In this document: positions 1-64,000 of the stretch, piece by piece
Position numbering within the stretch: position 1 is the first letter of the stretch
How the letters are laid out: the number at the start of each line of letters is the position of its first letter
Translations under genes and position numbers: made by a program
The notes under the pieces: model-generated
What the model saw: only the letters and a program-made list of their open reading frames with translations
Databases searched by the model: none
Told to the model about the DNA's origin: nothing
Assembly (NCBI GenBank): GCA_002897935.1
Contig: BDTA01000046.1
Coordinates: 17,934-81,933, forward strand
Direction of reading: 5' to 3'
Length of the DNA stretch: 64,000 nucleotides
DNA from: a bacterium BMS3Abin08
Lineage (GTDB): Bacteria; Nitrospirota; Thermodesulfovibrionia; Thermodesulfovibrionales; JdFR-85

Positions 1-494
1 CCCTTATATCGAGAATTTCCTCTGCAAGGCCAAAGATAGCGGACTATCCGTTCACTACACTCATACCTTCCCTTGGCGTGGTGAAACTGGATGATTTCAG
101 GAGCTTTGTTGTTGCAGACATACCTGGTCTTATCGAAGGCGCCAACAGGGGAGCCGGTCTTGGTTTTCAGTTCCTTCGTCATGTTGAAAGAACGAAAATC
201 ATGCTTCACCTCGTTGATATATCTCCCATGACCGTGGGAGACCCGGTGGAGAACCTTAAGAAAATAAACAGGGAGATTACCCTCCATAGCGGCAGTATCG
301 GTGAGAGACCGCAGGCGGTAGCGGCCACAAAGATCGATATTGCAGATACCGCAAAACTGGAAAGGCTCCGGCAACACTGCGTGGCACAAGGCATCCCATT
401 TTTCGAGATATCCGCTGTAACAGGAAAGGGGATTAAAGAGATCTTAAGGTTTCTTGCCTCAAAAGTCAGGGAAGAGACGCCGGCAGCAATATGA
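1..494 (+). CDS. obg: GTPase Obg/CgtA, C-terminal part (5' end lies outside the window)
   Basis: The frame of ORF 78..494 stays open back to position 3 (ARPKIADYPFTTLIPSLGVV, DIPGLIEGA, ATKID). Its stop overlaps the proB start (ATGA at 491-494). Confidence 0.93.
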   Translation, partial: LISRISSARPKIADYPFTTLIPSLGVVKLDDFRSFVVADIPGLIEGANRGAGLGFQFLRHVERTKIMLHLVDISPMTVGDPVENLKKINREITLHSGSIGERPQAVAATKIDIADTAKLERLRQHCVAQGIPFFEISAVTGKGIKEILRFLASKVREETPAAI

Positions 495-1582
495 GAATAG
501 TCGTCAAGATAGGAAGCAACCTGCTGACATCAGGCAGCGGACTGAACGAAAAGAGGATCGATTCCCTGTGTTCCGCCATTTCAGAACTCCATTCCGGAGA
601 CAGAGGGGTCGCCGTAGTCTCTTCAGGCGCTGTTGCGGCAGGCATGAAAAGGCTGGGCCTTAAGAGAAGACCCTTTGACATCAGACACAAGCAGGCGGCG
701 GCGGCAGCCGGACAGAGTGCCCTCATTTGGGCCTATGAAAGGGCCTTTTCCGCACATGAGAAAAAGGTGGCACAGATTCTGATCACCCGTGATGCATTTT
801 ACGACAGGACGAGGTATATCAATGCAAAGAACACAATACTGACACTTATGGATCATGGCATAATACCCGTGATCAATGAAAACGATACAGTCGCCATTGA
901 CGAGATAAAGTTTGGCGACAATGATCAGCTTGCCTCTTTGGTGTCGGGTATGCTCTCTGCGGACCACCTTATTATCCTCTCCGATGTGGACGGTCTCTAC
1001 ACCAAAGATCCTAAAAAGTACAAGAATGCCCGGTTGATCCCGTCCGTGGATGAAATCACCCCCGACCTGATAAATACCGCCGGAAAGGCCGGAAGTGAGG
1101 CCGGAACAGGGGGGATGCTTTCCAAGCTGCTTGCGGCAAAACAGGCAATGCGCTTCGGGACCACCGTCCATATAATCAGCGGTAAAAGGCCGGGCCTGAT
1201 AAAATCCGTTTTAAGAGGTGAAAATCCAGGGACCGAGTTTATCCCCGGAGAAAAGAGGATCAGTTCACGAAAGGGCTGGATAGCCTTCAGCCTCAGGACA
1301 AAAGGCTCCTTAACGATAGATGACGGAGCAAAAGAAGCAATTATTTCAAAGGGCAAGAGTCTGCTGCCATCGGGCATTACAGGAATCGAGGGTAATTTTA
1401 AATCCGGTGATGCTGTTTACTGCATCGACAAAGAAGGCAGGAGGATAGCCAAGGGGCTGACAAACTATTCAGCCGGAGAGGTCGATCGGATAAAAGGCGC
1501 AAGAACCTCGCACATCGAGAGGATTCTGGGTTACAGATACTCAGATGAGATTATCCACAGGGACAACATGGTGCTGCTGTAA
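491..1582 (+). CDS. proB: Glutamate 5-kinase with C-terminal PUA domain
   Basis: 363 aa. N-terminus VVKIGSNLLT, amino-acid kinase fold, and a PUA-like C-terminus (GSLTIDDGA...LLPSGI). Classical obg-proB linkage. Confidence 0.93.
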   Translation: MRIVVKIGSNLLTSGSGLNEKRIDSLCSAISELHSGDRGVAVVSSGAVAAGMKRLGLKRRPFDIRHKQAAAAAGQSALIWAYERAFSAHEKKVAQILITRDAFYDRTRYINAKNTILTLMDHGIIPVINENDTVAIDEIKFGDNDQLASLVSGMLSADHLIILSDVDGLYTKDPKKYKNARLIPSVDEITPDLINTAGKAGSEAGTGGMLSKLLAAKQAMRFGTTVHIISGKRPGLIKSVLRGENPGTEFIPGEKRISSRKGWIAFSLRTKGSLTIDDGAKEAIISKGKSLLPSGITGIEGNFKSGDAVYCIDKEGRRIAKGLTNYSAGEVDRIKGARTSHIERILGYRYSDEIIHRDNMVLL

Positions 1583-1604
1583 ACTCAGCGACGGTTTCCC
1601 CCTG

Positions 1605-2681
1605 TTATACGGGCTGAAACCTCTTTGGCCTTTCAACCATCTCCGCTGCCCTCTCAAAAACCTCTTCAGGGGTCAGCGTCGACCCGCCGCTTCTCCCGTA
1701 AAAACTCACCCTGCTCTTACCCTGTACTGAAAGACGGACATCTTCCACCATCTGGCCGAGGTTCATCTCCACGACAAGAAAGTCGTCCACCGAAGATGCC
1801 AGCCTGTTGATCTCCACATCGGGAAAGGGAAAGAGTGTTACCGGCCTGAAAAGTCCCGCCCTTACGCCCTTTTCCCTCAAGGCCCTTACCGCTGACAGAC
1901 AGACCCTGGAAGCAATACCAAAGGCAACAAGGACGATACTGGCATCATCCGTAATATAGGTCTCCCAGAGGACCTCCTGCTCTTTCATGGCCTGATACTT
2001 CGCAAGCAGTTTCAGGTTCTGCCTTTCAAGCTCTCCTTCTCCGAGATAAAGTGATTTAATAACCCTCTGGGCCCTTCCCTTGCAGCCATCCAGAACCCAG
2101 TCCTTCCCGGGAAGAGGAGGGCGGACATAATCAAGGGGAGAAAACGGTTCCATCATCTGTCCAAGTATACCGTCTGTAAGGATCATGACCGGGTTTCTGT
2201 ATTCGTCGGCCTTGTCAAAGGCCCGCATTGTCAGCTCCCATAGTTCCTGGTGATTATAGGGTGCATACACAAGGAGCCTGTAGTCTCCGTGCCCGCCGCC
2301 CTTCACTGCCTGAAAATAGTCCTGCTGGCTTGCTGAAATGTTGCCAAGGCCCGGACCTCCCCTCTGAACGTTTACGATAACAGCGGGAAGTTCGGCGCCC
2401 GCAAGATATGAAATCCCTTCCTGTTTCAGGCTGATACCCGGAGAAGAGGAAGAGGTCATGGCCCTCACCCCCGCTGCTGAAGCGCCATAGACCATATTAA
2501 TGGCGGACAGTTCACTCTCTGCCTGGATAAATACACCACCGGCATCGGGCATCCTCCATGAGAGGTATTCCGGTATTTCGTTTTGGGGGGTAATGGGATA
2601 GCCTGCGTAAAAACGGCATCCGGCCCTGACGGCCGCCTCGGCAATTACTTCATTTCCCTTTATAAGAATCTTCTCCGTCAC
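1605..2681 (-). CDS. 2-oxoacid:ferredoxin oxidoreductase alpha subunit (KorA/VorA/PorA type)
   Basis: 358 aa. The N-terminus KGNEVIAEAAVRAGCRFYAGYPITPQNEI is typical of OFOR alpha subunits. No beta or gamma subunit lies adjacent. Confidence 0.8.
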   Translation of the reverse strand: MTEKILIKGNEVIAEAAVRAGCRFYAGYPITPQNEIPEYLSWRMPDAGGVFIQAESELSAINMVYGASAAGVRAMTSSSSPGISLKQEGISYLAGAELPAVIVNVQRGGPGLGNISASQQDYFQAVKGGGHGDYRLLVYAPYNHQELWELTMRAFDKADEYRNPVMILTDGILGQMMEPFSPLDYVRPPLPGKDWVLDGCKGRAQRVIKSLYLGEGELERQNLKLLAKYQAMKEQEVLWETYITDDASIVLVAFGIASRVCLSAVRALREKGVRAGLFRPVTLFPFPDVEINRLASSVDDFLVVEMNLGQMVEDVRLSVQGKSRVSFYGRSGGSTLTPEEVFERAAEMVERPKRFQPV

Positions 2682-2847
2682 TTTTTGTTCAGTCCTGAAT
2701 AAACATCTGTATCATTCCTCCGGACAGACTGTATCAGAATCCTGAGTATGCATATGATCTCATTTCGCCCACGGCATCGATCGGGGGCCAGGGATGAAAA
2801 AAGCGGCTATTTTCATTCCTGGCAGCCTGAGCAAGCTTCATGGCGCC

Positions 2848-3135
2848 TCATTCTATAATCTTTGGAACCCTGTAAAAGTTCTCTTTCTTCAGAGGGGCGT
2901 TCCTTAATGCATCTTCCACGGAAAGTGATTCCTCCGGAACGTCTCCCCTGAAGACATTCCTTATAGGAAGTACATGACTTGTAGGTTCAACATCTGAAGT
3001 ATCAAGCTCATTGAGGTTGTCTATGTATGCAAGGATATCACTTAACTGCCGTGCATAAACCCGGGGGTCCTCACCGGAGAGCCTCAGCCTTGCAAGTCTT
3101 GCTATGTGATCAACCTCTTCCAATGAGATCTTCAT
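2848..3135 (-). CDS. gatC: Asp/Glu-tRNA(Asn/Gln) amidotransferase subunit C
   Basis: 95 aa. The pattern EEVDHIARLARLRLSGED...LNELDTSDVEPTSH is the GatC signature. Confidence 0.92.
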   Translation of the reverse strand: MKISLEEVDHIARLARLRLSGEDPRVYARQLSDILAYIDNLNELDTSDVEPTSHVLPIRNVFRGDVPEESLSVEDALRNAPLKKENFYRVPKIIE

Positions 3136-3161
3136 TTGGATATATCCACCGCCGTAATTCT

Positions 3162-5276
3162 CTAAATCCTCTCAAGCTGTGCAAATTTAAGGGCCAGCCT
3201 TTTCATACCCACCCCGGGGAAATTGACGCAGACCTTCATATCATCGCCCTCTCCGTAACAGTCCCTTACAACCCCCACCCCCCACTTGGGGTGCCTTACC
3301 CGGCACCCGGTCTTATAAGAGGGGAGGGCATAGGCAACCGCCCTGCCGTTTCCCTTCTTCCTCGGGAGATCCCTCGGGGTTGCACATCGGACCTTCTCAA
3401 TCCACTGACAACAATCCCGTGGAATATCGGAAAGAAATCTTGACGGCTCCTGATCCTGAAGCTTGGAAAAGACCCTCCTTTTCTGTGCTCCGGTCATGCA
3501 CAGGACATCCTTGGCCCGTGTCATGCCAACGTAGAATATTCTCCTCTCCTCACATAATTCGTCCTCATTCTCAAGCGACTTAAAATAGGGCAACAATCCC
3601 TCTTCGAGACCCACAATAAAGACAACCGGAAACTCAAGCCCCTTGGCCGTGTGCAGTGTCATAAGTGAAACACTGTCTGTGGAATGGGCCTCATCCATTC
3701 TTGTGTAGAGAGAAACACGGTCAAGGAAATCCCCCACTGAATCCGCCTTACTGGAAACCATGAATTCCGCAATGTTCTGAATTCTGTCCTCTTCAAGGCC
3801 ATCGGCGTAACCGGTAACATCAACGATCATCTTTATGGCCTCCGAGGCCTTCATCTTCTTAACACCTGAAAGCCTCTCCAGCATCTCCACCAAACCATTC
3901 AACCTCTCAAAGACCATCTGGGATGAAGACCTTGCCCGGCAGATCCTTTTGATTGAATCGAAGAGACTGACCCCGTCTTTCCTGGATTCCTGTTCGATCT
4001 TGTTCAGGGTTGCAGCACCTATACCCCTCGGGGGTGTATTTATTATCCTTCTCAGACTCACATTGTCATGTGGGTTAAGGGTAAGCTTGAGGTAAGAGAT
4101 GATATCCTTGATCTCCCTCCTCTCATAAAAGCTCATCCCCCCTATTATGCTGTAGGGAATACGCTCCCGTCTCAAGGCATCTTCAAGCGCCCTTGACTGC
4201 AGGTTGATCCTGTAAAGAATCGCCATATCTCCATAGCCGAAAACACCCTTCAGGTAGATCTCCTTCAATGCCTTTGATATATACTTCGCCTCGTCTTCCT
4301 CGTCCGGAAGCCAGTGAAAGTGCACCTTCTCACCCTCGGACTTGTCGGTCCAGAGCTGCTTCTCCTTTCTCAGGCTGTTTCTCGATATGACGGAGGAAGA
4401 GACATGGAGGATGTTCCGGGTGCTCCTGTAGTTCTGCTCAAGCTTGATAATCTTAAGTCCGGGGAAGTCCTTCTCAAACTTGAAGATGTTCTTTACCTCA
4501 GCGCCCCTGAACCTGTATATACTCTGATCATCATCCCCGACAACGGAGATACCCTCCGAATCAGAGCATAGAAGCTTAACCAATTCATACTGGGCGAGAT
4601 TTGTGTCCTGGAATTCATCGACAAGCACATGCCTGAACTTCCGGCTGTAGTTCCGGAGAATATCGGGGAATTCCCTGAAGAGCCTCACGGTAAGCATTAT
4701 CAGGTCGTCAAAATCAAGGGCATTACAGCGTTTAAGCTCATCCTGATACCTGACATAGACCTTTGCAAGTTTCTCATCAAACCCGAAGCCGTCACCTGCT
4801 GATACGAAGTCCTCCGGCGTTACAAGCGATGCCTTCAGGCTACCGATCCTCGAGGCCACACCCTTGTAAAGGGCCTCGTAGATCTTCAACTCCTTTAGTA
4901 TGTGCCTTATGAGGTTGTACTGATCGTACTGATCGTAAATCACAAACCCCGGACTGTATCCAAGGGCCTTTATCTCCTTCCTCAGTATCCTGTTACACTG
5001 GGCATGAAAGGTCCCTATCCAGCAGTTCTGGAGATCATTGCTGAGGAAGGAAGAAATACGGTTCCTCATCTCAGTTGCTGCCTTATTGGTGAAGGTTACT
5101 GTAAATATTGAGGATGGTGAGACCTTGTGTTTCCTGTTAAGGTAGGCGTATTTATGGGTTATTAGCTTCGTCTTGCCACTTCCTGCACCAGCAAGAACCA
5201 TCAACGGACCATCGGTGTAAAGTAATGCCTCCCTCTGTTGCGGATTAAGACCGATAAGCAATTCATCAATACCCAT
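3162..5276 (-). CDS. pcrA: ATP-dependent DNA helicase, UvrD/PcrA family
   Basis: 704 aa. Walker A GAGSGKT, motif II DEFQDT, TLHTAKGLEFPVVF, and VGMTRA. Confidence 0.92.
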   Translation of the reverse strand: MGIDELLIGLNPQQREALLYTDGPLMVLAGAGSGKTKLITHKYAYLNRKHKVSPSSIFTVTFTNKAATEMRNRISSFLSNDLQNCWIGTFHAQCNRILRKEIKALGYSPGFVIYDQYDQYNLIRHILKELKIYEALYKGVASRIGSLKASLVTPEDFVSAGDGFGFDEKLAKVYVRYQDELKRCNALDFDDLIMLTVRLFREFPDILRNYSRKFRHVLVDEFQDTNLAQYELVKLLCSDSEGISVVGDDDQSIYRFRGAEVKNIFKFEKDFPGLKIIKLEQNYRSTRNILHVSSSVISRNSLRKEKQLWTDKSEGEKVHFHWLPDEEDEAKYISKALKEIYLKGVFGYGDMAILYRINLQSRALEDALRRERIPYSIIGGMSFYERREIKDIISYLKLTLNPHDNVSLRRIINTPPRGIGAATLNKIEQESRKDGVSLFDSIKRICRARSSSQMVFERLNGLVEMLERLSGVKKMKASEAIKMIVDVTGYADGLEEDRIQNIAEFMVSSKADSVGDFLDRVSLYTRMDEAHSTDSVSLMTLHTAKGLEFPVVFIVGLEEGLLPYFKSLENEDELCEERRIFYVGMTRAKDVLCMTGAQKRRVFSKLQDQEPSRFLSDIPRDCCQWIEKVRCATPRDLPRKKGNGRAVAYALPSYKTGCRVRHPKWGVGVVRDCYGEGDDMKVCVNFPGVGMKRLALKFAQLERI

Positions 5277-5332
5277 CTGATAACTCCTTAAGTTTTAGGA
5301 TAACAAAAATTCACTCTTTAAATCCATTTTCT

Positions 5333-7159
5333 TCATTCAACCGTTACGCTTTTAGCGAGATTTCTGGGCTGATCAACATCACACCCGCGCAAAATCCCTA
5401 TATGGTAAGCCAGCAACTGAAGAGGCACAACCATAAGGACCGTCTCCAGATACCGGTTATTCCGGGGAACCTTTATCAGGCAGTCAACTTCATGGTCCTG
5501 TAATTCCCTGTCCTCAGCGGTAACTGCAATAACCCTCCCGTTTCTCGCCTTCACTTCAGAGATATTGGAGAAGACCTTTTCACCAAGTTTGCCTTCCTGG
5601 CGGAGAAAGACCACGGGAATCTCCTCATCAATCAGCGCAATCGGTCCATGCTTCATCTCACCGGCCGGATACCCCTCCGCATGAATATACGATATTTCCT
5701 TGAGTTTGAGGGCACCCTCAAGCGCTATCGGATAAAGTATGCCCCTGCCGAGATAGAGAAAATCCGTTACCTTGAAGAACTCCTTTGCAACTCCCTTTAT
5801 CTCCTCTTCACCTCTCAGTATCTCCTCTATCTGATCCGGCACCCTCAGGAGGTCTGCAAGCAGACCGGCCCTTTCATCTCCCGTAAGTGCAGCCTTTTTT
5901 TCAGCAAGGAGAAGGGAAAACAGGTAAAGGGATATCAATTGGGATGTAAATGCCTTGGTTGAGGCAACGCCTATCTCGGGGCCGGAACGGGTATAGAAGA
6001 CGGCATCCGCCTCTCTTGTGGAGGTTGAACCAAGAACATTACAGATACTTAAAGTGAGGGCGCCCCGCCTCCTGGCCTCTCTCTGTGCTGCAAGGGTATC
6101 GGCGGTTTCGCCGGACTGCGTTATAGCAATAAATATACTGCCGTCATCAACGATGGGGTCCCGGTACCGGAACTCGGAAGCGTAGTCCACCTCCGTCGGC
6201 ACACGCGCAAGCTGTTCGATCATAAACTTACCCGCAATAGCGGCATGGAGGGATGTTCCACAGGCACCGATAATCACACGCCCGACATCCTTAAGTCTCT
6301 CCGGGTCTATACCGAACTCATCGGGGTTCACCCCTGCCCTTTCAACAAATACCCTTCCCCTGAGTGTATCGGCAAGGGCCCGCGGCTGTTCATGTATCTC
6401 CTTGAGCATGTAGTGCTTGTAGCCACCCTTGTCGGCCATTGAGGGACTCCAGGTAACATGGCTTTTCTTCTTTTCATGCACCTCCCCATCAAGGCCGCTG
6501 ATCTTGCAGCCGTTACAGTCAATAACCGCCATTTCACCGTCATCGAGGAATATTACATCTCTTGTCCTCAACATAAAAGCAGGGATATCCGATGCAAGGA
6601 AGAACTCATCCCCACCGAGTCCGACCACGAGTGGACTGTCCTTTCTGACCCCGATAATCCTGTTGCGCTCCTTTGAGGAAAGGATTACAAGTGCATAGGC
6701 GCCCCTGACATCCCTTAAGGCCAGCCTCACCGCATCCTCAAACCCGTGGTTGCGGTGTGCCCTGTCTATCAGATGGGCAATGACCTCGGTGTCGGTTTCC
6801 GAAGTGAATGAATAACCCTCACCGATAAGTTCCTCTTTAAGCTCAAGGTGGTTTTCGATTATACCGTTATGGACGAGGATGATACTTTCAGAGCTGTGGG
6901 GGTGGGAATTGTTCTCTGAAGGGACACCATGTGTTGCCCACCTTGTATGTCCTATTGCAATACCGGAGACGGGTTTCTCCTTTAAGATAAGGGCATCGAG
7001 CTCCTTTATCTTCCCCATGCAGCGCCTCACGGCAAAGGTGTCACCGCTGAGAAAGGCAATTCCTGCAGAATCATAGCCCCTGTACTCAAGGTGCCTCAGC
7101 CCTTCAACCACAACATCCACTGCGTTGTCTTTGCCGATATATCCAATGATACCACACAT
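5333..7159 (-). CDS. glmS: Glutamine--fructose-6-phosphate aminotransferase
   Basis: 608 aa. MCGIIGY Ntn-amidotransferase N-terminus, two SIS domains, C-terminal KSVTVE. Confidence 0.96.
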   Translation of the reverse strand: MCGIIGYIGKDNAVDVVVEGLRHLEYRGYDSAGIAFLSGDTFAVRRCMGKIKELDALILKEKPVSGIAIGHTRWATHGVPSENNSHPHSSESIILVHNGIIENHLELKEELIGEGYSFTSETDTEVIAHLIDRAHRNHGFEDAVRLALRDVRGAYALVILSSKERNRIIGVRKDSPLVVGLGGDEFFLASDIPAFMLRTRDVIFLDDGEMAVIDCNGCKISGLDGEVHEKKKSHVTWSPSMADKGGYKHYMLKEIHEQPRALADTLRGRVFVERAGVNPDEFGIDPERLKDVGRVIIGACGTSLHAAIAGKFMIEQLARVPTEVDYASEFRYRDPIVDDGSIFIAITQSGETADTLAAQREARRRGALTLSICNVLGSTSTREADAVFYTRSGPEIGVASTKAFTSQLISLYLFSLLLAEKKAALTGDERAGLLADLLRVPDQIEEILRGEEEIKGVAKEFFKVTDFLYLGRGILYPIALEGALKLKEISYIHAEGYPAGEMKHGPIALIDEEIPVVFLRQEGKLGEKVFSNISEVKARNGRVIAVTAEDRELQDHEVDCLIKVPRNNRYLETVLMVVPLQLLAYHIGILRGCDVDQPRNLAKSVTVE

Positions 7160-7183
7160 AATCTAATCCCTAAACACCGCTCC

Positions 7184-8587
7184 TCAGGTTTTTGTTTTTA
7201 ATTTTTTGTTTTTCCGCATCTTTCTCTTCACCCAGCCCTTAACGTTCCTCTGCTCACACCTTGAAACGGCAAGCGCACCTGAAGGAACATCTCCGGTTAT
7301 GGTAGACCCAGCCCCTATATATGCCCCGTCGTTTACGGTAACAGGGGCAACCAGTTGTGAATCACTGCCGACAAATACACCATTACCCACAGAGGTCTTG
7401 TGTTTCCTTATGCCGTCGTAGTTACAGGTTATCGTACCGGCTCCGATGTTTACATCCCTCCCAACCTCGGCATCTCCGATATAGCTGAGGTGCTGTGCCT
7501 TTGTCCCTTCACCTATAGATGAATTCTTTATTTCCACGAAGTTGCCTATCCGGACAGACTGCGAAAGACGGGACCCCGGCCTTAACCGTGCAAAAGGTCC
7601 TATAATCACATCGTCTGCAATCTCAGAGGCCTCAAGAACGGAGGAGTCCCTTACCTCCACATGATCACCGATCTTACAGTCCCTTATTCTTACGTTTGGA
7701 TATATTGTGCAGCCGCTCCCGATAATCGTCCTGCCTTCAAGATAAACATCCGGATAAACGAACGTCCCCGGGCCTATAACGACATCGGGGGCTATATAAA
7801 CCCTTTTCTCATCCATGAATTCGACTTCCCTTTCAACCCAGGACCTTACCGTTCTTTCCCTGATTATTGCCTGTGCCGCAAGAAGCTCCCCCTTCGTATT
7901 AATACCGGCAAACTCCTTCTCGTCACCACCCCTGTAAACGGAAGCCCTCAGGCCCCGTCTGCAGGCAACATCGAGTAAGTCCGTCAGGTAGTACTCACCC
8001 TTGTTGACGTTTCTCCTGATCGAACGGAGCAAAGGCAGCAGTTCCGAACTCAAAAGGTATATACCGCTGTTCACCTCTTTTATATTTAATTCATCTCTCC
8101 CGGCATCCCTCTCTTCCCTGATCATGCAGGCCCTGCCCCTTGAATCCCTGATTATCCTTCCATAACCGGTGGGATCGGTTGCAGTGAAAGACAGGATACT
8201 CAGAAGATTCCCGGCCCTCCTGTGCTTTACGCTGAACAGGCTCAGGGTTTCAGGCGTTATCAGCGGAGTATCACCGCATAAAACCAGCAGGTCCCCGTCA
8301 AAGCCCTTCAGGGCCTTCCTGACACTATACAGTGCATTGGCAGTGCCAAGGGGCCTGTTCTGCAGGGCAAACCGGAGGGTCTCGGCTCTGAGGTGCTCCC
8401 TGATCGACCTTGAATTGTCCCTGCTCACAACAACCACGGTCCGCTCAGGACGCAGGACTCCGACCGCATTCAACACGTAGTCTATCATGGGGATGCCATT
8501 GAGCCTGTGCAGGACCTTGGGGGTACGGGACCGCATCCTTGTCCCCTCACCCGCGGCGAGCACAACGGCGGCAACTCTCCTTCTCAT
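7184..8587 (-). CDS. glmU: Bifunctional UDP-GlcNAc pyrophosphorylase / GlcN-1-P acetyltransferase
   Basis: 467 aa. LAAGEGTRM nucleotidyltransferase N-terminus and C-terminal hexapeptide-repeat beta-helix. The start overlaps the stop of the upstream protease gene by 4 nt. Confidence 0.94.
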   Translation of the reverse strand: MRRRVAAVVLAAGEGTRMRSRTPKVLHRLNGIPMIDYVLNAVGVLRPERTVVVVSRDNSRSIREHLRAETLRFALQNRPLGTANALYSVRKALKGFDGDLLVLCGDTPLITPETLSLFSVKHRRAGNLLSILSFTATDPTGYGRIIRDSRGRACMIREERDAGRDELNIKEVNSGIYLLSSELLPLLRSIRRNVNKGEYYLTDLLDVACRRGLRASVYRGGDEKEFAGINTKGELLAAQAIIRERTVRSWVEREVEFMDEKRVYIAPDVVIGPGTFVYPDVYLEGRTIIGSGCTIYPNVRIRDCKIGDHVEVRDSSVLEASEIADDVIIGPFARLRPGSRLSQSVRIGNFVEIKNSSIGEGTKAQHLSYIGDAEVGRDVNIGAGTITCNYDGIRKHKTSVGNGVFVGSDSQLVAPVTVNDGAYIGAGSTITGDVPSGALAVSRCEQRNVKGWVKRKMRKNKKLKTKT

Positions 8588-9780
8588 GACTTCAACCTCA
8601 CGGGAACCTTGAGAGTTAACCTCTTGCCGGCCCTTATAACCTCTACTGCAACCACCTGGCCCTCTTTTTTCCCTCTAAGGGCCCTTTTTATATCCTCCAT
8701 CGATCCAACAGGCCTGCCGTCAACAGAGATTATTATATCTCCGCCAACATATATAACCGTCCCGCTTATCTCCACAGGCGTACTACCTCCCCTGATGCCG
8801 GCCCGTGCTGCAGGGGCTGACCGGTCGACCTCTGAGACGAGAATCCCCTTTTCAACGGGAAGCCTGAGGGCGAGGGACAACTCCTTCCATAATGGAACCC
8901 CGATGATCCCGAGCCACGCCCTTCTCACCCGGCCATACCTGATGAGGTCCGGGATAAGGATTTTTACCGTTTTTACGGGGATGGCAAAGCCGATACCGAT
9001 ACTCCCGCCTGAACGTGTAAAGATTGCAGTGTTTATGCCTATCATTTCTCCGGAGGTATTAATCAGCGGCCCTCCGGAATTACCGGGGTTGATAGGGGCA
9101 TCGGTCTGTATTACACTCTCAATAACCCTGCCGCCCTCTGTGGTAAGAGGACGGCCGAGAGCGCTTATTATACCGGTGGTGAGGGTAGAGTTAAGGCCAA
9201 AGGGATTACCGATGGCAAAGACCTTCTGGCCAACCTGCAACTTATCGGAATCTCCGAGCCTGACCGGGGCCAGTCTCTTCTCAGGGTTGATTTTTATTAC
9301 TGCAATGTCGTTTTCGGAATCAGCACCGACGAACCTTGCAGGGTACTTTCTGCCGTCTATAAGGGTAACCATGATCTCGGATGCTCCTTCAATGACATGA
9401 TAATTCGTTAAAACATAACCTGAGGGGTCGATTATAGAGCCTGAACCGGCACCCTTCCGGGGGTATATGGAGAATAAATCCCTGATTAGTGTGGTAGTGG
9501 TAATGTTTACAACTGAAGGGCTTACCTCCTTGTAGACCTTGATATTAATCTCCTCTTCGCCTGTCAAGGCGCTGACGCGAGGAGTATAAACCATTCCCAG
9601 AACTACAAAGACCAAGAGGAAAAACAGGGAAGTTTTCAGACGAACGAAACCTCTGCGCCCCCATCTCGTCATTCCACAAAACAGGTTACCGAACCCTTCC
9701 GGAATCACGGAATAAAGACCGCTTAAGCCACTGCTGTCATCTTCAACATGATCATCCCCTGCCGGAAGAGTCCCGAGCAT
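8584..9780 (-). CDS. HtrA/DegP-family trypsin-like serine protease with one PDZ domain
   Basis: NYHV (His), GNSGGPL (Ser) and a C-terminal PDZ domain. There is an N-terminal TM/signal segment. The alternative start at 9672 (MTRWGRRGFVRLK) is plausible. Confidence 0.88.
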   Translation of the reverse strand: MLGTLPAGDDHVEDDSSGLSGLYSVIPEGFGNLFCGMTRWGRRGFVRLKTSLFFLLVFVVLGMVYTPRVSALTGEEEINIKVYKEVSPSVVNITTTTLIRDLFSIYPRKGAGSGSIIDPSGYVLTNYHVIEGASEIMVTLIDGRKYPARFVGADSENDIAVIKINPEKRLAPVRLGDSDKLQVGQKVFAIGNPFGLNSTLTTGIISALGRPLTTEGGRVIESVIQTDAPINPGNSGGPLINTSGEMIGINTAIFTRSGGSIGIGFAIPVKTVKILIPDLIRYGRVRRAWLGIIGVPLWKELSLALRLPVEKGILVSEVDRSAPAARAGIRGGSTPVEISGTVIYVGGDIIISVDGRPVGSMEDIKRALRGKKEGQVVAVEVIRAGKRLTLKVPVRLKS

Positions 9781-9796
9781 CAGACCAGGGTCTCCG

Positions 9797-10552
9797 TCAT
9801 TTCTCTATACCTGCCATCACTTCGTCCGGGATGTCGAAGTTGGCATAAACATTCTGTATATCATCGTGGTCTTCCAGGACCTCCATCAGGTTAAGCATCT
9901 TCACAGCATCATCACCGGTTAGTGAAACGGTAGACTTCGGAAACATTGTAACCTCTGCAGCAGATATGCTTACCCCATTTTGGAGAAGGACGTCCTTTAC
10001 AGGCAGAAAATCCTCCGGGAGGGTTATGATCTCGTAATTATCCTCCCCTGGATCATTCTTCATGTCCTCGGCTCCGGCCTCGATGGCCAGGCTCATCAGG
10101 GAATCCTCATCGATTGAGTCCTTACTTACAAGTATATAGCCCTTTTTCTCAAAGATCCATGAAACACAACCTGCCTCTCCAAGACTGCCACCGTGCTTAC
10201 CAAGGAGGTGCCTGATCTCTGCAACGGTCCTGTTCTTATTATCAGTAAGGGCCTCTAAGAGGATGGCAACCCCACCCGGTCCATATCCCTCATAGACAGT
10301 CTCTTCATAGGTTGTTCCGGGAAGTTCACCTGTGCCCTTCTGTATTGCACGTTTTATATTGTCATGAGGCATGTTCGTTTCCTTGGCCTTCTCTATCGCG
10401 GTCCTCAGGCGGGGGTTCATCACGGGATCACCGCCGCCGAGACGTGCGGCAACGGATATCTCCTTTGCAATTTTCGAGAAGACCTTGCCCCTCTTTGCAT
10501 CAACTACTGCCTTCTTATGCTTGATCTGACTCCACTTAGAGTGTCCGGACAT
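9797..10552 (-). CDS. yebC: YebC/PmpR-family transcriptional regulator
   Basis: 251 aa. The [16 protein letters not shown]-terminus is diagnostic. Confidence 0.93.
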
Positions 10553-10922
10553 AAGCCATCCTCCGGATTACCTGTCTGTACCTTGGCAGTTGCATAAAAA
10601 ACCATCCGAATATATGCAGAAGCGGGAGATTCAGGGGAATTTTGTGCATCATTGCGGGGTTCTCACCGGTCGGTCTATCATCTTTCGATACAGGCGTGGT
10701 AGTGGAATGGGAAAGACGAAGGGAAGGCGTTAAAAGGAATAAAACATAGACCCCGGTTAAAATCATGATTATTAATAATAACTCTCTAAAGCCTTTACTG
10801 TCAAGGATTTGAATATTCCGATAAAAAGAATTCATCTGAAAACTCAAGGGACAATTCAAGTGAAACATGCAGGCATCCCCCCTGTTCTGGTAAAATACAT
10901 AAGATGCATCTCCGGAGATGTC

Positions 10923-11648
10923 ATGAGAAAGATCAAGCTAACTTTATTCCCACTCCTCTTTAGCGCCCTCATCCTCATCAACCTGCATTCCGCATATGCC
11001 TGGCATGACGAGACACACCTTGCAGTTGCAAAGGCGGCCGGATACCACAAATGGTACAACGCTGCCGGGGCAGACATTGCAAAGCTGAAAGCCGGAAGGG
11101 TTGAGATGAACAACCACTTCTTTGACAACCCCGAAGGCATCAGTGTTACGCCGGACATGGTCCTGAAACAGACAGACAGATACAACAAACGGGAAGACAG
11201 GGAAGGCCACCTCTATGGGGCGATTATTGCTTCCATCCGCAACTACCTGACAACGTCCCATAAGGGCAAGTATGCGGAATACCACCTCGCCTATTGCGCA
11301 CACTATGTGGGCGATCTCTCACAACCGCTCCATAATATGCCCTATGATGACTTCAATAAAATGCACCATAGCGGGTTTGACGGAACAGTGGAGGATGAGG
11401 CGTTAAGAAACATCAGCCATATAAGGAGATACATGTATCCAATAAAACTGGACGCTCAGACCTTTGAAAAAGACCTCGCCGGAGAGATTGCAAGGATTGC
11501 AAACGTATCAAGACAACTCGGTAAAAAACTCAGGAGAGAAAACAGAATCCTGACACGGGAAGAGGCATACAGACAACTCGGACACAGCGCATCCCTGCTA
11601 AAGGCCATTCTCGGATATCTCGAAAAAGTTAAACATCCACATCAATAA
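10923..11648 (+). CDS. Secreted S1/P1-type zinc nuclease / zinc phospholipase C superfamily protein
   Basis: I place the start at the internal ATG 10923. This gives a signal peptide (...LHSAYA) followed by mature N-terminal W-H-D-E-T-H; an N-terminal Trp is a Zn ligand in this superfamily. HYVGDLSQPLHN resembles the HF(V/I)GDIHQPLH motif of P1/S1 nucleases. Confidence 0.6.
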   Translation: MRKIKLTLFPLLFSALILINLHSAYAWHDETHLAVAKAAGYHKWYNAAGADIAKLKAGRVEMNNHFFDNPEGISVTPDMVLKQTDRYNKREDREGHLYGAIIASIRNYLTTSHKGKYAEYHLAYCAHYVGDLSQPLHNMPYDDFNKMHHSGFDGTVEDEALRNISHIRRYMYPIKLDAQTFEKDLAGEIARIANVSRQLGKKLRRENRILTREEAYRQLGHSASLLKAILGYLEKVKHPHQ

Positions 11649-11698
11649 CCATGCTTTAAAAATCCGTGAAAAGCATCATCCGGATCCCGGGGTGAGGA

Positions 11699-12793
11699 CT
11701 AAACCTGCCTGTACGTATAATAGGCATGGCAGGCGCCTTCCGAGGAAACCATGCAGGCGCCGATCGGGTTCTTAGGTGTACAGGCATTACCAAACACCCG
11801 GCAATCAGTGGGCCTTGCCTTGCCCCTGAGGATCTCACCACAAAGGCAGAACTTATGGTCATCGATCCGTATATCGGGAAGGAGTTCTCCATAAACAACC
11901 TCTGCATCAACAGCCGAGTAATCGTCCTTCAGTCTCAAACCACTCCGGGGTATGTCTCCCAAGCCCCTCCATCTGAACGTCTCCCTCGTGGCAAAATACC
12001 GGGATACAAGATCCTGCGCCTTTATGTTGCCCTCCGGGTTTACCGCCCTCTTATACTGAATCTCCACATCACCTCTCCCTTCGGAGACCTGTCTCAATAT
12101 CATGGAGACGCTCTGCAGGATGTCCACAGGTTCGAACCCGGAGACAACCAGGGGGACTGAATAGCTCTTCGCTATGTCCTGATAAATATCAATCCCCGTA
12201 ATGGTGCTGACATGTCCGGGGGCAATAAAGGCCTCTATTTTCACATCCTCGGAACTCATTATGGCATGGATTGCAGGCGGCACCAGGACATGGTTTATAT
12301 GGAAAAGCAGGTTCTTAACAGCGCCGGTTAGCGTCTGGTGTATAACCGCTGCAGTGATGGGGGCCGTCGTTTCAAATCCTATGGCACAGTACACCACCTT
12401 TTTCGACGGGTTCTCCCTCGCAATCCTGATTGAGTCAAGAGGGGAATAGACCATCCGTATATCATGCCCCCCGGCACGTTCTTTCATCAGCGAACTAACG
12501 GACCCCGGCACCCTCATCATATCCCCGAGAGTCACAAGGATGACATCCTTCTCCCCTGCAATGATAATCGCCTGATCAATCCTCTCCTTGGGCATTACAC
12601 ATACCGGACAACCCGGCCCGTGAAGGAAGACAACCCCATCGGGGACTATCTGGTTTATCCCAAACCGCATTATCACATGGGTATGACCACCACATATCTC
12701 CATGATGTTGACGGGTTTTTCGTATATCCTCCTTACCTCATCGGCAAGAATCCCTATATTCTCGCTACTCCTGAAGTCATTATAGATATCCAT
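11699..12793 (-). CDS. hypD: [NiFe]-hydrogenase maturation protein HypD
   Basis: 364 aa. Contains the GGHTH, GPGCPVCV, GFETT and PGHVS motifs. Confidence 0.92.
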   Translation of the reverse strand: MDIYNDFRSSENIGILADEVRRIYEKPVNIMEICGGHTHVIMRFGINQIVPDGVVFLHGPGCPVCVMPKERIDQAIIIAGEKDVILVTLGDMMRVPGSVSSLMKERAGGHDIRMVYSPLDSIRIARENPSKKVVYCAIGFETTAPITAAVIHQTLTGAVKNLLFHINHVLVPPAIHAIMSSEDVKIEAFIAPGHVSTITGIDIYQDIAKSYSVPLVVSGFEPVDILQSVSMILRQVSEGRGDVEIQYKRAVNPEGNIKAQDLVSRYFATRETFRWRGLGDIPRSGLRLKDDYSAVDAEVVYGELLPDIRIDDHKFCLCGEILRGKARPTDCRVFGNACTPKNPIGACMVSSEGACHAYYTYRQV

Positions 12794-12879
12794 TGTCTTC
12801 TCCTTTTTTTCCGAAAGAGATGGTTATTAGAGTACAGAGTATATTAAACCCCGAGCAGAGACTGTGGGGTAATATAAAC

Positions 12880-14028
12880 TCAATCAAACCCTCCAGCGCT
12901 TGATTTGGGCAAAAGACCGTTCCTTTCGAGGCTGTCCATAATCTCAATCATTATCCTGTTTGATACAAGCATGCCCTTATCGGTGAGATATATGCGGTCA
13001 TCCAGTCGAAAAAGATAGCCGGTCCTCTCAAAATCCCCGATCAAATCTATAGAAGAAACCCCCAATGCACCCATCTTCAGCCCCTGTCTTGTCCTCAATC
13101 TCAGGAATATTTCCTCTTTCAGGGCATCCGGTTCCGTCAGGGCGGCCTCTTCCACCACCGCATTACCCCCGGTATTAACCATATCCATGTACCCCCTTAT
13201 ATCAGAGGTATTCCTGGACCTCCTGCCACCTATAAATGAGTGTGCCCCCGCTCCAAAGCCCAGGTAATCCTCCCTCATCCAGTACTTCATATTGTGCATG
13301 CATTCAAATCCGGTCAAGGCGTAGTTGGATATCTCATAATGGGCATATCCCCTCCCGGAGAGGAATTGCGCAACAAAATCGTAAAACCCGGCAATCTCTT
13401 CCTCCCCCGGCAATGTAACGGCATTGTCCCTGACCATACGGTAAAACGGGGTGCCATCCTCTATGGAGAGTTCATATGCAGAGATGTGCGGGGGGTTAAA
13501 CTCCATGACCCCACGGAGGGTGTTCTTCAGTTCTTCCATACCCTGTCCCGGCAACCCGTATATGAGATCCAGGGAAAAGTTCCTGAACAGACGGGCTACC
13601 GAACGGAGACAATGACGGGAGTCCGACACACTGTGCACCCTGCCAAGAACCCTCAGTTCTCTTTCACACATCGACTGGACACCGATACTGACCCTGTTAA
13701 TGCCTCCCCTCAGAAACCCCTGCAGGGAATCCTCATCCACAGTGCCGGGGTTCAGCTCCAGAGTGGTCTCAGCGCCATCCTGAAGACCAAACCTCTCACG
13801 GATAACCTCCAGCAACCCCGCAATATCTCCGGGGGTAAGCAAAGAGGGGGTGCCTCCCCCAAAAAAAACCGTATCCGCCGGTCCTTTGAAGGGGGAATGC
13901 CTCACCTCTGATTGAAGCGCTGAGAGGTACGAATCCTTCAGGGCCTCATCATAGTGAATTGATAAAAAGTCACAGTAGTTGCACTTTTTGATGCAGAATG
14001 GTATATGTACATATATCCCGGCAGACAT
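12880..14028 (-). CDS. hemW: Radical SAM heme chaperone HemW (HemN-like, oxygen-independent coproporphyrinogen oxidase family)
   Basis: 382 aa. CIKKCNYCDF (CxxxCxxC) cluster motif and a HemN_C-like tail. Confidence 0.88.
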   Translation of the reverse strand: MSAGIYVHIPFCIKKCNYCDFLSIHYDEALKDSYLSALQSEVRHSPFKGPADTVFFGGGTPSLLTPGDIAGLLEVIRERFGLQDGAETTLELNPGTVDEDSLQGFLRGGINRVSIGVQSMCERELRVLGRVHSVSDSRHCLRSVARLFRNFSLDLIYGLPGQGMEELKNTLRGVMEFNPPHISAYELSIEDGTPFYRMVRDNAVTLPGEEEIAGFYDFVAQFLSGRGYAHYEISNYALTGFECMHNMKYWMREDYLGFGAGAHSFIGGRRSRNTSDIRGYMDMVNTGGNAVVEEAALTEPDALKEEIFLRLRTRQGLKMGALGVSSIDLIGDFERTGYLFRLDDRIYLTDKGMLVSNRIMIEIMDSLERNGLLPKSSAGGFD

Positions 14029-14233
14029 CAGTTAATTATAACCGATCCGGCCTCATTCGAGATTGATATCCGACAAAACGGAACCGGTGCCCCCTGCCCG
14101 CAAAGAGAGACGGAACCGGACGAATATGGTGCGTGCACAGAGCTTGAAACGGACTCCGTAGCGGCAATCCCGTGTTTCAGCTTACATGATCCCAAAGATA
14201 CTTTATTTTATGTTAAAATTTCGGTGAACGATC

Positions 14234-14923
14234 TTGGAAGATAGAACCATGATAGAGAATCTGAAAAAAACAGAGATCTTCAAGGACCTTCAGGATGAAG
14301 AACTTAACGAAATAGCACCCTATATACGGGAGAAGTCCTTCATGAAGCGGGAGATGATATTCTCGGAAGGAGACCCCCCTGATTTCCTCTACATTGTGAA
14401 AGACGGCAAGGTCAAGGTCACCAAACTCTCCCACGAAGGAAAGGAGATTATTCTTGAGATTATCTCCCCCTATGACTTCTTTGGTGGTATTGCCGTCATA
14501 AAGGGGTTCCCCTACCCTGCAAACGCTGTTCCCATGGATGATACAACGGTTTGGATGATCTCGAGAAACAACCTGCTGCTCATCATTGACAGATTCCCAT
14601 CCCTGATGTATTCACTTACAATGAGTCTCGGGGACCGCATGCGGGTCTCCCATGAAACACTTAAAAACATCGCACTTGAAAGGGTCGAGTCGCGGATCGC
14701 ATCACTGCTGCTTAAGCTGTCCGATAAAATGGGAAAGCAAGCCGATGAGGGCCTTCTGATAGATATGAAGCTCACAAAACAGGATATCGCCGATATGGTC
14801 GGGACAACCGTGGAGACAGCAATCAGAACAATGTCGAAGCTGAAAAAATCAGGCTACATATCTGAAAAAGGAGGAAGGATCCTTATCTTGGACAGGGAGG
14901 GCCTTGCATCCCTGGGTTCCTAA
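14234..14923 (+). CDS. Crp/Fnr-family transcriptional regulator
   Basis: 229 aa. cNMP-binding-like beta-barrel and a C-terminal HTH (DIADMVGTTVETAIRTMSKL, with the E..R recognition pattern). There is no N-terminal Cys cluster. The start could instead be 14249. Confidence 0.88.
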   Translation: MEDRTMIENLKKTEIFKDLQDEELNEIAPYIREKSFMKREMIFSEGDPPDFLYIVKDGKVKVTKLSHEGKEIILEIISPYDFFGGIAVIKGFPYPANAVPMDDTTVWMISRNNLLLIIDRFPSLMYSLTMSLGDRMRVSHETLKNIALERVESRIASLLLKLSDKMGKQADEGLLIDMKLTKQDIADMVGTTVETAIRTMSKLKKSGYISEKGGRILILDREGLASLGS

Positions 14924-15333
14924 GCCTCCTCTTGCCTTGCAAGCAGAGTGGCAAGCATATTATAGAAGAAGACAGCTATGGAAAGTATCTCCACAACCCC
15001 ACTCAATCCAGTTAAAATCCTGTAAGCATCGACTTCCGGATGGTATACCTTCAACGTATAGAACAGCACCATCCCTATCAGACCAATATTGGCAAACCAG
15101 AACTGCAATCCAACCAGTGCCTTACTCTTAATGAGTCTCCCCGAAAATCTCGGAAGGATATGATATCCCACCCCGTATATCATCATGGAAACCCATCCTA
15201 TCAGCATAAGGTGAGTGTGAACAAACTTCAGACCCAGAAGGTTCTGATTCATAATCATAAATACACCTAAAACCGATGCCAAGCCGAGATACACTATACT
15301 AATCACTATAAAAGCCTTTACGTATCTGTCCAT
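14920..15333 (-). CDS. Four-TM histidine-containing membrane protein of unknown function (possibly heme-copper-oxidase-subunit-I-like)
   Basis: Four hydrophobic helices with conserved-looking His residues (FVHTHLMLIGW, GYHILPRF). It is convergent with the crp-family gene with a 4-nt overlap. The start is either 15333 or 15357. Confidence 0.55.
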   Translation of the reverse strand: MDRYVKAFIVISIVYLGLASVLGVFMIMNQNLLGLKFVHTHLMLIGWVSMMIYGVGYHILPRFSGRLIKSKALVGLQFWFANIGLIGMVLFYTLKVYHPEVDAYRILTGLSGVVEILSIAVFFYNMLATLLARQEEA

Positions 15334-15414
15334 AACCCGACCTCCTCTCTCCGACAATTCGGGCCTGCTGCACGCCCTCTATATTATTTATACCCTATCA
15401 TGGAGGATGTTTTC

Positions 15415-15430
15415 TATGATTAATATCATA
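15415..15430. promoter_or_regulatory. Candidate Crp/Fnr-family operator TATGAT-TAAT-ATCATA
   Basis: Perfect 6+6 inverted arms around a 4-nt spacer, containing the TGAT-N4-ATCA core of FNR-type boxes. A minus-strand TATAAA (15392..15387) lies about 33 nt downstream of the centre. Confidence 0.4.
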
Positions 15431-15677
15431 AGGACCAAAATTTCTGTAAGATGGATTGCGAGGATGCCGGCTGAATGCCCCGACCTAAGGCCGGGCAGCT
15501 TCACTTTTATATACCTCTGAACCCTGGATTTCCTCAGCCGTCTCCGCTACGAAAAACACATGATGACAGGCAGATATCCCGATACGAGATATAGGTTACG
15601 GGTGGAAATACATTACCGTTGAGAAGCCCGAAGAGATATACGGCAGCGTATCCCTTGCCCGAGTCTCCGGCCATTCA

Positions 15678-15707
15678 TTGACACTACAGTTTTTTTCCTG
15701 ATACACT
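15678..15707 (+). promoter_or_regulatory. Possible sigma70-type promoter of the chemosensory cluster
   Basis: TTGACA (15678-15683), N18, then TACACT (15702-15707), about 57 nt upstream of the first che-cluster ORF. Confidence 0.3.
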
Positions 15708-15763
15708 TTAGTTGTACATGTATATATACTTTTCACAAATCTCCATCACTTCCCGTATCCCGG

Positions 15764-16861
15764 ATGAGCCTGACAGGTAAATTAGAAGACCTCGGCCTTG
15801 CCGATATCTTTCAGATACTGAGTATCGGAAAGAAAACAGGGTCGCTGTTGGTCCGGGGAAAGGATATCCGTGCAGGGGTGATACTTAAAAGGGGGCTTGT
15901 CGTAAAGGCCGAAGCCAACATCCTCGACGGTGATATCGGAGATGACCTCCTCAAGGCCGGCCTTATCGACGAAGCAGGCTTACAGCTTGCCCGAAACATA
16001 AAGACCGACCTTCCGGAGAAGAGTATCGCCCGGGTGTTGCTGGAACTCGACTCGGTCAAAAAGGAATCAATAGACAGGATTGTCAAGAAGAGGATTGAAC
16101 AGGTGGTGTACCACCTCCTGCTTCTTGAAGAAGGCGACTTCAGTTTTGAACCCGATGAACTGGAGTTAAGACTGCCCGACCTGAAGGACCTGGGCTGGGT
16201 GGTTTCAAAGGGGCTCAGCCCTGAATACCTCCTTATGGAAGGAGCGAGGACCTACGACGAAACACACAAATTCGAAGAGGTCCTCAAAGAGGAACTCTCA
16301 GAGGAAGAAACCGGACCGGAGTGGTTTGAATGCAGCCAGCCCGAGTTCCCGAGGGAGATCTCATCACTGAGGGGATTGACCCAGGAACTCAGGCTTCCCG
16401 AGACCCCTTCGGAGATCTCTCTTTTGATCCTCCGGTTTGCAAGCGATATCTTTCAGAGGGCCGTACTATTTATAATGAATGATGAGATTCTCACAGGTTT
16501 CGGACAATTCGGACTTGATCTCGAGCAGGCTGACGAGAGGGTCCGTGAAATAGCGCTCCCAATCGAAGACAGCCCCTATTTCTCCAGGATAGTCAATGAT
16601 GGCAGGCCATTCAAAGGAGAGCTTGAGAAAGAACCCTTGACGGAGTTATTCATCGGTGAAATTGGCGGGAACTGGCCTGTAGAGGTGGTTTTTTACCCGA
16701 TTATTGCCGAAAATCGTGTTGTTGCGTTACTCTATTGTGACAATCAGCCACCGGGAGAACCGATTGGGGAAACCCCGGGGCTGGAGATCTTCGTAAACCA
16801 GGCGGGCCTTGCCCTTGAGAAGGCGATACTAAAACAAAAATTAGCCGAAAGGGGTGAATAA
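15764..16861 (+). CDS. DUF4388 (PATAN-like) N-terminal domain protein with GAF-like C-terminal domain
   Basis: The N-terminus GKLEDLGLADIFQILSIGKKTGSLLV matches the DUF4388 signature as I remember it. An acidic linker follows. The C-terminal roughly 150 aa look GAF-like. Confidence 0.7.
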   Translation: MSLTGKLEDLGLADIFQILSIGKKTGSLLVRGKDIRAGVILKRGLVVKAEANILDGDIGDDLLKAGLIDEAGLQLARNIKTDLPEKSIARVLLELDSVKKESIDRIVKKRIEQVVYHLLLLEEGDFSFEPDELELRLPDLKDLGWVVSKGLSPEYLLMEGARTYDETHKFEEVLKEELSEEETGPEWFECSQPEFPREISSLRGLTQELRLPETPSEISLLILRFASDIFQRAVLFIMNDEILTGFGQFGLDLEQADERVREIALPIEDSPYFSRIVNDGRPFKGELEKEPLTELFIGEIGGNWPVEVVFYPIIAENRVVALLYCDNQPPGEPIGETPGLEIFVNQAGLALEKAILKQKLAERGE

Positions 16862-16863
16862 CA

Positions 16864-17235
16864 GTGAAAAGGATCCTCATTGTTGAAGATTCCGATTCAA
16901 CAAGATCCATGATAAGGACAATGGTTGAGGATTTGGGGGAGGAATACCTTGTTTTTGACACGGGAAACGGTTTTGAGGCGTTAAAGTTACTTCCCACTGA
17001 AGATTTCAACATGATCATCACGGACATTAACATGCCCGATATCAACGGACTTGAACTGATAAACTTCATAAAGACAAATCCGAGATACAGGGACATCCCC
17101 CTGATCATCGTAAGTACGGAGAGGTCGGAAGAAGACCGCAACAGGGGACTTGCCCTTGGAGCCGACGCCTACATCACAAAACCCTTTAAGCCTGAGGAAC
17201 TCCAGGAAACGGTTAAACAAATAATTCAAAAATGA
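16864..17235 (+). CDS. cheY: CheY-like single-domain response regulator
   Basis: 123 aa, GTG start. VEDSDS, TDINMPDINGL, and ITKPF (conserved Lys). Confidence 0.9.
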   Translation: MKRILIVEDSDSTRSMIRTMVEDLGEEYLVFDTGNGFEALKLLPTEDFNMIITDINMPDINGLELINFIKTNPRYRDIPLIIVSTERSEEDRNRGLALGADAYITKPFKPEELQETVKQIIQK

Positions 17236-19190
17236 GTTCAACAAACAAAGAGTTTATTTCAGAAGCTGAAGACCTCCTTAATGAATCGAGGGAATGCCTC
17301 CTCGAGATACAGGATGGTTTTCCGGAACAATACAACCCTGACACACTCAATGCCTTATTCAGATCCATGCATACCCTGAAGGGGATCTCCGGACTTTACG
17401 GGCATGAAGGACTTAAAGACCTGAGTCACGAACTTGAAGGACTGCTTGACGAACTCCGTCTTGGCAGGATCGACTTGTCGGAGGATCTCATAAACTTCCT
17501 CTTCCATAACATTGACATAGTGAGGAACATGGTATCGGTGGCTTCTGAAGAAAAGGACACCGACGTCTCCTCCTGTATCCGGGAGATTGAGAGGTTCAAA
17601 AATACTGCGGGGATGTCCTCCGGCGAGGCCCCCTTAAGTGAAATAGTCGGGGAGGAAATTCTCAGGGTCTTATCCGAATATGAAGAGCACCGCTTAAGAA
17701 CAAACGTAAAGGATAAAAAGGGCATATTTCTTATCTACACCGTCTTCTCCCTCTCTGAATTCGACAAAGGGCTCTCCAAGCTCACCGGGACCCTGAAGAA
17801 AGACGGGGAACTCATCTCGACCCTCCCCACATCAGAGGGCATCCCGGAGGGCTCCATAGGCTTCAAACTCCTCTTTGCATCTGAAAAAGACCTGCACTAT
17901 CTAAGGGATAAAACCGGTCTGGTAATCGAGGAGATTTATAGCTGCAAACCCTCCACTGTACAGCCTGTCACTCAGGAGGAGACACTCAGAAGCGTCTCCT
18001 CAACCGTCAGGGTGGATATCGAAAAACTCGACAGGATCCTCAACACCATAGGCAAGCTGAACCTTACCAAGGGAGCCATAAGCAGGGTCGAGGAGGAACT
18101 GATCGAGACGTATGGTCACTCACACCTTGTGTTTGATATGCACAGGGTGATACAGAACTTTGACAGGCGACTCAAGGAACTCCAGGATGACGTCCTCCAG
18201 ATAAGGATGGTACCCGTAGGGCAGATATTCTCGAGGCTGGGACAGATTATCAGAAGATACTCAAAGGGATTGAAAAAAACCGTCGAGTTAAAGACCTTTG
18301 GCGAGGATACGGAGATTGACAAGTTCATTGCCGAGGAGATTGCCGACCCCCTGATGCATATTGTGAGAAATGCCCTTGATCACGGGATAGAAACCCCGGA
18401 GGAGCGCGCGTCTAAAGGAAAACCTCAAACCGCTCAGATCAAGCTGAGTGCATTCCCGAAGGGGAATCACGTTATTGTTGAGGTTGAAGACGACGGGCGT
18501 GGAATAGACCCTTCAAGGATAAAAGAGAAAGCAGATGCCCTCGGGCTCGTTTCCAGGCAGGATGAGCTTGATAAAAGCGAGATAATAAACTTCATTTTCC
18601 TGCCAGGCTTCACCACCAGCGAAACCATTACCGATGTCTCAGGCAGGGGCGTAGGCATGGATGTGGTTAAAGAGAAGATATCATCAATCGGTGGTTTCGT
18701 TGATGTTTCCTCGGAGATGGACGTGTTTACCCGCTTCTCACTGACTATACCCATTACCCTTGCAATCATTAAGTCCCTTTTAATACGGTCGGGAAGCCAC
18801 AACTTCGCCCTGCCCCTCACATCCATATCGGAGACCCTGCTTGTGAAGAGGACCGACATCCAGAGCATTGAAGGCAACATGATCTACAACCTCAGGGGAG
18901 AACTTCTCCCCACCATATCCCTTGCAGGGCTGTTTGACTTACGGACTGCGGACTCTGAAGAAAAATACATAGTTGTCGCAGGGTATGGTGAACGCAGAGT
19001 GGGCATTATTGTGGATGCGCTCATCGGGAGCCAGGATATGGTCATAAAATCACTCGGCGACTACTTCAGGAACTTCAAGGGATTTACAGGAGCTGCCGAA
19101 GTAGGCAAAAACGAAGTGATCCTCGTTATCGATGTTGAGGCGATCATGGAGGAAACGCTTAAGAGGTACCGGGGGTTGGCCCATGTATAG
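17232..19190 (+). CDS. cheA: Chemotaxis histidine kinase CheA
   Basis: 652 aa. Hpt domain (FRSMHTLKG), dimerisation domain, HATPase (HIVRNALDHGIE, DDGRGID, GRGVGMD) and a C-terminal CheW-like P5 domain. Confidence 0.95.
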   Translation: MSSTNKEFISEAEDLLNESRECLLEIQDGFPEQYNPDTLNALFRSMHTLKGISGLYGHEGLKDLSHELEGLLDELRLGRIDLSEDLINFLFHNIDIVRNMVSVASEEKDTDVSSCIREIERFKNTAGMSSGEAPLSEIVGEEILRVLSEYEEHRLRTNVKDKKGIFLIYTVFSLSEFDKGLSKLTGTLKKDGELISTLPTSEGIPEGSIGFKLLFASEKDLHYLRDKTGLVIEEIYSCKPSTVQPVTQEETLRSVSSTVRVDIEKLDRILNTIGKLNLTKGAISRVEEELIETYGHSHLVFDMHRVIQNFDRRLKELQDDVLQIRMVPVGQIFSRLGQIIRRYSKGLKKTVELKTFGEDTEIDKFIAEEIADPLMHIVRNALDHGIETPEERASKGKPQTAQIKLSAFPKGNHVIVEVEDDGRGIDPSRIKEKADALGLVSRQDELDKSEIINFIFLPGFTTSETITDVSGRGVGMDVVKEKISSIGGFVDVSSEMDVFTRFSLTIPITLAIIKSLLIRSGSHNFALPLTSISETLLVKRTDIQSIEGNMIYNLRGELLPTISLAGLFDLRTADSEEKYIVVAGYGERRVGIIVDALIGSQDMVIKSLGDYFRNFKGFTGAAEVGKNEVILVIDVEAIMEETLKRYRGLAHV

Positions 19191-19995
19191 GGACTTTTTT
19201 TCACTCAAGGACAGACCCTTCAGCAAGACCCCCGACCCGAGGTTCCTCTTTATGAGCAAGGCTCATGAAGAGGCGCTCGCAAGACTCCAGTATGCTGTTG
19301 AGGAAAGAGAGATCGTTCTCCTGACGGGTGAGATCGGCTGTGGCAAGACCACACTTACAAGGGCCCTGATGGATTGCCTTGATGAGAGCTACAGGGTTAT
19401 CCTTATACTTAATCCCCGGCTCACTGCGAACCAGTTCCTCAGGTCCATTGCAAAAAGGATGGAGATAACCATCCCCTCCGGTTACAAGGATGACCTCCTT
19501 GAAGCGATTTACCAGAAGGTCTACAACGATTATGAAAAGGGGATAACGCCCGTAATCATCATCGATGAGGCCCAGCTTATTCCAAAAAAGGATGCCTTTG
19601 AAGAAATCCGTCTTCTTACCAACTTTCAACTTGACGATACAAATCTTATAAGCCTCATACTCGTTGCTCAGCCCGATATCCGGAGGAGGCTGAGACACAG
19701 GGCATATGCCCCTTTAAGGCAGAGAATCGGACTCTTCTATCACATAGGGGCACTTGATGAGAAGGAAACCACAGACTACGTCGGACATAGATTAAAGACC
19801 TCGGGAAGGGGATCACGGCTCTTTACGGAAAGGGCTCTGAAGGTAATATTCAGATATTCCGGCGGAATACCCCGGGTTATCAACAGTATCGCCACTTCTG
19901 CGCTCCTTGATGCCTTTTCAAAGGACCAGGAGATCATCGATGAAGAGAACATTATTGATGCGGTAAGGGAGCTTGGATATAATGGATATAGCTAA
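19183..19995 (+). CDS. ExeA/GspA/MshM-like AAA+ ATPase (AAA_22 type)
   Basis: I place the start at ATG 19183, which overlaps the cheA stop by 8 nt. FSLKDRPFSKTPDPRFLFMSKAHEEALARLQY is the ExeA/MshM N-terminal signature. Walker A GEIGCGKTT, Walker B IIIDEAQ. Confidence 0.8.
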   Translation: MYRDFFSLKDRPFSKTPDPRFLFMSKAHEEALARLQYAVEEREIVLLTGEIGCGKTTLTRALMDCLDESYRVILILNPRLTANQFLRSIAKRMEITIPSGYKDDLLEAIYQKVYNDYEKGITPVIIIDEAQLIPKKDAFEEIRLLTNFQLDDTNLISLILVAQPDIRRRLRHRAYAPLRQRIGLFYHIGALDEKETTDYVGHRLKTSGRGSRLFTERALKVIFRYSGGIPRVINSIATSALLDAFSKDQEIIDEENIIDAVRELGYNGYS

Positions 19996-20695
19996 AGTCA
20001 GAAAAAAGGCAAGGAAGAAAAAAGAGACGAAAAACAAAGGCGGCAAGGCATCAAGGAAAAATGAGAGCGCCGTCAAGTCTCCTGAAACCGGACTTGCCGG
20101 GGCAGAAGAGATACGCGATGAGTCAACAGGGACCGGGAGACCTGAAGAACAAGCGGACCAGGAGCCACGGAAAGGCATCCCGGCTTCCGTGGAGTTGCTC
20201 TCTTTTCAGCTTGGGTCGGAGTGCTACGCCTTTCACATGAACGATGTTCAGGAGATAATCAATCTCTATAACCTGACCCCTGTACCCACGGGACCTGAAC
20301 ACCTGTGCGGCTTAATATCCTTAAGGGGAAGGATAATCCCCGTGCTGGACCTGACAAAGCTCCTTAAGCCGGACAGTTCAACCCTGGATAACGGCACCCT
20401 GCGGAAATTATCGAAAAACAGATTGCCAACCAGGAGAAAGGAGAAAGTAATCGTTGCAAAGGGGGGAAGAGGTCCGATCGGGGTCTTAACCGACCAGGTG
20501 GTTGATGTTATAAGGGTATCGGAAGACTCGCTCAACGAGCCACCCACTCATCTCACTGAATCAGAGGTAAGGTTTATTGAGAGTGTAAGCATCCATAGCG
20601 GCAGATTCATAACCGTACTAAAAAGCGATGCAGCGCTTTTTGTATTTGAAGACAATTTTGAAGACAATAAAGAAGAGGAGCATCCGCATTCTTGA
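19973..20695 (+). CDS. cheW: CheW-domain coupling protein with about 70-aa charged N-terminal extension
   Basis: CheW fold (LLSFQLGSECYAFHMNDVQEI...GLISLRGRIIPVLDL). Lys-rich then acidic N-terminus. Overlaps the ATPase gene by 23 nt. Confidence 0.88.
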   Translation: MDIMDIAKVRKKARKKKETKNKGGKASRKNESAVKSPETGLAGAEEIRDESTGTGRPEEQADQEPRKGIPASVELLSFQLGSECYAFHMNDVQEIINLYNLTPVPTGPEHLCGLISLRGRIIPVLDLTKLLKPDSSTLDNGTLRKLSKNRLPTRRKEKVIVAKGGRGPIGVLTDQVVDVIRVSEDSLNEPPTHLTESEVRFIESVSIHSGRFITVLKSDAALFVFEDNFEDNKEEEHPHS

Positions 20696-20765
20696 GTCTT
20701 TTAAAAGTGAACTACCCTGCGGCAGAGACCCCAGGGCGTCTGAAAATTGTATGTTTATTTTCGGT

Positions 20766-20838
20766 GTCATTCCCGCTTGTCGGGAATCCTTCAACTTGTT
20801 CTGGATCACAGGAAAGATTCCGGACAAGCCGGAATGAC
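20766..20838. repeat. Inverted pair of GTCATTCC-hairpin modules (TIR-less MITE core) inside the che operon
   Basis: gtcattcccgcttgtcgggaatc (20766-20788) and gattccggacaagccggaatgac (20816-20838). The second is the reverse complement of the core seen in MITE copies A1 and A2. Confidence 0.8.
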
Positions 20839-20966
20839 AGGAATAAGCCGGAATAACGGAAATAATGACGGAAATATGGAACTGCGGCAGAGACCGCATG
20901 GTGTTATATTTACCAAATATACAGGATGTAAAATTTCCCTCTCATTGATCAGATAAGGAGGAGATA

Positions 20967-23819
20967 ATGGGAACACTTGAAAAGAAGATTCTGGGGGCAG
21001 TAGTGCTTGTAATTGTTACAGGGTCTGTTTTTGCCGTCACCATGGTTTATTTTATGCAGAAAAAGAGCATATATGAAACCGCGCAGGAGAAGATGTTTGA
21101 AACTGCAAACGTTATCAGCAAAAGCCTGAAAAGAACAATGCTCGAAGGGAAGTCGGACATTACCAGGGCAATGTCCAACGATTTCAAGACCCTGAAAGGA
21201 ATTGAGAATATAACCATACTGAACCATGAGGGAAGAGAGGCCTTCAACAAGACTGCTCCTTCAAAGGAATCAGAGATTGTTAAAAGATTTGCTGCTGATC
21301 TGTCACCTTTTTCGATTATAAAAAACAACCGGATGTTGATTTACAGACCCCTCGAGAACTCTCCTGCGTGCCAGAAATGTCACTTGGTAAAAAGTCCTTT
21401 TCTCGGTGTTGTAAAGATCTCCATGTCACTCCGTGACGAGCAGAGCAAGATCGTAAGGATGGCTATGTTCAATATCCTGGCAACAATATCAGCGATTTTC
21501 ATACTCTCCTTTATAATCTGGATACTCATGAGGAAGATTATTATCAATCCCATCAGGAAGATAGAAGGAGCAGCGACTCTCCTTGCACAGGGGGACCTGA
21601 CCTTCAGAACCGACATAGCTGCCGATGATGAGATCGGCCAGGCAAGTTCCGCCCTTCAGGGCGCCCTGCAGTCAATATCATCGATACTTCAGAGGGTCAA
21701 GGATATCACCAGACGCGTCTCAAAGATTTCAACGGAGGTGGAAACTGAATCGAGAGACCTCGTTGAGACAACAAAAACCGAGACAGAGGCGATAGAGAAC
21801 ATATCAAGTTCCATTGAAGAACTCAATGCCTCGATCTCTGAGATAAGTGAAAGCACAGACGGTCTTGCAGTGTCATCTGAAGAGATGGCATCTGCAATCG
21901 AGGAGATGTCTGCCAGTATATTTCAGATTGCCCAGAACAGTAATGAGCTCTTTGAATCGGTTGAATCCAGTTCCTCCTCCATTGAAGAACTGACATCCTC
22001 AATCAAAGAGGTTGCTTCAAGTGCGGACGGTCTCCTGAATTCGACCGACGATACACTCTCAACCATTGAGGAGATTACCGCTTCAATAAGAGAAGTCGAG
22101 GTAAATACCAAGGAGTCCGCCAGGCTGAGTGAAAGGGTTATGACCGAGGCGTCAACATACGGTAAGGATGCCATTGAAAAGACGATAGAGGGAATGGAAA
22201 GGATAAAGATCTCAGTCGAGACCACCGCGGAGTACATAAAGAGACTGGGAGGCAGATCTGAAGAAATTGGAAAGATCCTCACGGTAATAGATGAAATCAC
22301 AGACCAGACCACCCTCCTCGCTCTTAATGCCGCCATACTTGCAGCGCAGGCCGGTGAACACGGCAAGGGCTTCTCCGTGGTAGCCGATGAGATCAAGGAT
22401 CTCGCTGAACGCACATCCTTCTCCACCCAGGAGATCTCAACGCTGATCCATACCGTCCAGAAAGAGGTCGCTGACGCAGTGTATGCAATGAACCTCGGAT
22501 TTGAGGCGGTTACCGGGGGGCTCGGTCTCTCAAAAAACGCATCCGGTGCGCTGGAGAAAATAATTGAAAGCGCCAGGCTTTCTTCCGATATGTCGACTGC
22601 CATAGAACACTCCACATCGGAACAATCCGAGGCTGCAAGGTTCGTTGCTGAATCAATGGAGAAGGTAAGGAACATGGTAAGCCAGATTGCAAAGGCAACT
22701 GCAGAGCAGTCAAGGGGCATGTCCCTCCTTATGAATGCAGCAGAACGCATAAGGAGTATTGCAACACAGGTCAAGACTGCAACAGAGGAACAGTCTCAAC
22801 AGAGCAAGCTCATACGCCAGAGCACGGAGGTTGTATCCGAAAAGAGCCAGCACATAGCAAGCGCACTCAACGAACAGAAAATGGGATCAGAGCAGATCAG
22901 GCATTCAATAAGGAACATCTCTGATATTCCTGCAAAGAACAGGAATATCTCCTTCAAGGTAAATAACGCCCTCAGGACACTCGTGAAGGATACCGAGCTT
23001 ATTGTGACAGAGATGGAGAAGTTCAGCTTCACACCTGTCTCTCATAGTGAAAAGACAACAAGGTTCGGCGTCATTCCCCTCGAGAGCCCCGCCGAGATGC
23101 ACCGGAGATTCAGCCCCCTCTCCGATTATCTCGGCAGAAAACTGGGTAAAAAGGTCGAGCTCAAGGTTGGTGTGGACTTCCAGGGCGCTATCCAGGATAT
23201 AGGCAACGGCGTGACCCAGCTATGCTTCATGACCCCGTCAACCTATATCAAGGCCAGAAGGGATTACAACGTAAGGGCGCTGGTAAAGGCGCTGAATAAC
23301 GGAAAGCCCTACCATCACTCCGTTATCATAGCACGCTCCGGCAGTTCCATCGCAGGTCTCAAAGACCTCAAGGGCAAGTCCTTCTGTTTCGGCGATCCTG
23401 ACTCAACCTCATCTCACATCGTACCGAGGTTTATGCTTCTTCAGGAAGGGGTGGACATCTCGGACCTGCTCTTTTACAACTACCTTGGTCACCATGACGA
23501 TGTCGCGGAGGCGGTCCTTTCAGGTGAATATGATGCAGGTGCCGTCATGGAGTTGACCGCCGAAAAATACAAGGAGCGGGGCCTGAAGTATATCAAGTTC
23601 TCAGAGGAGATTCCCGAGTTCAACGTATGTGTATCAAGGGATCTGCCTGAAAACGAGGTTCAGATGATTAAATCGGCCTTCCTGTCCCTTAAGGACACCG
23701 ACACTGAAGGGCTCTCCATCCTTAAATCAATAAATGAACATTACACAGGCTTTATTGAGACATCCGACGAAGACTATCAAAAGATCCGTGAAATGATGTC
23801 ACAAATACAACTGATCTGA
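20967..23819 (+). CDS. Methyl-accepting chemotaxis protein: 2 TM, CxxCH periplasmic domain, HAMP, signalling domain of about 64 heptads, C-terminal PhnD-like substrate-binding domain
   Basis: 950 aa, AAGGAGG RBS. TM helices at about residues 8-30 and 166-188. CQKCH at 21369-21383. Signalling tip [27 protein letters not shown]. The last roughly 250 aa ([11 protein letters not shown]...[16 protein letters not shown]...) look like a phosphonate/phosphate ABC binding protein. Confidence 0.88.
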
Positions 23820-23954
23820 GGAGGCAACCAATGGTAAAAGGAATTTCACTTTTAGTTTCATATGCTGCATGTCGGTTCATTGACTTTATCAGACATCCCG
23901 CGGGGCTGGAAATAATCAGGATGAATAATGCCCTGTCATCCGGTGGGAACTGAG

Positions 23955-25958
23955 ATGACTATCGAAAAGAGTCTCTCAACAAGGTTTATATACAGGATCC
24001 TGATAATTCTCTTCGTTGGACAGTCCCTGATCTGGGCATGGTCCTTCTACCGTGAAAAGACGACCCTCGAAGACTCCCTCAACAACGTGCTATCCCTGTC
24101 GGGTGGTATAATAAGCAACATAGCTGCAACCGCCCTTGTCAGCTCAGATCATACATATCTTGAACGGATAATCGATGATATCTTGAAGAATGAAGACATA
24201 ATCTCCGTAGAGATTCTGGATGCGGACGGGAAGAGACTCATCAAAAAGAGTCACGAAAGCACCGGGACTGCCTACAAAATATCCGAATTTCCCATTCGGT
24301 CCGGCACCGACGTAATAGGCAAGGTCAGGATAAGATACTCCGTTAGAAGGATAAAGGCAAACCTCGCCGGTCATCTCATCACCTCCATGATGCTCCAGAT
24401 GGTTGTCTTCATAGGTCTCATTTTTCTTATTGCCCTGTTCTTTAAACGTGATATCGGTGGACGCATAAGGGAGATGAGCAGGGTTATCGAGAAGATCACC
24501 CTTGGTGACCTGTCCCAAAGCATCGGCATCGAGGATAAAACGGAAATCGGAACAATAGCCCGTGGTATCGACTTCCTTATAACGAGACTGAAGGGTTACA
24601 TAAGAAAATTAAAGGATATCTCAAGGAATGTATCGGCGGCCATGAGCCAACTCAACCTGACCTTCAAGAACGTGACCAACAGTGTAAACAACCAGCAAAA
24701 ATCCCTTGAAGATGTCTCACTGTCCCTCAGAAATGCATCCAAGTCACAACTACGGATACATAAAAACACGGACACACTCCTTTCCCTTTCAAACGACAAT
24801 GTCTCTGCTCTCCTGGAATTCAAGGCTACCTCGGAAGAGATAGCCGCTGCTGCCGAAAGTCTTCAGCGCAATATTAACGACTCCTACTCGACCACTACCG
24901 AGCTTACCCAGTCATCACATGAAGTCGCCTCTCTTACAACGGAGGTATCCTCGGCTATGCAGGAGGCATCTGCCTCTGCAGATGAGATAAATGCGACGGT
25001 AAAGGAAATCGAACGCATCTCTCGGGAGTCGGCGGAACTGAGTTTCCTTACAACGGAAACCGTATCCGGGAAGGGGATGCTCTCGATTGTTGAAGCAGTT
25101 GAAAGGATGGAACAGATCGAGGCATCCGTAACTGAACTCAAGCAATCGATTGAGAGACTGGGAGGAATGTCCAAGGACATCGAGAAGATCCTCTCCGTCA
25201 TCAGGGATATTACGGAACAGACGGGGCTTTTGAGTCTGAACGCTCAAATTCTTGCGGTTCAGGCCGGGGAATACGGAAAGAGCTTTTCGATAGTGGCATC
25301 CGAGATGAAGACGCTGTCCGACAGGACCGCGTCCTCGACCCGGGAGATAGCTGGAATCGTTTCAACGCTCAAGAGAGAAATCCAGACGGTGGTAAATGGA
25401 ACCAATGAGACCTTTACCATGGTAGAGAAGGGAAGCGAAGCGGTAATGAATACAGGAGAGGCGCTTCGCGAGATCCTGCACTCCTCACAACGTTCGAGCG
25501 AGATCGCACAGAGTATAAAACGCGCATCGATTGAGCAGACGCGGGGACTTGAGTTGATTGTGAAGGCTATTGAACATATCAAAAAAATGATTTTTAAGGT
25601 AAGCAGGGCCACCGAGGAACAGGAAAAAGGCATTTCGTACCTTCTTGAGAGCGTCTCATCCATCAAGGAATCCATGGAGATCACAAAGAAGGCCACGGAC
25701 GAACAGGCGAAGAGCACAAAGTTTATCACCGACAATATAGAATTAGCAAATGAAAAAACCGCTGAAATAACAACGGCATCCTCTGAACAACAGAAGATAA
25801 ATGAGCACATAACGAGTCTCCTGCAGTCTGTAATGAATCTGGGTAAGAATACCGCAAGGGATGTCAAAGAGGTCTCGCTGTTCATATCATCGCTCCATGC
25901 GGAGGTGGAAGAACTCAGGAAGGAAATGGATCACTTCAGAACCGAAACAGGGCAATGA
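23955..25958 (+). CDS. Methyl-accepting chemotaxis protein (2 TM, small periplasmic domain, HAMP, signalling domain of about 64 heptads)
   Basis: The ORF opens at 23928, and ATG 23955 (MTIEKS) is the likelier start. Tip LLSLNAQILAVQAGEYGKSFSIVASEM. The stop overlaps the next cheW start. Confidence 0.9.
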   Translation: MTIEKSLSTRFIYRILIILFVGQSLIWAWSFYREKTTLEDSLNNVLSLSGGIISNIAATALVSSDHTYLERIIDDILKNEDIISVEILDADGKRLIKKSHESTGTAYKISEFPIRSGTDVIGKVRIRYSVRRIKANLAGHLITSMMLQMVVFIGLIFLIALFFKRDIGGRIREMSRVIEKITLGDLSQSIGIEDKTEIGTIARGIDFLITRLKGYIRKLKDISRNVSAAMSQLNLTFKNVTNSVNNQQKSLEDVSLSLRNASKSQLRIHKNTDTLLSLSNDNVSALLEFKATSEEIAAAAESLQRNINDSYSTTTELTQSSHEVASLTTEVSSAMQEASASADEINATVKEIERISRESAELSFLTTETVSGKGMLSIVEAVERMEQIEASVTELKQSIERLGGMSKDIEKILSVIRDITEQTGLLSLNAQILAVQAGEYGKSFSIVASEMKTLSDRTASSTREIAGIVSTLKREIQTVVNGTNETFTMVEKGSEAVMNTGEALREILHSSQRSSEIAQSIKRASIEQTRGLELIVKAIEHIKKMIFKVSRATEEQEKGISYLLESVSSIKESMEITKKATDEQAKSTKFITDNIELANEKTAEITTASSEQQKINEHITSLLQSVMNLGKNTARDVKEVSLFISSLHAEVEELRKEMDHFRTETGQ

Positions 25959-26500
25959 AATATCTTGTTTTCTTTATAAAGGACGATTACTTCGGGATTG
26001 ATATCTTCAAGCTTGCGGAGGTCCTGAATCCTGTAAAACTCCACGCGGTTCCCGATGTACCCGAGTTTATTTCCGGGGTAATAAACCACAGGGGTGAGGT
26101 CATCCCCGTTGTTTCCATGCGAAGGCGTTTCGGCATCACGGAAGAGGCGGGGAAGGCGCGGATCGTAATACTGGGATTCGGTAAAGGAGAGAAAATCGGC
26201 CTCCTGGTTGACGGTGTCACGGAGATAGCGGAGATACCCCGGGAACGGATATCAAAACCGTCCAGCCTGTTCAAGGGATTCAGGCCGGAATTCATTGAGG
26301 GAATAGCAGAGATGGGGAATGAACGGATTATTATCATCATGGATATAGAGAGGGTGTTCTCAACCGAGGAAAAGGTGCTCCTTAAGGAATCGAAGAGGAA
26401 GGCTGAAGGTGGAAAATCCCCCACTAAAAAAACCGCAAAAAAGGGAGGCGGCCAAAAAAGACTGCTCAGGAGCGCCGGGGTAAATGTAAAAGATGAATAA
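25955..26500 (+). CDS. cheW: CheW coupling protein with Lys-rich C-terminal tail
   Basis: 181 aa. CheW fold (YLVFFIKDDYFGIDI...INHRGEVIPVV). Tail KRKAEGGKSPTKKTAKKGGGQKR. Confidence 0.9.
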   Translation: MKYLVFFIKDDYFGIDIFKLAEVLNPVKLHAVPDVPEFISGVINHRGEVIPVVSMRRRFGITEEAGKARIVILGFGKGEKIGLLVDGVTEIAEIPRERISKPSSLFKGFRPEFIEGIAEMGNERIIIIMDIERVFSTEEKVLLKESKRKAEGGKSPTKKTAKKGGGQKRLLRSAGVNVKDE

Positions 26501-28451
26501 CGAAAAGCTCAACAGGGATATAGAACTGAAAAGGTCCAGGATCTTCTCTCAGAGAGGACGATCCGAAGGACTGTCGGTAATAATCGACTCCTTCAAGGAT
26601 GAAAGCTGGAGGGTAAGGAAAACCGCGCTTGACGTACTTATGGATAATTACCCCGCAGAAGGCTATATCCGGGATCTAATTAACCTCCTCTACCTGGAAG
26701 ACAACGCCGGCGCGCGTAATACCGCCATCGAGGCATTAACAAGACTGGGGAAGAAGGGACTCCCCAACCTGATAAAGGCATTCGATACGGACAACCGGGA
26801 TGTCAGGAAGTTTATAATTGATGTCATCGGCATAATCGGCGGCACGGAAGTAACACATCTTCTGCTTAAGGCTATAAGGGACGAAGACGAAAACGTCCGG
26901 GCCTCCGCGGTTGAATATCTCGGGAAGTTGAGGGAACCCTCTGTAACTGATGCACTGATAAATATAATTGAAGAGGAAGACGTCTGGACTGCCTATCCGG
27001 CGGTAAACGCACTCGGGATGATAGGCGACAGAAAGGTTATTCCCTTCCTTATTAAATCACTCGGGAACAGGCCGCTGACCGAACCCGCCCTCCGTTCACT
27101 TTCAGCGTTTTCCGAGCCCGACACCCTGCAATACGTAATCCCTCTCCTTCGTGATCAGAGACGTTCGATACAGGAAGAGACGCTCAGAACCATCGAGAGA
27201 TACTATGAAAACGGTGTTTCCGAAGAATATATCTCTGAGCGGCTCGTGGAACTCGTCGGTGCCGATGCATTTGAAATCTGCCTGAAATACACAAGCCATA
27301 ATAATCCGGAAGTAAAAAAGGCTGCCATAATCACCCTGGGGCTGCTACATGACCACCGTGCCGTGATGCAACTTCTCGATCTTGCCGAAGATGAAAACCT
27401 CAGGGATATTGTAAAGAGGGCGCTTGTCTTCATGGGCAAGAAAGACCCCGGCCTGTTTCCTGAACTCCTTCATACTGTAACGCCTGAAAAGAGAAGACTC
27501 ATTGTTGACTCAATGGCTGACATAGGCGCACCCGGTTACATCGATATCTTTACGGGGCTCCTGCATGATCGTGATGGGCATGTGATAGTTCATGCCGTAC
27601 GCGGACTCGGACGAATCGGTGACAAAAAGGCCGTCGACAACCTGCTTTCGATCCTGGGACATCCTTATCCCGATGTTCAGGAAGCGCTGATCGGTTCCTT
27701 AACAAAGCTGAAGGACCGGATTGACCCCTCTCACCTCATGGACGGACTCCGTTCTGCAAATGAGGTGATACGGAGAAACTCTGTTACACTCCTTGGTGAA
27801 TTAAGATCTGAATATGCATTACAGGAGCTGAGCCTCACACTTGGAGACCCTTCAGTTGGTGTCAGGACGGCAGCCGTTACGGCCATTTCACGTATCAGAT
27901 GGAAGGACACCCTGAAGTATATAAAGATGGCCCTGAGCGATGAGTCACCAGAGGTAAGAGAGGTGGCAACGGGGTGCCTTGCCATCTTTGACAACGATGA
28001 AGCCCTTGAAGCACTGAGAGTAATGGCAAAGGATTCAGAAGGGTCCGTACGTGCTATGGCCGCACGGACTCTTTCTTCCATCAGGAATGAAGGGGCTGTT
28101 GAGACCCTTATAAATCTGCTTCATGACCGGAACGGCTTTGTCGTCACCCAGGCTATCGAATCATTGTCGGCATTTAACCACCCGTCTGCAAGGAAGGAGT
28201 TGCTCGGTTTACTCAACTTCCCCGACAGGGAAATTAAGAGGACCGCCATCATGGCGCTTTCTTCCTATTCCGGGGTGGAGGATGCAGTAAAACCCTTCCT
28301 GTTCAGCGAAGACTGGGCAACAAGGCTTGCGGCGGTCCAGGCGCTCTCAAGGATGGGGACCGAAAAGGCAAGGGAATGTCTCGAAGGGATTTACGATATT
28401 GAAGACGATCCCTCCGTGAAGAGGGAAATCGAGGACGGATTAGGTGTTTGA
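26493..28451 (+). CDS. HEAT-repeat (PBS-lyase-type) protein
   Basis: 652 aa. Repeated units of about 31 aa (D..VR..A...LG.....A...L) run along the whole length. Overlaps cheW (8 nt) and cheR (8 nt). Confidence 0.85.
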   Translation: MNNEKLNRDIELKRSRIFSQRGRSEGLSVIIDSFKDESWRVRKTALDVLMDNYPAEGYIRDLINLLYLEDNAGARNTAIEALTRLGKKGLPNLIKAFDTDNRDVRKFIIDVIGIIGGTEVTHLLLKAIRDEDENVRASAVEYLGKLREPSVTDALINIIEEEDVWTAYPAVNALGMIGDRKVIPFLIKSLGNRPLTEPALRSLSAFSEPDTLQYVIPLLRDQRRSIQEETLRTIERYYENGVSEEYISERLVELVGADAFEICLKYTSHNNPEVKKAAIITLGLLHDHRAVMQLLDLAEDENLRDIVKRALVFMGKKDPGLFPELLHTVTPEKRRLIVDSMADIGAPGYIDIFTGLLHDRDGHVIVHAVRGLGRIGDKKAVDNLLSILGHPYPDVQEALIGSLTKLKDRIDPSHLMDGLRSANEVIRRNSVTLLGELRSEYALQELSLTLGDPSVGVRTAAVTAISRIRWKDTLKYIKMALSDESPEVREVATGCLAIFDNDEALEALRVMAKDSEGSVRAMAARTLSSIRNEGAVETLINLLHDRNGFVVTQAIESLSAFNHPSARKELLGLLNFPDREIKRTAIMALSSYSGVEDAVKPFLFSEDWATRLAAVQALSRMGTEKARECLEGIYDIEDDPSVKREIEDGLGV

Positions 28452-29334
28452 AGGGGAAGAAACCATCAAGTTAAATGAAGATGCCTTTAGACTTCTCCGT
28501 GAACTCATCAGGGACTTCTCCGGCATCTATTTTGATAACAAATCGAGATCCCTCCTTGAGAGAAGACTTAACGGCCGTCTCAGGTCACATAATATAAAAA
28601 CCTTCCGGGACTATTACAGATACCTGCTGTATGACCGCAACAGGGACACCGAACTGTCCGAGATAATGGATATACTTACCGTCAATGAGACCTATTTTTT
28701 CAGGGAAAAAAACCAGCTCCGTGCCTTCTCGGAAGAGATACTGCCTGAGTTGAAAGAGAGGAATAGAAGAAAAAGGAAAATCAGGATCCTTTCGGCAGGA
28801 TGTTCTTCCGGCGAAGAGCCCTATACTATAGCAATGCTTATACTTGAGAGCAACCTCCTCTGGAACTGGGAAATCGACATAATAGGCTGTGACATAAACA
28901 GGGGGGTCCTGCAGACCGCAAGGAACGCTGTTTACAGGCAGAACTCTTTCCGCTGTACCGATGAATACTACCGGAAGAAATACTTTGTGACCGATAACGG
29001 CAACTCATACAGGATAAAGGACAACCTCAAGGGTCTTGTCCACTTCGGATATCTCAATCTCCTTGATGCCGGGAAGGTCCTCTTTCTCGGCACCATGGAT
29101 GTCGTCTTCTGCAGAAATGTCCTTATCTATTTCGATGGACCTTCGAGGAAAAGAGTCGTCGAAAGTTTTTATAATTTACTCCCGGAAGACGGATACCTTC
29201 TTCTGGGACATGCTGAATCACTCATAAATATCTCCACAGCCTTTTCATTAAAACAGCTTCAGCATGATCTTGTATATACCAAACCCGTTGCAACAGAAGG
29301 GGAGCCCCATAAGTTATACGGGCCTCCAACCTGA
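28444..29334 (+). CDS. cheR: Chemotaxis protein methyltransferase CheR
   Basis: 296 aa, GTG start. ETYFFRE and the SAM-binding ILSAGCSSGEEPYTIAM motif. Confidence 0.93.
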   Translation: MFEGEETIKLNEDAFRLLRELIRDFSGIYFDNKSRSLLERRLNGRLRSHNIKTFRDYYRYLLYDRNRDTELSEIMDILTVNETYFFREKNQLRAFSEEILPELKERNRRKRKIRILSAGCSSGEEPYTIAMLILESNLLWNWEIDIIGCDINRGVLQTARNAVYRQNSFRCTDEYYRKKYFVTDNGNSYRIKDNLKGLVHFGYLNLLDAGKVLFLGTMDVVFCRNVLIYFDGPSRKRVVESFYNLLPEDGYLLLGHAESLINISTAFSLKQLQHDLVYTKPVATEGEPHKLYGPPT

Positions 29335-29348
29335 GGAGTATTACAGTT

Positions 29349-30410
29349 ATGGATAAAAAGACAAAGGTTCTTGTTGTGGATGACTCCGCTTTCAGCAGAC
29401 AGGCAATAAAAAAGATGCTCTCTAAAGACCCGGCGATCGATGTTATTGCTGTTGCCGTTGACGGTATAGATGCCATTTCAAAAACACTCAGATACAGACC
29501 CGATATAATAACCCTTGATATCGAGATGCCCCACATGGATGGTTTCAGCTTTCTGAGATGGCTTACAAAGGAATGTCCCACGCCCGTTATTATGGTCAGT
29601 TCCCTCTCCAACAGCAGGACGGTTTTCAGGACACTGGAGATGGGTGCCGTCGACTTTATTGCAAAACCCACAAGACGTGCATCACCTGAGATTGAAAAGA
29701 TCGAGCAGGATTTGCTCAATAAGATCCACAGTATAAACCTCAACTCCCTCAAGAAGCTCAACAGGAACCTTGACAACCTCTACAGGAGAAAATCCCTGAA
29801 GACCCTGGATGCCCGTGAAACAACCGATCCGGGAGTAATTGCCATAGGCGCCTCCACAGGCGGGCCTCAGGCCCTTCAGCTAATCCTGACTTCCCTGCCC
29901 GAGGGGTTCCCACTGCCTGTTGTAATCAGCCAGCATATGCCGGGGGAATTCACGGGGGCGCTTGCAGCCAGACTTGACCAGCTCTCTTATATCAATGTAA
30001 AGGAAGCCGTGGAAGGAGATACCCTTGAGCCTTCAACTGCACTGATATGCCCCGGAGGACATCATATGCAGTTGAAAAAGAGCAGAAACAGGGTTCTTGT
30101 CAAGTTACTCGAGGCAGATGAATCCGACAGGTACGTACCTTCAGTCGACATCATGATGAAATCAGCAGCTGATATTTTTAAAAACAGGACACTTGGTGTT
30201 ATACTAACCGGAATGGGAAACGACGGAAAAGAGGGCATGAAGGAGATTTACGGAAAAGATGGCTTTACGGTTGCCGAGTCCGAGAAGACAGCGGTGGTTT
30301 TCGGTATGCCGCAGGAAGTGATCAAGGCGGGTTTTGCCAAGCGCATAATGCCGCTTAACAGCATACCTGCAGAGCTTAAGAGACGCGTTTTAAAAGAAAA
30401 CATTAAATGA
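29349..30410 (+). CDS. cheB: Protein-glutamate methylesterase CheB (receiver + esterase)
   Basis: 353 aa. VLVVDDS...TLDIEMPHMDG receiver domain. IGASTGGPQAL and TGMGNDG esterase motifs. Confidence 0.94.
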   Translation: MDKKTKVLVVDDSAFSRQAIKKMLSKDPAIDVIAVAVDGIDAISKTLRYRPDIITLDIEMPHMDGFSFLRWLTKECPTPVIMVSSLSNSRTVFRTLEMGAVDFIAKPTRRASPEIEKIEQDLLNKIHSINLNSLKKLNRNLDNLYRRKSLKTLDARETTDPGVIAIGASTGGPQALQLILTSLPEGFPLPVVISQHMPGEFTGALAARLDQLSYINVKEAVEGDTLEPSTALICPGGHHMQLKKSRNRVLVKLLEADESDRYVPSVDIMMKSAADIFKNRTLGVILTGMGNDGKEGMKEIYGKDGFTVAESEKTAVVFGMPQEVIKAGFAKRIMPLNSIPAELKRRVLKENIK

Positions 30411-30416
30411 AAAGCC

Positions 30417-31238
30417 ATGAAAGATGAGGGATCCATATTGAAAAAGGCCGAGGAGTTTTTACAGATCTTCAGGAAGGGTGAAGAGTTCACAAAAATCCTT
30501 CTTAAGGAGAACGAACGGCTCCGTTTCAGGGCTGCCAAACTGGAAGAAGAAATCGGCGGAAGTGCGAACGGGATACGTATAAAGAACTACGAGGAGAGGA
30601 TCAGCGTTCTTGAAAGAGAGCTTGCCTCTTACAAGGAGCATTTCAGGAAGGTGGAGGAGGAAAACAAGGATTTTGCACAGAGATATATCGAGGTGGAGGA
30701 GGAAAACAACAACCTCGCCAATCTCTATGTTGCAAGTTACCAGTTACATTCCACGCTGGATTATGACGAGGTGCTCAAGATAGTCCTTGAGATAATCATA
30801 AACCTGATCGGCGCTGAATCCTTTGCAATCATGCTTATCGATGAAAAAAACAAGCAGCTCATCGCGGTAGCAAGCGAAGGCCTGGATATCGGCACCATCC
30901 CGAACATAAACATGGGTGAGGGCATAATAGGTACGGTAGCCAGGGATGGAGAGGGATTTTTCTCTGAAAAGATGATCCATAGGGACGGGATTGATCCTGT
31001 TAACCCTATCGTCTGCATACCCCTGAAAATCAAGGAGCATGTAATCGGGGTAATCGCTTTTTACTCCTTTTTCATTCAGAAATCAGCCTTCTCTAATATT
31101 GACTATGAACTCTTCAATCTCCTTGCAGGTCATGCAGCAACCGCCATCTTCTCATCGCGCCTCTACACTCAGTCAGAGAGGAAGCTTACCACGATTCAGA
31201 GTTTCCTTGAACTTTTAAAAGAAAAACCCGGGAGATAA
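30417..31238 (+). CDS. Coiled-coil + GAF domain protein
   Basis: 273 aa. The N-terminal roughly 110 aa are heptad-rich (ERLRFRAAKLEEE...VEEENNNLANLY). A GAF-like domain follows (VLKIVLEIIINLIGAESFAIMLID...). Confidence 0.75.
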   Translation: MKDEGSILKKAEEFLQIFRKGEEFTKILLKENERLRFRAAKLEEEIGGSANGIRIKNYEERISVLERELASYKEHFRKVEEENKDFAQRYIEVEEENNNLANLYVASYQLHSTLDYDEVLKIVLEIIINLIGAESFAIMLIDEKNKQLIAVASEGLDIGTIPNINMGEGIIGTVARDGEGFFSEKMIHRDGIDPVNPIVCIPLKIKEHVIGVIAFYSFFIQKSAFSNIDYELFNLLAGHAATAIFSSRLYTQSERKLTTIQSFLELLKEKPGR

Positions 31239-31248
31239 AGGAGGCTCT

Positions 31249-31617
31249 ATGCCCAGCATCCTCGTTGTAGAAGATTCACCTACCATGAGACAACTGATAA
31301 GCTTTGCCATGCGGCGGATACCCAAGTCCAGTGTGATAGAGGCAACCGACGGTGTTGATGCCCTGAAAAAACTCTCAACAGAGAAGGTCGATATCATTCT
31401 GGCGGACATAAACATGCCTGTCATGGATGGACTGAAACTTATAAGTCTCGTACGGGGAAACCCCTCTTACAAGGACATACCTATTATCATTATCACCACT
31501 GAAGGAGCTGAAGAGGACAGAAAAAAGGCTTTGGCTATCGGCGCAAACGACTATCTTGCAAAACCGATACAGACACAGCAACTCGTAAAACTCGTGAAGA
31601 AGTATCTTCCCGATTGA
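31249..31617 (+). CDS. cheY: CheY-like single-domain response regulator (paralog of 16864..17235)
   Basis: 122 aa. VVEDSPT, ADINMPVMDGL, LAKP. Confidence 0.9.
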   Translation: MPSILVVEDSPTMRQLISFAMRRIPKSSVIEATDGVDALKKLSTEKVDIILADINMPVMDGLKLISLVRGNPSYKDIPIIIITTEGAEEDRKKALAIGANDYLAKPIQTQQLVKLVKKYLPD

Positions 31618-31663
31618 CTCGATCCGGCCTCATCAGAAGCAGAGATGCGACATGCAGAAAGCT

Positions 31664-31685
31664 GAATGCGGGAGCCCGCGCATTC
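31664..31685. terminator. GC-rich hairpin between the convergent cheY and rlmN genes
   Basis: gaatgcg..cgcattc is a 7-bp stem with extra G:C pairs. There is no clear U-tract on either strand. Confidence 0.3.
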
Positions 31686-32699
31686 TTACCTGTGCCCTTT
31701 TAACTGACCACAGGCTGCAAGTATGTCCCGCCCCTTGCTCTTTCTTATTAAAGCAGTCATTCCCCTCCTTATAAGGATCTCCTGAAAGGCAAGGATCTTC
31801 TCATCGGGTGACGGTCTGAACTCTGCACCCTCAAAGGGATTGAAAGGTATAAGATTAACCTTGGACGGGATTCCCCTCAACATGATCACAAGGCGTTCGG
31901 CGTCTTCCGGGTTATCATTCAGACCCTCAATGAGTATGTACTCAAAGGTTATGCGACGTCTTCTGTCAAGGGGGTAGTTCCTGCATGCCGAGAGGAGTTC
32001 CTCTATTTGATACCGCCTGTTTACGGGCATCAACATATCCCTTACCGCATTAGTTGTAGCATTGAGGGATACTGCAAGGTTAACTGAAGGTATAACCCCG
32101 GGAAGCCTGTTTATGACAGGGACAACCCCCGCTGTCGAGAGGGTTATTCTCCTCTTGGATATCCTGAGATGACCCGTTATTCTCCAGAGGGCGTCGGCAA
32201 CCCCGTCGAGGTTGTTTAAGGGTTCACCCATACCCATCAATACGATGCCTGTCAGCTCTTCCGGTTTGATCAATCTCCGGACAGTTATTACCTGGTCTGC
32301 AATCTCATGGGCCGTGAGGTTACGAACAAACCCAATCCTTGCAGTCAGGCAGAACCTGCACCCCATGGTACAACCGACCTGGGATGATATACACAGGGTG
32401 CGTCTCCCGCCATCGGGAATCAGTACGGTCTCTATAGTCTCGCCGTCCTCAAGACCGAAGAGGAACTTCTCGGTCCCATCTCCTGATACCTGACGTTCAA
32501 TTACCTTCAGTGAACTGATGTATGCTATCCGGGAGAGTCTCTCTCTCAGGGGGACCGGCAACTCGGTGATGTCCCTGACATCGGTAACACCCCTTTCGTA
32601 GATCCAGTGGATAAGCTGCTTTTCTCTGTATGATGGCAGGCCAAGCGAACCGACCACTGATGAGAGGTCTTCTTCATTCAGAGACTTGAGATCAATCAT
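31686..32699 (-). CDS. rlmN: 23S rRNA/tRNA adenine-C2 methyltransferase RlmN (radical SAM)
   Basis: 337 aa. CTMGCRFC cluster motif and AACGQL near the C-terminus. Confidence 0.92.
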   Translation of the reverse strand: MIDLKSLNEEDLSSVVGSLGLPSYREKQLIHWIYERGVTDVRDITELPVPLRERLSRIAYISSLKVIERQVSGDGTEKFLFGLEDGETIETVLIPDGGRRTLCISSQVGCTMGCRFCLTARIGFVRNLTAHEIADQVITVRRLIKPEELTGIVLMGMGEPLNNLDGVADALWRITGHLRISKRRITLSTAGVVPVINRLPGVIPSVNLAVSLNATTNAVRDMLMPVNRRYQIEELLSACRNYPLDRRRRITFEYILIEGLNDNPEDAERLVIMLRGIPSKVNLIPFNPFEGAEFRPSPDEKILAFQEILIRRGMTALIRKSKGRDILAACGQLKGHR

Positions 32700-32726
32700 C
32701 TTGCCGCCTAAATGACCGCTGCCGTC

Positions 32727-33992
32727 TTAAGTGCCGATTTCCCAGCTGTTAAGGTACTCCCTCTGCGCCTTTGTGAGTGAATCTATCCTGATCCCCATTG
32801 ATCGTAACTTCAGCGAGGCAATCTTACTGTCAATGGGCTCGGGGACACTGTAGACCTCGCTGTGGAGTTTCTTGTGGTTTTTGGCAATAAACTCTGCACA
32901 CAGGGCCTGGTTTGCAAAGCTCATATCCATCACGGCAGAGGGGTGCCCTTCCGCAGAAGAGAGGTTTATCAGCCTCCCCTCCCCAAGGAGATAAATTCTC
33001 CGGCCGTTCTTCAGGGTAAACTCGTCGACATATTCACGTATAGTCCTTGATGACACTGAAAGTGCCTTTAACCCGTCTATGTCGATCTCCACATTGAAGT
33101 GACCGGAATTGCACACGATGGCCCCGTCCTTCATAACCTTGAAACAATCCCTGGAGATAACGTTTATATCCCCGGTAACAGTCACGAAAAAATCACCAAT
33201 CCTTGAGGCCTCCTTTACAGGCATTACCTCATAACCGTCCATGGTTGCCTCAAGGGCCCTCAATGGATCGACCTCCACCACAACTACCCGGGCACCCATA
33301 CCACGCGCCCTCATCGCAACACCCCTTCCACACCAGCCATAACCACAGACCACAAACACGGAGCCTGCGATGAGTCTGTTGGTAGCCCTGAGAATTCCGT
33401 CCAATGTACTCTGCCCCGTACCGTAGCGGTTGTCAAAAAGATGCTTCGTGTAGGCATCATTGACGGCTATAATGGGATACCTCAGAACCCCCTTTCCCGC
33501 CATTGCCTTTAAACGTATAACGCCCGTTGTTGTCTCCTCGGTGCCTCCAAGGATGGCGTCTACGGCGTCACCACCGCTTTTGTGAAGTGTTGAAACCAGA
33601 TCAGCGCCGTCATCCATGGTTATATGGGGACCAAAGTCAAGAACTGAACGTATATGCCTGTAATAAGTACGGTTATTCTCACCCTTTACGGCAAATACCG
33701 GTATCTTTGAGTATTTGACAAGTGACGCCGCCACATCGTCCTGGGTGCTTAGGGGATTGGATGCACACAGCACAACATCTGCGCCACCCTCCTTGAGGGT
33801 CTCAACGAGACTGGCGGTCTCCGTTGTTACGTGCAGACAGGCGGCAATTTTAACCCCCTTAAGGGGTCTTACCTTCCTGAACCGTTCCCTTATCTTCCTC
33901 AGAACGGGCATCTCCATTTCAGCCCATTCTATCCGCAAACAGCCCTGCTTTGCCAGTGATAGGTCCTTTACATCATGCTCAATCATCTTCAC
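32727..33992 (-). CDS. ahcY: Adenosylhomocysteinase
   Basis: 421 aa. [17 protein letters not shown]-binding site, SGHFNVEID. Confidence 0.95.
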
Positions 33993-34086
33993 TCCTTGTA
34001 ATGAAGTACCTGCGGCAAAAACCGCGGGTTGACCTAAACAAAATATCTGCTTGTTACTTCAATGAATTCCCATCAACATTCAATCA

Positions 34087-35238
34087 CTAAAGACCGGCTT
34101 CCCTTCTCAGTGCATCCGCCCTGTCGGTCTTCTCCCACGTAAAATCATCGTCTTCCCTGCCAAAGTGTCCATAAGCGGCGGTCTTTTTGTAGACGGGCCT
34201 CCTCAGGTCGAGGGCATCAATTATCCCCTTTGGGGTGAGATCGAAGTTCGTACTCACAAGACGTACAATCTCCTGGTGCGGAATCTTGCCGGTACTAAAG
34301 TGATCGACAAGTATGGAAACCGGCTCGGGTATCCCGATTGCATATGCTATCTGGACCTCTGCCCGTTCGGCTATCCCGGCAGCAACGATATTTTTTGCAA
34401 TGTATCTGGCCATATAGGCGCCCGAACGGTCTACCTTCGTGGGATCTTTACCGGAGAAACACCCTCCTCCATGTCTGGAAACCCCTCCATAGGTATCAAC
34501 GATAATCTTTCTCCCCGTAAGTCCGGTATCACCCATAGGGCCCCCGATAACAAATCTCCCCGTTGGGTTGATGTGGTATTTCACCATCTCTTCGTCAAGC
34601 AGTTCCGGGGGCAGCACCGGCTTGATCACCTTCTCGATAACGTCCTCTCTCAGTTCCTTAAGGGTTATGTCCGGATTATGCTGGGTGGAAACGACAACCG
34701 AATCTATCCTCAGGGGCCGGCCTTCCCTGTATTCAATTGTTACCTGGGTCTTACCGTCGGGCCTGAGATAACCAAGTATATCCTTTTTTCTCGCATCTGC
34801 AAGCCTCATGGCCAGTCTATGGGCAAGCATAATCGGTAACGGCATCAACTCAGGGGTTTCGTCACAAGCAAAACCGAACATCAGCCCCTGATCACCGGCA
34901 CCACCGACGTCCACTCCCATTGCAATGTCACCTGACTGTCTGTCAATCGCCGTTATTACGGCACAGGTTTCATAATCGAAACCGTACTTTGCCCTTGTGT
35001 AACCTACATCCCTGATGGTCTCCCTTACAAGATCAGGGATCGGGGCATAGCTACTCGTGGTTATCTCTCCTGAAACAAAGGCAAGCCCTGTTGTAACCAA
35101 GGTCTCGCAGGCAACCCTCCCATATGGATCATCAGCGATTATTGAATCAAGGATTGCGTCCGATATCTGGTCGGCAACCTTGTCAGGATGCCCTTCTGTT
35201 ACCGATTCAGAAGTGAAAAAGTAGTTCTTTCTTGGCAT
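34087..35238 (-). CDS. metK: S-adenosylmethionine synthase
   Basis: 383 aa. [33 protein letters not shown]. Confidence 0.96.
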
Positions 35239-35344
35239 GGCGTGCCTCCTCTATTGAAGTTAAGAAGTCTTATTTTAACAGTATTAAGACAAATATTAAA
35301 AGAATTCTGATAAAATACCCGTATCAATACTGTAGGAGCCGGTA

Positions 35345-36016
35345 ATGAAGATATTGATTGTAGAAGATGAAGAAAACGTTGCAACCTTTCTTAAAAAAGG
35401 TCTTGAGGAGGAACTGTTTATCGTGGACGCCGCCTGTGACGGGAAAGAAGGCTTTATGATGGCAACTTCAAATGATTACGATCTGATTATGCTTGATATC
35501 ATGCTGCCCGGTATTGACGGGCTTGACCTCTGCAAGCTGCTGAGGATGAAAGGGATAAACACCCCCATATTGATGCTTACAGCAAAGGACGCTGTAGAGG
35601 ACAAGGTCCGGGGGCTTGACAGCGGGGCTGACGATTACCTCACCAAACCCTTCTCCTTTGACGAGCTTCTCGCAAGGATACGGGCTCTTGCAAGGAGGAA
35701 ACACCTCTCTGTGGAACCATACAGGTGTTCAGACCTCAAGCTTGACCCACTGGAACGCAAGGTGACAAGAGGCGGGAAGGATATATACCTGAGGCCAAGG
35801 GAATTCGTACTGCTTGAATACCTTCTGAAAAACAAAAACCGTGTCCTTACACGGTCACAGATACTGCGGGACCTCTGGGGATATCAATTTGATCCGACCA
35901 CCAACGTAGTTGACGTACATATAAATTTCCTTCGTGACAAGGTCGACCGTGACTTTGAAAAAAAGCTCATCAAAACCGTCCGTGGTACAGGGTATATGAT
36001 AAGGGAAGATGACTGA
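35345..36016 (+). CDS. OmpR/PhoB-family response regulator (CusR/CopR-like)
   Basis: 223 aa. Receiver domain plus winged-helix DNA-binding domain (LTRSQILRDLWG...VRGTGY). Confidence 0.9.
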   Translation: MKILIVEDEENVATFLKKGLEEELFIVDAACDGKEGFMMATSNDYDLIMLDIMLPGIDGLDLCKLLRMKGINTPILMLTAKDAVEDKVRGLDSGADDYLTKPFSFDELLARIRALARRKHLSVEPYRCSDLKLDPLERKVTRGGKDIYLRPREFVLLEYLLKNKNRVLTRSQILRDLWGYQFDPTTNVVDVHINFLRDKVDRDFEKKLIKTVRGTGYMIREDD

Positions 36017-37436
36017 ATCCTTCAGGGTAAGAATAACTCTGCTTTACACATTCTCAGCCTCAATATTCCTTGCTTGTATTTTGTTTCTTGCATTCCATGT
36101 CTACAGGTCTGTAATCATCAAGGGGCTGGATAGTGATTTGCTCTCAAAATCAAGGGAGTTAGTCCACAGTGACATGAAGACACACTTCACCTTCAGAAGG
36201 GATATCATACAAAAAGGGAAAGACAGTTATATCGTGATAAGCAACAACGATGGCAGGGTATCAATAACATCTACGGATTCCGTCAGCCGGAGCTGGAATG
36301 TAAACTACGGGCTCTTAAGAGGGGCCTTTAACGGCAGATACGGTTTTGAGACGGCAAACCTGGGGGGTGAGCCCTTCCGCATTCTCTATCTCCCCATTGA
36401 TAAAAACCGTATTTTAAGGACCGGCATGTCCCTGGAAGGAGTATATGCTCAATTCTCGATCCTGAAGATAATCCTGCTCATTTCCGGGTTTTTATTCTCG
36501 TTATCTGTCGGCGTTATAGGGTATTTTGTATCGGGAAGGGCGGTTAAACCGGTTCTTTTGATTTCCGACATAGCCGACAGACTCAAGTACGGACTTACAA
36601 GCGAAAAAATAAAACTCAACATAACCGGTGTGGAGATTGAGAGGCTGCTCACGGTCCTTAACGGGATGCTTGAAAATATACACCGCCAGATAGAAAATCA
36701 CCGTCGGTTTACGTCCGATGTCTCTCACGAAATCCGTTCCCCTCTTACGGCACTAAGGGGAAGTATGGAGGTTGCCCTGAGACGCACCAGGACATCCGGG
36801 GAATACGAAGACCTGCTTAGAAGGAACCTCCAGGAGGTTAACAGATTACAGAGGATAGCAGAAAACCTTCTCCTTCTTTCAAGGGCCGACTACAATATTA
36901 TAGAACTTAAAAAGCAGTGGTTTGATGTAAACGAACTATTAACCATGATACTGGAACGCCACAACAGCGATATAATCTCAAAGTCTCTGACCTTAATCGA
37001 GAGTTACCGGGAGCCGCTTGAGATATATGGAGACTACGGTCTTTGGGACGAAGCCCTCAACAATCTCGTTGACAACAGTCTGAAATACTCCCCTGAAGGC
37101 GGCACCGTCATCATTGAAACAAAAACCCTCCTCAGGGAGTTGAAGATATCGTTTGCGGATAATGGCCCCGGGATCCCCGAGGCGGAAAGAGAGAAGATCT
37201 TTGAACGGTTCTACCGCCTTGACAAGGCAAGGGCAAGAAGTTCGGGCGGATCGGGTCTCGGTCTTGCAATCACAAAGTGGATAATAGAATCTCACAACGG
37301 CAAGATCATGGTTGACTCCCACTCAACCGGAGGCTCAATCTTCTCGGTCTTTCTACCTCTCCAGTCACCGTATGAACAGACTGAAAACAGACCGGCATAC
37401 CCCTTCGACGAGATCATCAACATCCTGAGGCAATAA
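36009..37436 (+). CDS. Sensor histidine kinase (2 TM, HAMP, HisKA, HATPase), partner of 35345..36016
   Basis: 475 aa. H-box FTSDVSHEIRSPLT, G1 DNGPGI, G2 GSGLGLAI. Overlaps the regulator gene by 8 nt. Confidence 0.9.
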   Translation: MTESFRVRITLLYTFSASIFLACILFLAFHVYRSVIIKGLDSDLLSKSRELVHSDMKTHFTFRRDIIQKGKDSYIVISNNDGRVSITSTDSVSRSWNVNYGLLRGAFNGRYGFETANLGGEPFRILYLPIDKNRILRTGMSLEGVYAQFSILKIILLISGFLFSLSVGVIGYFVSGRAVKPVLLISDIADRLKYGLTSEKIKLNITGVEIERLLTVLNGMLENIHRQIENHRRFTSDVSHEIRSPLTALRGSMEVALRRTRTSGEYEDLLRRNLQEVNRLQRIAENLLLLSRADYNIIELKKQWFDVNELLTMILERHNSDIISKSLTLIESYREPLEIYGDYGLWDEALNNLVDNSLKYSPEGGTVIIETKTLLRELKISFADNGPGIPEAEREKIFERFYRLDKARARSSGGSGLGLAITKWIIESHNGKIMVDSHSTGGSIFSVFLPLQSPYEQTENRPAYPFDEIINILRQ

Positions 37437-37455
37437 CGCCGGAGTTTTACGGACC

Positions 37456-37908
37456 ATGGAATTACGGGTAAGAAAGATGGGGGTTAAAGACATTGACACG
37501 GTTGCAGAGATAGAGAGGAATTCCCTCCCCACTCCCTGGTCGGCACAGTCATTTCTGGACGAAGTCAACAACCCCCTTTCCCTCTGTTTGGTGGGAGAAA
37601 CCGGGGAACTAATCATTGCGTATATCTGTATCGGCCTTATCCTGGAAGAAGGCCATATCCTGACCCTTGGTGTTAGAGGGGACTACAGGGGAAGGGGTAT
37701 CGGGAAGAGACTGCTTACACACACACTTCGGGAACTCTCTCTGCTGGGCTCTAAAAAGCTGTTTCTTGAGGTCAGGCAGTCAAACATCACTGCAATGAGA
37801 CTATACGGGTCACTTGGTTTTCACAAGGTCGGTATCAGAAAGGATTACTACCACTCCCCAAGGGAGGATGCATTAATAATGATGAGGCATGTTTGCCGGC
37901 CTGAGTGA
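37456..37908 (+). CDS. rimI: Ribosomal-protein-alanine N-acetyltransferase (GNAT)
   Basis: 150 aa. The RGRGIGKRLL acetyl-CoA motif and a typical RimI length. Confidence 0.8.
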   Translation: MELRVRKMGVKDIDTVAEIERNSLPTPWSAQSFLDEVNNPLSLCLVGETGELIIAYICIGLILEEGHILTLGVRGDYRGRGIGKRLLTHTLRELSLLGSKKLFLEVRQSNITAMRLYGSLGFHKVGIRKDYYHSPREDALIMMRHVCRPE

Positions 37909-37968
37909 AGCTTTCCAACCGAAGGCCGTGGCCTCCGGGCCTCCGGAACAGACCGGATCTTGCATTCC

Positions 37969-38745
37969 CTACCATGCAGCATTCATGTAATCCGCTGCCC
38001 TCTCCACTTCCTCCAGGGAATGTGCCTCAACGGTATACACGATGTCCGTTCTATTGAACGTCTTAAGGAGACCGAAGAGGGACGCAAAATCAAACGTACC
38101 CGTTCCCGGCGCACAATGGTAATCCCTTGTGCCGTCGTTGTCATGGACGTGAAGTTCAATGATATGCTCACCCACGAGTTCAATCCACTCACGGAGGGAA
38201 ACACTGGAAAAAATATTAAAATGCCCGGTATCGAAACACAAACCAAAATCAGGCGAATTTACCGCCTCAACAAGGGCCTTCAGATTCGCGGGATTGTCTT
38301 CAAATATATTTTCAATGGCTATCCTTATACCGTATTCCCCCGCCCGTTCAAGAACCGGCCCCCAGGTCTTAAGGCTGCCGTTGAGCCAGACATCCACCGC
38401 GTGGTCATACTTCCATTTCTCAAACCCGGAATGGAAGACAACCACCTCAGCCCTTAGCTTACCCGATAAATCAAGGACCTGGAAAAACCGCTTAAGCGTA
38501 ACATCACGGATCAGGGGATCAACCGCCCCGGGGGAGAGGTCCATAAAGGGGCCATGGACTGTAAGGTTCGGCGAATAGGAGAAGTCCCTCAGGAACACGT
38601 CCGCAGTGGTGCCCTCAAGCTCATCGAGTGCATCTCCATCGAAATATATCTCGAGATCGGGCTTCCTCTCGTTAATGTAGGAAATATAATCCCTTATCCT
38701 GCTGAAGGGGATATGGAAAAAGAGCCTTTTTTCAAACTGTAGCGG
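37969..38745 (-). CDS. Sugar phosphate isomerase/epimerase-type TIM-barrel protein (xylose isomerase-like fold); start uncertain
   Basis: LTVHGPF..., IAIENIFE, FDTGHFN and ELHVHDN motifs. The Arg-rich ORF extension up to 38823 is the alternate frame of the Lys-rich tail of the upstream gene. No ATG lies near the junction. Confidence 0.65.
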   Translation of the reverse strand, partial: PLQFEKRLFFHIPFSRIRDYISYINERKPDLEIYFDGDALDELEGTTADVFLRDFSYSPNLTVHGPFMDLSPGAVDPLIRDVTLKRFFQVLDLSGKLRAEVVVFHSGFEKWKYDHAVDVWLNGSLKTWGPVLERAGEYGIRIAIENIFEDNPANLKALVEAVNSPDFGLCFDTGHFNIFSSVSLREWIELVGEHIIELHVHDNDGTRDYHCAPGTGTFDFASLFGLLKTFNRTDIVYTVEAHSLEEVERAADYMNAAW

Positions 38746-39022
38746 TCTCAGTTTTCTTGCCCTTTTTATCCTCTTTCTTTTTCTTCTCCGGGGTCTTTTT
38801 CTCCGGGGTCTTCTTCTCAGCATCCATCGCCTTCTTCCTCTCCGCAGAAGGATAATCAGTCACATACCAGCCACTGCCCTTTAAAACAAAGGAGGAGGCA
38901 GATATCAGCTTCTTGAGTTCTCCCCCACATTCAGGACAGGTTGATAGGGGTGGATCACTGAATTTCTGGACTGCTTCAAGATGCTTCTCACAACTGAGAC
39001 AGACATACTCATAAATCGGCAC
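38732..39022 (-). CDS. FmdB-family zinc-ribbon protein with Lys/Glu-rich tail
   Basis: MPIYEYVCLSCE...CPECGG is the CxxC...CxxC zinc ribbon. The tail is KKTPEKKTPEKKKKEDKKGKK. Confidence 0.85.
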   Translation of the reverse strand: MPIYEYVCLSCEKHLEAVQKFSDPPLSTCPECGGELKKLISASSFVLKGSGWYVTDYPSAERKKAMDAEKKTPEKKTPEKKKKEDKKGKKTETATV

Positions 39023-39179
39023 GGGAAAATCACCTCCTGTAAACTTAGATAATCAGTACTCCTATATTATAAAACATTAGACATATTAATACCTCAATGC
39101 TGCGGTAAATTGGCAACCACAACAGGGCCAGCCCTTAATTCATTACCAGGGGACAGTCTGCAACTCACGACTCAGACCG

Positions 39180-39560
39180 CTAAAAGCTCACGCTCTGCCG
39201 TTCCATGAGCATCTCCACGAGGAAACTCCCCGGCTTCGCCTCTGCGTTCCTGATCAGCTCGGCGCCATCAAGCCCGTAAGGCTTAAAACATGACGCACAA
39301 ACATAAAACTTCACATCAAAATCCTCCACAAGGGTTTTAACGAGATCGGCGATTGGTGAAAAACCGTCCTTTTTCTGCCAAGTAACCGTCTCAGCAAAAC
39401 CCTTCTTGGCAAGCAGCACACCCTCGTTAATCAGAAAAAAATCCAGTTCCACATCAAATGCCTTCATATTGGTTGCAAGTTGCATGGCGCCGGCAGCCAC
39501 ATCCGGCTTGTCAAAGGAATGATTAAGGATAAAAACAAACTTCTTGTTCTCCATGTCCAC
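39180..39560 (-). CDS. DsrE/DsrF-like family protein
   Basis: 126 aa. The size and pattern (KFVFILNH...FFLINEGV...FYVCASC) are typical of the DsrE-like fold. Confidence 0.6.
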   Translation of the reverse strand: MDMENKKFVFILNHSFDKPDVAAGAMQLATNMKAFDVELDFFLINEGVLLAKKGFAETVTWQKKDGFSPIADLVKTLVEDFDVKFYVCASCFKPYGLDGAELIRNAEAKPGSFLVEMLMERQSVSF

Positions 39561-39625
39561 CTCCTGCTGGTTTTTTTATTATATGGATCGAGTGATTACC
39601 TTGCAAGCAGGCAATAATTTATTAT

Positions 39626-39639
39626 ACTGACCGGTCAGT
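39626..39639. promoter_or_regulatory. Perfect 14-bp palindrome ACTGACCGGTCAGT upstream of the dsrE-like gene
   Basis: Lies 66-79 nt upstream of the start at 39560, in AT-rich context. Confidence 0.25.
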
Positions 39640-39695
39640 GTAATTGTCAATTAGTTAAAAGACTTCTTGACAACGCATGGCAACTTTCCTGTTTA

Positions 39696-39827
39696 GAGTC
39701 TGTGTATAAAATCGAATAGTTGCCGTTTTTCCGTCATTCCGGCTTGTCCGGAATCGTTATTTAAGAAGGATTCCCGACATGCTTCGCTTGCGGGAATGAC
39801 AAATAACCATAGTTTATACACAGGCAC
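39696..39827 (+). mobile_element. MITE family A, copy A1 (132 bp)
   Basis: TIRs gagtctgtgtataaa / tttatacacaggcac (13/15 match). TA on both flanks. Internal gtcattccggcttgtccggaatc and gattcccg...cgggaatgac hairpins. Confidence 0.85.
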
Positions 39828-40014
39828 TATTTAGCAATTAAGTTGAACCCGGCTCCGGTGATAAAAAAAGCGCATGACTTACGACTAATGAAAAGAAGCG
39901 ATATGACGGAACTCACTGGATCAGGGTTGAATAGCCTTTTGACCGCACATAGAGGCATTCCCTGTCCCCATACCCCCTGTAACCGTGCTATTTCAATTTC
40001 AGCTCAACCCTGCT

Positions 40015-40827
40015 CTATACCCGGGACTTTAACCCCAGGACATCGTTCATATCATAGAGACCCCGTTCCCTGCCATAAACCCAGGTGACAGCCCTTAGAG
40101 CTCCCTTTGCAAAGGTATCTCTACTTGACGCCTTGTGGGTTATCTCTATCCGTTCCCCTGCTGTGGCAAACATTACAGTGTGTTCACCAACGATATCCCC
40201 TGCCCTGATGGTTTGTATACCTATTTCCTTACTGCCCCGTTCTCCTATAAGACCCTTCCGTGCGTATACGGCAACCTCTTCGAGGTTCCTTCCCAGGGAA
40301 TCGGCGAGTATGCGGGCCATCTTCAGGGCCGTTCCACTGGGTGCATCCTTCTTCATCCGGTGATGAGCCTCGATGATTTCAATATCATAATCATCCCCAA
40401 GCACCATAGCGACATCGGCAAGGACCTTGAAAAGAAGGTTCACCCCGACAGACATATTCGGGGCCATTACACAGGGTATCCCGCTGGTTAAGGTTCTGAT
40501 CTCCAGGATATCATCATTACTGAAACCCGTTGTGCCTATCACCATTGCCTTTTTCTTCTCTGAAGCAATTCTGAGGTTGTGTAAGGTTGCAGCTGCAGAG
40601 GTGAAATCCACCACAACATCGCACTTGTCGATCACATCTCGGATATCATCCACAAGCATCACGCCCGTTTCACCTGTCCCGATTAAAAGACCAATATCCT
40701 GGCCCACCTTCCCGTGCCCTTGCCTTTCAAAGGCCCCGGCAAGGTCCATCTCCGGATTTTCAAGACAGAGGGCAGCTATCCTGCTCCCCATCCTTCCCGT
40801 CGCCCCTGCTACAGCAACATTGATCAT
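40015..40827 (-). CDS. dapB: 4-hydroxy-tetrahydrodipicolinate reductase
   Basis: VAVAGATGRMG and EAHHRMKKDAPSGTA. GGAGGG lies 4 nt upstream of ATG 40827; the ORF itself opens at 40839. Confidence 0.93.
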   Translation of the reverse strand: MINVAVAGATGRMGSRIAALCLENPEMDLAGAFERQGHGKVGQDIGLLIGTGETGVMLVDDIRDVIDKCDVVVDFTSAAATLHNLRIASEKKKAMVIGTTGFSNDDILEIRTLTSGIPCVMAPNMSVGVNLLFKVLADVAMVLGDDYDIEIIEAHHRMKKDAPSGTALKMARILADSLGRNLEEVAVYARKGLIGERGSKEIGIQTIRAGDIVGEHTVMFATAGERIEITHKASSRDTFAKGALRAVTWVYGRERGLYDMNDVLGLKSRV

Positions 40828-40994
40828 CTTGCCCTCCATTTTATTTTATAAGGATGCCCTTAATACCCCGAATCCCTCTCGGGGGTGTCCGTCATGGATC
40901 AGGTCCAAATGGTTCTTTTGTATGAATATTATCATAGCAGAAGCACCTCTCAGATGCCAATTCCGAATCCGCCGTTTGAGTCGTGGGTCAAATT

Positions 40995-41140
40995 GAGGGC
41001 AGGTGGGTAATGGCTTTGAGCGGTTTTCAAGCAATCGTTATGCTTCACCCTCCCGGTGAAGCATAACGATTGCTTGCCTCGGAGTCCCGACTTGATGTCG
41101 GGACGAGAATGAGACGAAAAGCCATTACCCATCTGCCCTC
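40995..41140. mobile_element. MITE-like element, family E (146 bp)
   Basis: 23-bp TIRs gagggcaggtgggtaatggcttt / aaagccattacccatctgccctc (22/23). Internal perfect 22-bp stem (41028-41049 / 41055-41076) and a 7-bp stem (41084-41104). Confidence 0.8.
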
Positions 41141-41171
41141 TGCGCTTAAGCAGAGACTGTGGAGTTGTGCT

Positions 41172-41334
41172 GTCATTCTGAATTCATTTCAGAATCTCGT
41201 ATTTTCAACATATTGCGATTTATAGAATAATGTTACATCTTGTAGAGATCCTGAAACAAGTTCAGGATGACAGCAAACAAATTCCTACTATAAACAGGGT
41301 TCAGAGCCTGTCCCGTACTTGATACGGGAATGAC
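41172..41334. repeat. Three GTCAT-hairpin modules (family D)
   Basis: gtcattctgaattcatttcagaatc (41172-41196), gatcctgaaacaagttcaggatgac (41247-41271), gtcccgtacttgatacgggaatgac (41310-41334). Related modules recur at about 55803-55830, 57642-57665 and 57908-57927. Confidence 0.75.
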
Positions 41335-41408
41335 AATTTATGGGTTGGACAACAAACAGGTAAAAGGCATCTATTGAAAATTACGTCTCCCTTAGGATAG
41401 ACTTCTAA

Positions 41409-42302
41409 ATGCCTCTCTCCCTTAAAAAAAGAGAGCAGATCTTTGGATTACTCCTTCTTGCACCAACCTTCCTCTTTATCTCCGCCTTTGCCTTCTACCC
41501 CATTGTTTATTCCTTTATCCTCAGTTCAAAAAAGATCATAATCGGTCTCCCGGAAATAGGGGAAGGCTTTGTCGGTCTTTCGAATTACCGCGCACTGCTG
41601 CATGATCAGAATGCCTTAAATGCCTTTAAAAACACCATCGTCTTTGTCCTGGTCTCCACCTTTCTCGAAATTGCAGCCGGTCTTGTTATTGCATTGATAA
41701 TACACAGGGAATTCAGGGGACGGGGGCTCGTAAGGGCAGCCATCCTCATACCATGGGCCATACCCACTGTGGTGTCATCCCAGATGTGGCGGTTTATACT
41801 CAATGACAAGTACGGGCTGATAAACTACATCCTCTATGGAAACAACGTTACCGGCTACAAGGCCTGGCTTGCAGACCCTTTGACTGCATTTACGGCAATT
41901 ATTACGGCGGATGTATGGAAGACCTCATCCTTTGCAGCCCTCCTCATACTTGCAGGACTCCAGATGATCCCCGACGAACTCTACGAGGCCGCACGGGTTG
42001 ACGGTGCAAATGCCTGGCAACGGTTTACGAGGATTACCCTGCCCCTCATAAGACCCGCCATTGTTGTGGCTCTGCTCTTCAGGACGATGGATGCCTTCAG
42101 GGTGTTCGACCTTGTTTTTGTAATGACACAGGGGGGGCCGGGGGATGCTACAAACGTACTCCAGTTCTATGGCTACAAAAAGATCTTCGCTGAAGGGCTT
42201 ATGGGCTATGGTTCAACCATCTCCGTACTTGTGTTTCTGATTACCCTGGTAATCTCATTACTGTACATCAGGACAGTAGGGAGGAAATTGATTGTTCAAT
42301 AA
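41409..42302 (+). CDS. ABC carbohydrate-type transporter permease (MalF/UgpA-like)
   Basis: 297 aa, 6 TM. EAA loop YEAARVDGANAWQRFTRITLP. Confidence 0.88.
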   Translation: MPLSLKKREQIFGLLLLAPTFLFISAFAFYPIVYSFILSSKKIIIGLPEIGEGFVGLSNYRALLHDQNALNAFKNTIVFVLVSTFLEIAAGLVIALIIHREFRGRGLVRAAILIPWAIPTVVSSQMWRFILNDKYGLINYILYGNNVTGYKAWLADPLTAFTAIITADVWKTSSFAALLILAGLQMIPDELYEAARVDGANAWQRFTRITLPLIRPAIVVALLFRTMDAFRVFDLVFVMTQGGPGDATNVLQFYGYKKIFAEGLMGYGSTISVLVFLITLVISLLYIRTVGRKLIVQ

Positions 42303-43125
42303 AACCGCAAAGAGGCTTTACCCGGCGGGCTTTCTCCTGCTCGTATCGATAGTTGTTTTTTTAAGTCTTCTGCCATTCCTCTGGTTCCTGATAACCTCCC
42401 TCAAGTCACAGATCGAGGTAACATCCATACCACCCCGATTAGTACCCTCTTTCTCCCTGTATTTCTACAAATCCGCAATCAGGGAATACAACCTCCTTCA
42501 CTTTGTAAAAAACAGCGCTATAGTGGCGGGTTTCACCACCCTTTTCACCATAGTCCTGTCGATCTTCTCCGGTTATGCCCTCTCCAGGCTGAGGCTCAAA
42601 CACAGGGGCCTGATCATGGGAAGTCTTCTCCTTGTATCCATGTTTCCACAGATTTCGATAGCGGGACCGGTCTGGAGGACCCTTGATGCCCTTGGATGGC
42701 TTAACTCCTACCAGGGGCTTATAGTACCCTATGTTACGCTTACTCTCCCCCTGGGGGTCTGGATACTCACGGGGTTTTTCAATGAACTCCCGAAGGAGCT
42801 TGAAGATGCTGCAAGGATTGACGGGTGCAGCCACTTCCAGACACTCTTCAAAATCATTGTCCCGCTGTCTGCACCAGGGGTCTTCACAGCCGCAATACTC
42901 GTCTTTATTTACGCCTGGAACGAATTCTTCTTTGCCCTCCTTATCATGACACAGCAGGACTATCAAACCCTGCCGGTCGGGATAGCGCTTTTCCAGGGAC
43001 AGTATACCGTACCCTGGGGTGAGATTGCAGCCGCTTCCACCGTGGCTACGGTCCCGCTGGTTTTACTTGTTTTCATCTTTCAGAAACGGATAGTAAAGGG
43101 GCTGTCGGCAGGCTCGATAAAATAA
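42292..43125 (+). CDS. ABC carbohydrate-type transporter permease (MalG/UgpE-like)
   Basis: 277 aa. EAA loop EDAARIDGCSHFQTLFKIIVP. Overlaps the upstream permease gene by 11 nt. Confidence 0.88.
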   Translation: MFNKTAKRLYPAGFLLLVSIVVFLSLLPFLWFLITSLKSQIEVTSIPPRLVPSFSLYFYKSAIREYNLLHFVKNSAIVAGFTTLFTIVLSIFSGYALSRLRLKHRGLIMGSLLLVSMFPQISIAGPVWRTLDALGWLNSYQGLIVPYVTLTLPLGVWILTGFFNELPKELEDAARIDGCSHFQTLFKIIVPLSAPGVFTAAILVFIYAWNEFFFALLIMTQQDYQTLPVGIALFQGQYTVPWGEIAAASTVATVPLVLLVFIFQKRIVKGLSAGSIK

Positions 43126-43251
43126 AGACCGTTAATTCCGCGTTTTTCCGGTCTGCCTGTAAAGCGAGACTCCTTGCAATTGAATCAGGATTTGTTTTGG
43201 CTGATAACTTTAGGGTATAATATATTCAAATATTACCTTGAGCAATCCGAC

Positions 43252-43494
43252 ATGTTACCAAAGTTAGCGCTGATATTCGGTCTTTTTTCCCTGACCTATA
43301 TGCTGAACCTGCCCTTTGGTTTTTTCAGGGGAAAGACCAGGAAATACTCATTCAAGTGGTTCCTTTATATCCACCTCCCCATACCCCTCATCTTCCTTGC
43401 CCGCACCTTCTCACACCTCGATTTCAGATATATCCCCATCTTTGTGGTGGCAGCCGTTCTCGGCCAGATCTTTGGAGGCAAGATCCAGATCTGA
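43252..43494 (+). CDS. Small 3-TM membrane protein, unknown function
   Basis: Internal ATG 43252 (MLPKLALIFGLF...). TATAAT at 43215-43220 upstream. No motif recognised. Confidence 0.4.
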   Translation: MLPKLALIFGLFSLTYMLNLPFGFFRGKTRKYSFKWFLYIHLPIPLIFLARTFSHLDFRYIPIFVVAAVLGQIFGGKIQI

Positions 43495-43802
43495 TGCTCC
43501 GGGCAATTCCCGAAAAGAAAAGAATAACCGTATTTACTCCTGTGTTTCGTCATCCCTTCTTCGGCCGGGCCATAGCGCCACTGAGGCTTTAGCAGACAAC
43601 TCAACCCCGGCACCACTTTTCCCGTTAGATTCTTTGCCGGATCCTTAATGACAAGGCGCACTTTCTCTGGATTCCTTTACAGTCCGTCGCGGCAATGACC
43701 GATGGGTGTGTATTTCCCCTGATTTACCGGACAGCTGCGGTTGTATCTTGTTAGAAAACATCAAAAAATATTATGATATCAAATTAAATGAAAGGAGAAT
43801 TG

Positions 43803-45227
43803 ATGTCGGAAAAGAAAAAGACCCTTGTTGATTATGTCTGGGATTCCTTCGCATCGATCAAGCTCGCCGTTGTCCTCTTTGCACTTATTTCCCTTTCCTC
43901 GATCGTGGGAACCGTGCTTGAACAGGGAGCCGAACCTGAGAAAAACCTGATCGTTCTCAAGAGGATTTTTGGTGATTCCATTGCACCGGGTGCATACAGG
44001 TTCTTTGAATCGTTGGGGTTCATGGACATGTACCATTCCTGGTGGTTTGTCAGCTTTCTGGTGCTCTTTGCAGCCAATCTGATTATCTGTTCCCTCGACC
44101 GCCTCCCCCGGATTCTCAAGCTTGTACGTGAGCCTGCCAGGCCCATCAGGCCACAAATGGTGAAATCCTCATCCATTAAACGAAGTGTTACCTTGAAGGG
44201 CTCTCCTGAAGCATTAAAGGACTCCCTTCTTAAGCACCTGAAATCCTCCGGATTCAAGGCCCTTGACAGCCCCCTGGAAAACGGGGGCTACCAGTTGTAC
44301 TCCCAGAAGGGAAGCTGGACACGTCTCGGGGTTTATATAACACACCTAAGTATTCTTGTAATCCTCTCAGGAGCCGTAATCGGGATATTCTTCGGGTTCA
44401 GAGGTTTTCTCAACCTGCCGGAGGGATACACCTCAGATGTTGCCTATACAATGAACGGCCAGCCGCAGAAACTGGGATTTTCAGTGCGATGTGATGATTT
44501 TGACGTAGAGTTTTACGGCTCGTCTGAAATGCCCAAGGACTACAAGAGCTGGCTTTCAATTATTAAAAACGGACGGGTTGTGGTCAAGAAGATGATCGAG
44601 GTTAATAACCCCCTGAAGTTCGGAGGATATACCTTCTATCAGTCAAGTTATGGAATGATGCCAAACCCTCAGGGGTACTTTATTCTCAAGGTTACAGGTA
44701 AGAACAACGGGACCGAGACAGTCACCAAGAGACTTGGCGAATCATTCACGATCCCGGGCACCGACTTGATTGGAACAATCAAGAATTACAGCCCGGCCCT
44801 TGCAACCGATGCATCTGGAAAACCATACACATACTCGGATATGATGACCAACCCGGCAGCGTATATCGTATTTACGGAAAAGGGAAAAGAAAAATACTCG
44901 GGATGGGTTCTGAAGCGCTATCCGGAAACATGGAAGCTGCCGGACGGCAACATGGTAAAATTCATCGATTACTGGGGGGCTCAGTATACAGGACTACAGG
45001 TAAGAAAAGACCCCGGCGTCTGGTTGGTATATCTCGGTAGCATTATTATGGGCATAGGGCTATTTACCACCTTCTTCATGAACCATAAAAAACTGTGGGT
45101 CCTTGTAGAGAAAAACGGCAATAACAGCAACCTTACCATAGTGGGATCATCCAACAAGAACAGGGCGGCCATGGAAAAAAAGATCGAAAGGCTTGTTGGA
45201 AAACTCACCGACGGAGAGAAGAAGTGA
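43803..45227 (+). CDS. resB: Cytochrome c biogenesis protein ResB/Ccs1 (System II)
   Basis: AAAGGAG RBS before ATG 43803. N-terminus WDSFASIKLAVVLFALI, a large periplasmic domain, and a C-terminal TM. Precedes ccsA. Confidence 0.85.
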   Translation: MSEKKKTLVDYVWDSFASIKLAVVLFALISLSSIVGTVLEQGAEPEKNLIVLKRIFGDSIAPGAYRFFESLGFMDMYHSWWFVSFLVLFAANLIICSLDRLPRILKLVREPARPIRPQMVKSSSIKRSVTLKGSPEALKDSLLKHLKSSGFKALDSPLENGGYQLYSQKGSWTRLGVYITHLSILVILSGAVIGIFFGFRGFLNLPEGYTSDVAYTMNGQPQKLGFSVRCDDFDVEFYGSSEMPKDYKSWLSIIKNGRVVVKKMIEVNNPLKFGGYTFYQSSYGMMPNPQGYFILKVTGKNNGTETVTKRLGESFTIPGTDLIGTIKNYSPALATDASGKPYTYSDMMTNPAAYIVFTEKGKEKYSGWVLKRYPETWKLPDGNMVKFIDYWGAQYTGLQVRKDPGVWLVYLGSIIMGIGLFTTFFMNHKKLWVLVEKNGNNSNLTIVGSSNKNRAAMEKKIERLVGKLTDGEKK

Positions 45228-45254
45228 AAACGAACGTTCTTGGAGGAGGTTTAA

Positions 45255-46334
45255 ATGGATAGTTCAACGCTTTTCGGCATTGCCACACTTGGCTATATTC
45301 TGGCTATGATTGCATATATATCCTATCTCGTCTTCAAAAATGAACTGATCGGCAAAATTGCAACCGGTATAACCGTTATCAGCTTTCTATCACAGACCGT
45401 GGCATTTCTCCTCAGGTGGTTTGAGTTTTACACTACAATGGGCGTTCCCATATGGAGACCACCCATCACGAACCTTTACGAATCTCTGATATTCTTTGTC
45501 TGGTGTCTGATCCTTGGCTATCTTATAATCGAATTCAGGTACAAGACCAGGGCCTTCGGGGCCTTTATTACACCTATTGCAGGTCTGGCACTTGCCTTTA
45601 TAGAAATGTCGGGCATGTCAAAGGGGATCCAGCCTCTCGTGCCCGCGCTGCAGAGCAACTGGCTGCTTGCCCACGTCACAATGAGTTTTGTCTCCTATGC
45701 AGCCTTTGCCATCTCTTTCGGTACCGGCCTGATGTATCTTATTGAAAAGACGGAGAAGAGGTCGGAACCTGCATACATATTCTGGACCGTATCCCTTGGA
45801 ATCCTGATCATACTTCTCGTCGCAATGGGGCTGGACTACCTGAAGTACCACGTAGTCGCCACAAACCCGGAGACCATAAGTTACCTCTTTAAGGCAACTT
45901 TCAAGAGCAGCTCTGCTATGGTGTCCCTGATAAGCTGGATTGCGGCCTTCACGCTCCTGGCCTTGATCTGGCGTTACGGCTATGTTTTAAAGAGGGTTGT
46001 TGCCGCCTTTAATGTTACCCCTGCGCTGCTTGAGGAACTCACCTACAAGTCCATAGCGGTAGGGTTTCCGATCTTCACACTCGGCGGTCTCATCTTCGGA
46101 GCGATCTGGGCAGATCAGGCCTGGGGGGTCTATTGGAGCTGGGACCCTAAAGAGACATGGTCACTCATAACATGGTTCATCTATGCCTTCTTTCTCCATG
46201 CCAGACTTATACGGGGGTGGAGGGGCAATAAGGTGGCGGTTGTAGCCGTGCTGGGCTTTGTCACGGTCATCTTCACCTATCTCGGTGTCAATCTGCTCCT
46301 GTCAGGACTACACAGTTACGGCGGTATGAATTAG
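45255..46334 (+). CDS. ccsA: Cytochrome c-type biogenesis protein CcsA/ResC (System II heme handling)
   Basis: 359 aa, polytopic. Trp-rich motif WADQAWGVYWSWDPKETW. Confidence 0.9.
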   Translation: MDSSTLFGIATLGYILAMIAYISYLVFKNELIGKIATGITVISFLSQTVAFLLRWFEFYTTMGVPIWRPPITNLYESLIFFVWCLILGYLIIEFRYKTRAFGAFITPIAGLALAFIEMSGMSKGIQPLVPALQSNWLLAHVTMSFVSYAAFAISFGTGLMYLIEKTEKRSEPAYIFWTVSLGILIILLVAMGLDYLKYHVVATNPETISYLFKATFKSSSAMVSLISWIAAFTLLALIWRYGYVLKRVVAAFNVTPALLEELTYKSIAVGFPIFTLGGLIFGAIWADQAWGVYWSWDPKETWSLITWFIYAFFLHARLIRGWRGNKVAVVAVLGFVTVIFTYLGVNLLLSGLHSYGGMN

Positions 46335-46337
46335 TAC

Positions 46338-47786
46338 ATGCTCAGGTCCAGCCTGAAATGGAAATATATTCTTTCAACTCTGCTGATACTGGTTGTCATC
46401 ATTAGTATCTTCTCCTGTTACAACCTCAGATATCAGGAAGATCTTATTACGGAAGATGACGAAAAACGTGTTGAGTTAATTACCGATATTATAAAAAACG
46501 GTCTTTATACCATCATGTTGGAAGGCAGGGGGAGGGAGTTCCAGAAATTCCTTGAATCCCTTATAGCAGAGGATATCAAGGAGGTTCGTATTTTTAACCC
46601 CTCAGACGGAAAAATCCTTGCCTCATCCATCCCCACTGAAATCGGCAAACAGATCTACAAAGAGGATATGTCACGATTCACCACACAACGCTCACCTGAG
46701 GTATTCATACACAGCAGGGAACATGAAACCGTCTATTCCATGATTATGCCGATTATGAATGACAAGCCCTGCCAGAGATGCCACGGCAGCAGTGAAAAAA
46801 TCAGGGGGGTTCTTGATGTTGAAATCTCAATGCATAAGACCGCCAGCCGGATAAAAGAACTCCGTCACAGGACCATTCTGTTTTCTATTCTCACTTTTGT
46901 TTCCCTCTCCTTTGCCCTTGCCATCCTCACAACACTCCTTGTGAATAAACCCGTTGAAGGAATAATACGTACCATGAAAAAGGTCGAGGGTGGTGACCTG
47001 AGCGTCAGATTCAAAACAAAGAGGAAGGACGAGATCGGCCGTCTTGCCAAAACTCTGAACTCGATGCTCACAGAACTTGACAGGGCCAGACAGGAGATAC
47101 AGCGATGCCATATCGACGAGATGAAGAGGGTTGAAAGAATGGCTACTCTTGGGGAGATGGCTGCCGCAATTGCCCATGAGATCAAAAACCCGCTTGCAGG
47201 CATCAGTGGTGCAATACAGGTCATCTCCGAAGACTTCAAAGGTGATGATCCCCGGAAAGAGATTGTAGGTGAGATCCTCAACGAAATCGAGAGGCTGGAT
47301 AAAGCCGTCCGTAACCTGCTCAGTTTTGCAAAGCCTATCAACCCTAAAAAGGAGGTTGTAAATCTGAAAAACCTCCTGGAAAAGACTGTTAATCTTATTT
47401 CTCCCCAGGCTGAAAGGCAAAATGTTAAAATAAAGTTCCAGAATAACCTGACAACAGAAACGGGTACTATCGACCCTGAGCAGATTCAGCAGGTTATCCT
47501 GAATATTATTTTGAATGCCCTGCATTCAATGCCCGGAGGAGGCACTCTCACAGTTGCCGTCAAGGATGCACCCGGCGCTGTTGAGATAGACATATCCGAC
47601 ACGGGTGAGGGTATTCCCCAGGAGGAGTTGAAGAAGATCTTCAAACCCTTCTTCACAACAAGACATACCGGCACAGGGCTTGGACTCGCAATAAGCTGGA
47701 ATATTGTGGAAGCCCATGGTGGAAGGATAGATGTCAGCAGCACCCCGGGGATAGGTTCAAGTTTTACCATCTATCTCCCTGTTTAG
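46338..47786 (+). CDS. Sensor histidine kinase with CxxCH-containing periplasmic domain, HAMP, HisKA, HATPase
   Basis: 482 aa. CQRCH at 46770-46784, just before TM2. H-box AAIAHEIKNPLA, G1 DTGEGI, G2 GTGLGLAI. Confidence 0.9.
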   Translation: MLRSSLKWKYILSTLLILVVIISIFSCYNLRYQEDLITEDDEKRVELITDIIKNGLYTIMLEGRGREFQKFLESLIAEDIKEVRIFNPSDGKILASSIPTEIGKQIYKEDMSRFTTQRSPEVFIHSREHETVYSMIMPIMNDKPCQRCHGSSEKIRGVLDVEISMHKTASRIKELRHRTILFSILTFVSLSFALAILTTLLVNKPVEGIIRTMKKVEGGDLSVRFKTKRKDEIGRLAKTLNSMLTELDRARQEIQRCHIDEMKRVERMATLGEMAAAIAHEIKNPLAGISGAIQVISEDFKGDDPRKEIVGEILNEIERLDKAVRNLLSFAKPINPKKEVVNLKNLLEKTVNLISPQAERQNVKIKFQNNLTTETGTIDPEQIQQVILNIILNALHSMPGGGTLTVAVKDAPGAVEIDISDTGEGIPQEELKKIFKPFFTTRHTGTGLGLAISWNIVEAHGGRIDVSSTPGIGSSFTIYLPV

Positions 47787-47787
47787 T

Positions 47788-47829
47788 CAAGTTCTCGGAC
47801 CAAGGGTCGGAGAGCTTGCCGCTGCAAGG
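47788..47829 (+). repeat. Module B, copy B1 (hairpin aagttctcggacc/ggtcggagagctt)
   Basis: Starts 2 nt after the kinase stop. Similar to the B copies at 48000, 55911 and 57966 (reverse). Confidence 0.7.
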
Positions 47830-47845
47830 AAAAGTTGATTAAACA

Positions 47846-47977
47846 GAGTCTGTGTATAAAGTCGAACAGTTGTCGTTATTCTGTCATTCCGGCTTGTCCG
47901 GAATCTGTCTTTAAGAAGGATTCCCGACGCGTTTCACTTGCGGGAATGACAAATAACAACAGTTTATACACAAACTC
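47846..47977 (+). mobile_element. MITE family A, copy A2 (132 bp)
   Basis: TIRs gagtctgtgtataaa / tttatacacaaactc (14/15). Flanks CA and TA. Confidence 0.88.
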
Positions 47978-47999
47978 TAATTATATTCCTTGCCTTCAT

Positions 48000-48037
48000 C
48001 CCCGGCCAAAGGTCGGGGCCTTCGGCAAGGTGCATTG
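48000..48037 (+). repeat. Module B, copy B2
   Basis: ccccggccaaaggtcgggg is an 8-bp stem with a 3-nt loop, followed by ccttcggcaaggtgcattg. It ends 1 nt before the AAGGAGG RBS of the next gene. Confidence 0.7.
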
Positions 48038-48049
48038 TAAGGAGGTCCC

Positions 48050-49441
48050 TTGCAAAAGGCTACAATTCTGATAATAGACGACGAGAAGCTCCTCAGGTGG
48101 TCTCTTCAGCAGAACTTCCTGAAAGAGGGGTACGAGGTCATCTCGACTGAAAAGGGGATGGAGGGGCTTGAGGTTTTCAAAGAGGAACGGCCTGATATCG
48201 TGCTGCTTGATATCCACCTTCCGGACGTCTCGGGGCTTAACCTTATTGAAGGCTTCAAAGAGATTGACAGAGATGCTATCGTGATAATGATCACCGCCTA
48301 TGGAGATGTTCAGACCGCTGTCAAGGCCATCAAGTCCGGGGCCTATGATTTCATCGAAAAACCATTCAACCTGGATAAGCTCAACATAGTCGTCAAAAAG
48401 GCGCTGGAGACCGTATCCTTAAGAAAAGAAGTAACTCAACTCAAAAACAAACTATCACAGCAGTATGGATTCAACAGCATCATCGGCCAATCCGATGAGA
48501 TAAAGAAGATATTCCAGATCATCCAGAAAGTGGCACAAAGCGATGCGTCCACGGTGCTCATCCAGGGAGAAAGCGGCACAGGAAAGGACCTTGTGGCCAG
48601 GGTAATACATTTTCAGGGCAAGAGAGCCGACATGCCCTTTATGGAGGTTAACTGTACCGCCATGCCGGAATCACTGATCGAAAGTGAACTCTTCGGCTTT
48701 GAAAAAGGGGCGTTCACGGATGCCAAGGCACAGAAGAAGGGGTTGTTCGAACTCTCAGACGGTGGCAGTATCTTTCTTGATGAAATAGGCGATATGAGAC
48801 TGAACACACAGGCAAAGCTCCTCAAGGTCATTGAGAGCAAGACGTTCAAGAGACTCGGGGGTGTGAAGGATGTGAATGTGGATGTCAGAGTTATTGCTGC
48901 CACAAACAAAGACCTCACGGAAGAGGTAAAAAAAGGAAACTTCCGTGAAGATCTCTTTTTCAGACTCAAGGTAATCCCCATCCTGCTCCCCCCCCTCAGG
49001 GTACGAAAGGATGACGTGCTTGCGCTGACAAGCTACTTCATCAATGAGTTTAACAGGGAATTCCGAAAAAACCTCAAGGGGATAACCAAAGAGACCGAGA
49101 AGCTCTTCCTCGAATACCCGTGGCCGGGGAATGTAAGGGAGCTCAAGAATGTTATCGAGCGGGTAATGATACTTGAAAATGATGAGTACATCAAACCCGA
49201 GCACCTGCCGCTGGAGATCACATCGCAAGAGGTAATCCAGCGGGTTAACATGGAGAAGTTTGACATTGACATCCCCCCCGGAGGACTTGATCTTGTGGAA
49301 GTTGAGAAGAAACTCATTAAAGGTGCTCTCGAACTAACAAAGGGTAATCAGACCAGGGCGGCAAAGCTCCTCAAACTCTCTAGGGATGCCTTGAGATACA
49401 GGATGCAGAAATTCGATCTCTTTGAAAAGGACAGTTATTGA
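48050..49441 (+). CDS. Sigma54-dependent response regulator (NtrC/AtoC family)
   Basis: 463 aa, TTG start with AAGGAGG at 48039-48045. Receiver domain, AAA+ domain (GESGTGKD, GAFTDA, ESELFG) and a C-terminal Fis-type HTH. Confidence 0.93.
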   Translation: MQKATILIIDDEKLLRWSLQQNFLKEGYEVISTEKGMEGLEVFKEERPDIVLLDIHLPDVSGLNLIEGFKEIDRDAIVIMITAYGDVQTAVKAIKSGAYDFIEKPFNLDKLNIVVKKALETVSLRKEVTQLKNKLSQQYGFNSIIGQSDEIKKIFQIIQKVAQSDASTVLIQGESGTGKDLVARVIHFQGKRADMPFMEVNCTAMPESLIESELFGFEKGAFTDAKAQKKGLFELSDGGSIFLDEIGDMRLNTQAKLLKVIESKTFKRLGGVKDVNVDVRVIAATNKDLTEEVKKGNFREDLFFRLKVIPILLPPLRVRKDDVLALTSYFINEFNREFRKNLKGITKETEKLFLEYPWPGNVRELKNVIERVMILENDEYIKPEHLPLEITSQEVIQRVNMEKFDIDIPPGGLDLVEVEKKLIKGALELTKGNQTRAAKLLKLSRDALRYRMQKFDLFEKDSY

Positions 49442-49656
49442 AGACATAGACATCCGGTTGCGATACAAATGGTTAAGTTCCATGGTATTATATCCTGAAC
49501 CGAATTCCGGATGGCAGTTATACCGGGCAATATGCCTTGCAATATGAACTACTTAGCATAAAACTTGCATGTTTCTATTAGTTTATGTAAGGGGAACCGT
49601 CTGAATATGCAATTTTATAACAGCATCCTTATGAGTGTATTTGAGGGGGCGACTGC

Positions 49657-50013
49657 ATGAAGGTCATGATTGTGGATGATGAACAGCTTGTAAGATGGTT
49701 CATGGAAAGGGCGCTTAAACGTAAGGGGATCGAGGTAAGCACCGTCTCAAATATCCACGATGCAATGAATCTGATTGAACATGAGACCTTTGATATCATC
49801 TTCACAGACCTCAAAATGCCTGGGGGAAATGGCGCAATACTCGTTGATAAACTGTGTGAAAAGCCCCAAAAAACAAGAGTGGTTGTCTGCTCAGCATACA
49901 TAACCTCTGAAATCTCAAAGGATCTGAAGGGAAAAGGCATATATACCCTTAAAAAACCCTTTAAGCTGAAGGAACTGGAAGATACCATCAAAAAGATAGC
50001 CCCCGATATTTGA
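49657..50013 (+). CDS. Single-domain response regulator
   Basis: 118 aa. MIVDDEQ, FTDLKMPGGNG, LKKPF. Confidence 0.85.
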   Translation: MKVMIVDDEQLVRWFMERALKRKGIEVSTVSNIHDAMNLIEHETFDIIFTDLKMPGGNGAILVDKLCEKPQKTRVVVCSAYITSEISKDLKGKGIYTLKKPFKLKELEDTIKKIAPDI

Positions 50014-50039
50014 CAATTTCCTCCTGTAGCAAATATAAT
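50010..50039 (+). promoter_or_regulatory. Consensus sigma70-type promoter for trxA
   Basis: TTGACA (50010-50015), N18, then TATAAT (50034-50039). The -35 hexamer overlaps the stop of the upstream receiver gene. AGGAGG lies 7 nt before the trxA ATG. Confidence 0.55.
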
Positions 50040-50144
50040 AAAATCCTATTCACAATACACTCGATACACTCAATTGTTTCATATAAAATCCCTTATAACT
50101 CCGGGATTGAAGACCGATAACTAAATTATCTTTAGGAGGTTAAA

Positions 50145-50474
50145 ATGGCTGAAGGGATTATGGAAGTAAGCACCTCGACATGGGATCAGGAGGTACTGAA
50201 GGCTTCAGAGCTGGTTCTTGTGGATTTCTGGGCCGTATGGTGCGGACCATGCAGAATGATAGCTCCAACGGTTGAGGAGATTGCAAAAGAATACTCCGGC
50301 AAACTCAAGGTATGCAAACTCAACACCGACGAAAACCCCGATATCGCAAGCAGATACAAGATAATGGGAATTCCGACACTGATGTTATTCAAAGACGGTG
50401 GAAAGCTTGACCAGATAGTCGGTGCTGTTCCAAAACCGCAACTTAAGGCTAAGATTGATCAGTTTCTTGGTTGA
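50145..50474 (+). CDS. trxA: Thioredoxin
   Basis: 109 aa. WAVWCGPCR active site. Confidence 0.95.
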   Translation: MAEGIMEVSTSTWDQEVLKASELVLVDFWAVWCGPCRMIAPTVEEIAKEYSGKLKVCKLNTDENPDIASRYKIMGIPTLMLFKDGGKLDQIVGAVPKPQLKAKIDQFLG

Positions 50475-50503
50475 GAGAAAACCGGCTAAGGCAGGAGGAG
50501 CGC

Positions 50504-51010
50504 TTGAAGGTTAGAACACCCGTACTGTCCGTTGCGTTACTGTTGATACTCCTGTCCTGTAAAGCCGGGGTCTCCGGACCTGCAAAAGTAGGCCGGCAAG
50601 CCCCATCCTTTTCACTGGATGATATTGAGGGAAGGAGCGTGAGCCTTTCCGACTACAGAAACAAGGTGGTTCTGCTCGAGTTCTGGGCTACATGGTGCCC
50701 GTCGTGCAGGAAATCCGTACCGGAGATGGAGGCAATCTCTATAGTATTCATAGACAAGGATTTTGTCCTAATAGGAATAAATATGGATGAAGGCGGCGAT
50801 GCCAAGGAGCGTGTCCGGGCCTTTGTTCAGAGGTATAATATCTCGTACACCATAGTTACTGACAACGGCGCGGTAAGCAGGTCTTACGGAGTCAGCAGCA
50901 TACCCGCCATCTTCCTTCTTGACCGAAATCACAGGATTAGGAAAAAATATGAGGGCTTTATGCCGGGCATGGGCTCGGAACTGACGAGGCAGGTGGAATC
51001 ATTACTCTGA
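50504..51010 (+). CDS. TlpA/ResA-like thiol:disulfide oxidoreductase, probable lipoprotein
   Basis: WATWCPSCR motif. The ORF opens at 50471, but TTG 50504 follows AGGAGGAG and gives MKVRTPVLSVALLLILLSC with an LLSC lipobox. Confidence 0.82.
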   Translation: MKVRTPVLSVALLLILLSCKAGVSGPAKVGRQAPSFSLDDIEGRSVSLSDYRNKVVLLEFWATWCPSCRKSVPEMEAISIVFIDKDFVLIGINMDEGGDAKERVRAFVQRYNISYTIVTDNGAVSRSYGVSSIPAIFLLDRNHRIRKKYEGFMPGMGSELTRQVESLL

Positions 51011-51046
51011 TAATCAAAGAAATCCGGCACTTTCCCTCCGGCGGCC

Positions 51047-52375
51047 ATGTTTGATTCACTGAGCGAAAGATTAGACGGAATCCTTAAGAAACTCAAAAGC
51101 AGGGGTTATCTCAAGGAAGAGGACATTGATTTGGTCCTGAGAGAGATAAGGCTATCCCTGCTCGAGGCGGATGTAAACTTCAGGGTTGTCAAGGATTTTA
51201 TCGCCCGTGTCAGAGAAAAGGCGGTGGGCAGGGAGATCCTCGAGAGCCTTACCCCCGGACAACAGGTAGTAAAGGTTGTTCATGAGGAGTTGATTTCCCT
51301 CCTTGGTGGAAGCAGCGAGAAGATACAGCTTGCCCCTAACCCCCCGACCGTCATAATGATGGTCGGCCTCCACGGCTCCGGCAAGACAACTACCTCGGCA
51401 AAGCTTGCAAGCCATTTCAAAAAACAGGGCCGGAGGCCTATGCTTGTAGCTGCCGACCTGCAAAGGCCTGCGGCAATTGAACAACTGGTCACCCTCGGCT
51501 CCCAGATAGATGTTCCGGTCTTCAGCTCAAAAGAGGAAAAAGATCCTGAAAAGCTCTGCCGTAACGCCTTGAAACAATCCCGGCTGGATGCAAGGGACGT
51601 TCTGATAGTCGACACGGCAGGCCGCCTGCACATTGACGATGAATTAATGAGCCAGCTCCGGGATATCAGGACATCCGTATCACCTCATGAGGTTCTCTTT
51701 GTTGCCGATGCAATGACCGGACAGGATGCAGTAAACATAGCCGGGAGTTTTGACGAGCAGATCGGCATAGACGGGATAATCCTCACCAAAATGGATGGTG
51801 ATGCCAGGGGTGGAGCGGCTCTCTCGATCAGACACGTCACCGGCAAACCGATCAAGTTTATCGGTACAGGTGAAAAGATAGATATGATCGAGCCCTTCCA
51901 TCCGGACAGGATAGCATCGAGGATCCTCGGAATGGGCGATGTCCTGTCCCTGATAGAAAAGGCACAGGAAACGGTTTCACAGAAGGACGCAGAGCTATTA
52001 CAGAGCAAGATACTCGAGGAGTCGTTCACGCTGGAAGACCTCAAGGAACATCTCAAAAAGATCCGTTCCATGGGCCCCCTGGAGAACATACTCTCCATGA
52101 TACCCGGTATGGGAAAGCAGTTGAAGGGGGTTCAGATAGATGACAGGGAGTTTTCCAGGATAGAGGCGATAATCAATTCCATGACACCAAAAGAACGAAG
52201 ACACCCCCAGGTGTTGAATGGAAGCAGAAAGCGCAGAATTGCCCGCGGCAGCGGGACAACCACAACGGAAGTTAACAGACTTCTCAAGCAGTATAAAGAG
52301 ATGAAAAGGATGCTGAAGATGTTTAAGGGCAAAAGAGGCAAGTCCAGAGGGTTACCTAAATTCCTCCCCTTTTAG
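51047..52375 (+). CDS. ffh: Signal recognition particle protein Ffh
   Basis: 442 aa. [24 protein letters not shown], and a Met-rich M domain. Confidence 0.96.
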
Positions 52376-52448
52376 CCTTTACTTTCTGATTGATATTATA
52401 TTAAAATGCTATTCGGTTAAATTACAAATACAGCAAGGAGGTGCATCG

Positions 52449-52697
52449 TTGGTTAAGATACGTCTAACGAGAATGGGGGCACACAAGAGACCCTTTTACA
52501 GAATAATTGTAGCTGATTCAAGGGCAAGAAGGGACGGTCCCTTTATCGAGATTATAGGTTACTATGACCCTATGAAAGAGCCTTCGGATATAAAGGTTGA
52601 TGCTGAAAAGGCAAAACGCTGGCTACAGGTTGGTGCTCAACCCACTGATTCCGTCAAACATCTATTTCAACGGGCTGGCCTCGGGACAGCCGAATAA
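52449..52697 (+). CDS. rpsP: 30S ribosomal protein S16
   Basis: 82 aa, TTG start. [24 protein letters not shown]. Confidence 0.95.
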
Positions 52698-52716
52698 ACC
52701 GCATGGAGGTGGAGAG

Positions 52717-52947
52717 ATGAAAGATTTGGTGGAGAGGATGGCTAAGGCTCTGGTTGACCGACCAGAAGAGGTTTCCGTACAGGAGGTTGACGGTGAAAAG
52801 ACAACGGTATTCGAGCTGAAAGTGGCCCAGAGTGATCTCGGGAAGGTAATCGGCAAGCAGGGCAAAACGGCACGCGCCATGAGGACAATCCTTTCCGCAG
52901 CAGGAACAAAGATCGGTAAGCGCTGCGTCCTTGAAATTCTTGAATAA
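52717..52947 (+). CDS. KH-domain RNA-binding protein (YlqC/UPF0109 family)
   Basis: Internal ATG 52717 ([14 protein letters not shown]...). The [18 protein letters not shown] motif. Conserved position between rpsP and rimM. Confidence 0.88.
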
Positions 52948-53028
52948 TCCCTACTAAATTATTATATACCTGGAAGGGACCATTCCCTTCCGGGTCTTAC
53001 CTTAAACCTCAAAACACCTCCGGATAGA

Positions 53029-53571
53029 ATGTCATCACTTATAACCATCGGCCGCATCATAAAACCTCACGGATTGACCGGAGAACTGACGGTTCGCCCC
53101 CTTACTTATTCAGTTGAACGATTCAACTTACTGAAGAAGATTTACATACTGAAGCATAACATCCCTGTAGAGATACATATTGAGTACTTTACTCCCCACG
53201 GGAAAAACATTATCATAAAGTTCACGGAATTTAACGACAGGGATGCAGTTAATACTCTGAAAGGTCTGGATCTACTTATCCCCGCTGAAGAAAGCCCCCC
53301 CCTGGAGGAAGGCGAGTATTACTTCTACCAGATTATCGGCCTCGAGGTCTTCACAACGGATGGGTCACTTATAGGAAGGGTCACTGATATCATCGAGACG
53401 GGCAGCAATGATGTGTATGTTGTAAAGAAAGCCGGACAGAAAACAGGGGGCTCTCCCTCGGACAGGGACATCTCCGAATACCTGATCCCGGCAATTGAAG
53501 AGGTAATCAGGGAGATAGACCTGAAAAAAAACCGGATCATTATCGAACCTGTCGAGGGGCTGCTTGAATGA
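53029..53571 (+). CDS. rimM: 16S rRNA processing protein RimM
   Basis: 180 aa. [17 protein letters not shown]-terminus and a PRC barrel. Confidence 0.92.
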
Positions 53572-54332
53572 ATGCCGCAATGACATTTGAGGTTCTTACC
53601 ATTTTCCCTGAAATAATCAGATCCTACATCTCTGAAAGCATCATTAAGAGGGCGCTGCAGAGGGGGATAATCGAGGTCGATATCTACAATATAAGAGACT
53701 TTACCGTGGACAGGCACCACAAGGTAGATGACTATCCTTATGGTGGCGGTGCCGGCATGGTCTTAAAACCCGACCCCATATTCAACACGATCGACCATAT
53801 CAGAAAGGACAACAAGGAGAGGCGCATCATACTTCTATCACCGGGGGGCAGGATATTCACCCAGAAGATTGCAGGAGAGTACGCCCTGAGGGGTGAACGT
53901 CTCCTCATGATCGCCGGCAGATATGAGGGGGTGGATGAAAGGATAAAGAACCTCATAGATGAGGAGCTTTCGATAGGTGATTATATTCTGACTGGCGGAG
54001 AACTGCCCTCTTTGGTTATAATAGACGCTATTGCCCGGTTGTTACCAGGTGTACTCGGAGATGAAACCTCTCCTGATGAGGAGTCTTTCTCGGACGGGCT
54101 GCTTGAATACCCTCAATACACAAGGCCATCGGTATTCAGGGGGATGGAGGTTCCAGGGGTTCTCCTCAGCGGGGATCATGAAAAGGTAAGAAGATGGAGG
54201 AGAAAAGAGGCCCTGAGGCTGACACTCTCAAAAAGGCCTGATCTTCTTGTCAGGGTACGACTGAGCAATGAAGACAAAACACTTTTAAAAGAGATCAAGG
54301 AGGAACAAGATGAATCTTATAAGGGCGGTTGA
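53568..54332 (+). CDS. trmD: tRNA (guanine37-N1)-methyltransferase
   Basis: [30 protein letters not shown]. Confidence 0.95.
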
Positions 54333-54663
54333 AGAGGGCTTTAAGAAGGACGTCACCCACTTCGATATCGGTGATACCGTGCGTGTCTATGTGCGGGTTA
54401 TAGAAGGTGACAAGGAGAGGGTACAGCCCTTTGAAGGGTATGTAATTGGCCGCAAGGGAAGCGGTATCAAGGAGACCTTCATGGTGAGAAAGGTCTCATA
54501 TGGTGTAGGCGTTGAAAGAATCTTTCCCGTCCATTCACCTGTAATCGAAAAGCTCGAGGTCGTCAGGAAGGGAGATGTCAGAAGGGCAAAACTCTATTAC
54601 CTGAGAGATAAAAAAGGAAAGGCTGCAAAGATCAAGGAAAAGGACACCTTTAAGAGGAAATAA
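54310..54663 (+). CDS. rplS: 50S ribosomal protein L19
   Basis: 117 aa. [26 protein letters not shown]. Confidence 0.95.
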
Positions 54664-54752
54664 CCGGATCCGGAGAGATCGGCAGGCAAAGAAAACCGGA
54701 AAGAAATGGAACCAAGAGATTTGTTTTATAAACACCGTGCCTCTGTGCCTCT

Positions 54753-55424
54753 GTGTTTAATTTTCCACATAAACGTGTGAAGAGCCATAATAATTCTCAA
54801 AAAATCCGTTTAATATCCGACCCCTTTGAATACGACGAGGCACTCAGGGCGGACGGCAGTCCTGTCATCGCCGGCATTGACGAGGCAGGGCGCGGCCCTC
54901 TCGCAGGTCCGGTTGTAGCCGCTGCCGTTGTGCTCCCGTCAGGCACAAAAATAGATGGTCTGAAGGATTCCAAGAAAGTCTCGCCCAAAAAGAGGGAGGC
55001 CCTCTTCTGGGAAGTTCTTTCCGTATCCGCAGATCTGGGAATCGGGGTTATTGAGCCCCGGGACATTGACAGGCTCAACATATACAGGGCTACGCAGCAC
55101 GCCATGTGCATGGCCGTAGAAGACCTCCGCATCAGGCCTGATACGCTTGTTATCGATGCCATGAAACTCCCCCTCCATATAAAACAGATATCCATGCCGC
55201 GGGCGGAAGATGTCAGCGCCTCAGTCGCTGCCGCATCTATCGTTGCAAAGGTAACAAGGGACAGGCTGATGGAGCACTTCCATACCCTCTATCCCCAGTA
55301 TGGCTTTGGAAGACACAAGGGCTATGGCACCCGTGAGCACCTGAAAATGATAGAGGATTACGGCCCCTGCCCGATACACCGCATGAGTTTTGCCCCCCTC
55401 TCTTCTCTGAACCTGCCCTTCTGA
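54753..55424 (+). CDS. rnhB: Ribonuclease HII
   Basis: GIDEAGRGPLAGPVVAAAV and DSKK. The start is uncertain (GTG 54753 or 54777). Confidence 0.9.
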   Translation: MFNFPHKRVKSHNNSQKIRLISDPFEYDEALRADGSPVIAGIDEAGRGPLAGPVVAAAVVLPSGTKIDGLKDSKKVSPKKREALFWEVLSVSADLGIGVIEPRDIDRLNIYRATQHAMCMAVEDLRIRPDTLVIDAMKLPLHIKQISMPRAEDVSASVAAASIVAKVTRDRLMEHFHTLYPQYGFGRHKGYGTREHLKMIEDYGPCPIHRMSFAPLSSLNLPF

Positions 55425-55480
55425 CTTTTATCCTGCGTTTTGTTCAGGATTGCTCCTGCATCGCTGATTATTATATTATA

Positions 55481-55626
55481 GAGTCTGTGTATAAAGCCGA
55501 ACGGTTGTCGTTATTCCGTCATTCCCCTAAAGCGTTCGGGAAATCGTTCTTTAAGAAGGATTCCGCAATCCCGAATGCGTTCGGGGGTGCGGGAATGACT
55601 AATAACTGCTATTTATACACAGACTA
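55481..55626 (+). mobile_element. MITE family A, copy A3 (146 bp)
   Basis: TIRs gagtctgtgtataaa / tttatacacagacta (14/15). TA on both flanks (55479-80, 55627-28). Confidence 0.88.
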
Positions 55627-55637
55627 TAGTTGATATT

Positions 55638-55758
55638 CTCGTAAAAAGTCGTCATTCCCGCGAAAGCGGGAATCCAGGAAGCGTGTAACTATCTGAAAAG
55701 ACTGGATTCCCGTTTCCACGGGAATGACAAAAAAACACTTTTTCAGATTTTTTACGAG
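55638..55758. mobile_element. MITE-like element, family C, copy C1 (121 bp)
   Basis: 10-bp TIRs ctcgtaaaaa / tttttacgag. Internal hairpins gtcattcccgcgaaagcgggaatcc and ggattcccgtttccacgggaatgac. Confidence 0.75.
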
Positions 55759-55910
55759 TCAATCATAGTTAGGCCTGTTGCGAAACCTGAATGCCGGGCA
55801 TCTGTCATTCCTGATCAAGATGATACGGGACCATGAAAGAGGTTCGGCACCTGCCATGAATTTATTACAGGGGTGAAGATTCAGAGTTTCCGCAGCAGAA
55901 ACCAATCAGT

Positions 55911-55955
55911 CAAGCTCTCAGACCAAAGGTCGGGGCTTTCGGCAAGGTGCGTTAT
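55911..55955 (+). repeat. Module B, copy B3, directly upstream of recN
   Basis: caagctctcagaccaaaggtcggggctttcggcaaggtgcgttat is roughly 90% identical by eye to the reverse complement of 57966-58009. Confidence 0.75.
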
Positions 55956-55976
55956 AAAAACAGAAGAGCATACCCC

Positions 55977-57623
55977 ATGCTAAGGGAAATGCGCATAAGA
56001 AATTTTGCAATTGTTGAAGGTATCGATATCCAGTTTGGAGAAGGCCTTAATGTTATTACAGGCGAAACCGGCGCGGGAAAATCGATAATAATCAATGCAA
56101 TCGAGCTTCTTACAGGTGGACGCTCAAGTTCTGAATTTGTAAGGTCCGGAAAGAACGAGGCATCACTTGATGCTTTTTTCGAGATTGACGGCAGTGCAAC
56201 ACTTAAGTCAATGAACATCCCCGTGGATGGCACAGCCATCGTCAGGAGAGTCATTAACAAAAACGGTAAAAGCAGGGCCTATATTAATGACAGACCTGTC
56301 ACTGTACAGACGCTCTCCAGGTTCGGTCAGGAGCTGATAGACCTCCACGGACAGCACGAGCATCAGAGCCTCCTCTCTGTTGTGGAACAGAGAAAGATCC
56401 TCGATGCCTTTGGCGGTCTGACACCACTCACTGAAGCGGTTGGTAAGTTGTATGCCGGATACAATGAACTCTCCGGCAGGCTCAGGGATATCAAGAACAG
56501 TGAAAGGGAGAGGGAGCAGCGGATTGACATGCTGAAGTACCAAATCAATGAAATAAAGACCGCTTCATTAGAACCCGACGAAAAAAGGTTGCTTATGGAA
56601 GAAAGGGCCATACTCTCGAATCTCAGCAAACTAAAACACCTGAGCGAGATATCCTATAACATGCTGAAGGCGGAACAGGGTTCGGTTATCGAAAAACTGT
56701 CGGAAGTAATAAAATCAATCGATGAACTCAGCGGGATCGATGCTTCCGCCGGAGACATACTCAGACTCCTGAAGGATGGAGAGGCTATTATCGACGAGTC
56801 CGCTCATACCCTCCGTGAGTTCAAGGAGCGTTACGAGTGTGACCCCTACCGGATTGAAGAGGTTGAGACAAGGCTCGATGCCATAGAGAAGCTCGAAAGA
56901 AAGTATGGAGAAGGGGTTGAGGGTATACTCCATCATCTCAGGGCGGCTGAAGATGAGCTGAGTGAACTGGAAGAGATAAGTGGAAAATACGTGGAAACAG
57001 GAGATGAAAGCAAGGAGATACTGAAGGAGCTTGAGGAAATGTCCACCACTTTGAGCAGAAAGAGAAAAGATACCGCTGAAAGGGTGGAAGGGATAATAAA
57101 GAAAATGCTGTCGGAGCTTGCCATTAAAAATCCGGACTTCAGGGTAATGATCACACAGGTGCAACTCTCATCGACAGGAAAGGACAAGGTTGAGTTCCTC
57201 TTCTCTGCAAACCCGGGGGAGCCTCCGAGACCCCTCCATAAGATAGCATCGGGAGGAGAGTTGTCCAGAGTCATGCTTGCCCTCAAGAGTGCCTTTGCAG
57301 AAATCGACAGAAGAAACATACTCGTGTTTGACGAGATAGATTCAGGCGTCGGGGGCAAAACCGCCGATGCCGTTGCAAGAAAATTAAAAGGCATCTCAGG
57401 GAATCACCAGGTGCTGTGTATCACTCATCTCCCCCAGATAGCCTCAAAGGCGGATCACCACCTCTACGTTCATAAAGAAACGGATAAAGGGACGGTAAAG
57501 GTGGAGGTGATTCAACTGAAAGATGAATCGCGGACAGAAGAGATAGCAAGGATGATGAGCGGTACCATTACGGAAACATCTCTGGAACACGCAAGGGAAC
57601 TGCTTCAGGGAAGCCTGAACTGA
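55977..57623 (+). CDS. recN: DNA repair protein RecN
   Basis: Start at ATG 55977 (MLREMRIRNFAIVE). Walker A GETGAGKS, a long coiled coil, the SGGELSR signature, and Walker B LVFDEIDSGVGG. Confidence 0.94.
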   Translation: MLREMRIRNFAIVEGIDIQFGEGLNVITGETGAGKSIIINAIELLTGGRSSSEFVRSGKNEASLDAFFEIDGSATLKSMNIPVDGTAIVRRVINKNGKSRAYINDRPVTVQTLSRFGQELIDLHGQHEHQSLLSVVEQRKILDAFGGLTPLTEAVGKLYAGYNELSGRLRDIKNSEREREQRIDMLKYQINEIKTASLEPDEKRLLMEERAILSNLSKLKHLSEISYNMLKAEQGSVIEKLSEVIKSIDELSGIDASAGDILRLLKDGEAIIDESAHTLREFKERYECDPYRIEEVETRLDAIEKLERKYGEGVEGILHHLRAAEDELSELEEISGKYVETGDESKEILKELEEMSTTLSRKRKDTAERVEGIIKKMLSELAIKNPDFRVMITQVQLSSTGKDKVEFLFSANPGEPPRPLHKIASGGELSRVMLALKSAFAEIDRRNILVFDEIDSGVGGKTADAVARKLKGISGNHQVLCITHLPQIASKADHHLYVHKETDKGTVKVEVIQLKDESRTEEIARMMSGTITETSLEHARELLQGSLN

Positions 57624-57739
57624 GACAGGAGGGCTGTCCGGGTCAAGTACGGGCCATGCTCTGAACCCTCTGCCCCGAAGGCTCTCGGTGTATTGTTTCA
57701 GGATCCGGGGACGTTTGTAATATATTAAAACATGATGGA

Positions 57740-57888
57740 CTCGTAAAAACTCCATCGTACCGTTTTAGGATGGCTAAGTAAAAATTCGATATACAAGGAG
57801 TAGTGGTGTCGCCCAAGCGGAGGCATACATATTGTATGTTGAGCATTGGACGTACCCGCTACGACGCAGGAGATCGATTTTTTACGAC
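57740..57888. repeat. Family C-like element, copy C2 (same termini, unrelated interior)
   Basis: ctcgtaaaaa at 57740-57749 and tttttacga at 57879-57887. The interior lacks the GTCATTCC hairpins. Confidence 0.45.
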
Positions 57889-57945
57889 GCCATCAAACAT
57901 GAGATGCTGAAATGAATTCAGTATGACAACAAGGCTAAATAAATA

Positions 57946-58136
57946 GTGTCTGTGTATAAATATAACAATGCACCTTGCCGAAAGCTCTGACCTTTGGTCG
58001 GAGAGCTTGACAGTCATTTGTCATTCCCGCAAGCCCGAACGCATTCGGGACGGGAATCCTTCTCAAAGAACGATTCCCCGAAGGCTTTCGGGGAATGACA
58101 GAATAACGACAACTGTTCGACTTTATACACAGACTC
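57946..58136 (-). mobile_element. MITE family A, copy A4 (191 bp, inverted relative to A1-A3) carrying an internal module B copy (57966-58009)
   Basis: TIRs gtgtctgtgtataaa / tttatacacagactc (14/15). TA on both flanks. The arm cgaacagttgtcgttattc is at the right end in reverse complement. Confidence 0.88.
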
Positions 58137-58184
58137 TATACATGTCCGATTACACGGACAGGCCCATAGTTTAAAAGATCCGGC

Positions 58185-58412
58185 ATGAAGGGAAAAATTG
58201 AGATAGATAAGGAACGCTGCAAGAGCTGCAGCTACTGTATTGTTGCCTGTCCAAAAAAAATCATTATCCTCGGGTCGGAACTCAACTCATCGGGGTTTCA
58301 TACTGCAAGAGTTACAGATGGGGATAAATGCAATGGATGCACCCTCTGTGCAGAGTCATGTCCGGAGGTGGCTATAGAGGTCTGGAGGTATGATGGCGGG
58401 AAGGAAGATTAA
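58185..58412 (+). CDS. 2x[4Fe-4S] ferredoxin (OFOR delta-subunit-like)
   Basis: 75 aa. CKSCSYCIVACP and CNGCTLCAESCP. Confidence 0.85.
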   Translation: MKGKIEIDKERCKSCSYCIVACPKKIIILGSELNSSGFHTARVTDGDKCNGCTLCAESCPEVAIEVWRYDGGKED

Positions 58413-59245
58413 TCCCCCTCCTTCGGCCCCCTCCTCCTCCTGGCCATCTCATATATGATTACTGCGGCGGCGGCGGCAACATTAAGACTCTCGGCAGCCC
58501 CGTAAATCGGGACCCTGACACTGTCGGTTGATGCCCTCAGTATAACACCACTGACACCGGCTCCCTCGTTACCAAAGACCAGGGCAGTGATCCCCCGGGG
58601 CTTATATTCGTATACGGTCCTTTCAGCCGTACCAGTGGTAATAACTATGTTTACGCCCCTTTCATGGGCCCACTGAATAAATTCATCCTCGTCTGAAAAG
58701 ACAATATCTTCGGTAAAAACACTCCCTGCAGAGGCCCTTATCGACTTCGGGTTAAAGGGATTGACTGAACCCTTAAGAGAGATTAACGTCTCAACTCCTG
58801 CAGCATCAGCCGTTCTGATCAATGTCCCCATATTACCAGGATCCTGTATCCTGTCCGATACAACATACAGTGCATCGCCGGATACGTCTTGTTCCGACAG
58901 TTTCTCTGTTACGACCCTTACAACACCGATCATCCCCTGAGGGGTTTCCGTGCCGGATATTTTATCCATCAGCATCCTGTCAACAACATACAGGGGGACC
59001 TCTTTCTCAAGAAGTTCCGTAAGCAGTTGGACATGCCTCTCATCCTCCACAAGCTCCTGCGTAAGCAGCACGTAATTAATCCTGTGCCTGCTCTGCAGTG
59101 CCTGCAATACACTCAAGGGGCCTTCGACGACAACCTCACCTGCAACAGCCCTATGAGACGGGGCATACTTCTCAGGCCTCTCCCTTATCTTAAGGACCTT
59201 CTTTATTCTGGGGTTATGCCGTGAAGCCAGTTCCTGTAATTCCAC
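58409..59245 (-). CDS. TrmH/SpoU-family RNA 2'-O-methyltransferase (RlmB-like)
   Basis: 278 aa. SpoU C-terminal motifs (QDPGNMGTLIRTA, LVFGNEGAGV, ESLNVAAAAAV). Confidence 0.85.
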   Translation of the reverse strand: MELQELASRHNPRIKKVLKIRERPEKYAPSHRAVAGEVVVEGPLSVLQALQSRHRINYVLLTQELVEDERHVQLLTELLEKEVPLYVVDRMLMDKISGTETPQGMIGVVRVVTEKLSEQDVSGDALYVVSDRIQDPGNMGTLIRTADAAGVETLISLKGSVNPFNPKSIRASAGSVFTEDIVFSDEDEFIQWAHERGVNIVITTGTAERTVYEYKPRGITALVFGNEGAGVSGVILRASTDSVRVPIYGAAESLNVAAAAAVIIYEMARRRRGPKEGD

Positions 59246-60161
59246 CCTTAACTCTCCATCTCATGTAAAAAAAGACCCCGGGGACTGAACCGAGGGCATA
59301 TGAAAAAAACCACGCCAGAGAAATCGATGCAGCAACCTCCGGTCTGACCCCGACGAATCCAAGAAGAAAGACAAAGGCCCCTTCTCTCAGCCCCAGTCCT
59401 GATATCGATATCGGAATGGTAGTAACTGTTATTATAATTGGAAGGAAGATAAAAAGCTCCATCAGATCCGTATCCGAGCCGAGCCCGATTGAAATCAGGT
59501 ACACGCAAAAGATGCCGATCACCTGTATGATGATTGAGAGGGTCACCGTCTTGACGAGAATTGCAGGAGACCTCCAGAGATTCGTGAAATAGTCATAAAA
59601 ACCCCTCACCTTTGAAAATCGCTTTCCGAGTCTAAGGCCAAACATCAAAACACTTGCTACGATAAACAGCAGTGCGATTACGGGAATCATCCACTCGATA
59701 CCCGTCCCCCTGATTCTCTGAAAACCAAAGGGAAGCGCCAGAAGGCCAAGTGTCAGAAGGGCAACAAACCCGACATACCTGTCGGCAAATACCGAGCCGA
59801 TGGAAGATTGGGCATCACCTGTATCCCTGTAAAGATAATATATCCTGACGGCATCACCTCCAATGACTCCCGGCAGGATGTTATTAAAAAAGGCGCCCAT
59901 GAAGTAGAGTGTAAAAAACCGGGACAGCGGCAGATCCGCCGCTGTTCCGGATCTACTGAGAAGAAGCCTCCATCGGAGACTCGATATGTAGAGAGAGAAA
60001 ACATACAGCAAAAGAGAGCCAAAAAAAAAGAGGGGATTTATTGACCGTAGTACATCGAAGACCTTACCTGCACCTGTTTCTTTCAGTATCAGATAAAGCA
60101 CGGATGCACTGACGGCTATTTTAGCAGCTAAAAGGAGCAGCTTATTTGTCTTTTTTTCCAA
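59214..60161 (-). CDS. UPF0104 / lysylphosphatidylglycerol-synthase-TM-region-like (flippase-like) membrane protein
   Basis: 315 aa, about 8 TM. The FFNNILPGVIGGDAVRIYY motif is typical of this family. Confidence 0.65.
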   Translation of the reverse strand: MEKKTNKLLLLAAKIAVSASVLYLILKETGAGKVFDVLRSINPLFFFGSLLLYVFSLYISSLRWRLLLSRSGTAADLPLSRFFTLYFMGAFFNNILPGVIGGDAVRIYYLYRDTGDAQSSIGSVFADRYVGFVALLTLGLLALPFGFQRIRGTGIEWMIPVIALLFIVASVLMFGLRLGKRFSKVRGFYDYFTNLWRSPAILVKTVTLSIIIQVIGIFCVYLISIGLGSDTDLMELFIFLPIIITVTTIPISISGLGLREGAFVFLLGFVGVRPEVAASISLAWFFSYALGSVPGVFFYMRWRVKGGITGTGFTA

Positions 60162-61131
60162 TTATCCTTTTGATTACGTAAATAGGTTTTCTCTGGCTTT
60201 CATGATAAACCCGCACAAGCATTTCGCTGATTAATCCCATCCCGATCAACTGAATTCCCACGATAATAAGCAGCACCCCGAGCAACAGAAGAGGCCTTCC
60301 ACCAATTAAATCATGAAAGAAGATCTTCCTGAAAGAAAGGTATATGGAGATTAAAACCCCTGCCGCTCCTGAAACAAGCCCCATGGAACCAAAGAACTGT
60401 ATCGGCTTTGTAGAAAAACTCTGCAGGAACTTGACCGTTATGAGGTCAAGAACCACCTTCATGGTTCTTGAAAGACCATACTTGGACTTTCCATGCAGCC
60501 TGGGATGGTGGGTGGTTTCTACCTCGGTCACCCTGACACCGTACCAACTTGCAACTGCGGGGATGAATCTATGCATCTCGCCATAGAGTTTCAGGTTCTT
60601 GATAACCTCCCTCCTGTATGCCTTGAGTGAGCATCCGTAATCATGAAGCTTAACGCCTGTCACCTTGCTTATCAGCCAGTTGGCAATCATTGACGGCAGC
60701 CTCCTGCTGAGAAAGGGATCTCTCCTGTCCTTTCTCCATCCACTAACCAGGTCACAGGAATCAATTTCTTCCAGGAGATGGGGAATATCCGCGGGGTCGT
60801 TCTGAAGGTCCCCGTCCATTGTTATGATCACATCCCCTCTTGCAAAATCAAATCCTGCAGCAAATGCAGCGGTCTGACCGAAGTTCCTCCTCAGACTCAG
60901 CACAAGAACACTGTTGTTACCTTCCGAGATCTCTTCAAGAATATCAGGTGTGCTGTCAACACTGCCGTCATCAACATAGATTATCTCATACCCCTTACCC
61001 AGAGAATCGAGAACATCCGCAAGTCTTCTGTGAAGTTCCCTGACGTTTTCTTCCTCGTTGTAGAGGGGTATTACAATAGAGATCCTTTTTATCCATTCCG
61101 GAATCATTGATAACCTCAGAGGCAACGGCAA
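60142..61131 (-). CDS. Family 2 glycosyltransferase with two C-terminal TM helices (polyprenyl-phosphate glycosyltransferase, GtrB/ArnC-like)
   Basis: ISIVIPLYNEE, VDDGSVDST, MDGDLQND, and C-terminal TM helices. Confidence 0.85.
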   Translation of the reverse strand: MPLPLRLSMIPEWIKRISIVIPLYNEEENVRELHRRLADVLDSLGKGYEIIYVDDGSVDSTPDILEEISEGNNSVLVLSLRRNFGQTAAFAAGFDFARGDVIITMDGDLQNDPADIPHLLEEIDSCDLVSGWRKDRRDPFLSRRLPSMIANWLISKVTGVKLHDYGCSLKAYRREVIKNLKLYGEMHRFIPAVASWYGVRVTEVETTHHPRLHGKSKYGLSRTMKVVLDLITVKFLQSFSTKPIQFFGSMGLVSGAAGVLISIYLSFRKIFFHDLIGGRPLLLLGVLLIIVGIQLIGMGLISEMLVRVYHESQRKPIYVIKRIIGKKDK

Positions 61132-61143
61132 AAGTGTTCTATT

Positions 61144-62028
61144 TTACAATTTCCCCCTGTTTTTTTTCAGATTAAGCGCAGCTCTTCCATAATCCTCCAA
61201 AAAACCACTTAGAGAAGCCCTCCAGTCCAGGGGTTTAAACCCTGTGGCTACCTCGGTATAAAAGGTATCAAGCACCGAGTATGCCGGACGCCTTGCCTCT
61301 GTAGGAAAGTCGGCGGTAGAAACCGGCACGACCCTGGTACCCAGACCCGATAGCCTTACAATCTCCGTGGCAAAGTCATACCAGCTTATCCCCCCATCAG
61401 TCCTGTCCGTAACATGGTGGATACCGAAAACACCGGATTCAATCACCTTCCTGATACCTGCGGCAAGGTTTTCGGTCCATGTGGGAGACCCTGTCTGATC
61501 CGAGACAACCCTTATTTCCTCGTTCTCCCGGGACAGTCCAAGGATGGTCTTAACGAAATTATTTCCCCTAAGCCCGTAAAGCCAGCTGGTCCTTATTATA
61601 AAATACTCCTTCATGAACCACTGGATATACTTCTCACCTGCAAGCTTGCTCCCGCCGTAAAAATTTATCGGCGCAGTGGGATCGAAGGGGGAGTATGGTC
61701 TTTCACCGATACCGGCAAAGACGTAATCGGTACTCACATGACATAAAATGATCTTAAAATCAGAACATGCCTTTACCAGGTTAAATACACCGAGGCCGTT
61801 TACGGCAAAGGCCCTCTCCCTCTGCACCTCGGCAAGATCGACATTGGTGAAAGCAGCACAGTTTATAAGAATATCCGGCCTTACGGATGATATCGTCCTG
61901 TAAACAAGATCACTATCGGAAATATCAAGGGCCTCGCGACCAAAGGGTATAACATCATATTCGCCCTTCAGCTTCGGCAGAAGATCCGAGCCGAGCATCC
62001 CCTCCGCACCAGTGACAACGACCCTCAC
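61144..62028 (-). CDS. rfbD: dTDP-4-dehydrorhamnose reductase
   Basis: 294 aa. MRVVVTGAEGMLG and VSTDYVF. Confidence 0.9.
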   Translation of the reverse strand: MRVVVTGAEGMLGSDLLPKLKGEYDVIPFGREALDISDSDLVYRTISSVRPDILINCAAFTNVDLAEVQRERAFAVNGLGVFNLVKACSDFKIILCHVSTDYVFAGIGERPYSPFDPTAPINFYGGSKLAGEKYIQWFMKEYFIIRTSWLYGLRGNNFVKTILGLSRENEEIRVVSDQTGSPTWTENLAAGIRKVIESGVFGIHHVTDRTDGGISWYDFATEIVRLSGLGTRVVPVSTADFPTEARRPAYSVLDTFYTEVATGFKPLDWRASLSGFLEDYGRAALNLKKNRGKL

Positions 62029-63032
62029 TCCGCGACCGTCCAGAAACCCCTGCTTTCGTTTTTCAGCTTCTCCTTAAGGGGCCTCCACCACCATTCATTA
62101 CGGCTGTACCACCCTATAACCTCTCCCAGGCCTGACTCAAAGTCTGTTCGGGGCTGCCAGCCGAGACGGCTCCTGATCCTGTCTGAATCCACCGAATAGC
62201 GGTAGTCGTGACCGGGCCTGTCGGAGACAAACTCAATACTGTCCTCACTCAGACCCATTTTTGAGATGACTGCCCTGACCACATCAAGGTTCCTTATCTC
62301 ATTGCCCCCCCCGACATTATAAACCTCGCCAGGCTGCCCCTCGCGTAATATCCTGTCCAGCGCCGAACATGTATCCTCAACATAGAGCCAATCCCTGATG
62401 TTCAGTCCCTCTCCATACACGGGCACGGCCCTTTCATCGAGGAGGTTGGTTATCATAAGGGGAATGAATTTCTCCGGATACTGGTAGGGACCGTAGTTGT
62501 TGGTGGGCCTTACGATTATTGCAGGCAGATTAAATGTCCGGATATATGAACGTATCAGCAGGTCACCGGCCGCCTTGGATGCGGAATAAGGTGAGTTCGG
62601 CATAAGTGGAGATTCCTCTGCAAATGACCCGGTATCATCTTCAAGACTCCCATACACCTCATCGGTAGAGAGATGAACGAACCTCTTGACACCCCCGGTC
62701 CTGGCTGAATCAATCAAAACCTGAAGGCCGGTAACGTTCGTCTTAAGAAAGGGGTGGGCATCCTCGATAGACCGGTCCACGTGGCTCTCTGCTGCAAAGT
62801 TAATAATTGCGTCACACCCTCTCAGGGCCTCTGCAACAACCCGGGCATCCTCTATCCTTCCATGAACAAAGGTGTATCTCCCATCAGGCTCAATATCCCT
62901 GAGATTCTCCCTGTTCCCCGCGTATGTCAAGGCATCGAGATTGACGATTTCACAATCATCATAATGTCTCAACATGAACCTTACGAAATTTGATCCTATA
63001 AAGCCATATCCACCTGTTACGAGTATCCTCAC
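62025..63032 (-). CDS. rfbB: dTDP-glucose 4,6-dehydratase
   Basis: 335 aa. VTGGYGFIGSNF, STDEVYG, YSASKAAGD. Confidence 0.94.
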   Translation of the reverse strand: MRILVTGGYGFIGSNFVRFMLRHYDDCEIVNLDALTYAGNRENLRDIEPDGRYTFVHGRIEDARVVAEALRGCDAIINFAAESHVDRSIEDAHPFLKTNVTGLQVLIDSARTGGVKRFVHLSTDEVYGSLEDDTGSFAEESPLMPNSPYSASKAAGDLLIRSYIRTFNLPAIIVRPTNNYGPYQYPEKFIPLMITNLLDERAVPVYGEGLNIRDWLYVEDTCSALDRILREGQPGEVYNVGGGNEIRNLDVVRAVISKMGLSEDSIEFVSDRPGHDYRYSVDSDRIRSRLGWQPRTDFESGLGEVIGWYSRNEWWWRPLKEKLKNESRGFWTVAE

Positions 63033-63123
63033 AAGTCTTCTCCCTGAAGGTTATTTCCCGCCTGATCGAGCGGTTCCAAAACCGTGAATCAGGATAGCGG
63101 TTTCCGTTAAAACATGTTTCCGT

Positions 63124-63609
63124 TTAAAGCTTGAAGGGACTATCCGGATCATTCTCGTATCTGATCTCGTCAACCTCTTCCTCCTTCCCCCATCCCATGA
63201 AAAGCCTGTCCGGGAAGTTCAGTACAAAACCCTCCCCCTTGCCTGCATTTTTATAGGCATGCACAACACCCGGCGGCACGATCACCGTCTTTTTCTCCGT
63301 ATCCTCTATTACTTTGTGATTACGGTAGGTTGGAGAGCCTCTCCTGTTGTCCCAGAGGTAGAGGTGAAATTCACCGAAGAAACAGAAGTAGTCCGTTTGT
63401 TCCCTGTGCTCATGTGGACCCCTTACAACCCCGGGATATGTAAGCGAAAGATAGCACATCGGCAGATGGAGCCCTTCGGAAAGCTCATCATCCCTGAAAA
63501 GCTCGGTCAACCAGCCACGCTCATCCTTAAATACCTTCAGGGACTTAACAAGGATCCCCTCGATATCTCCATTTCTGAAGCCGGTCAACAGTTCATATCC
63601 TCTCTTCAA
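63124..63609 (-). CDS. rfbC: dTDP-4-dehydrorhamnose 3,5-epimerase-like cupin
   Basis: 161 aa. FKDERGWLTELF, RGPHEH, GVVHAY. Sits in an rfb context. Confidence 0.7.
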   Translation of the reverse strand: MKRGYELLTGFRNGDIEGILVKSLKVFKDERGWLTELFRDDELSEGLHLPMCYLSLTYPGVVRGPHEHREQTDYFCFFGEFHLYLWDNRRGSPTYRNHKVIEDTEKKTVIVPPGVVHAYKNAGKGEGFVLNFPDRLFMGWGKEEEVDEIRYENDPDSPFKL

Positions 63610-63663
63610 CCAAGGTTACACATCAGATAACGTCCGGTGCCGCTACAGATAAATCCTGAACCA

Positions 63664-64000
63664 TTACACCTCTATCGTGGAATCATCACCAACCATGAGC
63701 CTCAGGGCCTTATGTCTGTGATTACCACGTAAAACCTGTGCGGACCTGCCGATAAGACTGTCCTCCAGCCTCCCTATATCCCTTATCACCGTTTCATCAA
63801 GAATAACGGAGTGTTCAACCACCGAGTTGTAAATCCTCACCCCCTCGCCTATGCTCGTATAGGGCCCGATAAAGGAATTCACTATCTCACTCTTTCTGCC
63901 AATCCTGACAGGACCACGAATTACGGAGTTCTTTACCGAACTGCCGTTGTTGATATCCACCCTTCCAAGAACCTTGCTTTTTTTATCTATCCTGCCCTTT
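63664..64000 (-). CDS. rfbA: Sugar-1-phosphate nucleotidyl(thymidylyl)transferase, C-terminal left-handed beta-helix part (5' end lies outside the window)
   Basis: The frame stays open to the window edge (KGRIDKKSKVLGRVDINNGS...). Hexapeptide-like repeats. The position is upstream of rfbC/B/D. Confidence 0.6.
   Translation of the reverse strand, partial: KGRIDKKSKVLGRVDINNGSSVKNSVIRGPVRIGRKSEIVNSFIGPYTSIGEGVRIYNSVVEHSVILDETVIRDIGRLEDSLIGRSAQVLRGNHRHKALRLMVGDDSTIEV

Follow-up and report, generated by a model that had tools for sequence, protein, structure and literature searches.

Many chemotaxis-like pathways have functions other than the steering of flagella, and the output is known for few of them. 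The locus examined here, a 13-gene chemotaxis-like operon in the genome of a deep-sea Nitrospirota bacterium, raises the question of which pathway it encodes and on what that pathway acts. In the present study, we followed up an initial annotation of the window (the whole 64-kb stretch of DNA that was analysed), in which the operon had been read as an uncharacterised signalling system without a recognisable output. The features are as follows.

15678 to 15707, plus strand: candidate sigma-70-like promoter, TTGACA-18-TACACT with TG, 57 nt ahead of the PATAN-GAF gene
15764 to 16861, plus strand: PATAN (DUF4388) protein with C-terminal GAF fold (PATAN-GAF), 365 aa; Pfam DUF4388 1.8e-23
16864 to 17235, plus strand: CheY-like receiver 1 (CheY1), 123 aa; Response_reg 2.6e-27
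17232 to 19190, plus strand: CheA histidine kinase with Hpt, dimerisation, HATPase_c and CheW-like domains; domain searches
19183 to 19995, plus strand: AAA+ ATPase, 270 aa, AAA_22/ExeA-like; AAA_22 1.2e-23
19982 to 20695, plus strand: CheW-a with N-terminal peptide, low-complexity linker and CheW domain; CheW 5.4e-27
20707 to 20905, no strand: insertion, about 200 nt long, between CheW-a and MCP1, without counterpart in the near-identical contig L001
20967 to 23819, plus strand: receptor 1 (MCP1), 950 aa, with two TM, HAMP and 64H hairpin; Pfam and TM/arm analysis
23955 to 25958 (alternative start 23928), plus strand: receptor 2 (MCP2) with two TM, HAMP and 64H hairpin, tip E448
25955 to 26500, plus strand: CheW-b, 181 aa, Lys-rich C-terminal tail; CheW 1.4e-33
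26493 to 28451, plus strand: HEAT-repeat (PBS-lyase-like) protein, 652 aa; HEAT_2 3.8e-88, 10 stretches
28444 to 29334, plus strand: CheR methyltransferase; CheR 9.7e-58 and CheR_N
29349 to 30410, plus strand: CheB methylesterase with receiver; CheB_methylest 6.4e-61 and Response_reg
30417 to 31238, plus strand: coiled-coil and GAF protein (ccGAF), 273 aa; GAF_3 4e-17
31249 to 31617, plus strand: CheY-like receiver 2 (CheY2), 122 aa, final gene of the operon; Response_reg 9.6e-30

All 13 open reading frames were present on the plus strand between 15764 and 31617 as annotated, and the domain assignments (Pfam and others) for the 13 products agree with the order given for them: PATAN-GAF, CheY, CheA, AAA+ ATPase, CheW, MCP, MCP, CheW, HEAT, CheR, CheB, coiled-coil GAF, CheY. 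The tight junctions were verified from the coordinates, with a gap of 2 nt at 16861/16864, overlaps of 4 nt at 17232-35 and 25955-58, overlaps of 8 nt at 19183-90 (cheA/ATPase), 26493-500 and 28444-51, and spacings of 14, 6 and 10 nt between the final four genes. The TTG at 19973, previously taken as the start of CheW-a, was replaced by the ATG at 19982 as the most likely start. The size of the 271-nt gap was right, and it is now seen to hold the insertion of about 200 nt, which bears direct repeats of 23 nt and an inverted repeat of 28 nt; the corresponding gap in the near-identical contig measures only 66 nt. The second gap, given as about 135 nt, is 135 nt with the receptor 2 start at 23955, which follows the gene call for the counterpart in that contig, and 108 nt with the start at 23928. 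The candidate promoter is suggestive only by its position, and the count of sigma-70-like sites in the region does not exceed the shuffle expectation. No sigma-54 site was found upstream of the first gene. Convergent genes come after the final cheY here and in most related loci.

The neighbourhood survey that had been proposed was run across genomes, and tblastn with all 13 proteins returned the arrangement PATAN(x1-2)-CheY-CheA-ATPase-CheW-(MCP)-CheW-HEAT-CheR-CheB-ccGAF-CheY. Dozens of loci are collinear in this way, with overlapping stop and start codons, and they come from at least three phyla (Nitrospirota, Geobacter/Oryzomonas/Desulfuromonadales and Acidobacteriota). All four accessory genes are conserved beside che genes and were found to be integral to the cluster, as had been claimed. 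The gene directly after cheA is the ATPase in 51 of 51 informative loci, PATAN lies upstream of CheY-CheA in 33 of the 39 che-linked loci with enough flanking DNA, often as two paralogs, and in 27 of 33 the HEAT gene separates CheW from CheR. The ccGAF and CheY2 genes were found in 13-14 of 33, a figure that is too low, since many of the 10-kb flanks end before reaching them. Receptors are inside the cluster in 14 of 33 loci, typically in the Nitrospirota versions. The identity to counterparts is 47-77% for CheY1 in related loci and, across phyla, 59-82% for CheY2 and 50-70% for ccGAF, whose most conserved stretch is the junction of coiled coil and GAF.

It has to be considered that the accessory genes are accidental neighbours without a role in the pathway, since no biochemical link of the four proteins to Che has been demonstrated in this lineage. 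The collinear order with overlapping codons over so many loci speaks against such an accident, and so does a sharp break in identity between che-linked and non-che ATPases, described below. The genes that flank the operon (Crp, HemN-like, RlmN-like, AhcY and MetK), on the other hand, do not accompany the cluster in other loci. Accidental juxtaposition is thus scarcely credible. The statement that no DNA-binding output genes are found in the 64 kb had to be withdrawn, as three regulators were located, one of the Crp/FNR type (14234-14923), one of the OmpR type (35345) and one of the NtrC type (48050).

The CheA contains one Hpt and no fused receiver, and it has 33-55% identity to the CheA of related loci and 49% to that of a minimal CheY-CheA-ATPase triad (L003) adjoined by a GAF-GGDEF gene; there is no GGDEF gene in the 64-kb window. 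The scan of genomes with the ATPase returned 80 loci. Relatives of 48-70% identity, from Nitrospirota, Geobacter/Desulfuromonadales and Acidobacteriota, lie directly after cheA in every one of the informative loci, and relatives of 38-44% identity are preceded by cheA in none of 27. The latter are found among polysaccharide-export genes (GNVR, BY-kinase-like, LMW-PTP, GT4) or are of the ExeA/GspA type, in GspA/GspB contexts. No variation was seen in Walker A (GEIGCGKTT) or Walker B (IIIDEAQ), and the nearest matches of the structure model are MuB and ORC/Cdc6, at modest TM scores of 0.43-0.50. The AAA_22 family is common to this ATPase, ExeA/GspA, MshM and the XrtA/PEP-CTERM ATPase (TIGR03015). 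However, its full-length match to TIGR03015 (1.8e-69, 234 bits) falls below the cut-off of 324.5, no PG_binding domain was found by Pfam search, and the genomic partner is always CheA; the protein does not qualify as the XrtA/PEP-CTERM-associated or the ExeA-GspA ATPase. In addition, the adjacent CheW-a opens with the peptide MDIAKVRKKA, encoded at 19982-20011. In 49 of 53 loci, the gene that follows the ATPase begins with the conserved form MD(I/L)aKIRKKa, with a single occurrence elsewhere in 850 kb of the same loci and none in 416 kb of non-che loci.

A cluster of this type has been described before, and the reading of the operon as an uncharacterised system is not supported, in view of its match to the Geobacter beta-group/Esn cluster. 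The beta-group che cluster, without mcp genes, was defined by Tran et al. in 2008, who mentioned an unpublished effect on extracellular matrix (PMC2577667). The cluster of Geobacter (GSU2212-GSU2224 region in G. sulfurreducens) has the same CheY-CheA-ATPase-CheW-...-CheW-HEAT-CheR-CheB-(ccGAF-CheY) order, with PATAN gene(s) upstream, and lies away from flagellar genes. This gene order was matched in the Geobacter-lineage loci L035, L038 and L043 (ATPase 51-53%, CheA 40-42% identity). In the present operon, cheA, two cheW, cheR and cheB are likewise in one cluster without flagellar neighbours, and the ATPase gene lies between cheA and cheW (17232-20695) as in GSU2222-GSU2221-GSU2220. Judged through Geobacter-lineage metagenome bins and the published locus-tag annotation, the operon appears to correspond to the beta-group cluster. 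In G. sulfurreducens, GSU2220 (CheW, esnB), GSU2221 (ATPase, Tn-seq -2.1) and GSU2222 (CheA, esnC) are required for colonising electrodes (PMC5585712), and the GSU2221 phenotype could be a polar effect on the downstream cheW. Deletions of esnA-D stop electrode colonisation and leave Fe(III) oxide reduction unaffected, and the output has been proposed to be EsnD, a diguanylate-cyclase response regulator whose gene is not linked to the cluster (PMC5585712). Furthermore, a transposon mutant of GSU2224, upstream of cheY/cheA, forms an aggregating, oxygen-tolerant biofilm (PMC8242959).

The two clusters differ in several points. The absence of mcp genes does not hold here, where two are present at 20967-25958; the Esn receptor EsnA is encoded elsewhere and has a cytoplasmic GAF, whereas two 64H receptors are within the present operon. 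Many Geobacter-type loci also carry two PATAN paralogs and, between both cheW genes, an additional CheY. Since the host phylum here is Nitrospirota, the cluster is not confined to delta-proteobacteria. Overall, we consider it probable that the operon is a conserved non-flagellar pathway of the Geobacter beta-group/Esn type, in Nitrospirota and with its receptors in the operon.

The non-flagellar setting noted initially was extended beyond the window. Flagellar, pilus and CheZ, CheC, CheD, CheX or CheV genes are lacking among window ORFs of at least 150 aa, and none of these genes was found within 10 kb past either window end on the source contig (about 84 kb in total); no linkage of the kind seen in the flagellar classes (F1-F17) was observed over this span. 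Some Thermodesulfovibrionia are flagellated, and the remaining genome outside the 84 kb may hold flagellar genes. The operon could then serve ordinary flagellar chemotaxis, for which its complete set of CheA, CheW, CheY, CheR, CheB and transmembrane receptors would be suited, the majority of MiST classes being flagellar. Nevertheless, the four accessory genes are without counterpart in the flagellar classes, and the Geobacter mutant phenotypes concern surface colonisation, not swimming (PMC5585712). Beta-group clusters were present in all five Desulfuromonas genomes compared, including three without a flagellar gene cluster (PMC8235581). We therefore regard ordinary flagellar chemotaxis as quite unlikely.

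The PATAN protein brings in the control of type IV pili (twitching or attachment). Its C-terminal half, earlier called GAF-like, was confirmed by a model of AF2 pLDDT 82, in which residues about 198-364 gave Foldseek GAF matches of TM 0.71-0.76. Cyanobacterial PatA-type (PATAN-receiver) regulators, e.g. PixG, also have PATAN with a helical insertion in a chemotaxis-like operon and the receiver alongside. Here, however, the receiver is a gene of its own, and PATAN is joined to the GAF fold, so the protein is not a PatA-type PATAN-receiver. With the CheY gene only 2 nt downstream, PATAN-GAF and CheY1 might still act as a split PATAN-receiver and target the pilus motor: one preprint describes Synechocystis PATAN response regulators that contact the type IV pilus motor (bioRxiv 10.1101/2021.06.11.447907), and the Geobacter electrode screen also hit pilus genes (PMC5585712). 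Kinases of the Tfp class have multiple Hpt and a fused receiver, with pilus genes near (PMC10782961). The single Hpt of our CheA and its lack of a receiver are unlike most of them, and no pilus genes were found within about 84 kb; assignment to the Tfp (Pil-Chp) class failed on these points. As the PATAN gene is also missing from 6 of 39 loci, pilus control seems to us unlikely.

The HEAT-repeat protein recalls another known system. Such a protein had been noted as a partner in the Che7/Cpc7 system of Myxococcus xanthus, and in the literature the HEAT protein is reported as a phosphorylation-dependent partner of CheY (CheY7-Cpc7; PMC9040617). The core order of Che7 (CheY7-CheA7-CheW7-Mcp7-Cpc7-CheR7-CheB7), as derived from locus tags (PMC3945109), and of Che8 is shared with the operon, where the HEAT gene (26493-28451) likewise lies between receptor/CheW genes and cheR. 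CheA7 (683 aa) has the same Hpt, dimerisation, HATPase and CheW layout. In contrast, the locus-tag order of Che7 and Che8 could not accommodate an ATPase gene after cheA and before cheW, Mcp7 is soluble while each receptor here has two TM, and Che7 adjoins a desaturase that is lacking here. PATAN-GAF and ccGAF are not reported for Che7 or Che8, and the likeness to Che7 is one of gene order and layout.

The divergent tips of the receptors, a 17-residue motif and LNAQILAVQAGEYGKSF, are present as described, and both recur in related Nitrospirota receptors. Receptor 1 has its HAMP end at 237, tip E464 and PBP start at about 694, and receptor 2 has its HAMP end at 222, tip E448 and protein end at 676. 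In both, each arm of the hairpin, counted from the tip Glu to the HAMP end or to the PBP start or C-terminus, measures 224 residues (32 heptads), which gives 64 heptads per receptor; C-arms of 224 residues are also seen in receptors of related loci. The 64-heptad (40+24H) class suits both, assigned here by arm length since class-specific MiST HMMs are not in Pfam (PMC6943060). The earlier reading of receptor 1 overlooked a C-terminal Phosphonate-bd (PtxB/PhnD-like) domain at about 695-950 (5e-65; 4e-30 to PtxB) and a CXXCH in the periplasmic domain at about 32-160. The PtxB/PhnD-like domain apparently sits in the cytoplasm, and receptor-PBP fusions are seen again in Nitrospirota loci. The CXXCH is kept in orthologs from 5 independent related loci. 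It lines up with the haem-c sensor domains 3B42/3B47 (E 0.065), and the sensor domain gives a weak Pfam Mcp40H-20_sensor match. The aligned CXXCH and this weak similarity (Pfam 4e-4, below cut-off) make the domain a putative haem-c-type sensor. In the haem-c PAS receptors of G. sulfurreducens (GSU0582, GSU0935; PDB 3B47, 3B42), the periplasmic domain is similar in size with the CXXCH aligned, whereas receptor 1 has a 64H signalling domain and the added C-terminal domain. Receptor 2 has a weak CHASE8-like match in its periplasmic domain.

For an Esn-type pathway, the following working may be proposed. The receptors would build an array with CheW-a, CheW-b and CheA, to which CheR and CheB would give adaptation. 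Receptor 1 probably senses periplasmic redox state or a ligand by its haem-c-type domain and probably reads a cytoplasmic oxyanion-type ligand by its PtxB/PhnD-like domain. CheA would phosphorylate CheY1, CheY2, CheB and possibly an EsnD-like diguanylate-cyclase regulator encoded elsewhere. Output would pass through protein-protein contact and no flagellar motor, phospho-CheY targeting the HEAT protein (as in CheY7-Cpc7) and/or both GAF proteins, and the final effect may be surface attachment, matrix or biofilm behaviour. By analogy, the ATPase would be an ATP-dependent assembly or recruitment factor for the array, which may dock on the MD(I/L)aKIRKKa stretch at the N-terminus of the neighbouring CheW. 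The roles of the HEAT and GAF proteins are likewise drawn from analogies, and any division of the accessory proteins into input and output is inferred. A bolder proposal, which we hold tentatively and with some doubt, is that the ATPase and the CheW peptide form an unrecognised ATP-driven module. This module might assemble, position or remodel the very long 64H arrays, or it might provide their link to envelope or polysaccharide machinery. HEAT, PATAN-GAF and ccGAF might then be the true phospho-CheY effectors in a motility-independent output common to Nitrospirota, Desulfuromonadales and Acidobacteriota.

The operon appears to add a member to a pathway that earlier work in Geobacter has described and explored in part, and that is still poorly understood. 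New here are the CXXCH together with the PtxB/PhnD-like domain of receptor 1, the N-terminal CheW peptide and the insertion of about 200 nt. The pathway and its protein features are concealed by the GenBank names 'archaeal ATPase', 'putative lyase' (the label of the HEAT-repeat protein) and 'hypothetical protein'. For study in G. sulfurreducens, the strictly CheA-linked ATPase subfamily, the CheW peptide and the two GAF proteins offer handles. The in-operon Nitrospirota receptors name candidate signals through a putative periplasmic sensor of the haem-c type and a binding domain, apparently cytoplasmic, for oxyanion-type ligands. In at least three phyla, the four accessory genes make up a fixed core, and the Esn/beta-group pathway would thus reach beyond the delta-proteobacteria, with relevance to electrode and mineral colonisation.

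In the present study, the thirteen plus-strand open reading frames at 15764-31617, which the initial annotation had described as a non-flagellar chemosensory cluster joined by overlaps and small gaps, were all borne out by ORF calls. Their domains are as follows.

Genes of the chemosensory cluster in order, plus strand (Pfam/NCBIfam)
Position 1: PATAN gene, DUF4388/PATAN domain
Position 2: CheY1, receiver domain
Position 3: CheA, with Hpt, dimerisation, HATPase_c and CheW-like domains
Position 4: ATPase, AAA_22 domain
Positions 5-8: CheW (CheW-a, 19982..20695), MCP (MCP1, 20967..23819), MCP (MCP2, 23955..25958) and CheW (CheW-b)
Position 9: HEAT-repeat protein, HEAT_2 in 10 stretches (Pfam, 3.8e-88)
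Positions 10-11: CheR and CheB
Position 12: ccGAF (30417..31238), a coiled coil, then GAF
Position 13: CheY2, receiver domain

The C-terminus of CheW-b (26380-26500) carries a Lys-rich tail (KRKAEGGKSPTKKTAKKGGGQKRLL...) that is probably disordered. A sigma-54 promoter 5' of the operon was also considered and rejected, as no match rose above chance.

The gene content, the tight coupling of the genes and their conservation across phyla were directly observed, and the cluster is far from a chance arrangement. One genome per species was scanned with an ATPase alignment, which gave 80 loci, and each was searched by tblastn with all 13 proteins. At 48-70% ATPase identity, cheA was directly upstream of the ATPase in 51/51 loci with upstream sequence; two further loci in this range begin at the ATPase and were left out of the count. 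All 27 loci at 38-44% identity were without che genes. The che-linked loci belong to Nitrospirota, to Geobacter, Oryzomonas, Geopsychrobacter and Desulfuromonadales, to Acidobacteriota (Thermoanaerobaculia, Vicinamibacteria) and to unclassified bins, and the closest named relatives are Nitrospirota/Thermodesulfovibrionales bins. The recurrent order is PATAN (1-2 copies)-CheY-CheA-ATPase-CheW-(MCPs)-CheW-HEAT-CheR-CheB-ccGAF-CheY. Among loci with enough flank, PATAN was present in 33/39, HEAT in 27/33 and CheR/CheB in 26/33. The ccGAF (14/33) and CheY2 (13/33) were undercounted, because receptor-rich loci outrun the 10-kb flank; after the ATPase, these two are the best-conserved proteins (50-70% and 59-82% identity, respectively). 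Accidental juxtaposition of the accessory genes, which neighbourhoods in related genomes could have revealed, is highly improbable, as the accessory genes are kept beside che genes across phyla.

A reduced form was found in two loci (L003/L004, 7619-13435), where a CheY-CheA-ATPase triad has no further che genes nearby. Its ATPase and CheA are 69% and 49% identical to the window proteins, and it adjoins genes for a 402-aa Ras-like GTPase and a GAF-GGDEF protein on the opposite strand. In most loci CheY2 is the last operon gene, and the downstream genes are convergent or unrelated. No classical output gene (GGDEF, PilZ or DNA-binding domain) was found after CheY2 in the downstream flanks of related loci, including the Acidobacteriota extensions. 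These extensions, in two loci (L030, 18144-20097; L039, 17986-20686), comprise a 429-487-aa protein without Pfam match and a small ORF, which is a 4Fe-4S ferredoxin in L039 and has no Pfam match in L030; a further HEAT-repeat protein, shorter than the first, is encoded in L039.

About 84 kb (the window and 10 kb on each side) yielded no flagellar, pilus or CheZ/C/D/X/V genes, because the rest of the window and both 10-kb flanks hold housekeeping genes. Under ordinary flagellar chemotaxis the canonical Che proteins would serve a motor, and with no motor genes over this distance we consider this explanation improbable. Control of type IV pili through the PATAN protein, the first gene of the cluster, is also unlikely, if slightly less so, given the same lack of pilus genes. 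The initial annotation was mistaken in stating that the window has no DNA-binding genes, as it holds a Crp/FNR gene (14234-14923), an OmpR-type gene (35345) and an NtrC-type gene (48050). No tRNAs or Rfam families were found in the window. The flanking Crp, HemN-like, RlmN-like, AhcY and MetK genes were rejected as parts of the system, since they are not conserved beside the cluster elsewhere. Genes for an RlmN-like radical SAM protein, S-adenosylhomocysteine hydrolase and SAM synthetase (31686-35238, minus strand) run convergently towards the last gene of the operon; their nearness to an operon with the SAM-dependent CheR is probably coincidental, because other loci do not keep this arrangement. 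A 145-aa ORF (14920-15357, minus strand), located between Crp and the che operon, is conserved in the near-identical contig L001 and partly resembles haem-copper oxidase subunit I, within positions 310-398 of the COX1 profile only; it may represent either a gene remnant or a small membrane protein.

Chemosensory pathways of this kind have been studied genetically in Geobacter. Tran et al mentioned unpublished knockouts of the beta group that were said to affect extracellular matrix (PMC2577667). Chan et al (2017) found GSU2220 (CheW, esnB), GSU2221 ('ATPase') and GSU2222 (CheA, esnC) among Tn-seq hits for electrode growth (PMC5585712). Strains deleted for esnA, esnB, esnC or esnD cannot colonise electrodes but still reduce Fe(III) oxide; EsnA is a GAF-containing receptor encoded elsewhere, which interacts with EsnB and EsnC in a two-hybrid assay, and EsnD is a diguanylate-cyclase response regulator (PMC5585712). 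In addition, disruption of GSU2224, which lies upstream of cheY (GSU2223) and cheA (GSU2222), by a Tn5 insertion led to an aggregating, oxygen-tolerant biofilm (PMC8242959). Beta-group clusters were reported in 5/5 Desulfuromonas genomes compared, three of them without flagellar clusters, and each of the five has 1-3 64H receptors (PMC8235581); Geobacteraceae typically have receptors of the 40+24H type (PMC3543383). No MiST class of GSU2222 was found in the literature searched. Because three Geobacter-lineage loci (L035, L038, L043) share the gene order of the window cluster, we regard it as the Nitrospirota counterpart of the Geobacter beta-group/Esn system, a comparison made through these loci. 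The Myxococcus xanthus Che7 system has the order CheY7-CheA7-CheW7-Mcp7-(MXAN_6961)-CheR7-CheB7 (PMC3945109), and a HEAT-repeat protein has been linked to it (PMC9040617). Unlike in the window cluster, no ATPase gene could fit between cheA and cheW in either Che7 or Che8.

The ATPase matches TIGR03015 (XrtA/PEP-CTERM-associated ATPase) over its full length, with a score of 234 bits that falls short of the 324.5 cut-off. Neither the Walker A nor the Walker B motif varies in the homolog alignment, and the nucleotide-binding motifs are intact. A PDB sequence search gave generic P-loop matches only. Its model (pLDDT 72) was nearest to MuB and archaeal ORC/Cdc6; because the TM scores are modest (0.43-0.50), this is only a hint of a switch or recruiter-type AAA+ protein. 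The nearest relatives outside che clusters (38-44% identity, L058-L084) include some in polysaccharide-export loci, with a GNVR chain-length determinant, BY-kinase-like ATPase, LMW phosphotyrosine phosphatase and family 4 glycosyltransferase. Others resemble ExeA/GspA and either carry a fused peptidoglycan-binding domain or have T2SSB as a neighbour.

Examples of non-che ATPase loci and features around CheW-a
L070, 8456-11862: non-che ATPase locus
L063 and L074, 7659-10795: non-che ATPase loci
L068, 9959-11773: non-che ATPase locus
Window 19982-20011, plus strand: MD(I/L)aKIRKKa peptide, the first codons of the post-ATPase gene in L005-L057
Window 20707-20905: insertion of about 200 nt, absent from the near-identical contig L001

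The N-terminal peptide of CheW-a, M-D-(I/L)-a-K-I-R-K-K-a, opens the gene after the ATPase in 49/53 che-linked loci from three phyla, at -10 to +286 nt from the ATPase stop codon, and in CheW-a the CheW domain comes after it, behind a low-complexity linker that is variable. Elsewhere in the che-linked loci the pattern occurs once (850 kb, six frames), and it is absent from the 416 kb of non-che loci searched. Its sole occurrence in the window is at 19982, therefore CheW-a likely starts there rather than at 19973. The spacer between CheW-a and MCP1 is 271 nt, compared with 66 nt in contig L001, whose proteins are 95-99% identical. By this sequence comparison the gap is not ancestral and reflects the insertion, which is bounded by 23-nt direct repeats (CTGCGGCAGAGACC core), carries a 28-nt inverted repeat along with short AAGCCGGAAT units in tandem, and looks like a small mobile element.

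Both receptor tip motifs reported earlier were found in the window sequences. The tip Glu (E464 in MCP1, E448 in MCP2) lies 224 residues from the HAMP end in each, and the other arm runs 224 residues to the start of an extra domain (MCP1) or to the C-terminus (MCP2). These arms are what 64 heptads require, and the length class is established by this geometry; related receptors share the MCP1-type tip and the 224-residue C-arm. The earlier description of receptor 1 was too short, as it overlooked a Phosphonate-bd domain 3' of the hairpin (Pfam, 5e-65, residues ~695-950, 23049-23819). Among solved structures this domain is closest to PtxB (4e-30), PhnD, ArrX and AioX. No third transmembrane segment was predicted in MCP1, therefore this PtxB/PhnD/ArrX-like domain is presumably cytoplasmic. 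The fusion was found repeatedly among Nitrospirota loci, and in a search of 5.8 billion proteins about 14 protein clusters had both MCPsignal and Phosphonate-bd across this junction. The periplasmic domain of MCP1, which matches Pfam Mcp40H-20_sensor below the cut-off (4e-4), contains a CXXCH (C135-H139, 21369-21383) that aligns weakly (E 0.065) with the motif that binds haem in the G. sulfurreducens haem-c sensors 3B42/3B47. This CXXCH is kept in MCP1 orthologs from five independent loci (L007, L008, L009, L011, L015) and the near-identical L001/L002. The cytochrome c maturation genes ResB and CcsA are found at 43788-46334, 20 kb downstream.

The C-terminal half of the PATAN protein had no match in Pfam or PDB sequence searches. 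In its AlphaFold model (31 homologs in the alignment, pLDDT 82), Foldseek matched residues ~198-364 to GAF domains (TM 0.71-0.76), so the label 'GAF-like' first given to it was right and the modelled fold is that of GAF. An MglB/Roadblock-type domain, an idea prompted by Geobacter annotations such as 'PATAN domain GTPase-activating protein', was rejected on this fold. We also rejected loading of a bilin, in which the PBS-lyase-like HEAT protein would place a tetrapyrrole on a GAF cysteine: of 16 PATAN-GAF sequences from different lineages, 9 have Cys and 7 have Gly at the Cys325 position, and ccGAF had no conserved Cys in the cross-lineage comparison.

In the mechanism we propose, the 64H receptors, two CheW and CheA would form an array adapted by CheR and CheB, and CheA would feed the two CheY and perhaps, as in Geobacter, an orphan GGDEF receiver. 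The output would pass through direct protein contacts, made with the HEAT-repeat and GAF proteins, and affect surface or matrix behaviour, and the ATPase may act as an assembly or recruitment factor using the CheW N-terminal peptide. The identity of the cluster is held with high confidence, the functional chain is tentative, and the two taken as a whole are reasonably probable.

Overall, the survey of loci upholds the accessory genes as the conserved core of a non-flagellar pathway, but 'uncharacterised' does not stand, since this kind of pathway is already known and has been studied genetically in Geobacter, and the cluster itself would be no surprise to a specialist. What is new is its spread beyond the delta-proteobacteria, the strict CheA-ATPase linkage and conserved CheW peptide, and embedded 64H receptors with a putative haem-type sensor, of weak similarity, and a predicted C-terminal binding domain. 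The ATPase linkage, the CheW peptide and the receptor domains are handles that make the mechanism of the accessory proteins testable.

Follow-up and report, generated by a model that had tools for sequence, protein, structure and literature searches.

Results

Organization of the locus

The window, that is, the whole 64-kb stretch of DNA analysed here, contains a chemosensory gene cluster in which the gene for an ExeA-family AAA+ ATPase lies between cheA and a gene encoding a long CheW. The features of the cluster are as follows.

15764-16861, plus strand: PATAN (DUF4388/PatA_N) protein, first gene of the cluster, in a position kept in related loci
16864-17235, plus strand: CheY-like receiver (CheY1)
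17232-19190, plus strand: cheA, 652 aa, with Hpt, dimerisation, HATPase_c and P5/CheW-like domains
19183-19995, plus strand: ExeA-family AAA+ ATPase gene with a soluble product of 270 aa (translation, AAA_22, TIGR03015, AF2)
19183-19190, plus strand: 8-nt overlap of the ATPase start codon with the cheA stop codon (ATGTATAG)
19982-19995, plus strand: 14-nt overlap of the 3' end of the ATPase gene with the start of cheW
19982-20695, plus strand: long CheW, 237 aa, with a basic N-terminal peptide, an acidic low-complexity linker and a CheW domain (5.4e-27)
19982-20023, plus strand: N-terminal MDIAKVRKKARKKK of the long CheW, a conserved peptide with the motif M-[DN]-[IL]-A-[EK]-I-R-K-K-A
20967-25958, plus strand: two transmembrane MCPs, MCP1 (950 aa, PhnD-like domain at the C-terminus) and MCP2 (676 aa)
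25955-26500, plus strand: second CheW, short, 181 aa
26493-28451, plus strand: HEAT-repeat protein, 652 aa, kept in related loci
28444-31617, plus strand: CheR, CheB, coiled-coil-GAF protein and CheY2, in an order kept in related loci; end of the cluster

The order PATAN-CheY-CheA-ATPase-long CheW-...-HEAT-CheR-CheB-GAF-CheY characterizes one type of cluster, which is the Geobacter 'beta group' (che5/Esn) cluster and is related to Che7 of M. xanthus; the HEAT-repeat gene presumably occupies the place of the HEAT-repeat gene cpc7 in che7. Scanning the 50 larger ORFs across the window revealed no T2SS, T4P, secretin or EPS genes adjoining the cluster and no transposase- or integrase-type domain. 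Glycosyltransferase and dTDP-sugar genes were found at 59-63 kb, about 40 kb away and on the opposite strand.

On translation, the ORF at 19183-19995 gives 270 residues and a stop. Since the cheA ORF (17232-19190) ends with TAG at 19188-19190, the ATG at 19183 overlaps it by 8 nt, confirming the overlap described in the original prediction. An alternative in-frame ATG is present at 19132; homologs and TIGR03015 both align from residue 1 of the product starting at 19183. Of 47 related loci, 27 have this 8-nt overlap as well (ATGTWTRA), and in 10 others the two genes are separated by 0-3 nt. At the other end, the 23-nt overlap with cheW proposed earlier relied on a TTG at 19973 and needs correction. 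The true cheW start is almost certainly the ATG at 19982, which is preceded by a Shine-Dalgarno-like AAGGGAG (19965-19971) and from which the peptide MDIAKVRKKARKKK, the conserved N-terminus of orthologous CheWs in dozens of loci, is read; with this start the overlap is 14 nt. The ATPase gene shares a transcript with cheA and the cheW that follows, its reading frame overlapping both. Stoichiometric co-production with CheA and CheW, as originally suggested, may follow, an idea drawn from the overlapping codons only.

Family, motifs and predicted fold of the ATPase

Pfam matched AAA_22 (PF13401) to residues 41-170 (E=1e-23). The best NCBIfam model for the che-linked ATPase is TIGR03015 (XrtA/PEP-CTERM system-associated ATPase), which aligns over its full length (protein 1-264 against model 1-266 of 269 positions, E=1.4e-69), although the score of 234.5 bits falls under the 324.5-bit cutoff. 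More than 7,000 homologs were detected at E<=1e-10. These matches, along with the alignment to relatives, uphold the assignment made earlier, and the protein is a member of the ExeA/GspA/MshM superfamily (COG3267-type AAA_22 module). The N-terminal signature and both Walker motifs that had been read from the DNA are all present in the translation, where the following elements were located.

19195-19293, plus strand: N-terminal family signature, residues 5-37 (F..L...PF.KTPDPRFL..S..H.EALARL.Y; FFSLKDRPFSKTPDPRFLFMSKAHEEALARLQY)
19327-19353, plus strand: Walker A GEIGCGKTT, residues 49-57; G49, G52, G54, K55 and T56 invariant in 69 sequences
19555-19575, plus strand: Walker B IIIDEAQ, residues 125-131; D128, E129 and A130 invariant in 69 sequences
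19603-19650, plus strand: conserved block EEIRLLTNFQLDDTNL, residues 141-156; helix and beta-hairpin predicted before the sensor-1 strand (AF2)
19669-19671, plus strand: Q163, invariant, putative sensor 1 at the end of strand beta-4 (157-162)
19723-19725, plus strand: R181, putative arginine finger assigned from the AAA+ fold; Q180 and R181 invariant
19861-19875, plus strand: sensor-2 motif GGIPR of the lid domain, residues 227-231; G228, P230 and R231 invariant in the che clade

Within the N-terminal signature, all 69 che-clade sequences have P12, F13, K15, T16, P17, P19, L22, H28, E30, A31, A33 and R34, and the signature also occurs in a Vibrio GspA homolog linked to GspB and in a homolog from an EPS locus. 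G228 and R231 of GGIPR are likewise invariant across the GspA and EPS relatives. In the block at 141-156, E141, R143, L144, L145, N147, Q149, D151 and N154 do not vary among the 69 sequences, and its FQLDD.NL part, on comparison with the GspA and EPS forms, is restricted to the che clade; we infer that the block is a candidate contact element for a partner or substrate. The putative sensor 1, arginine finger and sensor 2 (Q163, R181 and R231) are invariant in all 69 sequences, and an AAA+ fold is predicted. Judged from these invariant motifs, the gene should encode a soluble AAA+ ATPase capable of catalysis.

Kyte-Doolittle means over 19 residues peak at 1.10, and therefore no transmembrane segment is indicated; no Pfam match to a peptidoglycan-binding (PG_binding_1) or SPOR domain was obtained. 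Hydropathy and Pfam hence agree with the earlier description of a protein of about 270 residues carrying neither part. The AF2 model (pLDDT 90.7) has a two-subdomain AAA+ fold, for which the best Foldseek matches were Orc1/Cdc6, MuB and TnsC (TMq 0.66-0.72, E 1e-10 to 1e-8). With a neutral pI of 6.9, a DNA matrix of the MuB/TnsC kind is not indicated.

Conservation of the linkage to che genes

The original prediction was to fail if orthologs in related genomes were not next to che genes. In all 48 genome loci at >=50% identity, spanning Nitrospirota, Geobacteraceae and Acidobacteriota, cheA lies directly upstream of the ATPase gene, and the linkage persists in more distant representatives at 43-47% identity. 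In a neighbour-joining tree without support values, the ATPase groups in a single clade with the G. sulfurreducens ortholog and each of the 18 che-linked genome-locus sequences included, apart from the long ExeA/GspA forms. This che-linked clade (GSU2221 type, defined here) consists of soluble proteins of 264-287 aa encoded directly after cheA, directly before a long CheW or both, in clusters with PATAN and HEAT proteins; the window ATPase shares this setting on both sides.

Outside the clade the contexts are different. Outgroup homologs are located in T2SS or exopolysaccharide loci, and the closest non-che relatives adjoin GspB or GspC or sit in EPS export loci that also contain genes resembling minor pilins; the nearest short forms (38-43% identity) occur in EPS export or minor-pilin loci or as tandem pairs. 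No T2SS, T4P or EPS gene was seen next to the ATPase gene in the che-linked loci with mapped or annotated flanks. Within Nitrospirota the ATPase is 57-76% identical, as against 45-61% for CheA, about 30-41% for the long CheW and 31-49% for the HEAT protein; these identities and the invariant catalytic motifs show the gene to be under strong purifying selection.

Two variations in gene order were seen. In one locus (L062) some 6 kb of che genes lie between CheA and the ATPase gene, which still directly precedes a motif-bearing long CheW. In 8 of the 44 loci with downstream sequence, PATAN-CheY-CheA-ATPase is present with no CheW after the ATPase, which can therefore be retained with CheA alone. 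The ATPase is a fixed component of one chemosensory cluster type, and is therefore probably an unrecognised component of this signalling machine.

The long CheW and its N-terminal peptide

The long CheW of the window begins with a conserved basic stretch, MDIAKIRKKAK, followed by a linker (residues 28-70) predicted to be disordered. The motif was found in 62 distinct sequences and only once in the window, and the peptide with its disordered linker recurs in clades with ATPases that share only about 40% identity. Gain of the ATPase goes along with a changed CheW (full motif, long linker), whereas CheA length shows no clear difference (652-693 aa with the ATPase vs 674-676 aa without). In an independent metagenome sample of 80 loci, retrieved with a CheW-domain pattern alone, motif and ATPase occurred together in 51 loci and were both absent from 17, the ATPase occurred without the motif in 1 and the motif without the ATPase in 0, these counts being of phylogenetically non-independent loci. 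The lone exception looks frameshifted. A conserved basic peptide and long disordered linker on CheW that co-occur with the ATPase are newly noted here, and the peptide is a candidate tether or activator for the ATPase.

Some ATPase-less relatives complicate this picture. In three of them (L096, L105 and L128) the CheWs keep a degenerate N-terminal peptide, MLDIRKNSQI or MTGIAKIQKKQV (R to Q), so that the peptide may have another partner, and in L101 a long CheW follows CheA with the ATPase absent.

Discussion

Proposed role and alternatives

Our preferred reading, offered tentatively and at somewhat short of even chances, is that the ATPase is associated with the array, acts in its assembly or positioning and is tethered by the long CheW, by analogy with ParC-ParP. 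ATP-bound ATPase would oligomerise, as its structural relatives Orc1/Cdc6, MuB and TnsC do. The long CheW would connect it to the receptor-CheA-CheW lattice, with the CheW domain plugged into the array and the basic N-terminal peptide, on a disordered linker of 65-190 residues, binding the ATPase and perhaps stimulating it. ATP binding and hydrolysis might then drive assembly, placement or turnover of the array. Such a role would agree with what ExeA-type ATPases do in general, namely help to assemble large oligomers associated with the envelope. A fuller version, which is conceivable though rather doubtful, takes the ATPase and its peptide-tethered long CheW as a hitherto unrecognised AAA+ machine that assembles, positions or recycles arrays, with R7, the invariant arginine of the CheW peptide, docking or activating the ATPase, independently of ParC-ParP and PpfA-TlpT.

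The ATPase might instead pass the chemosensory signal on to a machine of the envelope whose genes lie elsewhere (T4P, a T2SS-like secretin or an EPS exporter), using the ancestral ExeA/MshM/PEP-CTERM-type role and possibly acting together with the PATAN protein. This is unlikely, although the relatives beside GspB/GspC or in EPS loci with minor-pilin-like genes and the PEP-CTERM/EPS-associated top NCBIfam model point in this direction. The Geobacter cluster, according to unpublished preliminary data, controls the extracellular matrix, the Tn-Seq screen that detected the cluster also has pil and polysaccharide genes among its hits, and a preprint describes binding of PATAN-REC regulators to the T4P motor of Synechocystis. 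However, the lack of an adjacent T2SS, T4P, secretin or EPS gene, both in the window and in the mapped che-linked loci, weakens the secretion or pilus option that the original prediction had offered, and the transmembrane and periplasmic anchoring domains that tie ExeA/GspA to the envelope are absent. The established output of the Geobacter pathway is moreover EsnD, a GGDEF response regulator, and even the ancestral role is doubtful, as V. cholerae delta-mshM is still piliated with MSHA.

An improbable alternative is that of a kinase modulator, in which the ATPase binds CheA itself instead of the array lattice and gates its autophosphorylation or receptor coupling by ATP/ADP state, as an extra input (e.g. 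energy status) or as a reset or adaptation device. In its favour, CheA is the steadiest neighbour (48/48 close loci), with codons that usually overlap or abut, and the truncated clusters retain only PATAN-CheY-CheA-ATPase. Orc/Cdc6, MuB and TnsC-type AAA+ proteins, which the fold resembles by Foldseek, are nucleotide-dependent switches that recruit and release partners. The arrangement in L062, where the ATPase is distant from CheA yet beside the long CheW, speaks against a kinase modulator, as does the fact that gain of the ATPase tracks the change in CheW (full motif, long linker) and not CheA length.

Finally, that the gene does not belong to the system, being left over from a TniB/IstB-like mobile element, a defence NTPase or a hitch-hiker, is highly improbable: AAA_22 also covers TniB-like proteins and there are weak P-loop-level matches (IstB 21.8 bits, defence NTPases <=26 bits), however the position inside che clusters is kept across several phyla down to about 43% identity, selection is strongly purifying with all catalytic motifs invariant, the alignment to the ExeA-type model TIGR03015 is full length, and 48 independent assemblies exclude an assembly artefact behind the che linkage. 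The TniB/transposition-type relic against which the original prediction had set itself was ruled out by Pfam (TniB, PF05621, is absent from the 15 families reported for the ATPase at E<=0.001, and IstB lies far under its cutoff of 200 bits), by the scan of the 50 larger ORFs, in which no transposase-type domain appeared, and by the multi-phylum synteny, which essentially refutes this reading.

Comparison with known systems

The earlier statement that no characterised example is known holds for function; however, an ortholog is on record, with a Tn-Seq phenotype and within the published Esn/che5 cluster. It is GSU2221 of G. sulfurreducens (AAR35597.1, 267 aa; 52% identity over 263 aa, E=3e-101), annotated as 'ATPase' or 'ExeA family protein' and encoded between esnC (GSU2222, cheA) and esnB (GSU2220, cheW) in che cluster 5 of the 'beta group'. 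The order there is as in the window (PatA_N-REC, CheY, CheA, ATPase, long CheW, ..., HEAT, CheR, CheB, GAF, CheY), and EsnB, with the N-terminus MDIAEIRRKAQ, is the ortholog of the long CheW. The Geobacter cluster differs in having no MCP genes, extra receiver proteins, a receiver domain on the PATAN protein and a cheA-ATPase gap of 0-3 nt instead of the 8-nt overlap. The cluster is required for electrode colonisation, and Tn-Seq on electrodes gave log2 values of -2.8 for GSU2222, -2.1 for GSU2221 and -2.4 for GSU2220. GSU2221 does not figure in the EsnABCD model and has no single deletion, the Tn-Seq value being its sole record; the phenotype may be polar on esnB. If the fuller version of the proposed role is correct, current models of the EsnABCD pathway and of the homologous Nitrospirota and Acidobacteriota clusters miss one core component.

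In Che7 of M. xanthus (cheY7-cheA7-cheW7-mcp7-cpc7-cheR7-cheB7) the backbone order by locus tags is shared, namely CheY, CheA, CheW, MCP, HEAT protein, CheR and CheB, with cpc7 taken by us to be the HEAT protein that fills the gap at MXAN_6961. However, no ATPase gene lies between cheA7 (MXAN_6964) and cheW7 (MXAN_6963), and CheW7 is short (148 aa, CheW domain 4-141) and has no N-terminal tether. Tran et al. grouped an M. xanthus cluster, unnamed there, with the Geobacter beta group, and from its gene order we infer that this is Che7.

Among the ExeA-type proteins, the che-linked ATPase shares with ExeA/GspA the cytoplasmic module (PF..P....L..S..H.EA signature, Walker A/B and sensor-2 GxPR) and has 37% identity to a GspA-like protein of Vibrio mytili whose gene is followed by a T2SSB gene; GspA of E. 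coli K-12, being too divergent, gave no significant alignment. ExeA/GspA is an accessory ATPase of the T2SS that works with ExeB/GspB in secretin assembly. Unlike it, the che-linked protein ends at residue 270, whereas GspA and EPS homologs run about 130-230 aa longer (the EPS-type relative in L051 carries SPOR), it has neither a transmembrane helix nor a periplasmic peptidoglycan-binding domain, and no GspB partner or secretin gene is near it among the 50 larger ORFs; with cheA and cheW as neighbours it is not ExeA/GspA proper. MshM and TIGR03015 ATPases are likewise soluble, stand-alone proteins of about 265-285 aa, but the context here is chemosensory, not MSHA or EPS, and the FQLDD.NL block, on comparison with the GspA and EPS forms, is peculiar to the che clade. 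An identity with the XrtA/PEP-CTERM ATPase was rejected on its sub-cutoff score and the lack of Wza, Wzc, Wzy or XrtA genes nearby, and one with MshM on context, since mshM has mshL (secretin) and mshN (TPR) on either side within the msh secretory operon. That V. cholerae delta-mshM makes normal MSHA pili casts doubt on MshM's own role.

Orc1/Cdc6, MuB and TnsC, the closest solved folds, have the same two-subdomain AAA+ module with sensor 2 in the lid. With ATP they form oligomers and recruit a partner, peptides of which switch them off. The che-linked ATPase is only 15-21% identical to them, carries no winged-helix or other DNA-binding domain and has no transposition or replication context.

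A parallel in organization exists with ParC-ParP of Vibrio and Pseudomonas, where an ATPase gene inside the che operon is also followed by one for a CheW-domain adaptor. The pair described here would be a functional analogue of the Vibrio ParC-ParP pair with an unrelated ATPase family. ParC and PpfA are ParA/MinD-type ATPases with a deviant Walker A (KGGxxK[ST]), whereas the che-linked protein is a AAA+ ATPase with a lid and a candidate arginine finger; its GEIGCGKT and its Orc/Cdc6, MuB, TnsC-like fold rule out the ParA/MinD type, and there is no homology. PpfA-TlpT of Rhodobacter, which we take to be an array-positioning ATPase and its partner, offers a further comparison for the ATPase and long CheW. 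ParP consists of an N-terminal ParC-binding domain, a proline-rich linker and a CheW-like AIF domain (PMC5706961), and the long CheW resembles it, in architecture only, with a short region at the N-terminus, then a long disordered linker and, at the C-terminus, a CheW-like domain. If the fuller version of the proposed role is correct, the two proteins would represent a second, evolutionarily independent solution for chemosensory arrays beside ParC-ParP and PpfA-TlpT.

Gene boundaries and surroundings

The ATPase gene was found to occupy 19183-19995 (+), with 270 codons and a stop, and its ATG overlaps the cheA stop as originally predicted, the overlap being 8 nt (ATGTATAG). An alternative in-frame ATG at 19132 would in principle give a longer reading frame; the 19183 start is preferred because the NCBIfam model TIGR03015 and all homologs align from its first residue. 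The same 8-nt overlap (ATGTWTRA) recurs in 27 of 47 related loci, and another 10 show a gap of 0-3 nt. At the 3' end, an overlap of 23 nt with cheW had been proposed, which has to be corrected to 14 nt since, judging from the sequence, cheW most probably starts at ATG 19982 and not at TTG 19973. A Shine-Dalgarno-like AAGGGAG ends 10 nt before this ATG, and the protein read from it begins MDIAKVRKKARKKK, the conserved N-terminus of orthologous CheWs. Reading frames that overlap at both ends of the ATPase gene are suggestive of co-expression.

Chemosensory genes of the window, all on the + strand
17232-19190, +, cheA with Hpt, dimerisation, HATPase_c and P5 domains (Pfam); TAG stop at 19188-19190
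20967-23819, +, receptor MCP1 (950 aa) with N-terminal TM segments 4-31 and 161-196, HAMP and signalling domain 395-569
30417-31617, +, coiled-coil and GAF protein (273 aa) and single-domain CheY (CheY2), the last two genes of the cluster

A promoter and terminator scan of the region gave nothing above chance, the number of sigma-70-like sites included; the best such site on the + strand (15678-15707, TTGACA-18-TACACT with extended TG), 57 nt 5' of the PATAN gene, is the likely operon start. A Crp/Fnr-family regulator gene is located upstream of the cluster at 14234-14923 (+). Convergent with the cluster at 31686-35238 (-) are rlmN and the genes for S-adenosylhomocysteine hydrolase and SAM synthetase; that SAM-cycle genes adjoin a cluster encoding the SAM-dependent methyltransferase CheR may be a coincidence.

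The C-terminus of MCP1 is a PhnD-like phosphonate/PBP domain (residues 700-937, E=5e-65). As no TM segment follows the signalling domain, this 'periplasmic' solute-binding fold is predicted to be cytoplasmic and located at the receptor's tip-distal end. Full-length matches to MCP1 with 45-70% identity recur in related Nitrospirota loci. The GAF protein and CheY2 are the best conserved cluster proteins across phyla, from Nitrospirota to Geobacteraceae (53-88% and 58-86% identity, respectively), and may constitute the real output module.

Domain, motif and fold assignment of the ATPase

The Walker A (GEIGCGKTT, residues 49-57) and Walker B (IIIDEAQ, 125-131) motifs and the N-terminal family signature are present as claimed, and the protein indeed lacks a TM segment and a peptidoglycan-binding part: the best 19-residue Kyte-Doolittle mean is 1.10, and Pfam reports neither a peptidoglycan-binding nor a SPOR domain. 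Pfam detects AAA_22 with E=1e-23. TIGR03015 (XrtA/PEP-CTERM system-associated ATPase), by far the top NCBIfam model, aligns end to end (protein 1-264 against model 1-266 of 269 positions) with a score of 234.5 bits, under its cutoff of 324.5. Homologs are annotated at source as 'type II secretory pathway predicted ATPase ExeA' or 'general secretion pathway protein A'. A Vibrio mytili protein preceding the T2SSB (GspB) gene shares 37% identity and the N-terminal signature with the window ATPase. This V. mytili GspA/GspB locus was taken as reference because GspA of E. coli K-12 (L064 3930-5399 (-)) is too divergent and was rejected: BLASTP against the window ATPase gave no significant alignment (best E 0.46), the signature is missing, the Walker B is degenerate (IIIENAH), and the E. 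coli protein is probably catalytically inactive.

A PDB search with the ATPase sequence returned only P-loop-level matches (midasin, VirB11) and no solved ExeA-family structure. An AF2 model built from 69 homologs (pLDDT 90.7, pTM 0.83) shows a classical AAA+ alpha-beta-alpha base with a helical lid, and its closest PDB folds are archaeal Orc1/Cdc6, MuB and TnsC (TMq ~0.70, 15-21% identity), followed by RuvB, RuvBL and proteasomal Rpt subunits. Invariant in 69 sequences of the che-linked clade are Walker A, the Walker B residues D128/E129, Q163 at the end of strand 4 (a sensor-1 candidate), R181 (an arginine-finger candidate) and GGIPR 227-231 (sensor 2). Conservation and model together suggest an active, presumably oligomerising enzyme rather than a degenerate scaffold. 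Residues 141-156 (EEIRLLTNFQLDDTNL), a predicted helix and hairpin ahead of the sensor-1 strand, are almost invariant, with FQLDD.NL as a che-clade-specific part. This position usually contacts substrate in AAA+ proteins, and by analogy the block may do so here.

Association with chemosensory genes across phyla

Scanning one genome per species (GTDB representatives) for the ATPase gave 51 loci, onto which the cluster proteins of the window were mapped by tblastn. Orthologs had been expected to lie next to che genes, and cheA is immediately upstream in 48 of the 48 loci with at least 50% ATPase identity. These belong to Nitrospirota/Thermodesulfovibrionia, Geobacteraceae, unclassified 'Deltaproteobacteria' and Acidobacteriota MAGs, and the usual order is PATAN-CheY-CheA-ATPase-CheW-(MCPs)-CheW-HEAT-CheR-CheB-GAF-CheY. 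Within Nitrospirota, identity is higher for the ATPase (57-76%) than for CheA (45-61%), the long CheW encoded directly 3' of the ATPase (~30-41%) and the HEAT protein (31-49%). None of the three loci with at most 40% identity is che-linked: one is a GspA-GspB pair (Vibrio), one encodes an AAA_22-SPOR protein in a Wzy/glycosyltransferase locus, and one adjoins a T2SS GspC gene.

Among 1.84 billion cluster representatives searched, 28,590 fall into the family at E<=1e-3; with E<=1e-30 as the limit, the number is 6,550. Identity to the window ATPase reaches 58% or more in just two of them, and the next is at 47%. In a neighbour-joining tree without support values, all che-linked proteins included from 18 genome loci and the Geobacter ortholog form a single clade. 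Short stand-alone forms (264-285 aa) branch around it as a ladder, with long (400-1,400 aa) GspA-like forms outside both. Linkage to che genes reaches beyond the close loci to ladder representatives of 43-47% identity, and the deeper short forms are without it.

Gene contexts of ladder representatives (first seven) and deeper short forms (last three), with identity
P0254, 47%: CheA, ATPase, CheW
P0256, 47%: ATPase, CheW, HEAT, CheR
P0257, 44%: PatA_N, REC, CheA, ATPase, CheW, CheW, MCP
P0280, 43%: REC, CheA, ATPase
P0279, 43%: full cluster
P0268 (L062), 44%: rearranged cluster, ATPase between two CheWs and far from CheA
P0259, 45%: upstream, an MCP fragment only
P0313 (L145 4898-6519), 43%: tandem ATPase pair, adjacent genes of 264 and 273 aa
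P0386 (L146 3742-12795), 38%: minor-pilin-like genes (N_methyl, PilX_N), ATPase, HD-GYP-type HD_5, TPR, Wza, Wzc, Wzy
P0269, 42%: ATPase, then an HD_5 gene

Judged by these contexts, the che-linked ATPases are a distinct clade that branched off within the family's soluble forms from EPS/pilus loci. Four further representatives (P0258, P0260, P0261, P0265) carry two tandem ExeA-like ATPase modules, seen as two matched stretches each, in one protein of 575-687 aa; such tandem modules and the adjacent paired genes hint at hetero-oligomeric forms of the ExeA-like ATPase. An HD_5 gene neighbours the ATPase gene in both P0386 and P0269, which are among the nearest short forms outside che clusters. 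If ATPase and HD-GYP genes are regularly paired in EPS loci, this may reflect c-di-GMP control of this ATPase family.

The Geobacter ortholog

AAR35597.1 of G. sulfurreducens PCA ('ATPase, putative') is a member of protein cluster P0156 and shares 52% identity with the window ATPase. In complete G. sulfurreducens genomes the order is PatA_N-REC, CheY, CheA, ATPase, CheW (252 aa), REC, CheW, Zn-ribbon-REC, HEAT, CheR, CheB, GAF, CheY; this is the GSU2224-GSU2212 region, and the order fits the cheY40H gene names that Chan et al. (PMC5585712) give in their supplement. Tn-Seq on electrodes gave values of -2.8 for GSU2222 (esnC, cheA), -2.1 for GSU2221 ('ATPase') and -2.4 for GSU2220 (esnB, cheW); deletion of esnB or esnC abolished electrode colonisation with Fe(III) oxide reduction retained, and GSU2221 was neither deleted nor included in the EsnABCD model (PMC5585712). 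Polarity on esnB could account for the GSU2221 value. Subsequent work ties esnB to the diguanylate cyclase EsnD and cGAMP levels. Tran et al. (PMC2577667) named the cluster 'beta group, cluster 5', found across delta-proteobacteria including M. xanthus, and cited unpublished evidence that it controls extracellular matrix; the ATPase goes unmentioned there.

The literature searched on ExeA, AAA_22 or ATPase together with chemosensory topics contained no paper discussing an ExeA-like ATPase in a che cluster, and the Tn-Seq table line is the sole record on GSU2221. The earlier view that no example had been characterised therefore stands as regards dedicated studies and needs amending in that GSU2221 already figures in a Tn-Seq table (PMC5585712).

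A conserved N-terminal peptide in the adjoining CheW

The CheW encoded right after the ATPase is unusually long (200-365 aa) and consists of a conserved basic N-terminal peptide (the motif), an acidic or proline-rich low-complexity linker with unconserved sequence, and the CheW domain. In all, the stretch ahead of the CheW domain is 65-187 residues long (median 109), and residues 1-27 of the window protein carry a net charge of +11.

Examples of the motif, from clusters with ATPases just ~40% identical
MDIAKIRKKAK: Nitrospirota
MNLAEIRKKAR, MDIAEIRRKAQ: Geobacteraceae, G. sulfurreducens
MDILKARKKAKK; VDILKLRKLQKK; MDIAKLRKKAKE: further examples

An ATPase-independent sample of 80 metagenome loci was collected with the CheW-domain-only pattern G[VLI][ILT]SLRG[EIR]II, derived from a 5-sequence alignment; a 10-sequence CheW alignment held no stretch conserved enough for a pattern search.

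Motif and ATPase in the 80 loci (the counts share phylogeny and are not phylogenetically independent)
Motif and ATPase gene directly upstream: 51
Neither motif nor ATPase: 17
ATPase, no recognisable motif: 1 (L098, apparently frameshifted)
Motif, <400 nt of upstream sequence: 3
CheW ORF off the contig end, uninformative: 8
Motif without ATPase: 0

In four ATPase-less PATAN-CheY-CheA clusters the order is CheA-CheW-CheW, and both CheWs have short N-termini.

The two short CheWs after cheA
L096: 4405-5444
L105: 4336-5438
L128: 2905-4111
L134: 4896-5920

The first of these CheWs begins MLDIRKNSQI or MLEIREISQI, and the second (in L128) begins MTGIAKIQKKQV, with the otherwise invariant Arg of the motif replaced by Gln; these are degenerate versions of the motif. 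Their survival in ATPase-less clusters weakens the strict reading that the peptide equals an ATPase dock. One locus (L101) has a long CheW after CheA and no ATPase, and 8 of the 44 genome loci having downstream sequence contain PATAN-CheY-CheA-ATPase with no CheW after it. In the rearranged cluster L062 the ATPase is away from CheA, yet still directly 5' of a motif-bearing CheW. Linkage of the ATPase to cheA and/or a tether-bearing cheW is obligatory.

Convergent with the ATPase gene in truncated clusters (PATAN-CheY-CheA-ATPase only), at 10846-13435 (-) in L016 and also in L023, are genes for a GAF-GGDEF diguanylate cyclase and for a 402-aa protein that has a Ras/Arf-like GTPase domain, neighbours that recall the PATAN-MglA neighbourhood (PMC4316618) and the Geobacter GGDEF output EsnD.

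Possible roles of the ATPase

We infer that this conserved and apparently active AAA+ protein acts on the chemosensory complex itself. Tentatively, we favour an ATPase that is associated with the array and serves its assembly, positioning or turnover: the long CheW would be the tether between ATPase and array, and the ATPase would drive one of these processes. This reading draws on a ParC-ParP-like architecture, on the MuB/TnsC switch relatives and on the ExeA-type assembly role. MuB and TnsC are ATP-dependent oligomeric switches in which partner peptides trigger hydrolysis, and relatives of the ExeA type help large oligomers to assemble. In ParC-ParP, the ATPase is bound by an N-terminal region, and the AIF domain, which is CheW-like, enters the array (PMC5706961). 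The architecture here is alike, with an ATPase gene and then a CheW-domain protein whose short putative interaction peptide at the N-terminus is followed by a long disordered linker. A MuB/TnsC-like DNA matrix, with use of the nucleoid as for PpfA, receives no support from charge (pI 6.9) and is retained as a sub-variant only.

The ATPase might instead relay signals to an envelope machine encoded elsewhere (T4P, EPS or secretin); in favour of this are its family ancestry, the Geobacter matrix and pili phenotypes and the PATAN-T4P motor link known in cyanobacteria. However, the protein has no envelope-anchoring domains and no such machine is encoded nearby, T2SS, T4P, secretin and PEP-CTERM genes being absent from the 50 larger ORFs scanned across the 64-kb window, and we consider such a relay unlikely. 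Rather unlikely, too, is a nucleotide-dependent modulator of CheA, in favour of which are the near-invariant adjacency to CheA and the truncated PATAN-CheY-CheA-ATPase clusters. A mobile, defence or hitch-hiker gene is effectively excluded: family models and PADLOC speak against the TniB or mobile-element relic that the original prediction had named as its refutation, PADLOC gives P-loop-level matches only, so that a defence NTPase was rejected, and the same 50 ORFs include no transposase.

Significance

Earlier records exist of the ATPase family, of the cluster type and of the gene in Geobacter. Undescribed in the literature searched are a soluble ExeA-type AAA+ ATPase as a core component conserved in this cluster type across phyla and its apparent co-variation with a peptide-tethered CheW. 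Few bacterial machines are understood as well as chemosensory arrays, and to our knowledge the only ATPases known to act on them besides CheA are ParA-type positioning proteins. A strongly conserved AAA+ protein between cheA and cheW in so widespread a cluster type suggests an energy-dependent step in the 'alternative function' chemosensory class that is missing from current models. The cluster type occurs in Geobacter, Thermodesulfovibrionia, Acidobacteriota and many uncultured lineages; with GSU2221 in the tractable G. sulfurreducens, inside the Esn pathway controlling electrode colonisation via c-di-GMP, the question is directly testable, strains and reporters being already at hand. The answer would provide a first handle on what the soluble ATPase module does in the ExeA/GspA/MshM family, which is large, with about 28,600 clusters at 50% identity, and includes T2SS and MSHA members.

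Comparison with known systems

The M. xanthus Che7 locus tags are cheY7 6965, cheA7 6964, cheW7 6963, mcp7 6962, cheR7 6960 and cheB7 6959, and the gap at 6961 is presumably cpc7, encoding a HEAT-repeat protein. Che7 has the same backbone as the ATPase-bearing cluster, but it is without the ATPase and its CheW7 is short (148 aa); gene order suggests that it represents the beta group in M. xanthus. Unlike ExeA/GspA proper, the window protein has no TM helix, peptidoglycan-binding domain, GspB partner or T2SS locus. It differs from TIGR03015 members in failing the curated cutoff and in lacking the EPS-locus setting, and from MshM in not occupying an msh operon position. ParA-type array ATPases are unrelated to it, and only a functional resemblance is possible. 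Its true family is the GSU2221-type che-linked clade, annotated in databases and functionally undescribed, and at the level of the ATPase module its sequence places it in the ExeA/GspA/MshM superfamily.

Follow-up and report, generated by a model that had tools for sequence, protein, structure and literature searches.

A conserved chemoreceptor predicted to combine a periplasmic heme c sensor with a cytoplasmic PtxB/PhnD-like domain on its C-terminal helix

Introduction

Signal input into chemoreceptors (MCPs) is understood almost entirely as an N-terminal event, which passes through the second transmembrane helix (TM2) and HAMP, while a domain attached to the C-terminal helix addresses the other strand. 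The closest described relatives of the outer half of the receptor presented here are the Geobacter proteins GSU0582 and GSU0935 (structures 3B47 and 3B42; Pfam family PF21563, Mcp40H-20_sensor). Like this receptor, they have two TM helices, between which lies a PAS-like periplasmic domain of some 130 residues. A CxxCH motif occurs right before TM2, a methionine in the N-terminal helix acts as exchangeable axial ligand, and HAMP and MCPsignal come next. The inner half is related to PtxB, PhnD and HtxB (5O2J, 5JVB, 3P7I), which capture substrates in the periplasm for the ABC transporters of phosphite, phosphonate and hypophosphite and belong to a family regarded as strictly extracytoplasmic. Members of the same family (PF12974) also serve as ligand-binding elements in signalling rather than in transport, namely in TtrS and ThsS (tetrathionate, thiosulfate) and in AioX acting with AioS (arsenite). 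An extra domain located after the MCP C-terminal helix is found, as in the present receptor, in TlpD of Helicobacter (CZB, zinc-binding) and Tlp1 of Azospirillum (PilZ, c-di-GMP), where it receives an intracellular input (PMC3604760, PMC13001251, PMC8262984).

Here, a stretch of DNA of 64,000 nucleotides (hereafter the window) was analysed by computation. All coordinates refer to the window, and all features are encoded on the forward (+) strand.

Results

The receptor gene and the reality of the fusion

The receptor gene (20967..23819) is a single open reading frame of 950 aa plus stop, without internal stops as already seen in the initial annotation, and a ribosome-binding site resembling AGGAGG is located immediately 5' of it. 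The identical 950-aa protein was also called in GCA_002897875.1 and in the Logan assemblies of DRR093004 and SRR7787010. Collinear orthologues with 54–73% identity were identified in the same che operon of 13 Nitrospirota/Thermodesulfovibrio genomes. At 13 of 14 related loci the gene is a single ORF of 950–968 aa with the same TM helices and with a CxxCH motif near position 135; the tip Glu lies near 464 and is followed by 485–486 residues. A hydropathy scan confined the hydrophobic stretches to residues 4–31 and 161–196, which agrees well with the two TM helices annotated initially (about 8–30 and 166–188). Beyond residue 240 no cryptic TM helix was found by the same scan, the highest Kyte-Doolittle mean over 19 residues being 0.99. 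The cytoplasmic location that had been assigned to the C-terminal domain by topology is upheld, since no hydrophobic segment occurs after residue 196.

A sequencing or assembly error that joined two genes, or a domain that is in reality exported to the periplasm, would offer a trivial explanation, and its probability is judged to be minute. The only thing to be cited in its favour is the fourteenth locus, a draft MAG where the gene is split, and no true support was found; the pieces all derive from this one gene, broken by frameshifts, and have kept its order. An artefact of assembly is ruled out because the ORF is identical in three assemblies and is matched collinearly by 13 orthologues, with synteny extending over the entire che operon. 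Dozens of full-length, more distant relatives can be added. Moreover, dN/dS values indicate coding constraint through the junction, and the lack of any hydrophobic segment past residue 196 speaks against export. The hidden stop and the cryptic TM helix considered in the initial annotation as possible objections thus do not apply. The protein is a real and conserved chemotaxis receptor.

A predicted heme c sensor outside the cell

TM1 (residues 4–31, 20976..21059), also conserved in the orthologues, and TM2 (residues 161–196, 21447..21554), both located by hydropathy, enclose a predicted periplasmic PAS-like sensor of the GSU0582/GSU0935 heme c type (residues 32–160, 21060..21446), which was recognised by profile and fold matches. 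With the window protein alone, PF21563 scored 21.1 bits against the Pfam threshold of 27, and the family is present in relatives at 34–42% identity. Identity between the window sensor and the Geobacter sensors is about 16–20% in single-sequence comparison. When residues 1–245 were used as a single query sequence, only one homologous protein was obtained, and a profile search found more. A profile of 14 orthologues matched 3B47 with E = 7.1e-7 and 3B42 with E = 1.7e-3. The AF2 model of the sensor (pLDDT 84.5) had 3B42 and 3B47 at Foldseek ranks 1–3 (E from 7.6e-7 to 5.7e-6), followed by the PAS/Cache-like sensors WalK, TlpB, CitA and Tll0287. The rmsd to the crystal forms of 3B42 and 3B47 was high, which is expected because those forms are domain-swapped dimers.

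The heme c attachment motif CQKCH was confirmed at residues 135–139 (21369..21383) and aligns with CQSCH of 3B42/3B47, whereby C135, C138 and H139 correspond to Cys140, Cys143 and His144 of the Geobacter sensors. Met58 (21138..21140), which lies in an RTMLEG motif, aligns with Met60, the distal axial heme ligand of GSU0935 and GSU0582 (PMC8396549). All four residues are invariant in the 14 orthologues. Heme attachment to a periplasmic CxxCH needs the System II cytochrome c maturation machinery. The corresponding pair, ResB and CcsA/ResC, is encoded in the same window (43788..46334; PF05140 with 2.8e-93, PF01578 with 4.4e-45). The heme that the initial annotation had placed outside the cell therefore gains support from the homology to the Geobacter heme c sensors, from the invariant CxxCH and axial Met, and from the System II pair, and covalent attachment of heme to the periplasmic domain is predicted. 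By orthologue profile, aligned ligand residues and fold match, the periplasmic half is assigned to the known GSU0582/GSU0935 family as an ordinary member and holds no novelty.

HAMP, signalling bundle and linker

As annotated, TM2 is followed by a HAMP domain (residues 188–237, 21528..21677; PF00672, 26.8 bits against a cut-off of 25). MCPsignal (PF00015) was detected at residues 395–569 with 1.6e-40 and 139.2 bits (cut-off 34.6). The tip of the hairpin is Glu464 in an AGEHGKGF motif (22356..22358), at a position conserved in the orthologues. Heptad and motif scans together with the MCPsignal match defined the N-terminal arm (residues 240–464, 21684..22358), and the heptad scan and MCPsignal the C-terminal arm (residues 465–688, 22359..23030), which ends with a conserved TEMEKF motif. 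A distance of 224 residues from Glu464 leads on one side to residue 240, close to the end of HAMP (237), and on the other side to residue 688, from where some 10 residues remain until strand 1 of the following domain. The hairpin therefore consists of 32+32 heptads, in line with the earlier estimate for the tip and both arms. As judged from length and heptad pattern, the receptor is an MCP of class 64H (also 40+24H), a class known from Geobacter and Desulfuromonas. Candidate methylation sites of the type EExx[AT]S were found by motif scan at positions 284, 312, 340 and 368 of the N-terminal arm and at 552. The signalling bundle displays a dN/dS of 0.03–0.06.

A variable linker (residues 686–698, 23022..23060), delimited by conservation, dN/dS and pLDDT, connects the bundle to the C-terminal domain. 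Its conservation (0.54) is the lowest of the whole protein, its dN/dS reaches 0.3–0.96, and its pLDDT in the model is low. The linker spans 9–14 residues in receptors of the 64H group, whereas a class of shorter receptors described below has practically none (about 0 residues). In the 64H group such a poorly conserved segment under relaxed selection fits a loose tether better than a rigid coupling.

The C-terminal PtxB/PhnD-like domain

The region from about residue 697, which had been read as a PhnD-family domain, was clearly recognised as such by Pfam. Phosphonate-bd (PF12974) matches residues 700–937 with E = 5e-65 and 219.7 bits (cut-off 27) over the complete profile (positions 1–242 of 242). 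The domain (residues 699–950, 23061..23816; defined by Pfam, NCBIfam, model and dN/dS) also scored 155.9 bits with NCBIfam TIGR01098 (cut-off 112.05), and PtxB (5O2J) matched at 4e-30. A secondary match to NMT1/THI5 (PF09084) was obtained with 23.2 bits (cut-off 20.5). The structure model proposed in the initial annotation, made with AF2, returned a PtxB-like fold with a pLDDT of 96.2; in Foldseek it superimposed on closed, liganded PtxB (5JVB, 5O2J, 5O37) with TM scores of 0.88–0.90 and an rmsd of 1.9 Å, and on apo-open PtxB with a TM of only 0.6. Thi5 structures appeared as distant fold matches (TM about 0.67–0.70). With these strong matches by sequence and fold, the objection that a binding-protein fold might be missing does not hold. 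According to profile and model, the domain is a member of the PF12974/TIGR01098 family with a two-lobed class II fold. With a dN/dS of 0.045–0.07 (about 0.05), it is as strongly constrained as the signalling bundle.

The functional class of the transport proteins is another matter. The score for the PhnD equivalog TIGR03431 (150.9 bits) lies below its cut-off (261.1). No signal peptide or lipobox and no extracytoplasmic location were recognised, the domain following the cytoplasmic bundle with no hydrophobic segment in between, while a hydrophobic N-terminus is present in 73 of 84 free-standing homologues. Among the scanned ORFs of the window no ABC transporter genes were detected, and the immediate neighbours are all chemosensory. 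By these features the domain does not qualify as a PhnD/PtxB ABC-transporter substrate-binding protein.

The predicted ligand pocket

The predicted oxyanion-binding motif S813-T814-S815-S816-H817 (23403..23417) aligns with S124-T125-S126, the STS motif of Ps_PtxB (PMC5700983). In the segment L840-G-H-H843-D-D (23484..23501), H843 is the aligned equivalent of PtxB H155, and in P883-E-F885-N-V-C888 (23613..23630) F885 takes the position of the PtxB capping Tyr. S813, T814, S815, H843 and F885 are invariant in the 14 orthologues, and S813, T814, H843 and Y760 are conserved over 27 fused representatives, H843 being invariant there as well. C888 is largely confined to the fused lineage, occurring in 23 of 27 fused and 8 of 84 free homologues.

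The PtxB determinants of phosphite specificity, the latched capping Tyr and Tyr94, were not found in the receptor domain. The Asp latch is replaced by L705, the capping Tyr by F885 and Y94 by His783, so that the pocket does not conform to the known phosphite pockets. In Te_PtxB, a Tyr-to-Phe change abolished detectable binding of methylphosphonate (PMC5700983). With its determinants replaced, the pocket may accept a quite different ligand, or none. The small anion that the initial annotation had proposed inside the cell is nevertheless favoured by the invariant STS-His core, by strong purifying selection and by relatives that offer no candidate sensor apart from the PhnD-like domain; the ligand is probably a small oxyanion of the XO3 type. 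Phosphonate, phosphite and arsenic genes were absent among the scanned ORFs of the window. PF12974-domain proteins in general take varied ligands, such as arsenite, arsenate, ATP, sterol and glycerol-1-phosphate.

Spread of the module on other receptors

Beyond the 13 orthologues, dozens of more distant relatives carry the fusion in full length. After clustering at 50% identity, the C-terminal module was seen on at least 27 representatives, which fall into two classes of receptor length. It is preceded by heme c, Cache_3-Cache_2, sCache_3 or 4HB_MCP sensors or by a bare TM hairpin, and the unit from the tip through the C-terminal arm to the PhnD-like domain is constant with about 485 residues. 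Receptors of the second class (about 610–700 aa) have a TM hairpin only, without other recognisable sensor, which leaves the PhnD-like domain as the only candidate sensor. In these proteins the helix enters strand 1 directly without linker, and this junction implies mechanical coupling. In a neighbour-joining tree the 64H group forms a single clade, and support for a single clade is limited to that group. P0182 may represent an independent fusion, and several of the sequences counted as free are fragments of fused proteins.

Three apparently soluble receptors, P0065, P0137 and P0141 (470, 742 and 670 aa), would by themselves have demonstrated a function of the domain in the cytoplasm. They are probably truncated calls, as their 90%-identity clusters hold members of 641 and 947 aa and two of them are located on contigs of about 2.5 kb. 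No shared metabolic neighbour was found around the divergent members P0156, P0157 and P0124. Close to P0156, genes for a rhodanese and for a PF03601 transporter hint at sulfur chemistry, in this one lineage only.

Operon context

The receptor gene is part of a chemosensory operon with CheA, two CheW genes, CheR and CheB. Upstream (15764..20695) are encoded a DUF4388/PatA_N protein, CheY, CheA, an AAA_22 ATPase and CheW, as assigned by Pfam and by synteny across loci L004–L017. The downstream part (23928..31238; Pfam, synteny) codes for a second 64H MCP (MCP2), CheW, a HEAT-repeat protein, CheR, CheB and a GAF protein. MCP2 has the same 64H length and no C-terminal domain.

Discussion

Proposed mechanism

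We consider it rather likely that the protein is a dual-input 64H receptor, with heme c in the periplasm and a PtxB/PhnD-like oxyanion sensor in the cytoplasm on the C-terminal helix. The tail domain is probably a second, internal chemical input, of which no description was found in the searchable literature. In such a model of the Nitrospirota (Thermodesulfovibrionia-like) host, the heme c would report the redox state or a diatomic gas by exchange of the axial Met, and the signal would reach the N-terminal helix of the bundle by way of TM2 and then HAMP. The second input would come from the Venus-flytrap domain at the end of the C-terminal helix, which adjoins HAMP under the membrane because the hairpin is 64 heptads long. 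There, a small cytoplasmic oxyanion would be bound via the Ser-Thr-Ser/His core. The ligand would be of the XO3 type with a small or apolar fourth position, and phosphite, phosphate, methylphosphonate, sulfite and thiosulfate are candidates. Closure of the lobes, or a changed pairing of the domains in the receptor dimer, would alter the packing of the C-terminal helix and bias CheA. The receptor would thereby weigh a redox cue from outside against a metabolic cue from inside, and could be adapted by CheR and CheB of the operon at the EExx[AT]S sites.

Extension to the whole group is more tentative, with slightly less than an even chance: a widespread class of chemoreceptors may steer by a small cytoplasmic oxyanion by means of an internalised Venus-flytrap domain on the C-terminal helix. 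In Nitrospirota that respire sulfur, the oxyanion could for example be sulfite or thiosulfate; phosphite and phosphate are other examples. In the window protein, the internal reading would be combined with the external redox reading of the heme.

The initial annotation had kept open whether the domain is a docking module instead. As a structural element rather than a ligand sensor, it could clamp the membrane-proximal end of the 64H bundle, pair receptors, or recruit CheR, CheB, the HEAT-repeat protein or the AAA_22 ATPase, and would stand in for the tether of other receptors. It occupies exactly the position of the CheR/CheB tether behind a flexible and variable linker, the unusual accessories of the operon (DUF4388, AAA_22, HEAT, GAF) offer possible partners, and the latch and cap residues of PtxB are replaced by hydrophobic ones. 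A CheR/CheB tether is, as general background, present on only a minority of MCPs (cf. discussion in PMC2577667), and the earlier statement that receptor C-termini normally end in a short tether was an overstatement. A pure scaffold would not require S813, T814, S815 and H843 to be invariant. The domain is also carried by orphan receptors in other phyla without those accessory genes nearby and by the shorter receptor class, which needs no clamp, whereas MCP2 with its identical 64H length manages without it. Docking is thus considered unlikely, and the dual-input reading, which the initial annotation had placed before it, is the one supported.

Less probable still is a domain that binds a ligand but gives no fast chemotactic input. 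It could set the abundance, localisation or methylation of the receptor according to a nutrient status that changes slowly, for instance that of cytoplasmic phosphate, or it could be catalytic like NMT1/THI5. The concentration of cytoplasmic phosphate is always high, so a phosphate-type site would tend toward saturation, which would suit a slow role, and the secondary PF09084 match together with the distant Thi5 folds would fit catalysis. Against this stand the 219.7 bits of PF12974 compared with 23.2 bits of NMT1, and best folds that are transport or sensor binding proteins (TM about 0.9) well ahead of Thi5. The direct helix-to-strand junction of the shorter class further suggests conformational signalling.

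Significance

If the wider reading is true, no domain of the PhnD/PtxB family would have been shown to function intracellularly before this one, an extracytoplasmic type of binding protein placed inside the cell, and it would represent a new C-terminal route for feeding a signal into an MCP. The receptor would offer a natural system to study the entry of a second signal into the four-helix bundle from the other strand, and the summation of two inputs. The pocket signature of the fused lineage (L705, F885, C888, His783/784) may define a new PF12974 specificity with potential for biosensors. Fused receptors of 600–1085 aa are labelled by NCBI/JGI as 'phosphate/phosphite/phosphonate ABC transporter substrate-binding protein', and this mislabelling inflates the phosphonate-uptake potential deduced from metagenomes of Nitrospirota and other anaerobes.

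Comparison with known systems

MCPsignal and Phosphonate-bd were not found together in any paper of the searchable literature; an earlier mention in the chemoreceptor review of MMBR 2017 or in InterPro architecture tables is possible. GSU0582 and GSU0935 are of Mcp40H type by their Pfam title and have no C-terminal domain, while the present receptor combines a predicted 64H bundle with the PhnD-like domain. A class II periplasmic-binding-protein fold sensing small molecules in the cytoplasm is familiar from the effector-binding domain of LysR-type regulators. That domain belongs to another family, has DNA binding as output and shows no detectable sequence kinship to the receptor domain, in agreement with the absence of a LysR_substrate match in the Pfam scan of the receptor. 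The additional domains of TlpD and Tlp1 count about 100 residues and differ in fold and ligand, and neither is a two-lobed binding protein of transporter type.

With PtxB, PhnD and HtxB the receptor domain has in common the family, the class II fold, the STS motif with the His, by which those proteins hydrogen-bond the oxygens of their ligand, and an aromatic residue at the capping position. In contrast to them, it is cytoplasmic, fused, and devoid of a signal peptide and of a nearby ABC permease or ATPase, and it displays a Leu at the latch, a Phe at the cap, a His at the position of Y94 and a lineage-specific Cys. The PF12974 domains of TtrS/ThsS and AioX, a precedent for the proposed role, serve signalling. 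They are periplasmic, either as N-terminal part of the kinase or as a free protein docking to it, whereas the domain described here is cytoplasmic, C-terminal and carried by a chemoreceptor.

Domain organization and topology of the fused receptor

The fused receptor is encoded by a single reading frame of 950 aa (window positions 20967–23819, + strand) with a ribosome-binding site of the AGGAGG type located just 5' of it. The initial annotation had described an ORF without internal stop, a CQKCH motif, a HAMP domain, arms of about 32+32 heptads around a tip Glu near residue 464, and a cytoplasmic C-terminal domain of the PhnD family. All these elements were recovered, and the frame showed no internal interruption. 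Hydropathy analysis revealed hydrophobic segments at residues 4–31 and 161–196 only. The heme-c-type motif CQKCH lies in the periplasmic sensor at residues 135–139 (nt 21369–21383, + strand). Using Pfam, HAMP was assigned to residues 188–237, MCPsignal to residues 395–569 (1.6e-40) and Phosphonate-bd (PF12974) to residues 700–937, the last at 5e-65 with all 242 profile positions covered. The hairpin-tip Glu is E464. Counting 224 residues back from it leads to residue 240, where HAMP ends, and 224 residues forward to residue 688, about 10 residues ahead of strand 1 of the C-terminal domain. From these arm lengths the bundle was identified as a 32+32 heptad (64H) hairpin, a class known in Geobacter and Desulfuromonas, where it is alternatively named 40+24H.

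Past residue 240, no 19-residue stretch has a Kyte-Doolittle mean over 0.99, a value well under those of TM helices, so a cryptic helix ahead of the C-terminal domain is excluded. As this domain follows the CheA/CheW-binding bundle without any membrane crossing, it must be cytoplasmic. The N-terminal arm displays a 28-residue (four-heptad) periodicity (window 21804–22085, residues 280–373), with near-identical methylation-consensus motifs of the SSSIEEL[NT][AS]S type at residues 284, 312, 340 and 368. This looks like an internal duplication, which may be the route by which the '40+24H' bundle grew.

Conservation of the fusion

The concern that two genes had been fused artefactually was checked against other assemblies and genomes. 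An identical 950-aa protein was found in GCA_002897875.1 (contig BDTP01000066.1) and in the Logan assemblies of runs DRR093004 and SRR7787010. When one genome per species was scanned, 14 related loci emerged, every one in Nitrospirota or Thermodesulfovibrio MAGs. Thirteen contain the gene as a single ORF of 950–968 aa that shares both TM helices with the fused receptor and has CxxCH at 135–153, the tip Glu at 464–482 and 485–486 residues after the tip. The remaining locus (L013) harbours the same gene, broken by frameshifts in a draft assembly. The fused receptor is no artefact.

The periplasmic heme-type sensor

Searched alone, the sensor gave a weak match to the structures of the Geobacter heme-c chemoreceptor sensors (E ~0.07), while a profile built from the 14 orthologues matched 3B47 (E=7.1e-7) and 3B42 (E=1.7e-3). 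PF21563 (Mcp40H-20_sensor) matched residues 49–155 of the fused receptor below threshold when this protein was analysed alone, and is present in relatives at 34–42% identity. The three best PDB fold matches of the AlphaFold model of the sensor (pLDDT 84.5) were 3B42 and 3B47 entries; other PAS/Cache-like extracellular sensors ranked behind them. Because the crystallized proteins are domain-swapped dimers, a large rmsd between the model and their structures was to be expected. In the alignment, C135, C138 and H139 occupy the positions of the heme-binding residues Cys140, Cys143 and His144, and the counterpart of M58, which is part of an invariant RTMLEG motif, is Met60 of GSU0582 and GSU0935. 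In these two receptors Met60 is an axial ligand which binds or is released with reduction, oxidation and CO/NO binding. The window also encodes ResB and CcsA, the System II proteins of cytochrome c maturation, which attach heme in the periplasm. Their genes open the stretch 43788–49441, and directly behind them lie those for a histidine kinase with HAMP and for a sigma-54-dependent response regulator. The periplasmic half is probably an ordinary new member of the described heme-c sensor family.

Fold, pocket and constraint of the C-terminal domain

The C-terminal domain scored over the cut-off of TIGR01098 and under that of the PhnD equivalog TIGR03431 (NCBIfam). Its closest solved relatives by sequence are the phosphite-binding PtxB (5O2J, 4e-30), then ArrX, AioX, PhnD and HtxB. 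The AlphaFold model (106 sequences, pLDDT 96.2, pTM 0.91) resembles the closed ligand-bound form of PtxB (TM 0.88–0.90, rmsd 1.9 Å) rather than the open apo form (TM ~0.6). Members of the fold family retrieved by structure search bind arsenate, arsenite, hypophosphite, ATP (XAC2383), glycerol-1-phosphate or sterols, and the family name PF12974 therefore leaves the ligand unfixed.

The ligand contacts of PtxB (PMC5700983) were carried over to the fused receptor by sequence alignment. S124, T125 and S126 of PtxB correspond to S813, T814 and S815, H155 to H843, Y94 to H783, the capping Tyr to F885 and the Asp latch D16 to L705. Positions S813–H817, H842-H843-D844, F885, L705, H784 and C888 are invariant in the 14 orthologues, and H783 is a His in 13 of them. 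The predicted oxyanion-binding residues are intact. The mean major-residue frequency is 0.80 in the C-terminal domain and 0.79–0.86 in the coiled-coil arms, the 13-residue linker being the least conserved part (0.54). Nei-Gojobori dN/dS values, calculated on unsaturated pairs, were 0.045–0.07 for the C-terminal domain (one pair at 0.23), 0.03–0.06 for the bundle, 0.09–0.18 for the sensor and 0.3–0.96 for the linker. With values near those of the bundle, the C-terminal domain is as strongly constrained as the signalling core. Its Venus-flytrap fold is intact and the domain is under purifying selection.

Recurrence of the module

An exhaustive phmmer search in 1.84 billion cluster representatives (E<=1e-30) gave 233 matching proteins, the list being topped by long proteins that carry the domain at their very C-terminal end. 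In the 64H group, the distance from tip to end is constant (~483–499 residues, corresponding to the 64H C-arm plus the PhnD-like domain), and the N-terminal parts vary. Eight representatives display a heme-c sensor, P0123 (1085 aa) a Cache_3-Cache_2 sensor, P0140 an sCache_3 sensor and P0138 a 4HB_MCP-like domain; further members have small periplasmic domains without family assignment, and P0124, P0132 and P0136 (~830 aa) only a TM hairpin. A second group of ~610–700 aa (P0152, P0156, P0157, P0160 and others), whose MAGs bear the labels Nitrospirota, Nitrospiraceae and Bacillota, combines an N-terminal TM hairpin and a shorter bundle, its arms of ~140 residues each, with the same C-terminal domain, which lies at residues 380–634 in P0156. 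Where the bundle is 64H, the helix terminates in a conserved E-[ML]-E-[RK]-F and is joined to the domain by a variable linker of 9–14 residues; in the shorter group the helix enters strand 1 essentially without linker. The C-arm and the PhnD-like domain travel as one unit.

Conserved positions over 27 fused representatives are S813, T814, H843, Y760 and the aromatic cap. L705, and above all C888 (23/27 fused versus 8/84 free homologues), mark the fused lineage. Most free homologues have a hydrophobic N-terminus, as exported proteins should have. In a neighbour-joining tree the 64H group forms a single clade, the tree leaving its deeper link to the shorter group unsettled. Proteins of ~530–590 aa (P0037–P0042 and P0145–P0259) form a separate group and are not MCPs. 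They contain two tandem PhnD-like domains behind a signal or TM segment at the N-terminus, and the sequence of P0037 closes with ...SCGLGCHPNIQL, a CxxCH motif at the C-terminus.

Genomic context

The gene belongs to an operon with the order DUF4388/PatA_N (window 15764–16861), CheY, CheA (17232–19190), AAA_22 ATPase, CheW, fused receptor, second MCP, CheW, HEAT-repeat protein (26493–28451, 652 aa, ~ten repeats), CheR, CheB, GAF protein (30417–31238) and CheY-like protein, and is syntenic across all related loci. The second MCP (23928–25958) has exactly the 64H length of the fused receptor, with the tip Glu at ~448 and 228 residues after it, and lacks the C-terminal domain; its periplasmic region resembles CHASE8 below threshold (23.5 vs 27 bits). 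It could share one array with the fused receptor, for which it is the natural domain-less comparator. The ExeA/MshM-like P-loop ATPase (AAA_22; 19132–19995, 287 aa) lies between cheA and cheW, overlapping the end of cheA, and is kept at most related loci, with no match in L009 or L010. The unusual accessory genes for DUF4388/PatA_N, HEAT and GAF proteins suggest that flagella are not the only target of the pathway. In Myxococcus, the Che7 system has a known HEAT-repeat partner.

Gene callers placed a 40-aa ORF between the two MCP genes (window ~23831–23953), and in L018 and L019, too, small ORFs of 32–42 aa lie 3' of the gene for the fused receptor. In the orthologous locus L006 (5158–6025), ~870 extra bases separate the fused receptor gene from that of the second MCP; at the other loci the gap measures ~25–135 bases. 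In L020, from a Nitrospirota MAG, the short-class fused receptor P0156 is followed (positions 9961–16773) by a histidine kinase with a Tll0287-like (heme-c PAS) domain, then by a sigma-54 regulator and two Usp proteins, and by a PF03601 transporter and a rhodanese. This is possibly a sulfur-compound context, in one lineage only.

Possible ligand and signalling mechanism

The C-terminal domain would bind a small cytoplasmic oxyanion, three oxygens of which would be held by S813, T814, S815, H843 and H783, with a small or apolar fourth position facing F885, L705 and C888. Lobe closure, or re-pairing of both domains in the receptor dimer, may alter how the C-terminal helix packs at its membrane-proximal end, beside HAMP. 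Kinase control would thereby be biased in parallel to the heme-driven signal passing through TM2 and HAMP. Ligands that would suit this crude description of the pocket are phosphite, phosphate, methylphosphonate, sulfite and thiosulfate alike. Sulfur oxyanions are attractive candidates, since PF12974 domains detect thiosulfate in ThsS and tetrathionate in TtrS and since the receptor carriers are relatives of Thermodesulfovibrio, which is sulfate-reducing. No ligand-deciding genes were found among the window ORFs scanned or at the other loci examined.

The main arguments against a simple PtxB-like sensor are the substitutions at the latch and cap positions and the flexibility of the linker in the 64H group; they keep a function of the domain as docking or scaffold module in play as an alternative. 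The strongest argument for an input domain comes from the hairpin-only receptors, in which the PhnD-like domain is the sole recognisable sensory element. The dual-input receptor proposed initially is supported as far as computation allows.

Comparison with known systems

Chemoreceptors of this kind with 600–1085 aa (P0125, P0156, P0157, P0182, P0326 and others) are named 'phosphate/phosphite/phosphonate ABC transporter substrate-binding protein' by NCBI and JGI. This is a systematic misannotation of chemoreceptors, which would inflate the inferred capacity for phosphonate uptake. Full-text searches of the literature covered returned no mention of an intracellular PtxB/PhnD-family domain at a chemoreceptor C-terminus and no paper with both Pfam names; domain-architecture databases presumably list this architecture. 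The C-terminal half is a conserved and fairly widespread variant of chemoreceptor design, apparently one not described before. Its components have separate precedents. The Geobacter receptors and DcrA display a heme-c periplasmic MCP sensor, and TlpD (CZB) and Tlp1 (PilZ) carry C-terminal cytoplasmic sensory domains. In TtrS/ThsS and AioX, PF12974 domains serve as ligand-binding elements in signalling, but on the periplasmic side, while the effector domains of LysR regulators are an example of the class II binding-protein fold at work in the cytoplasm.
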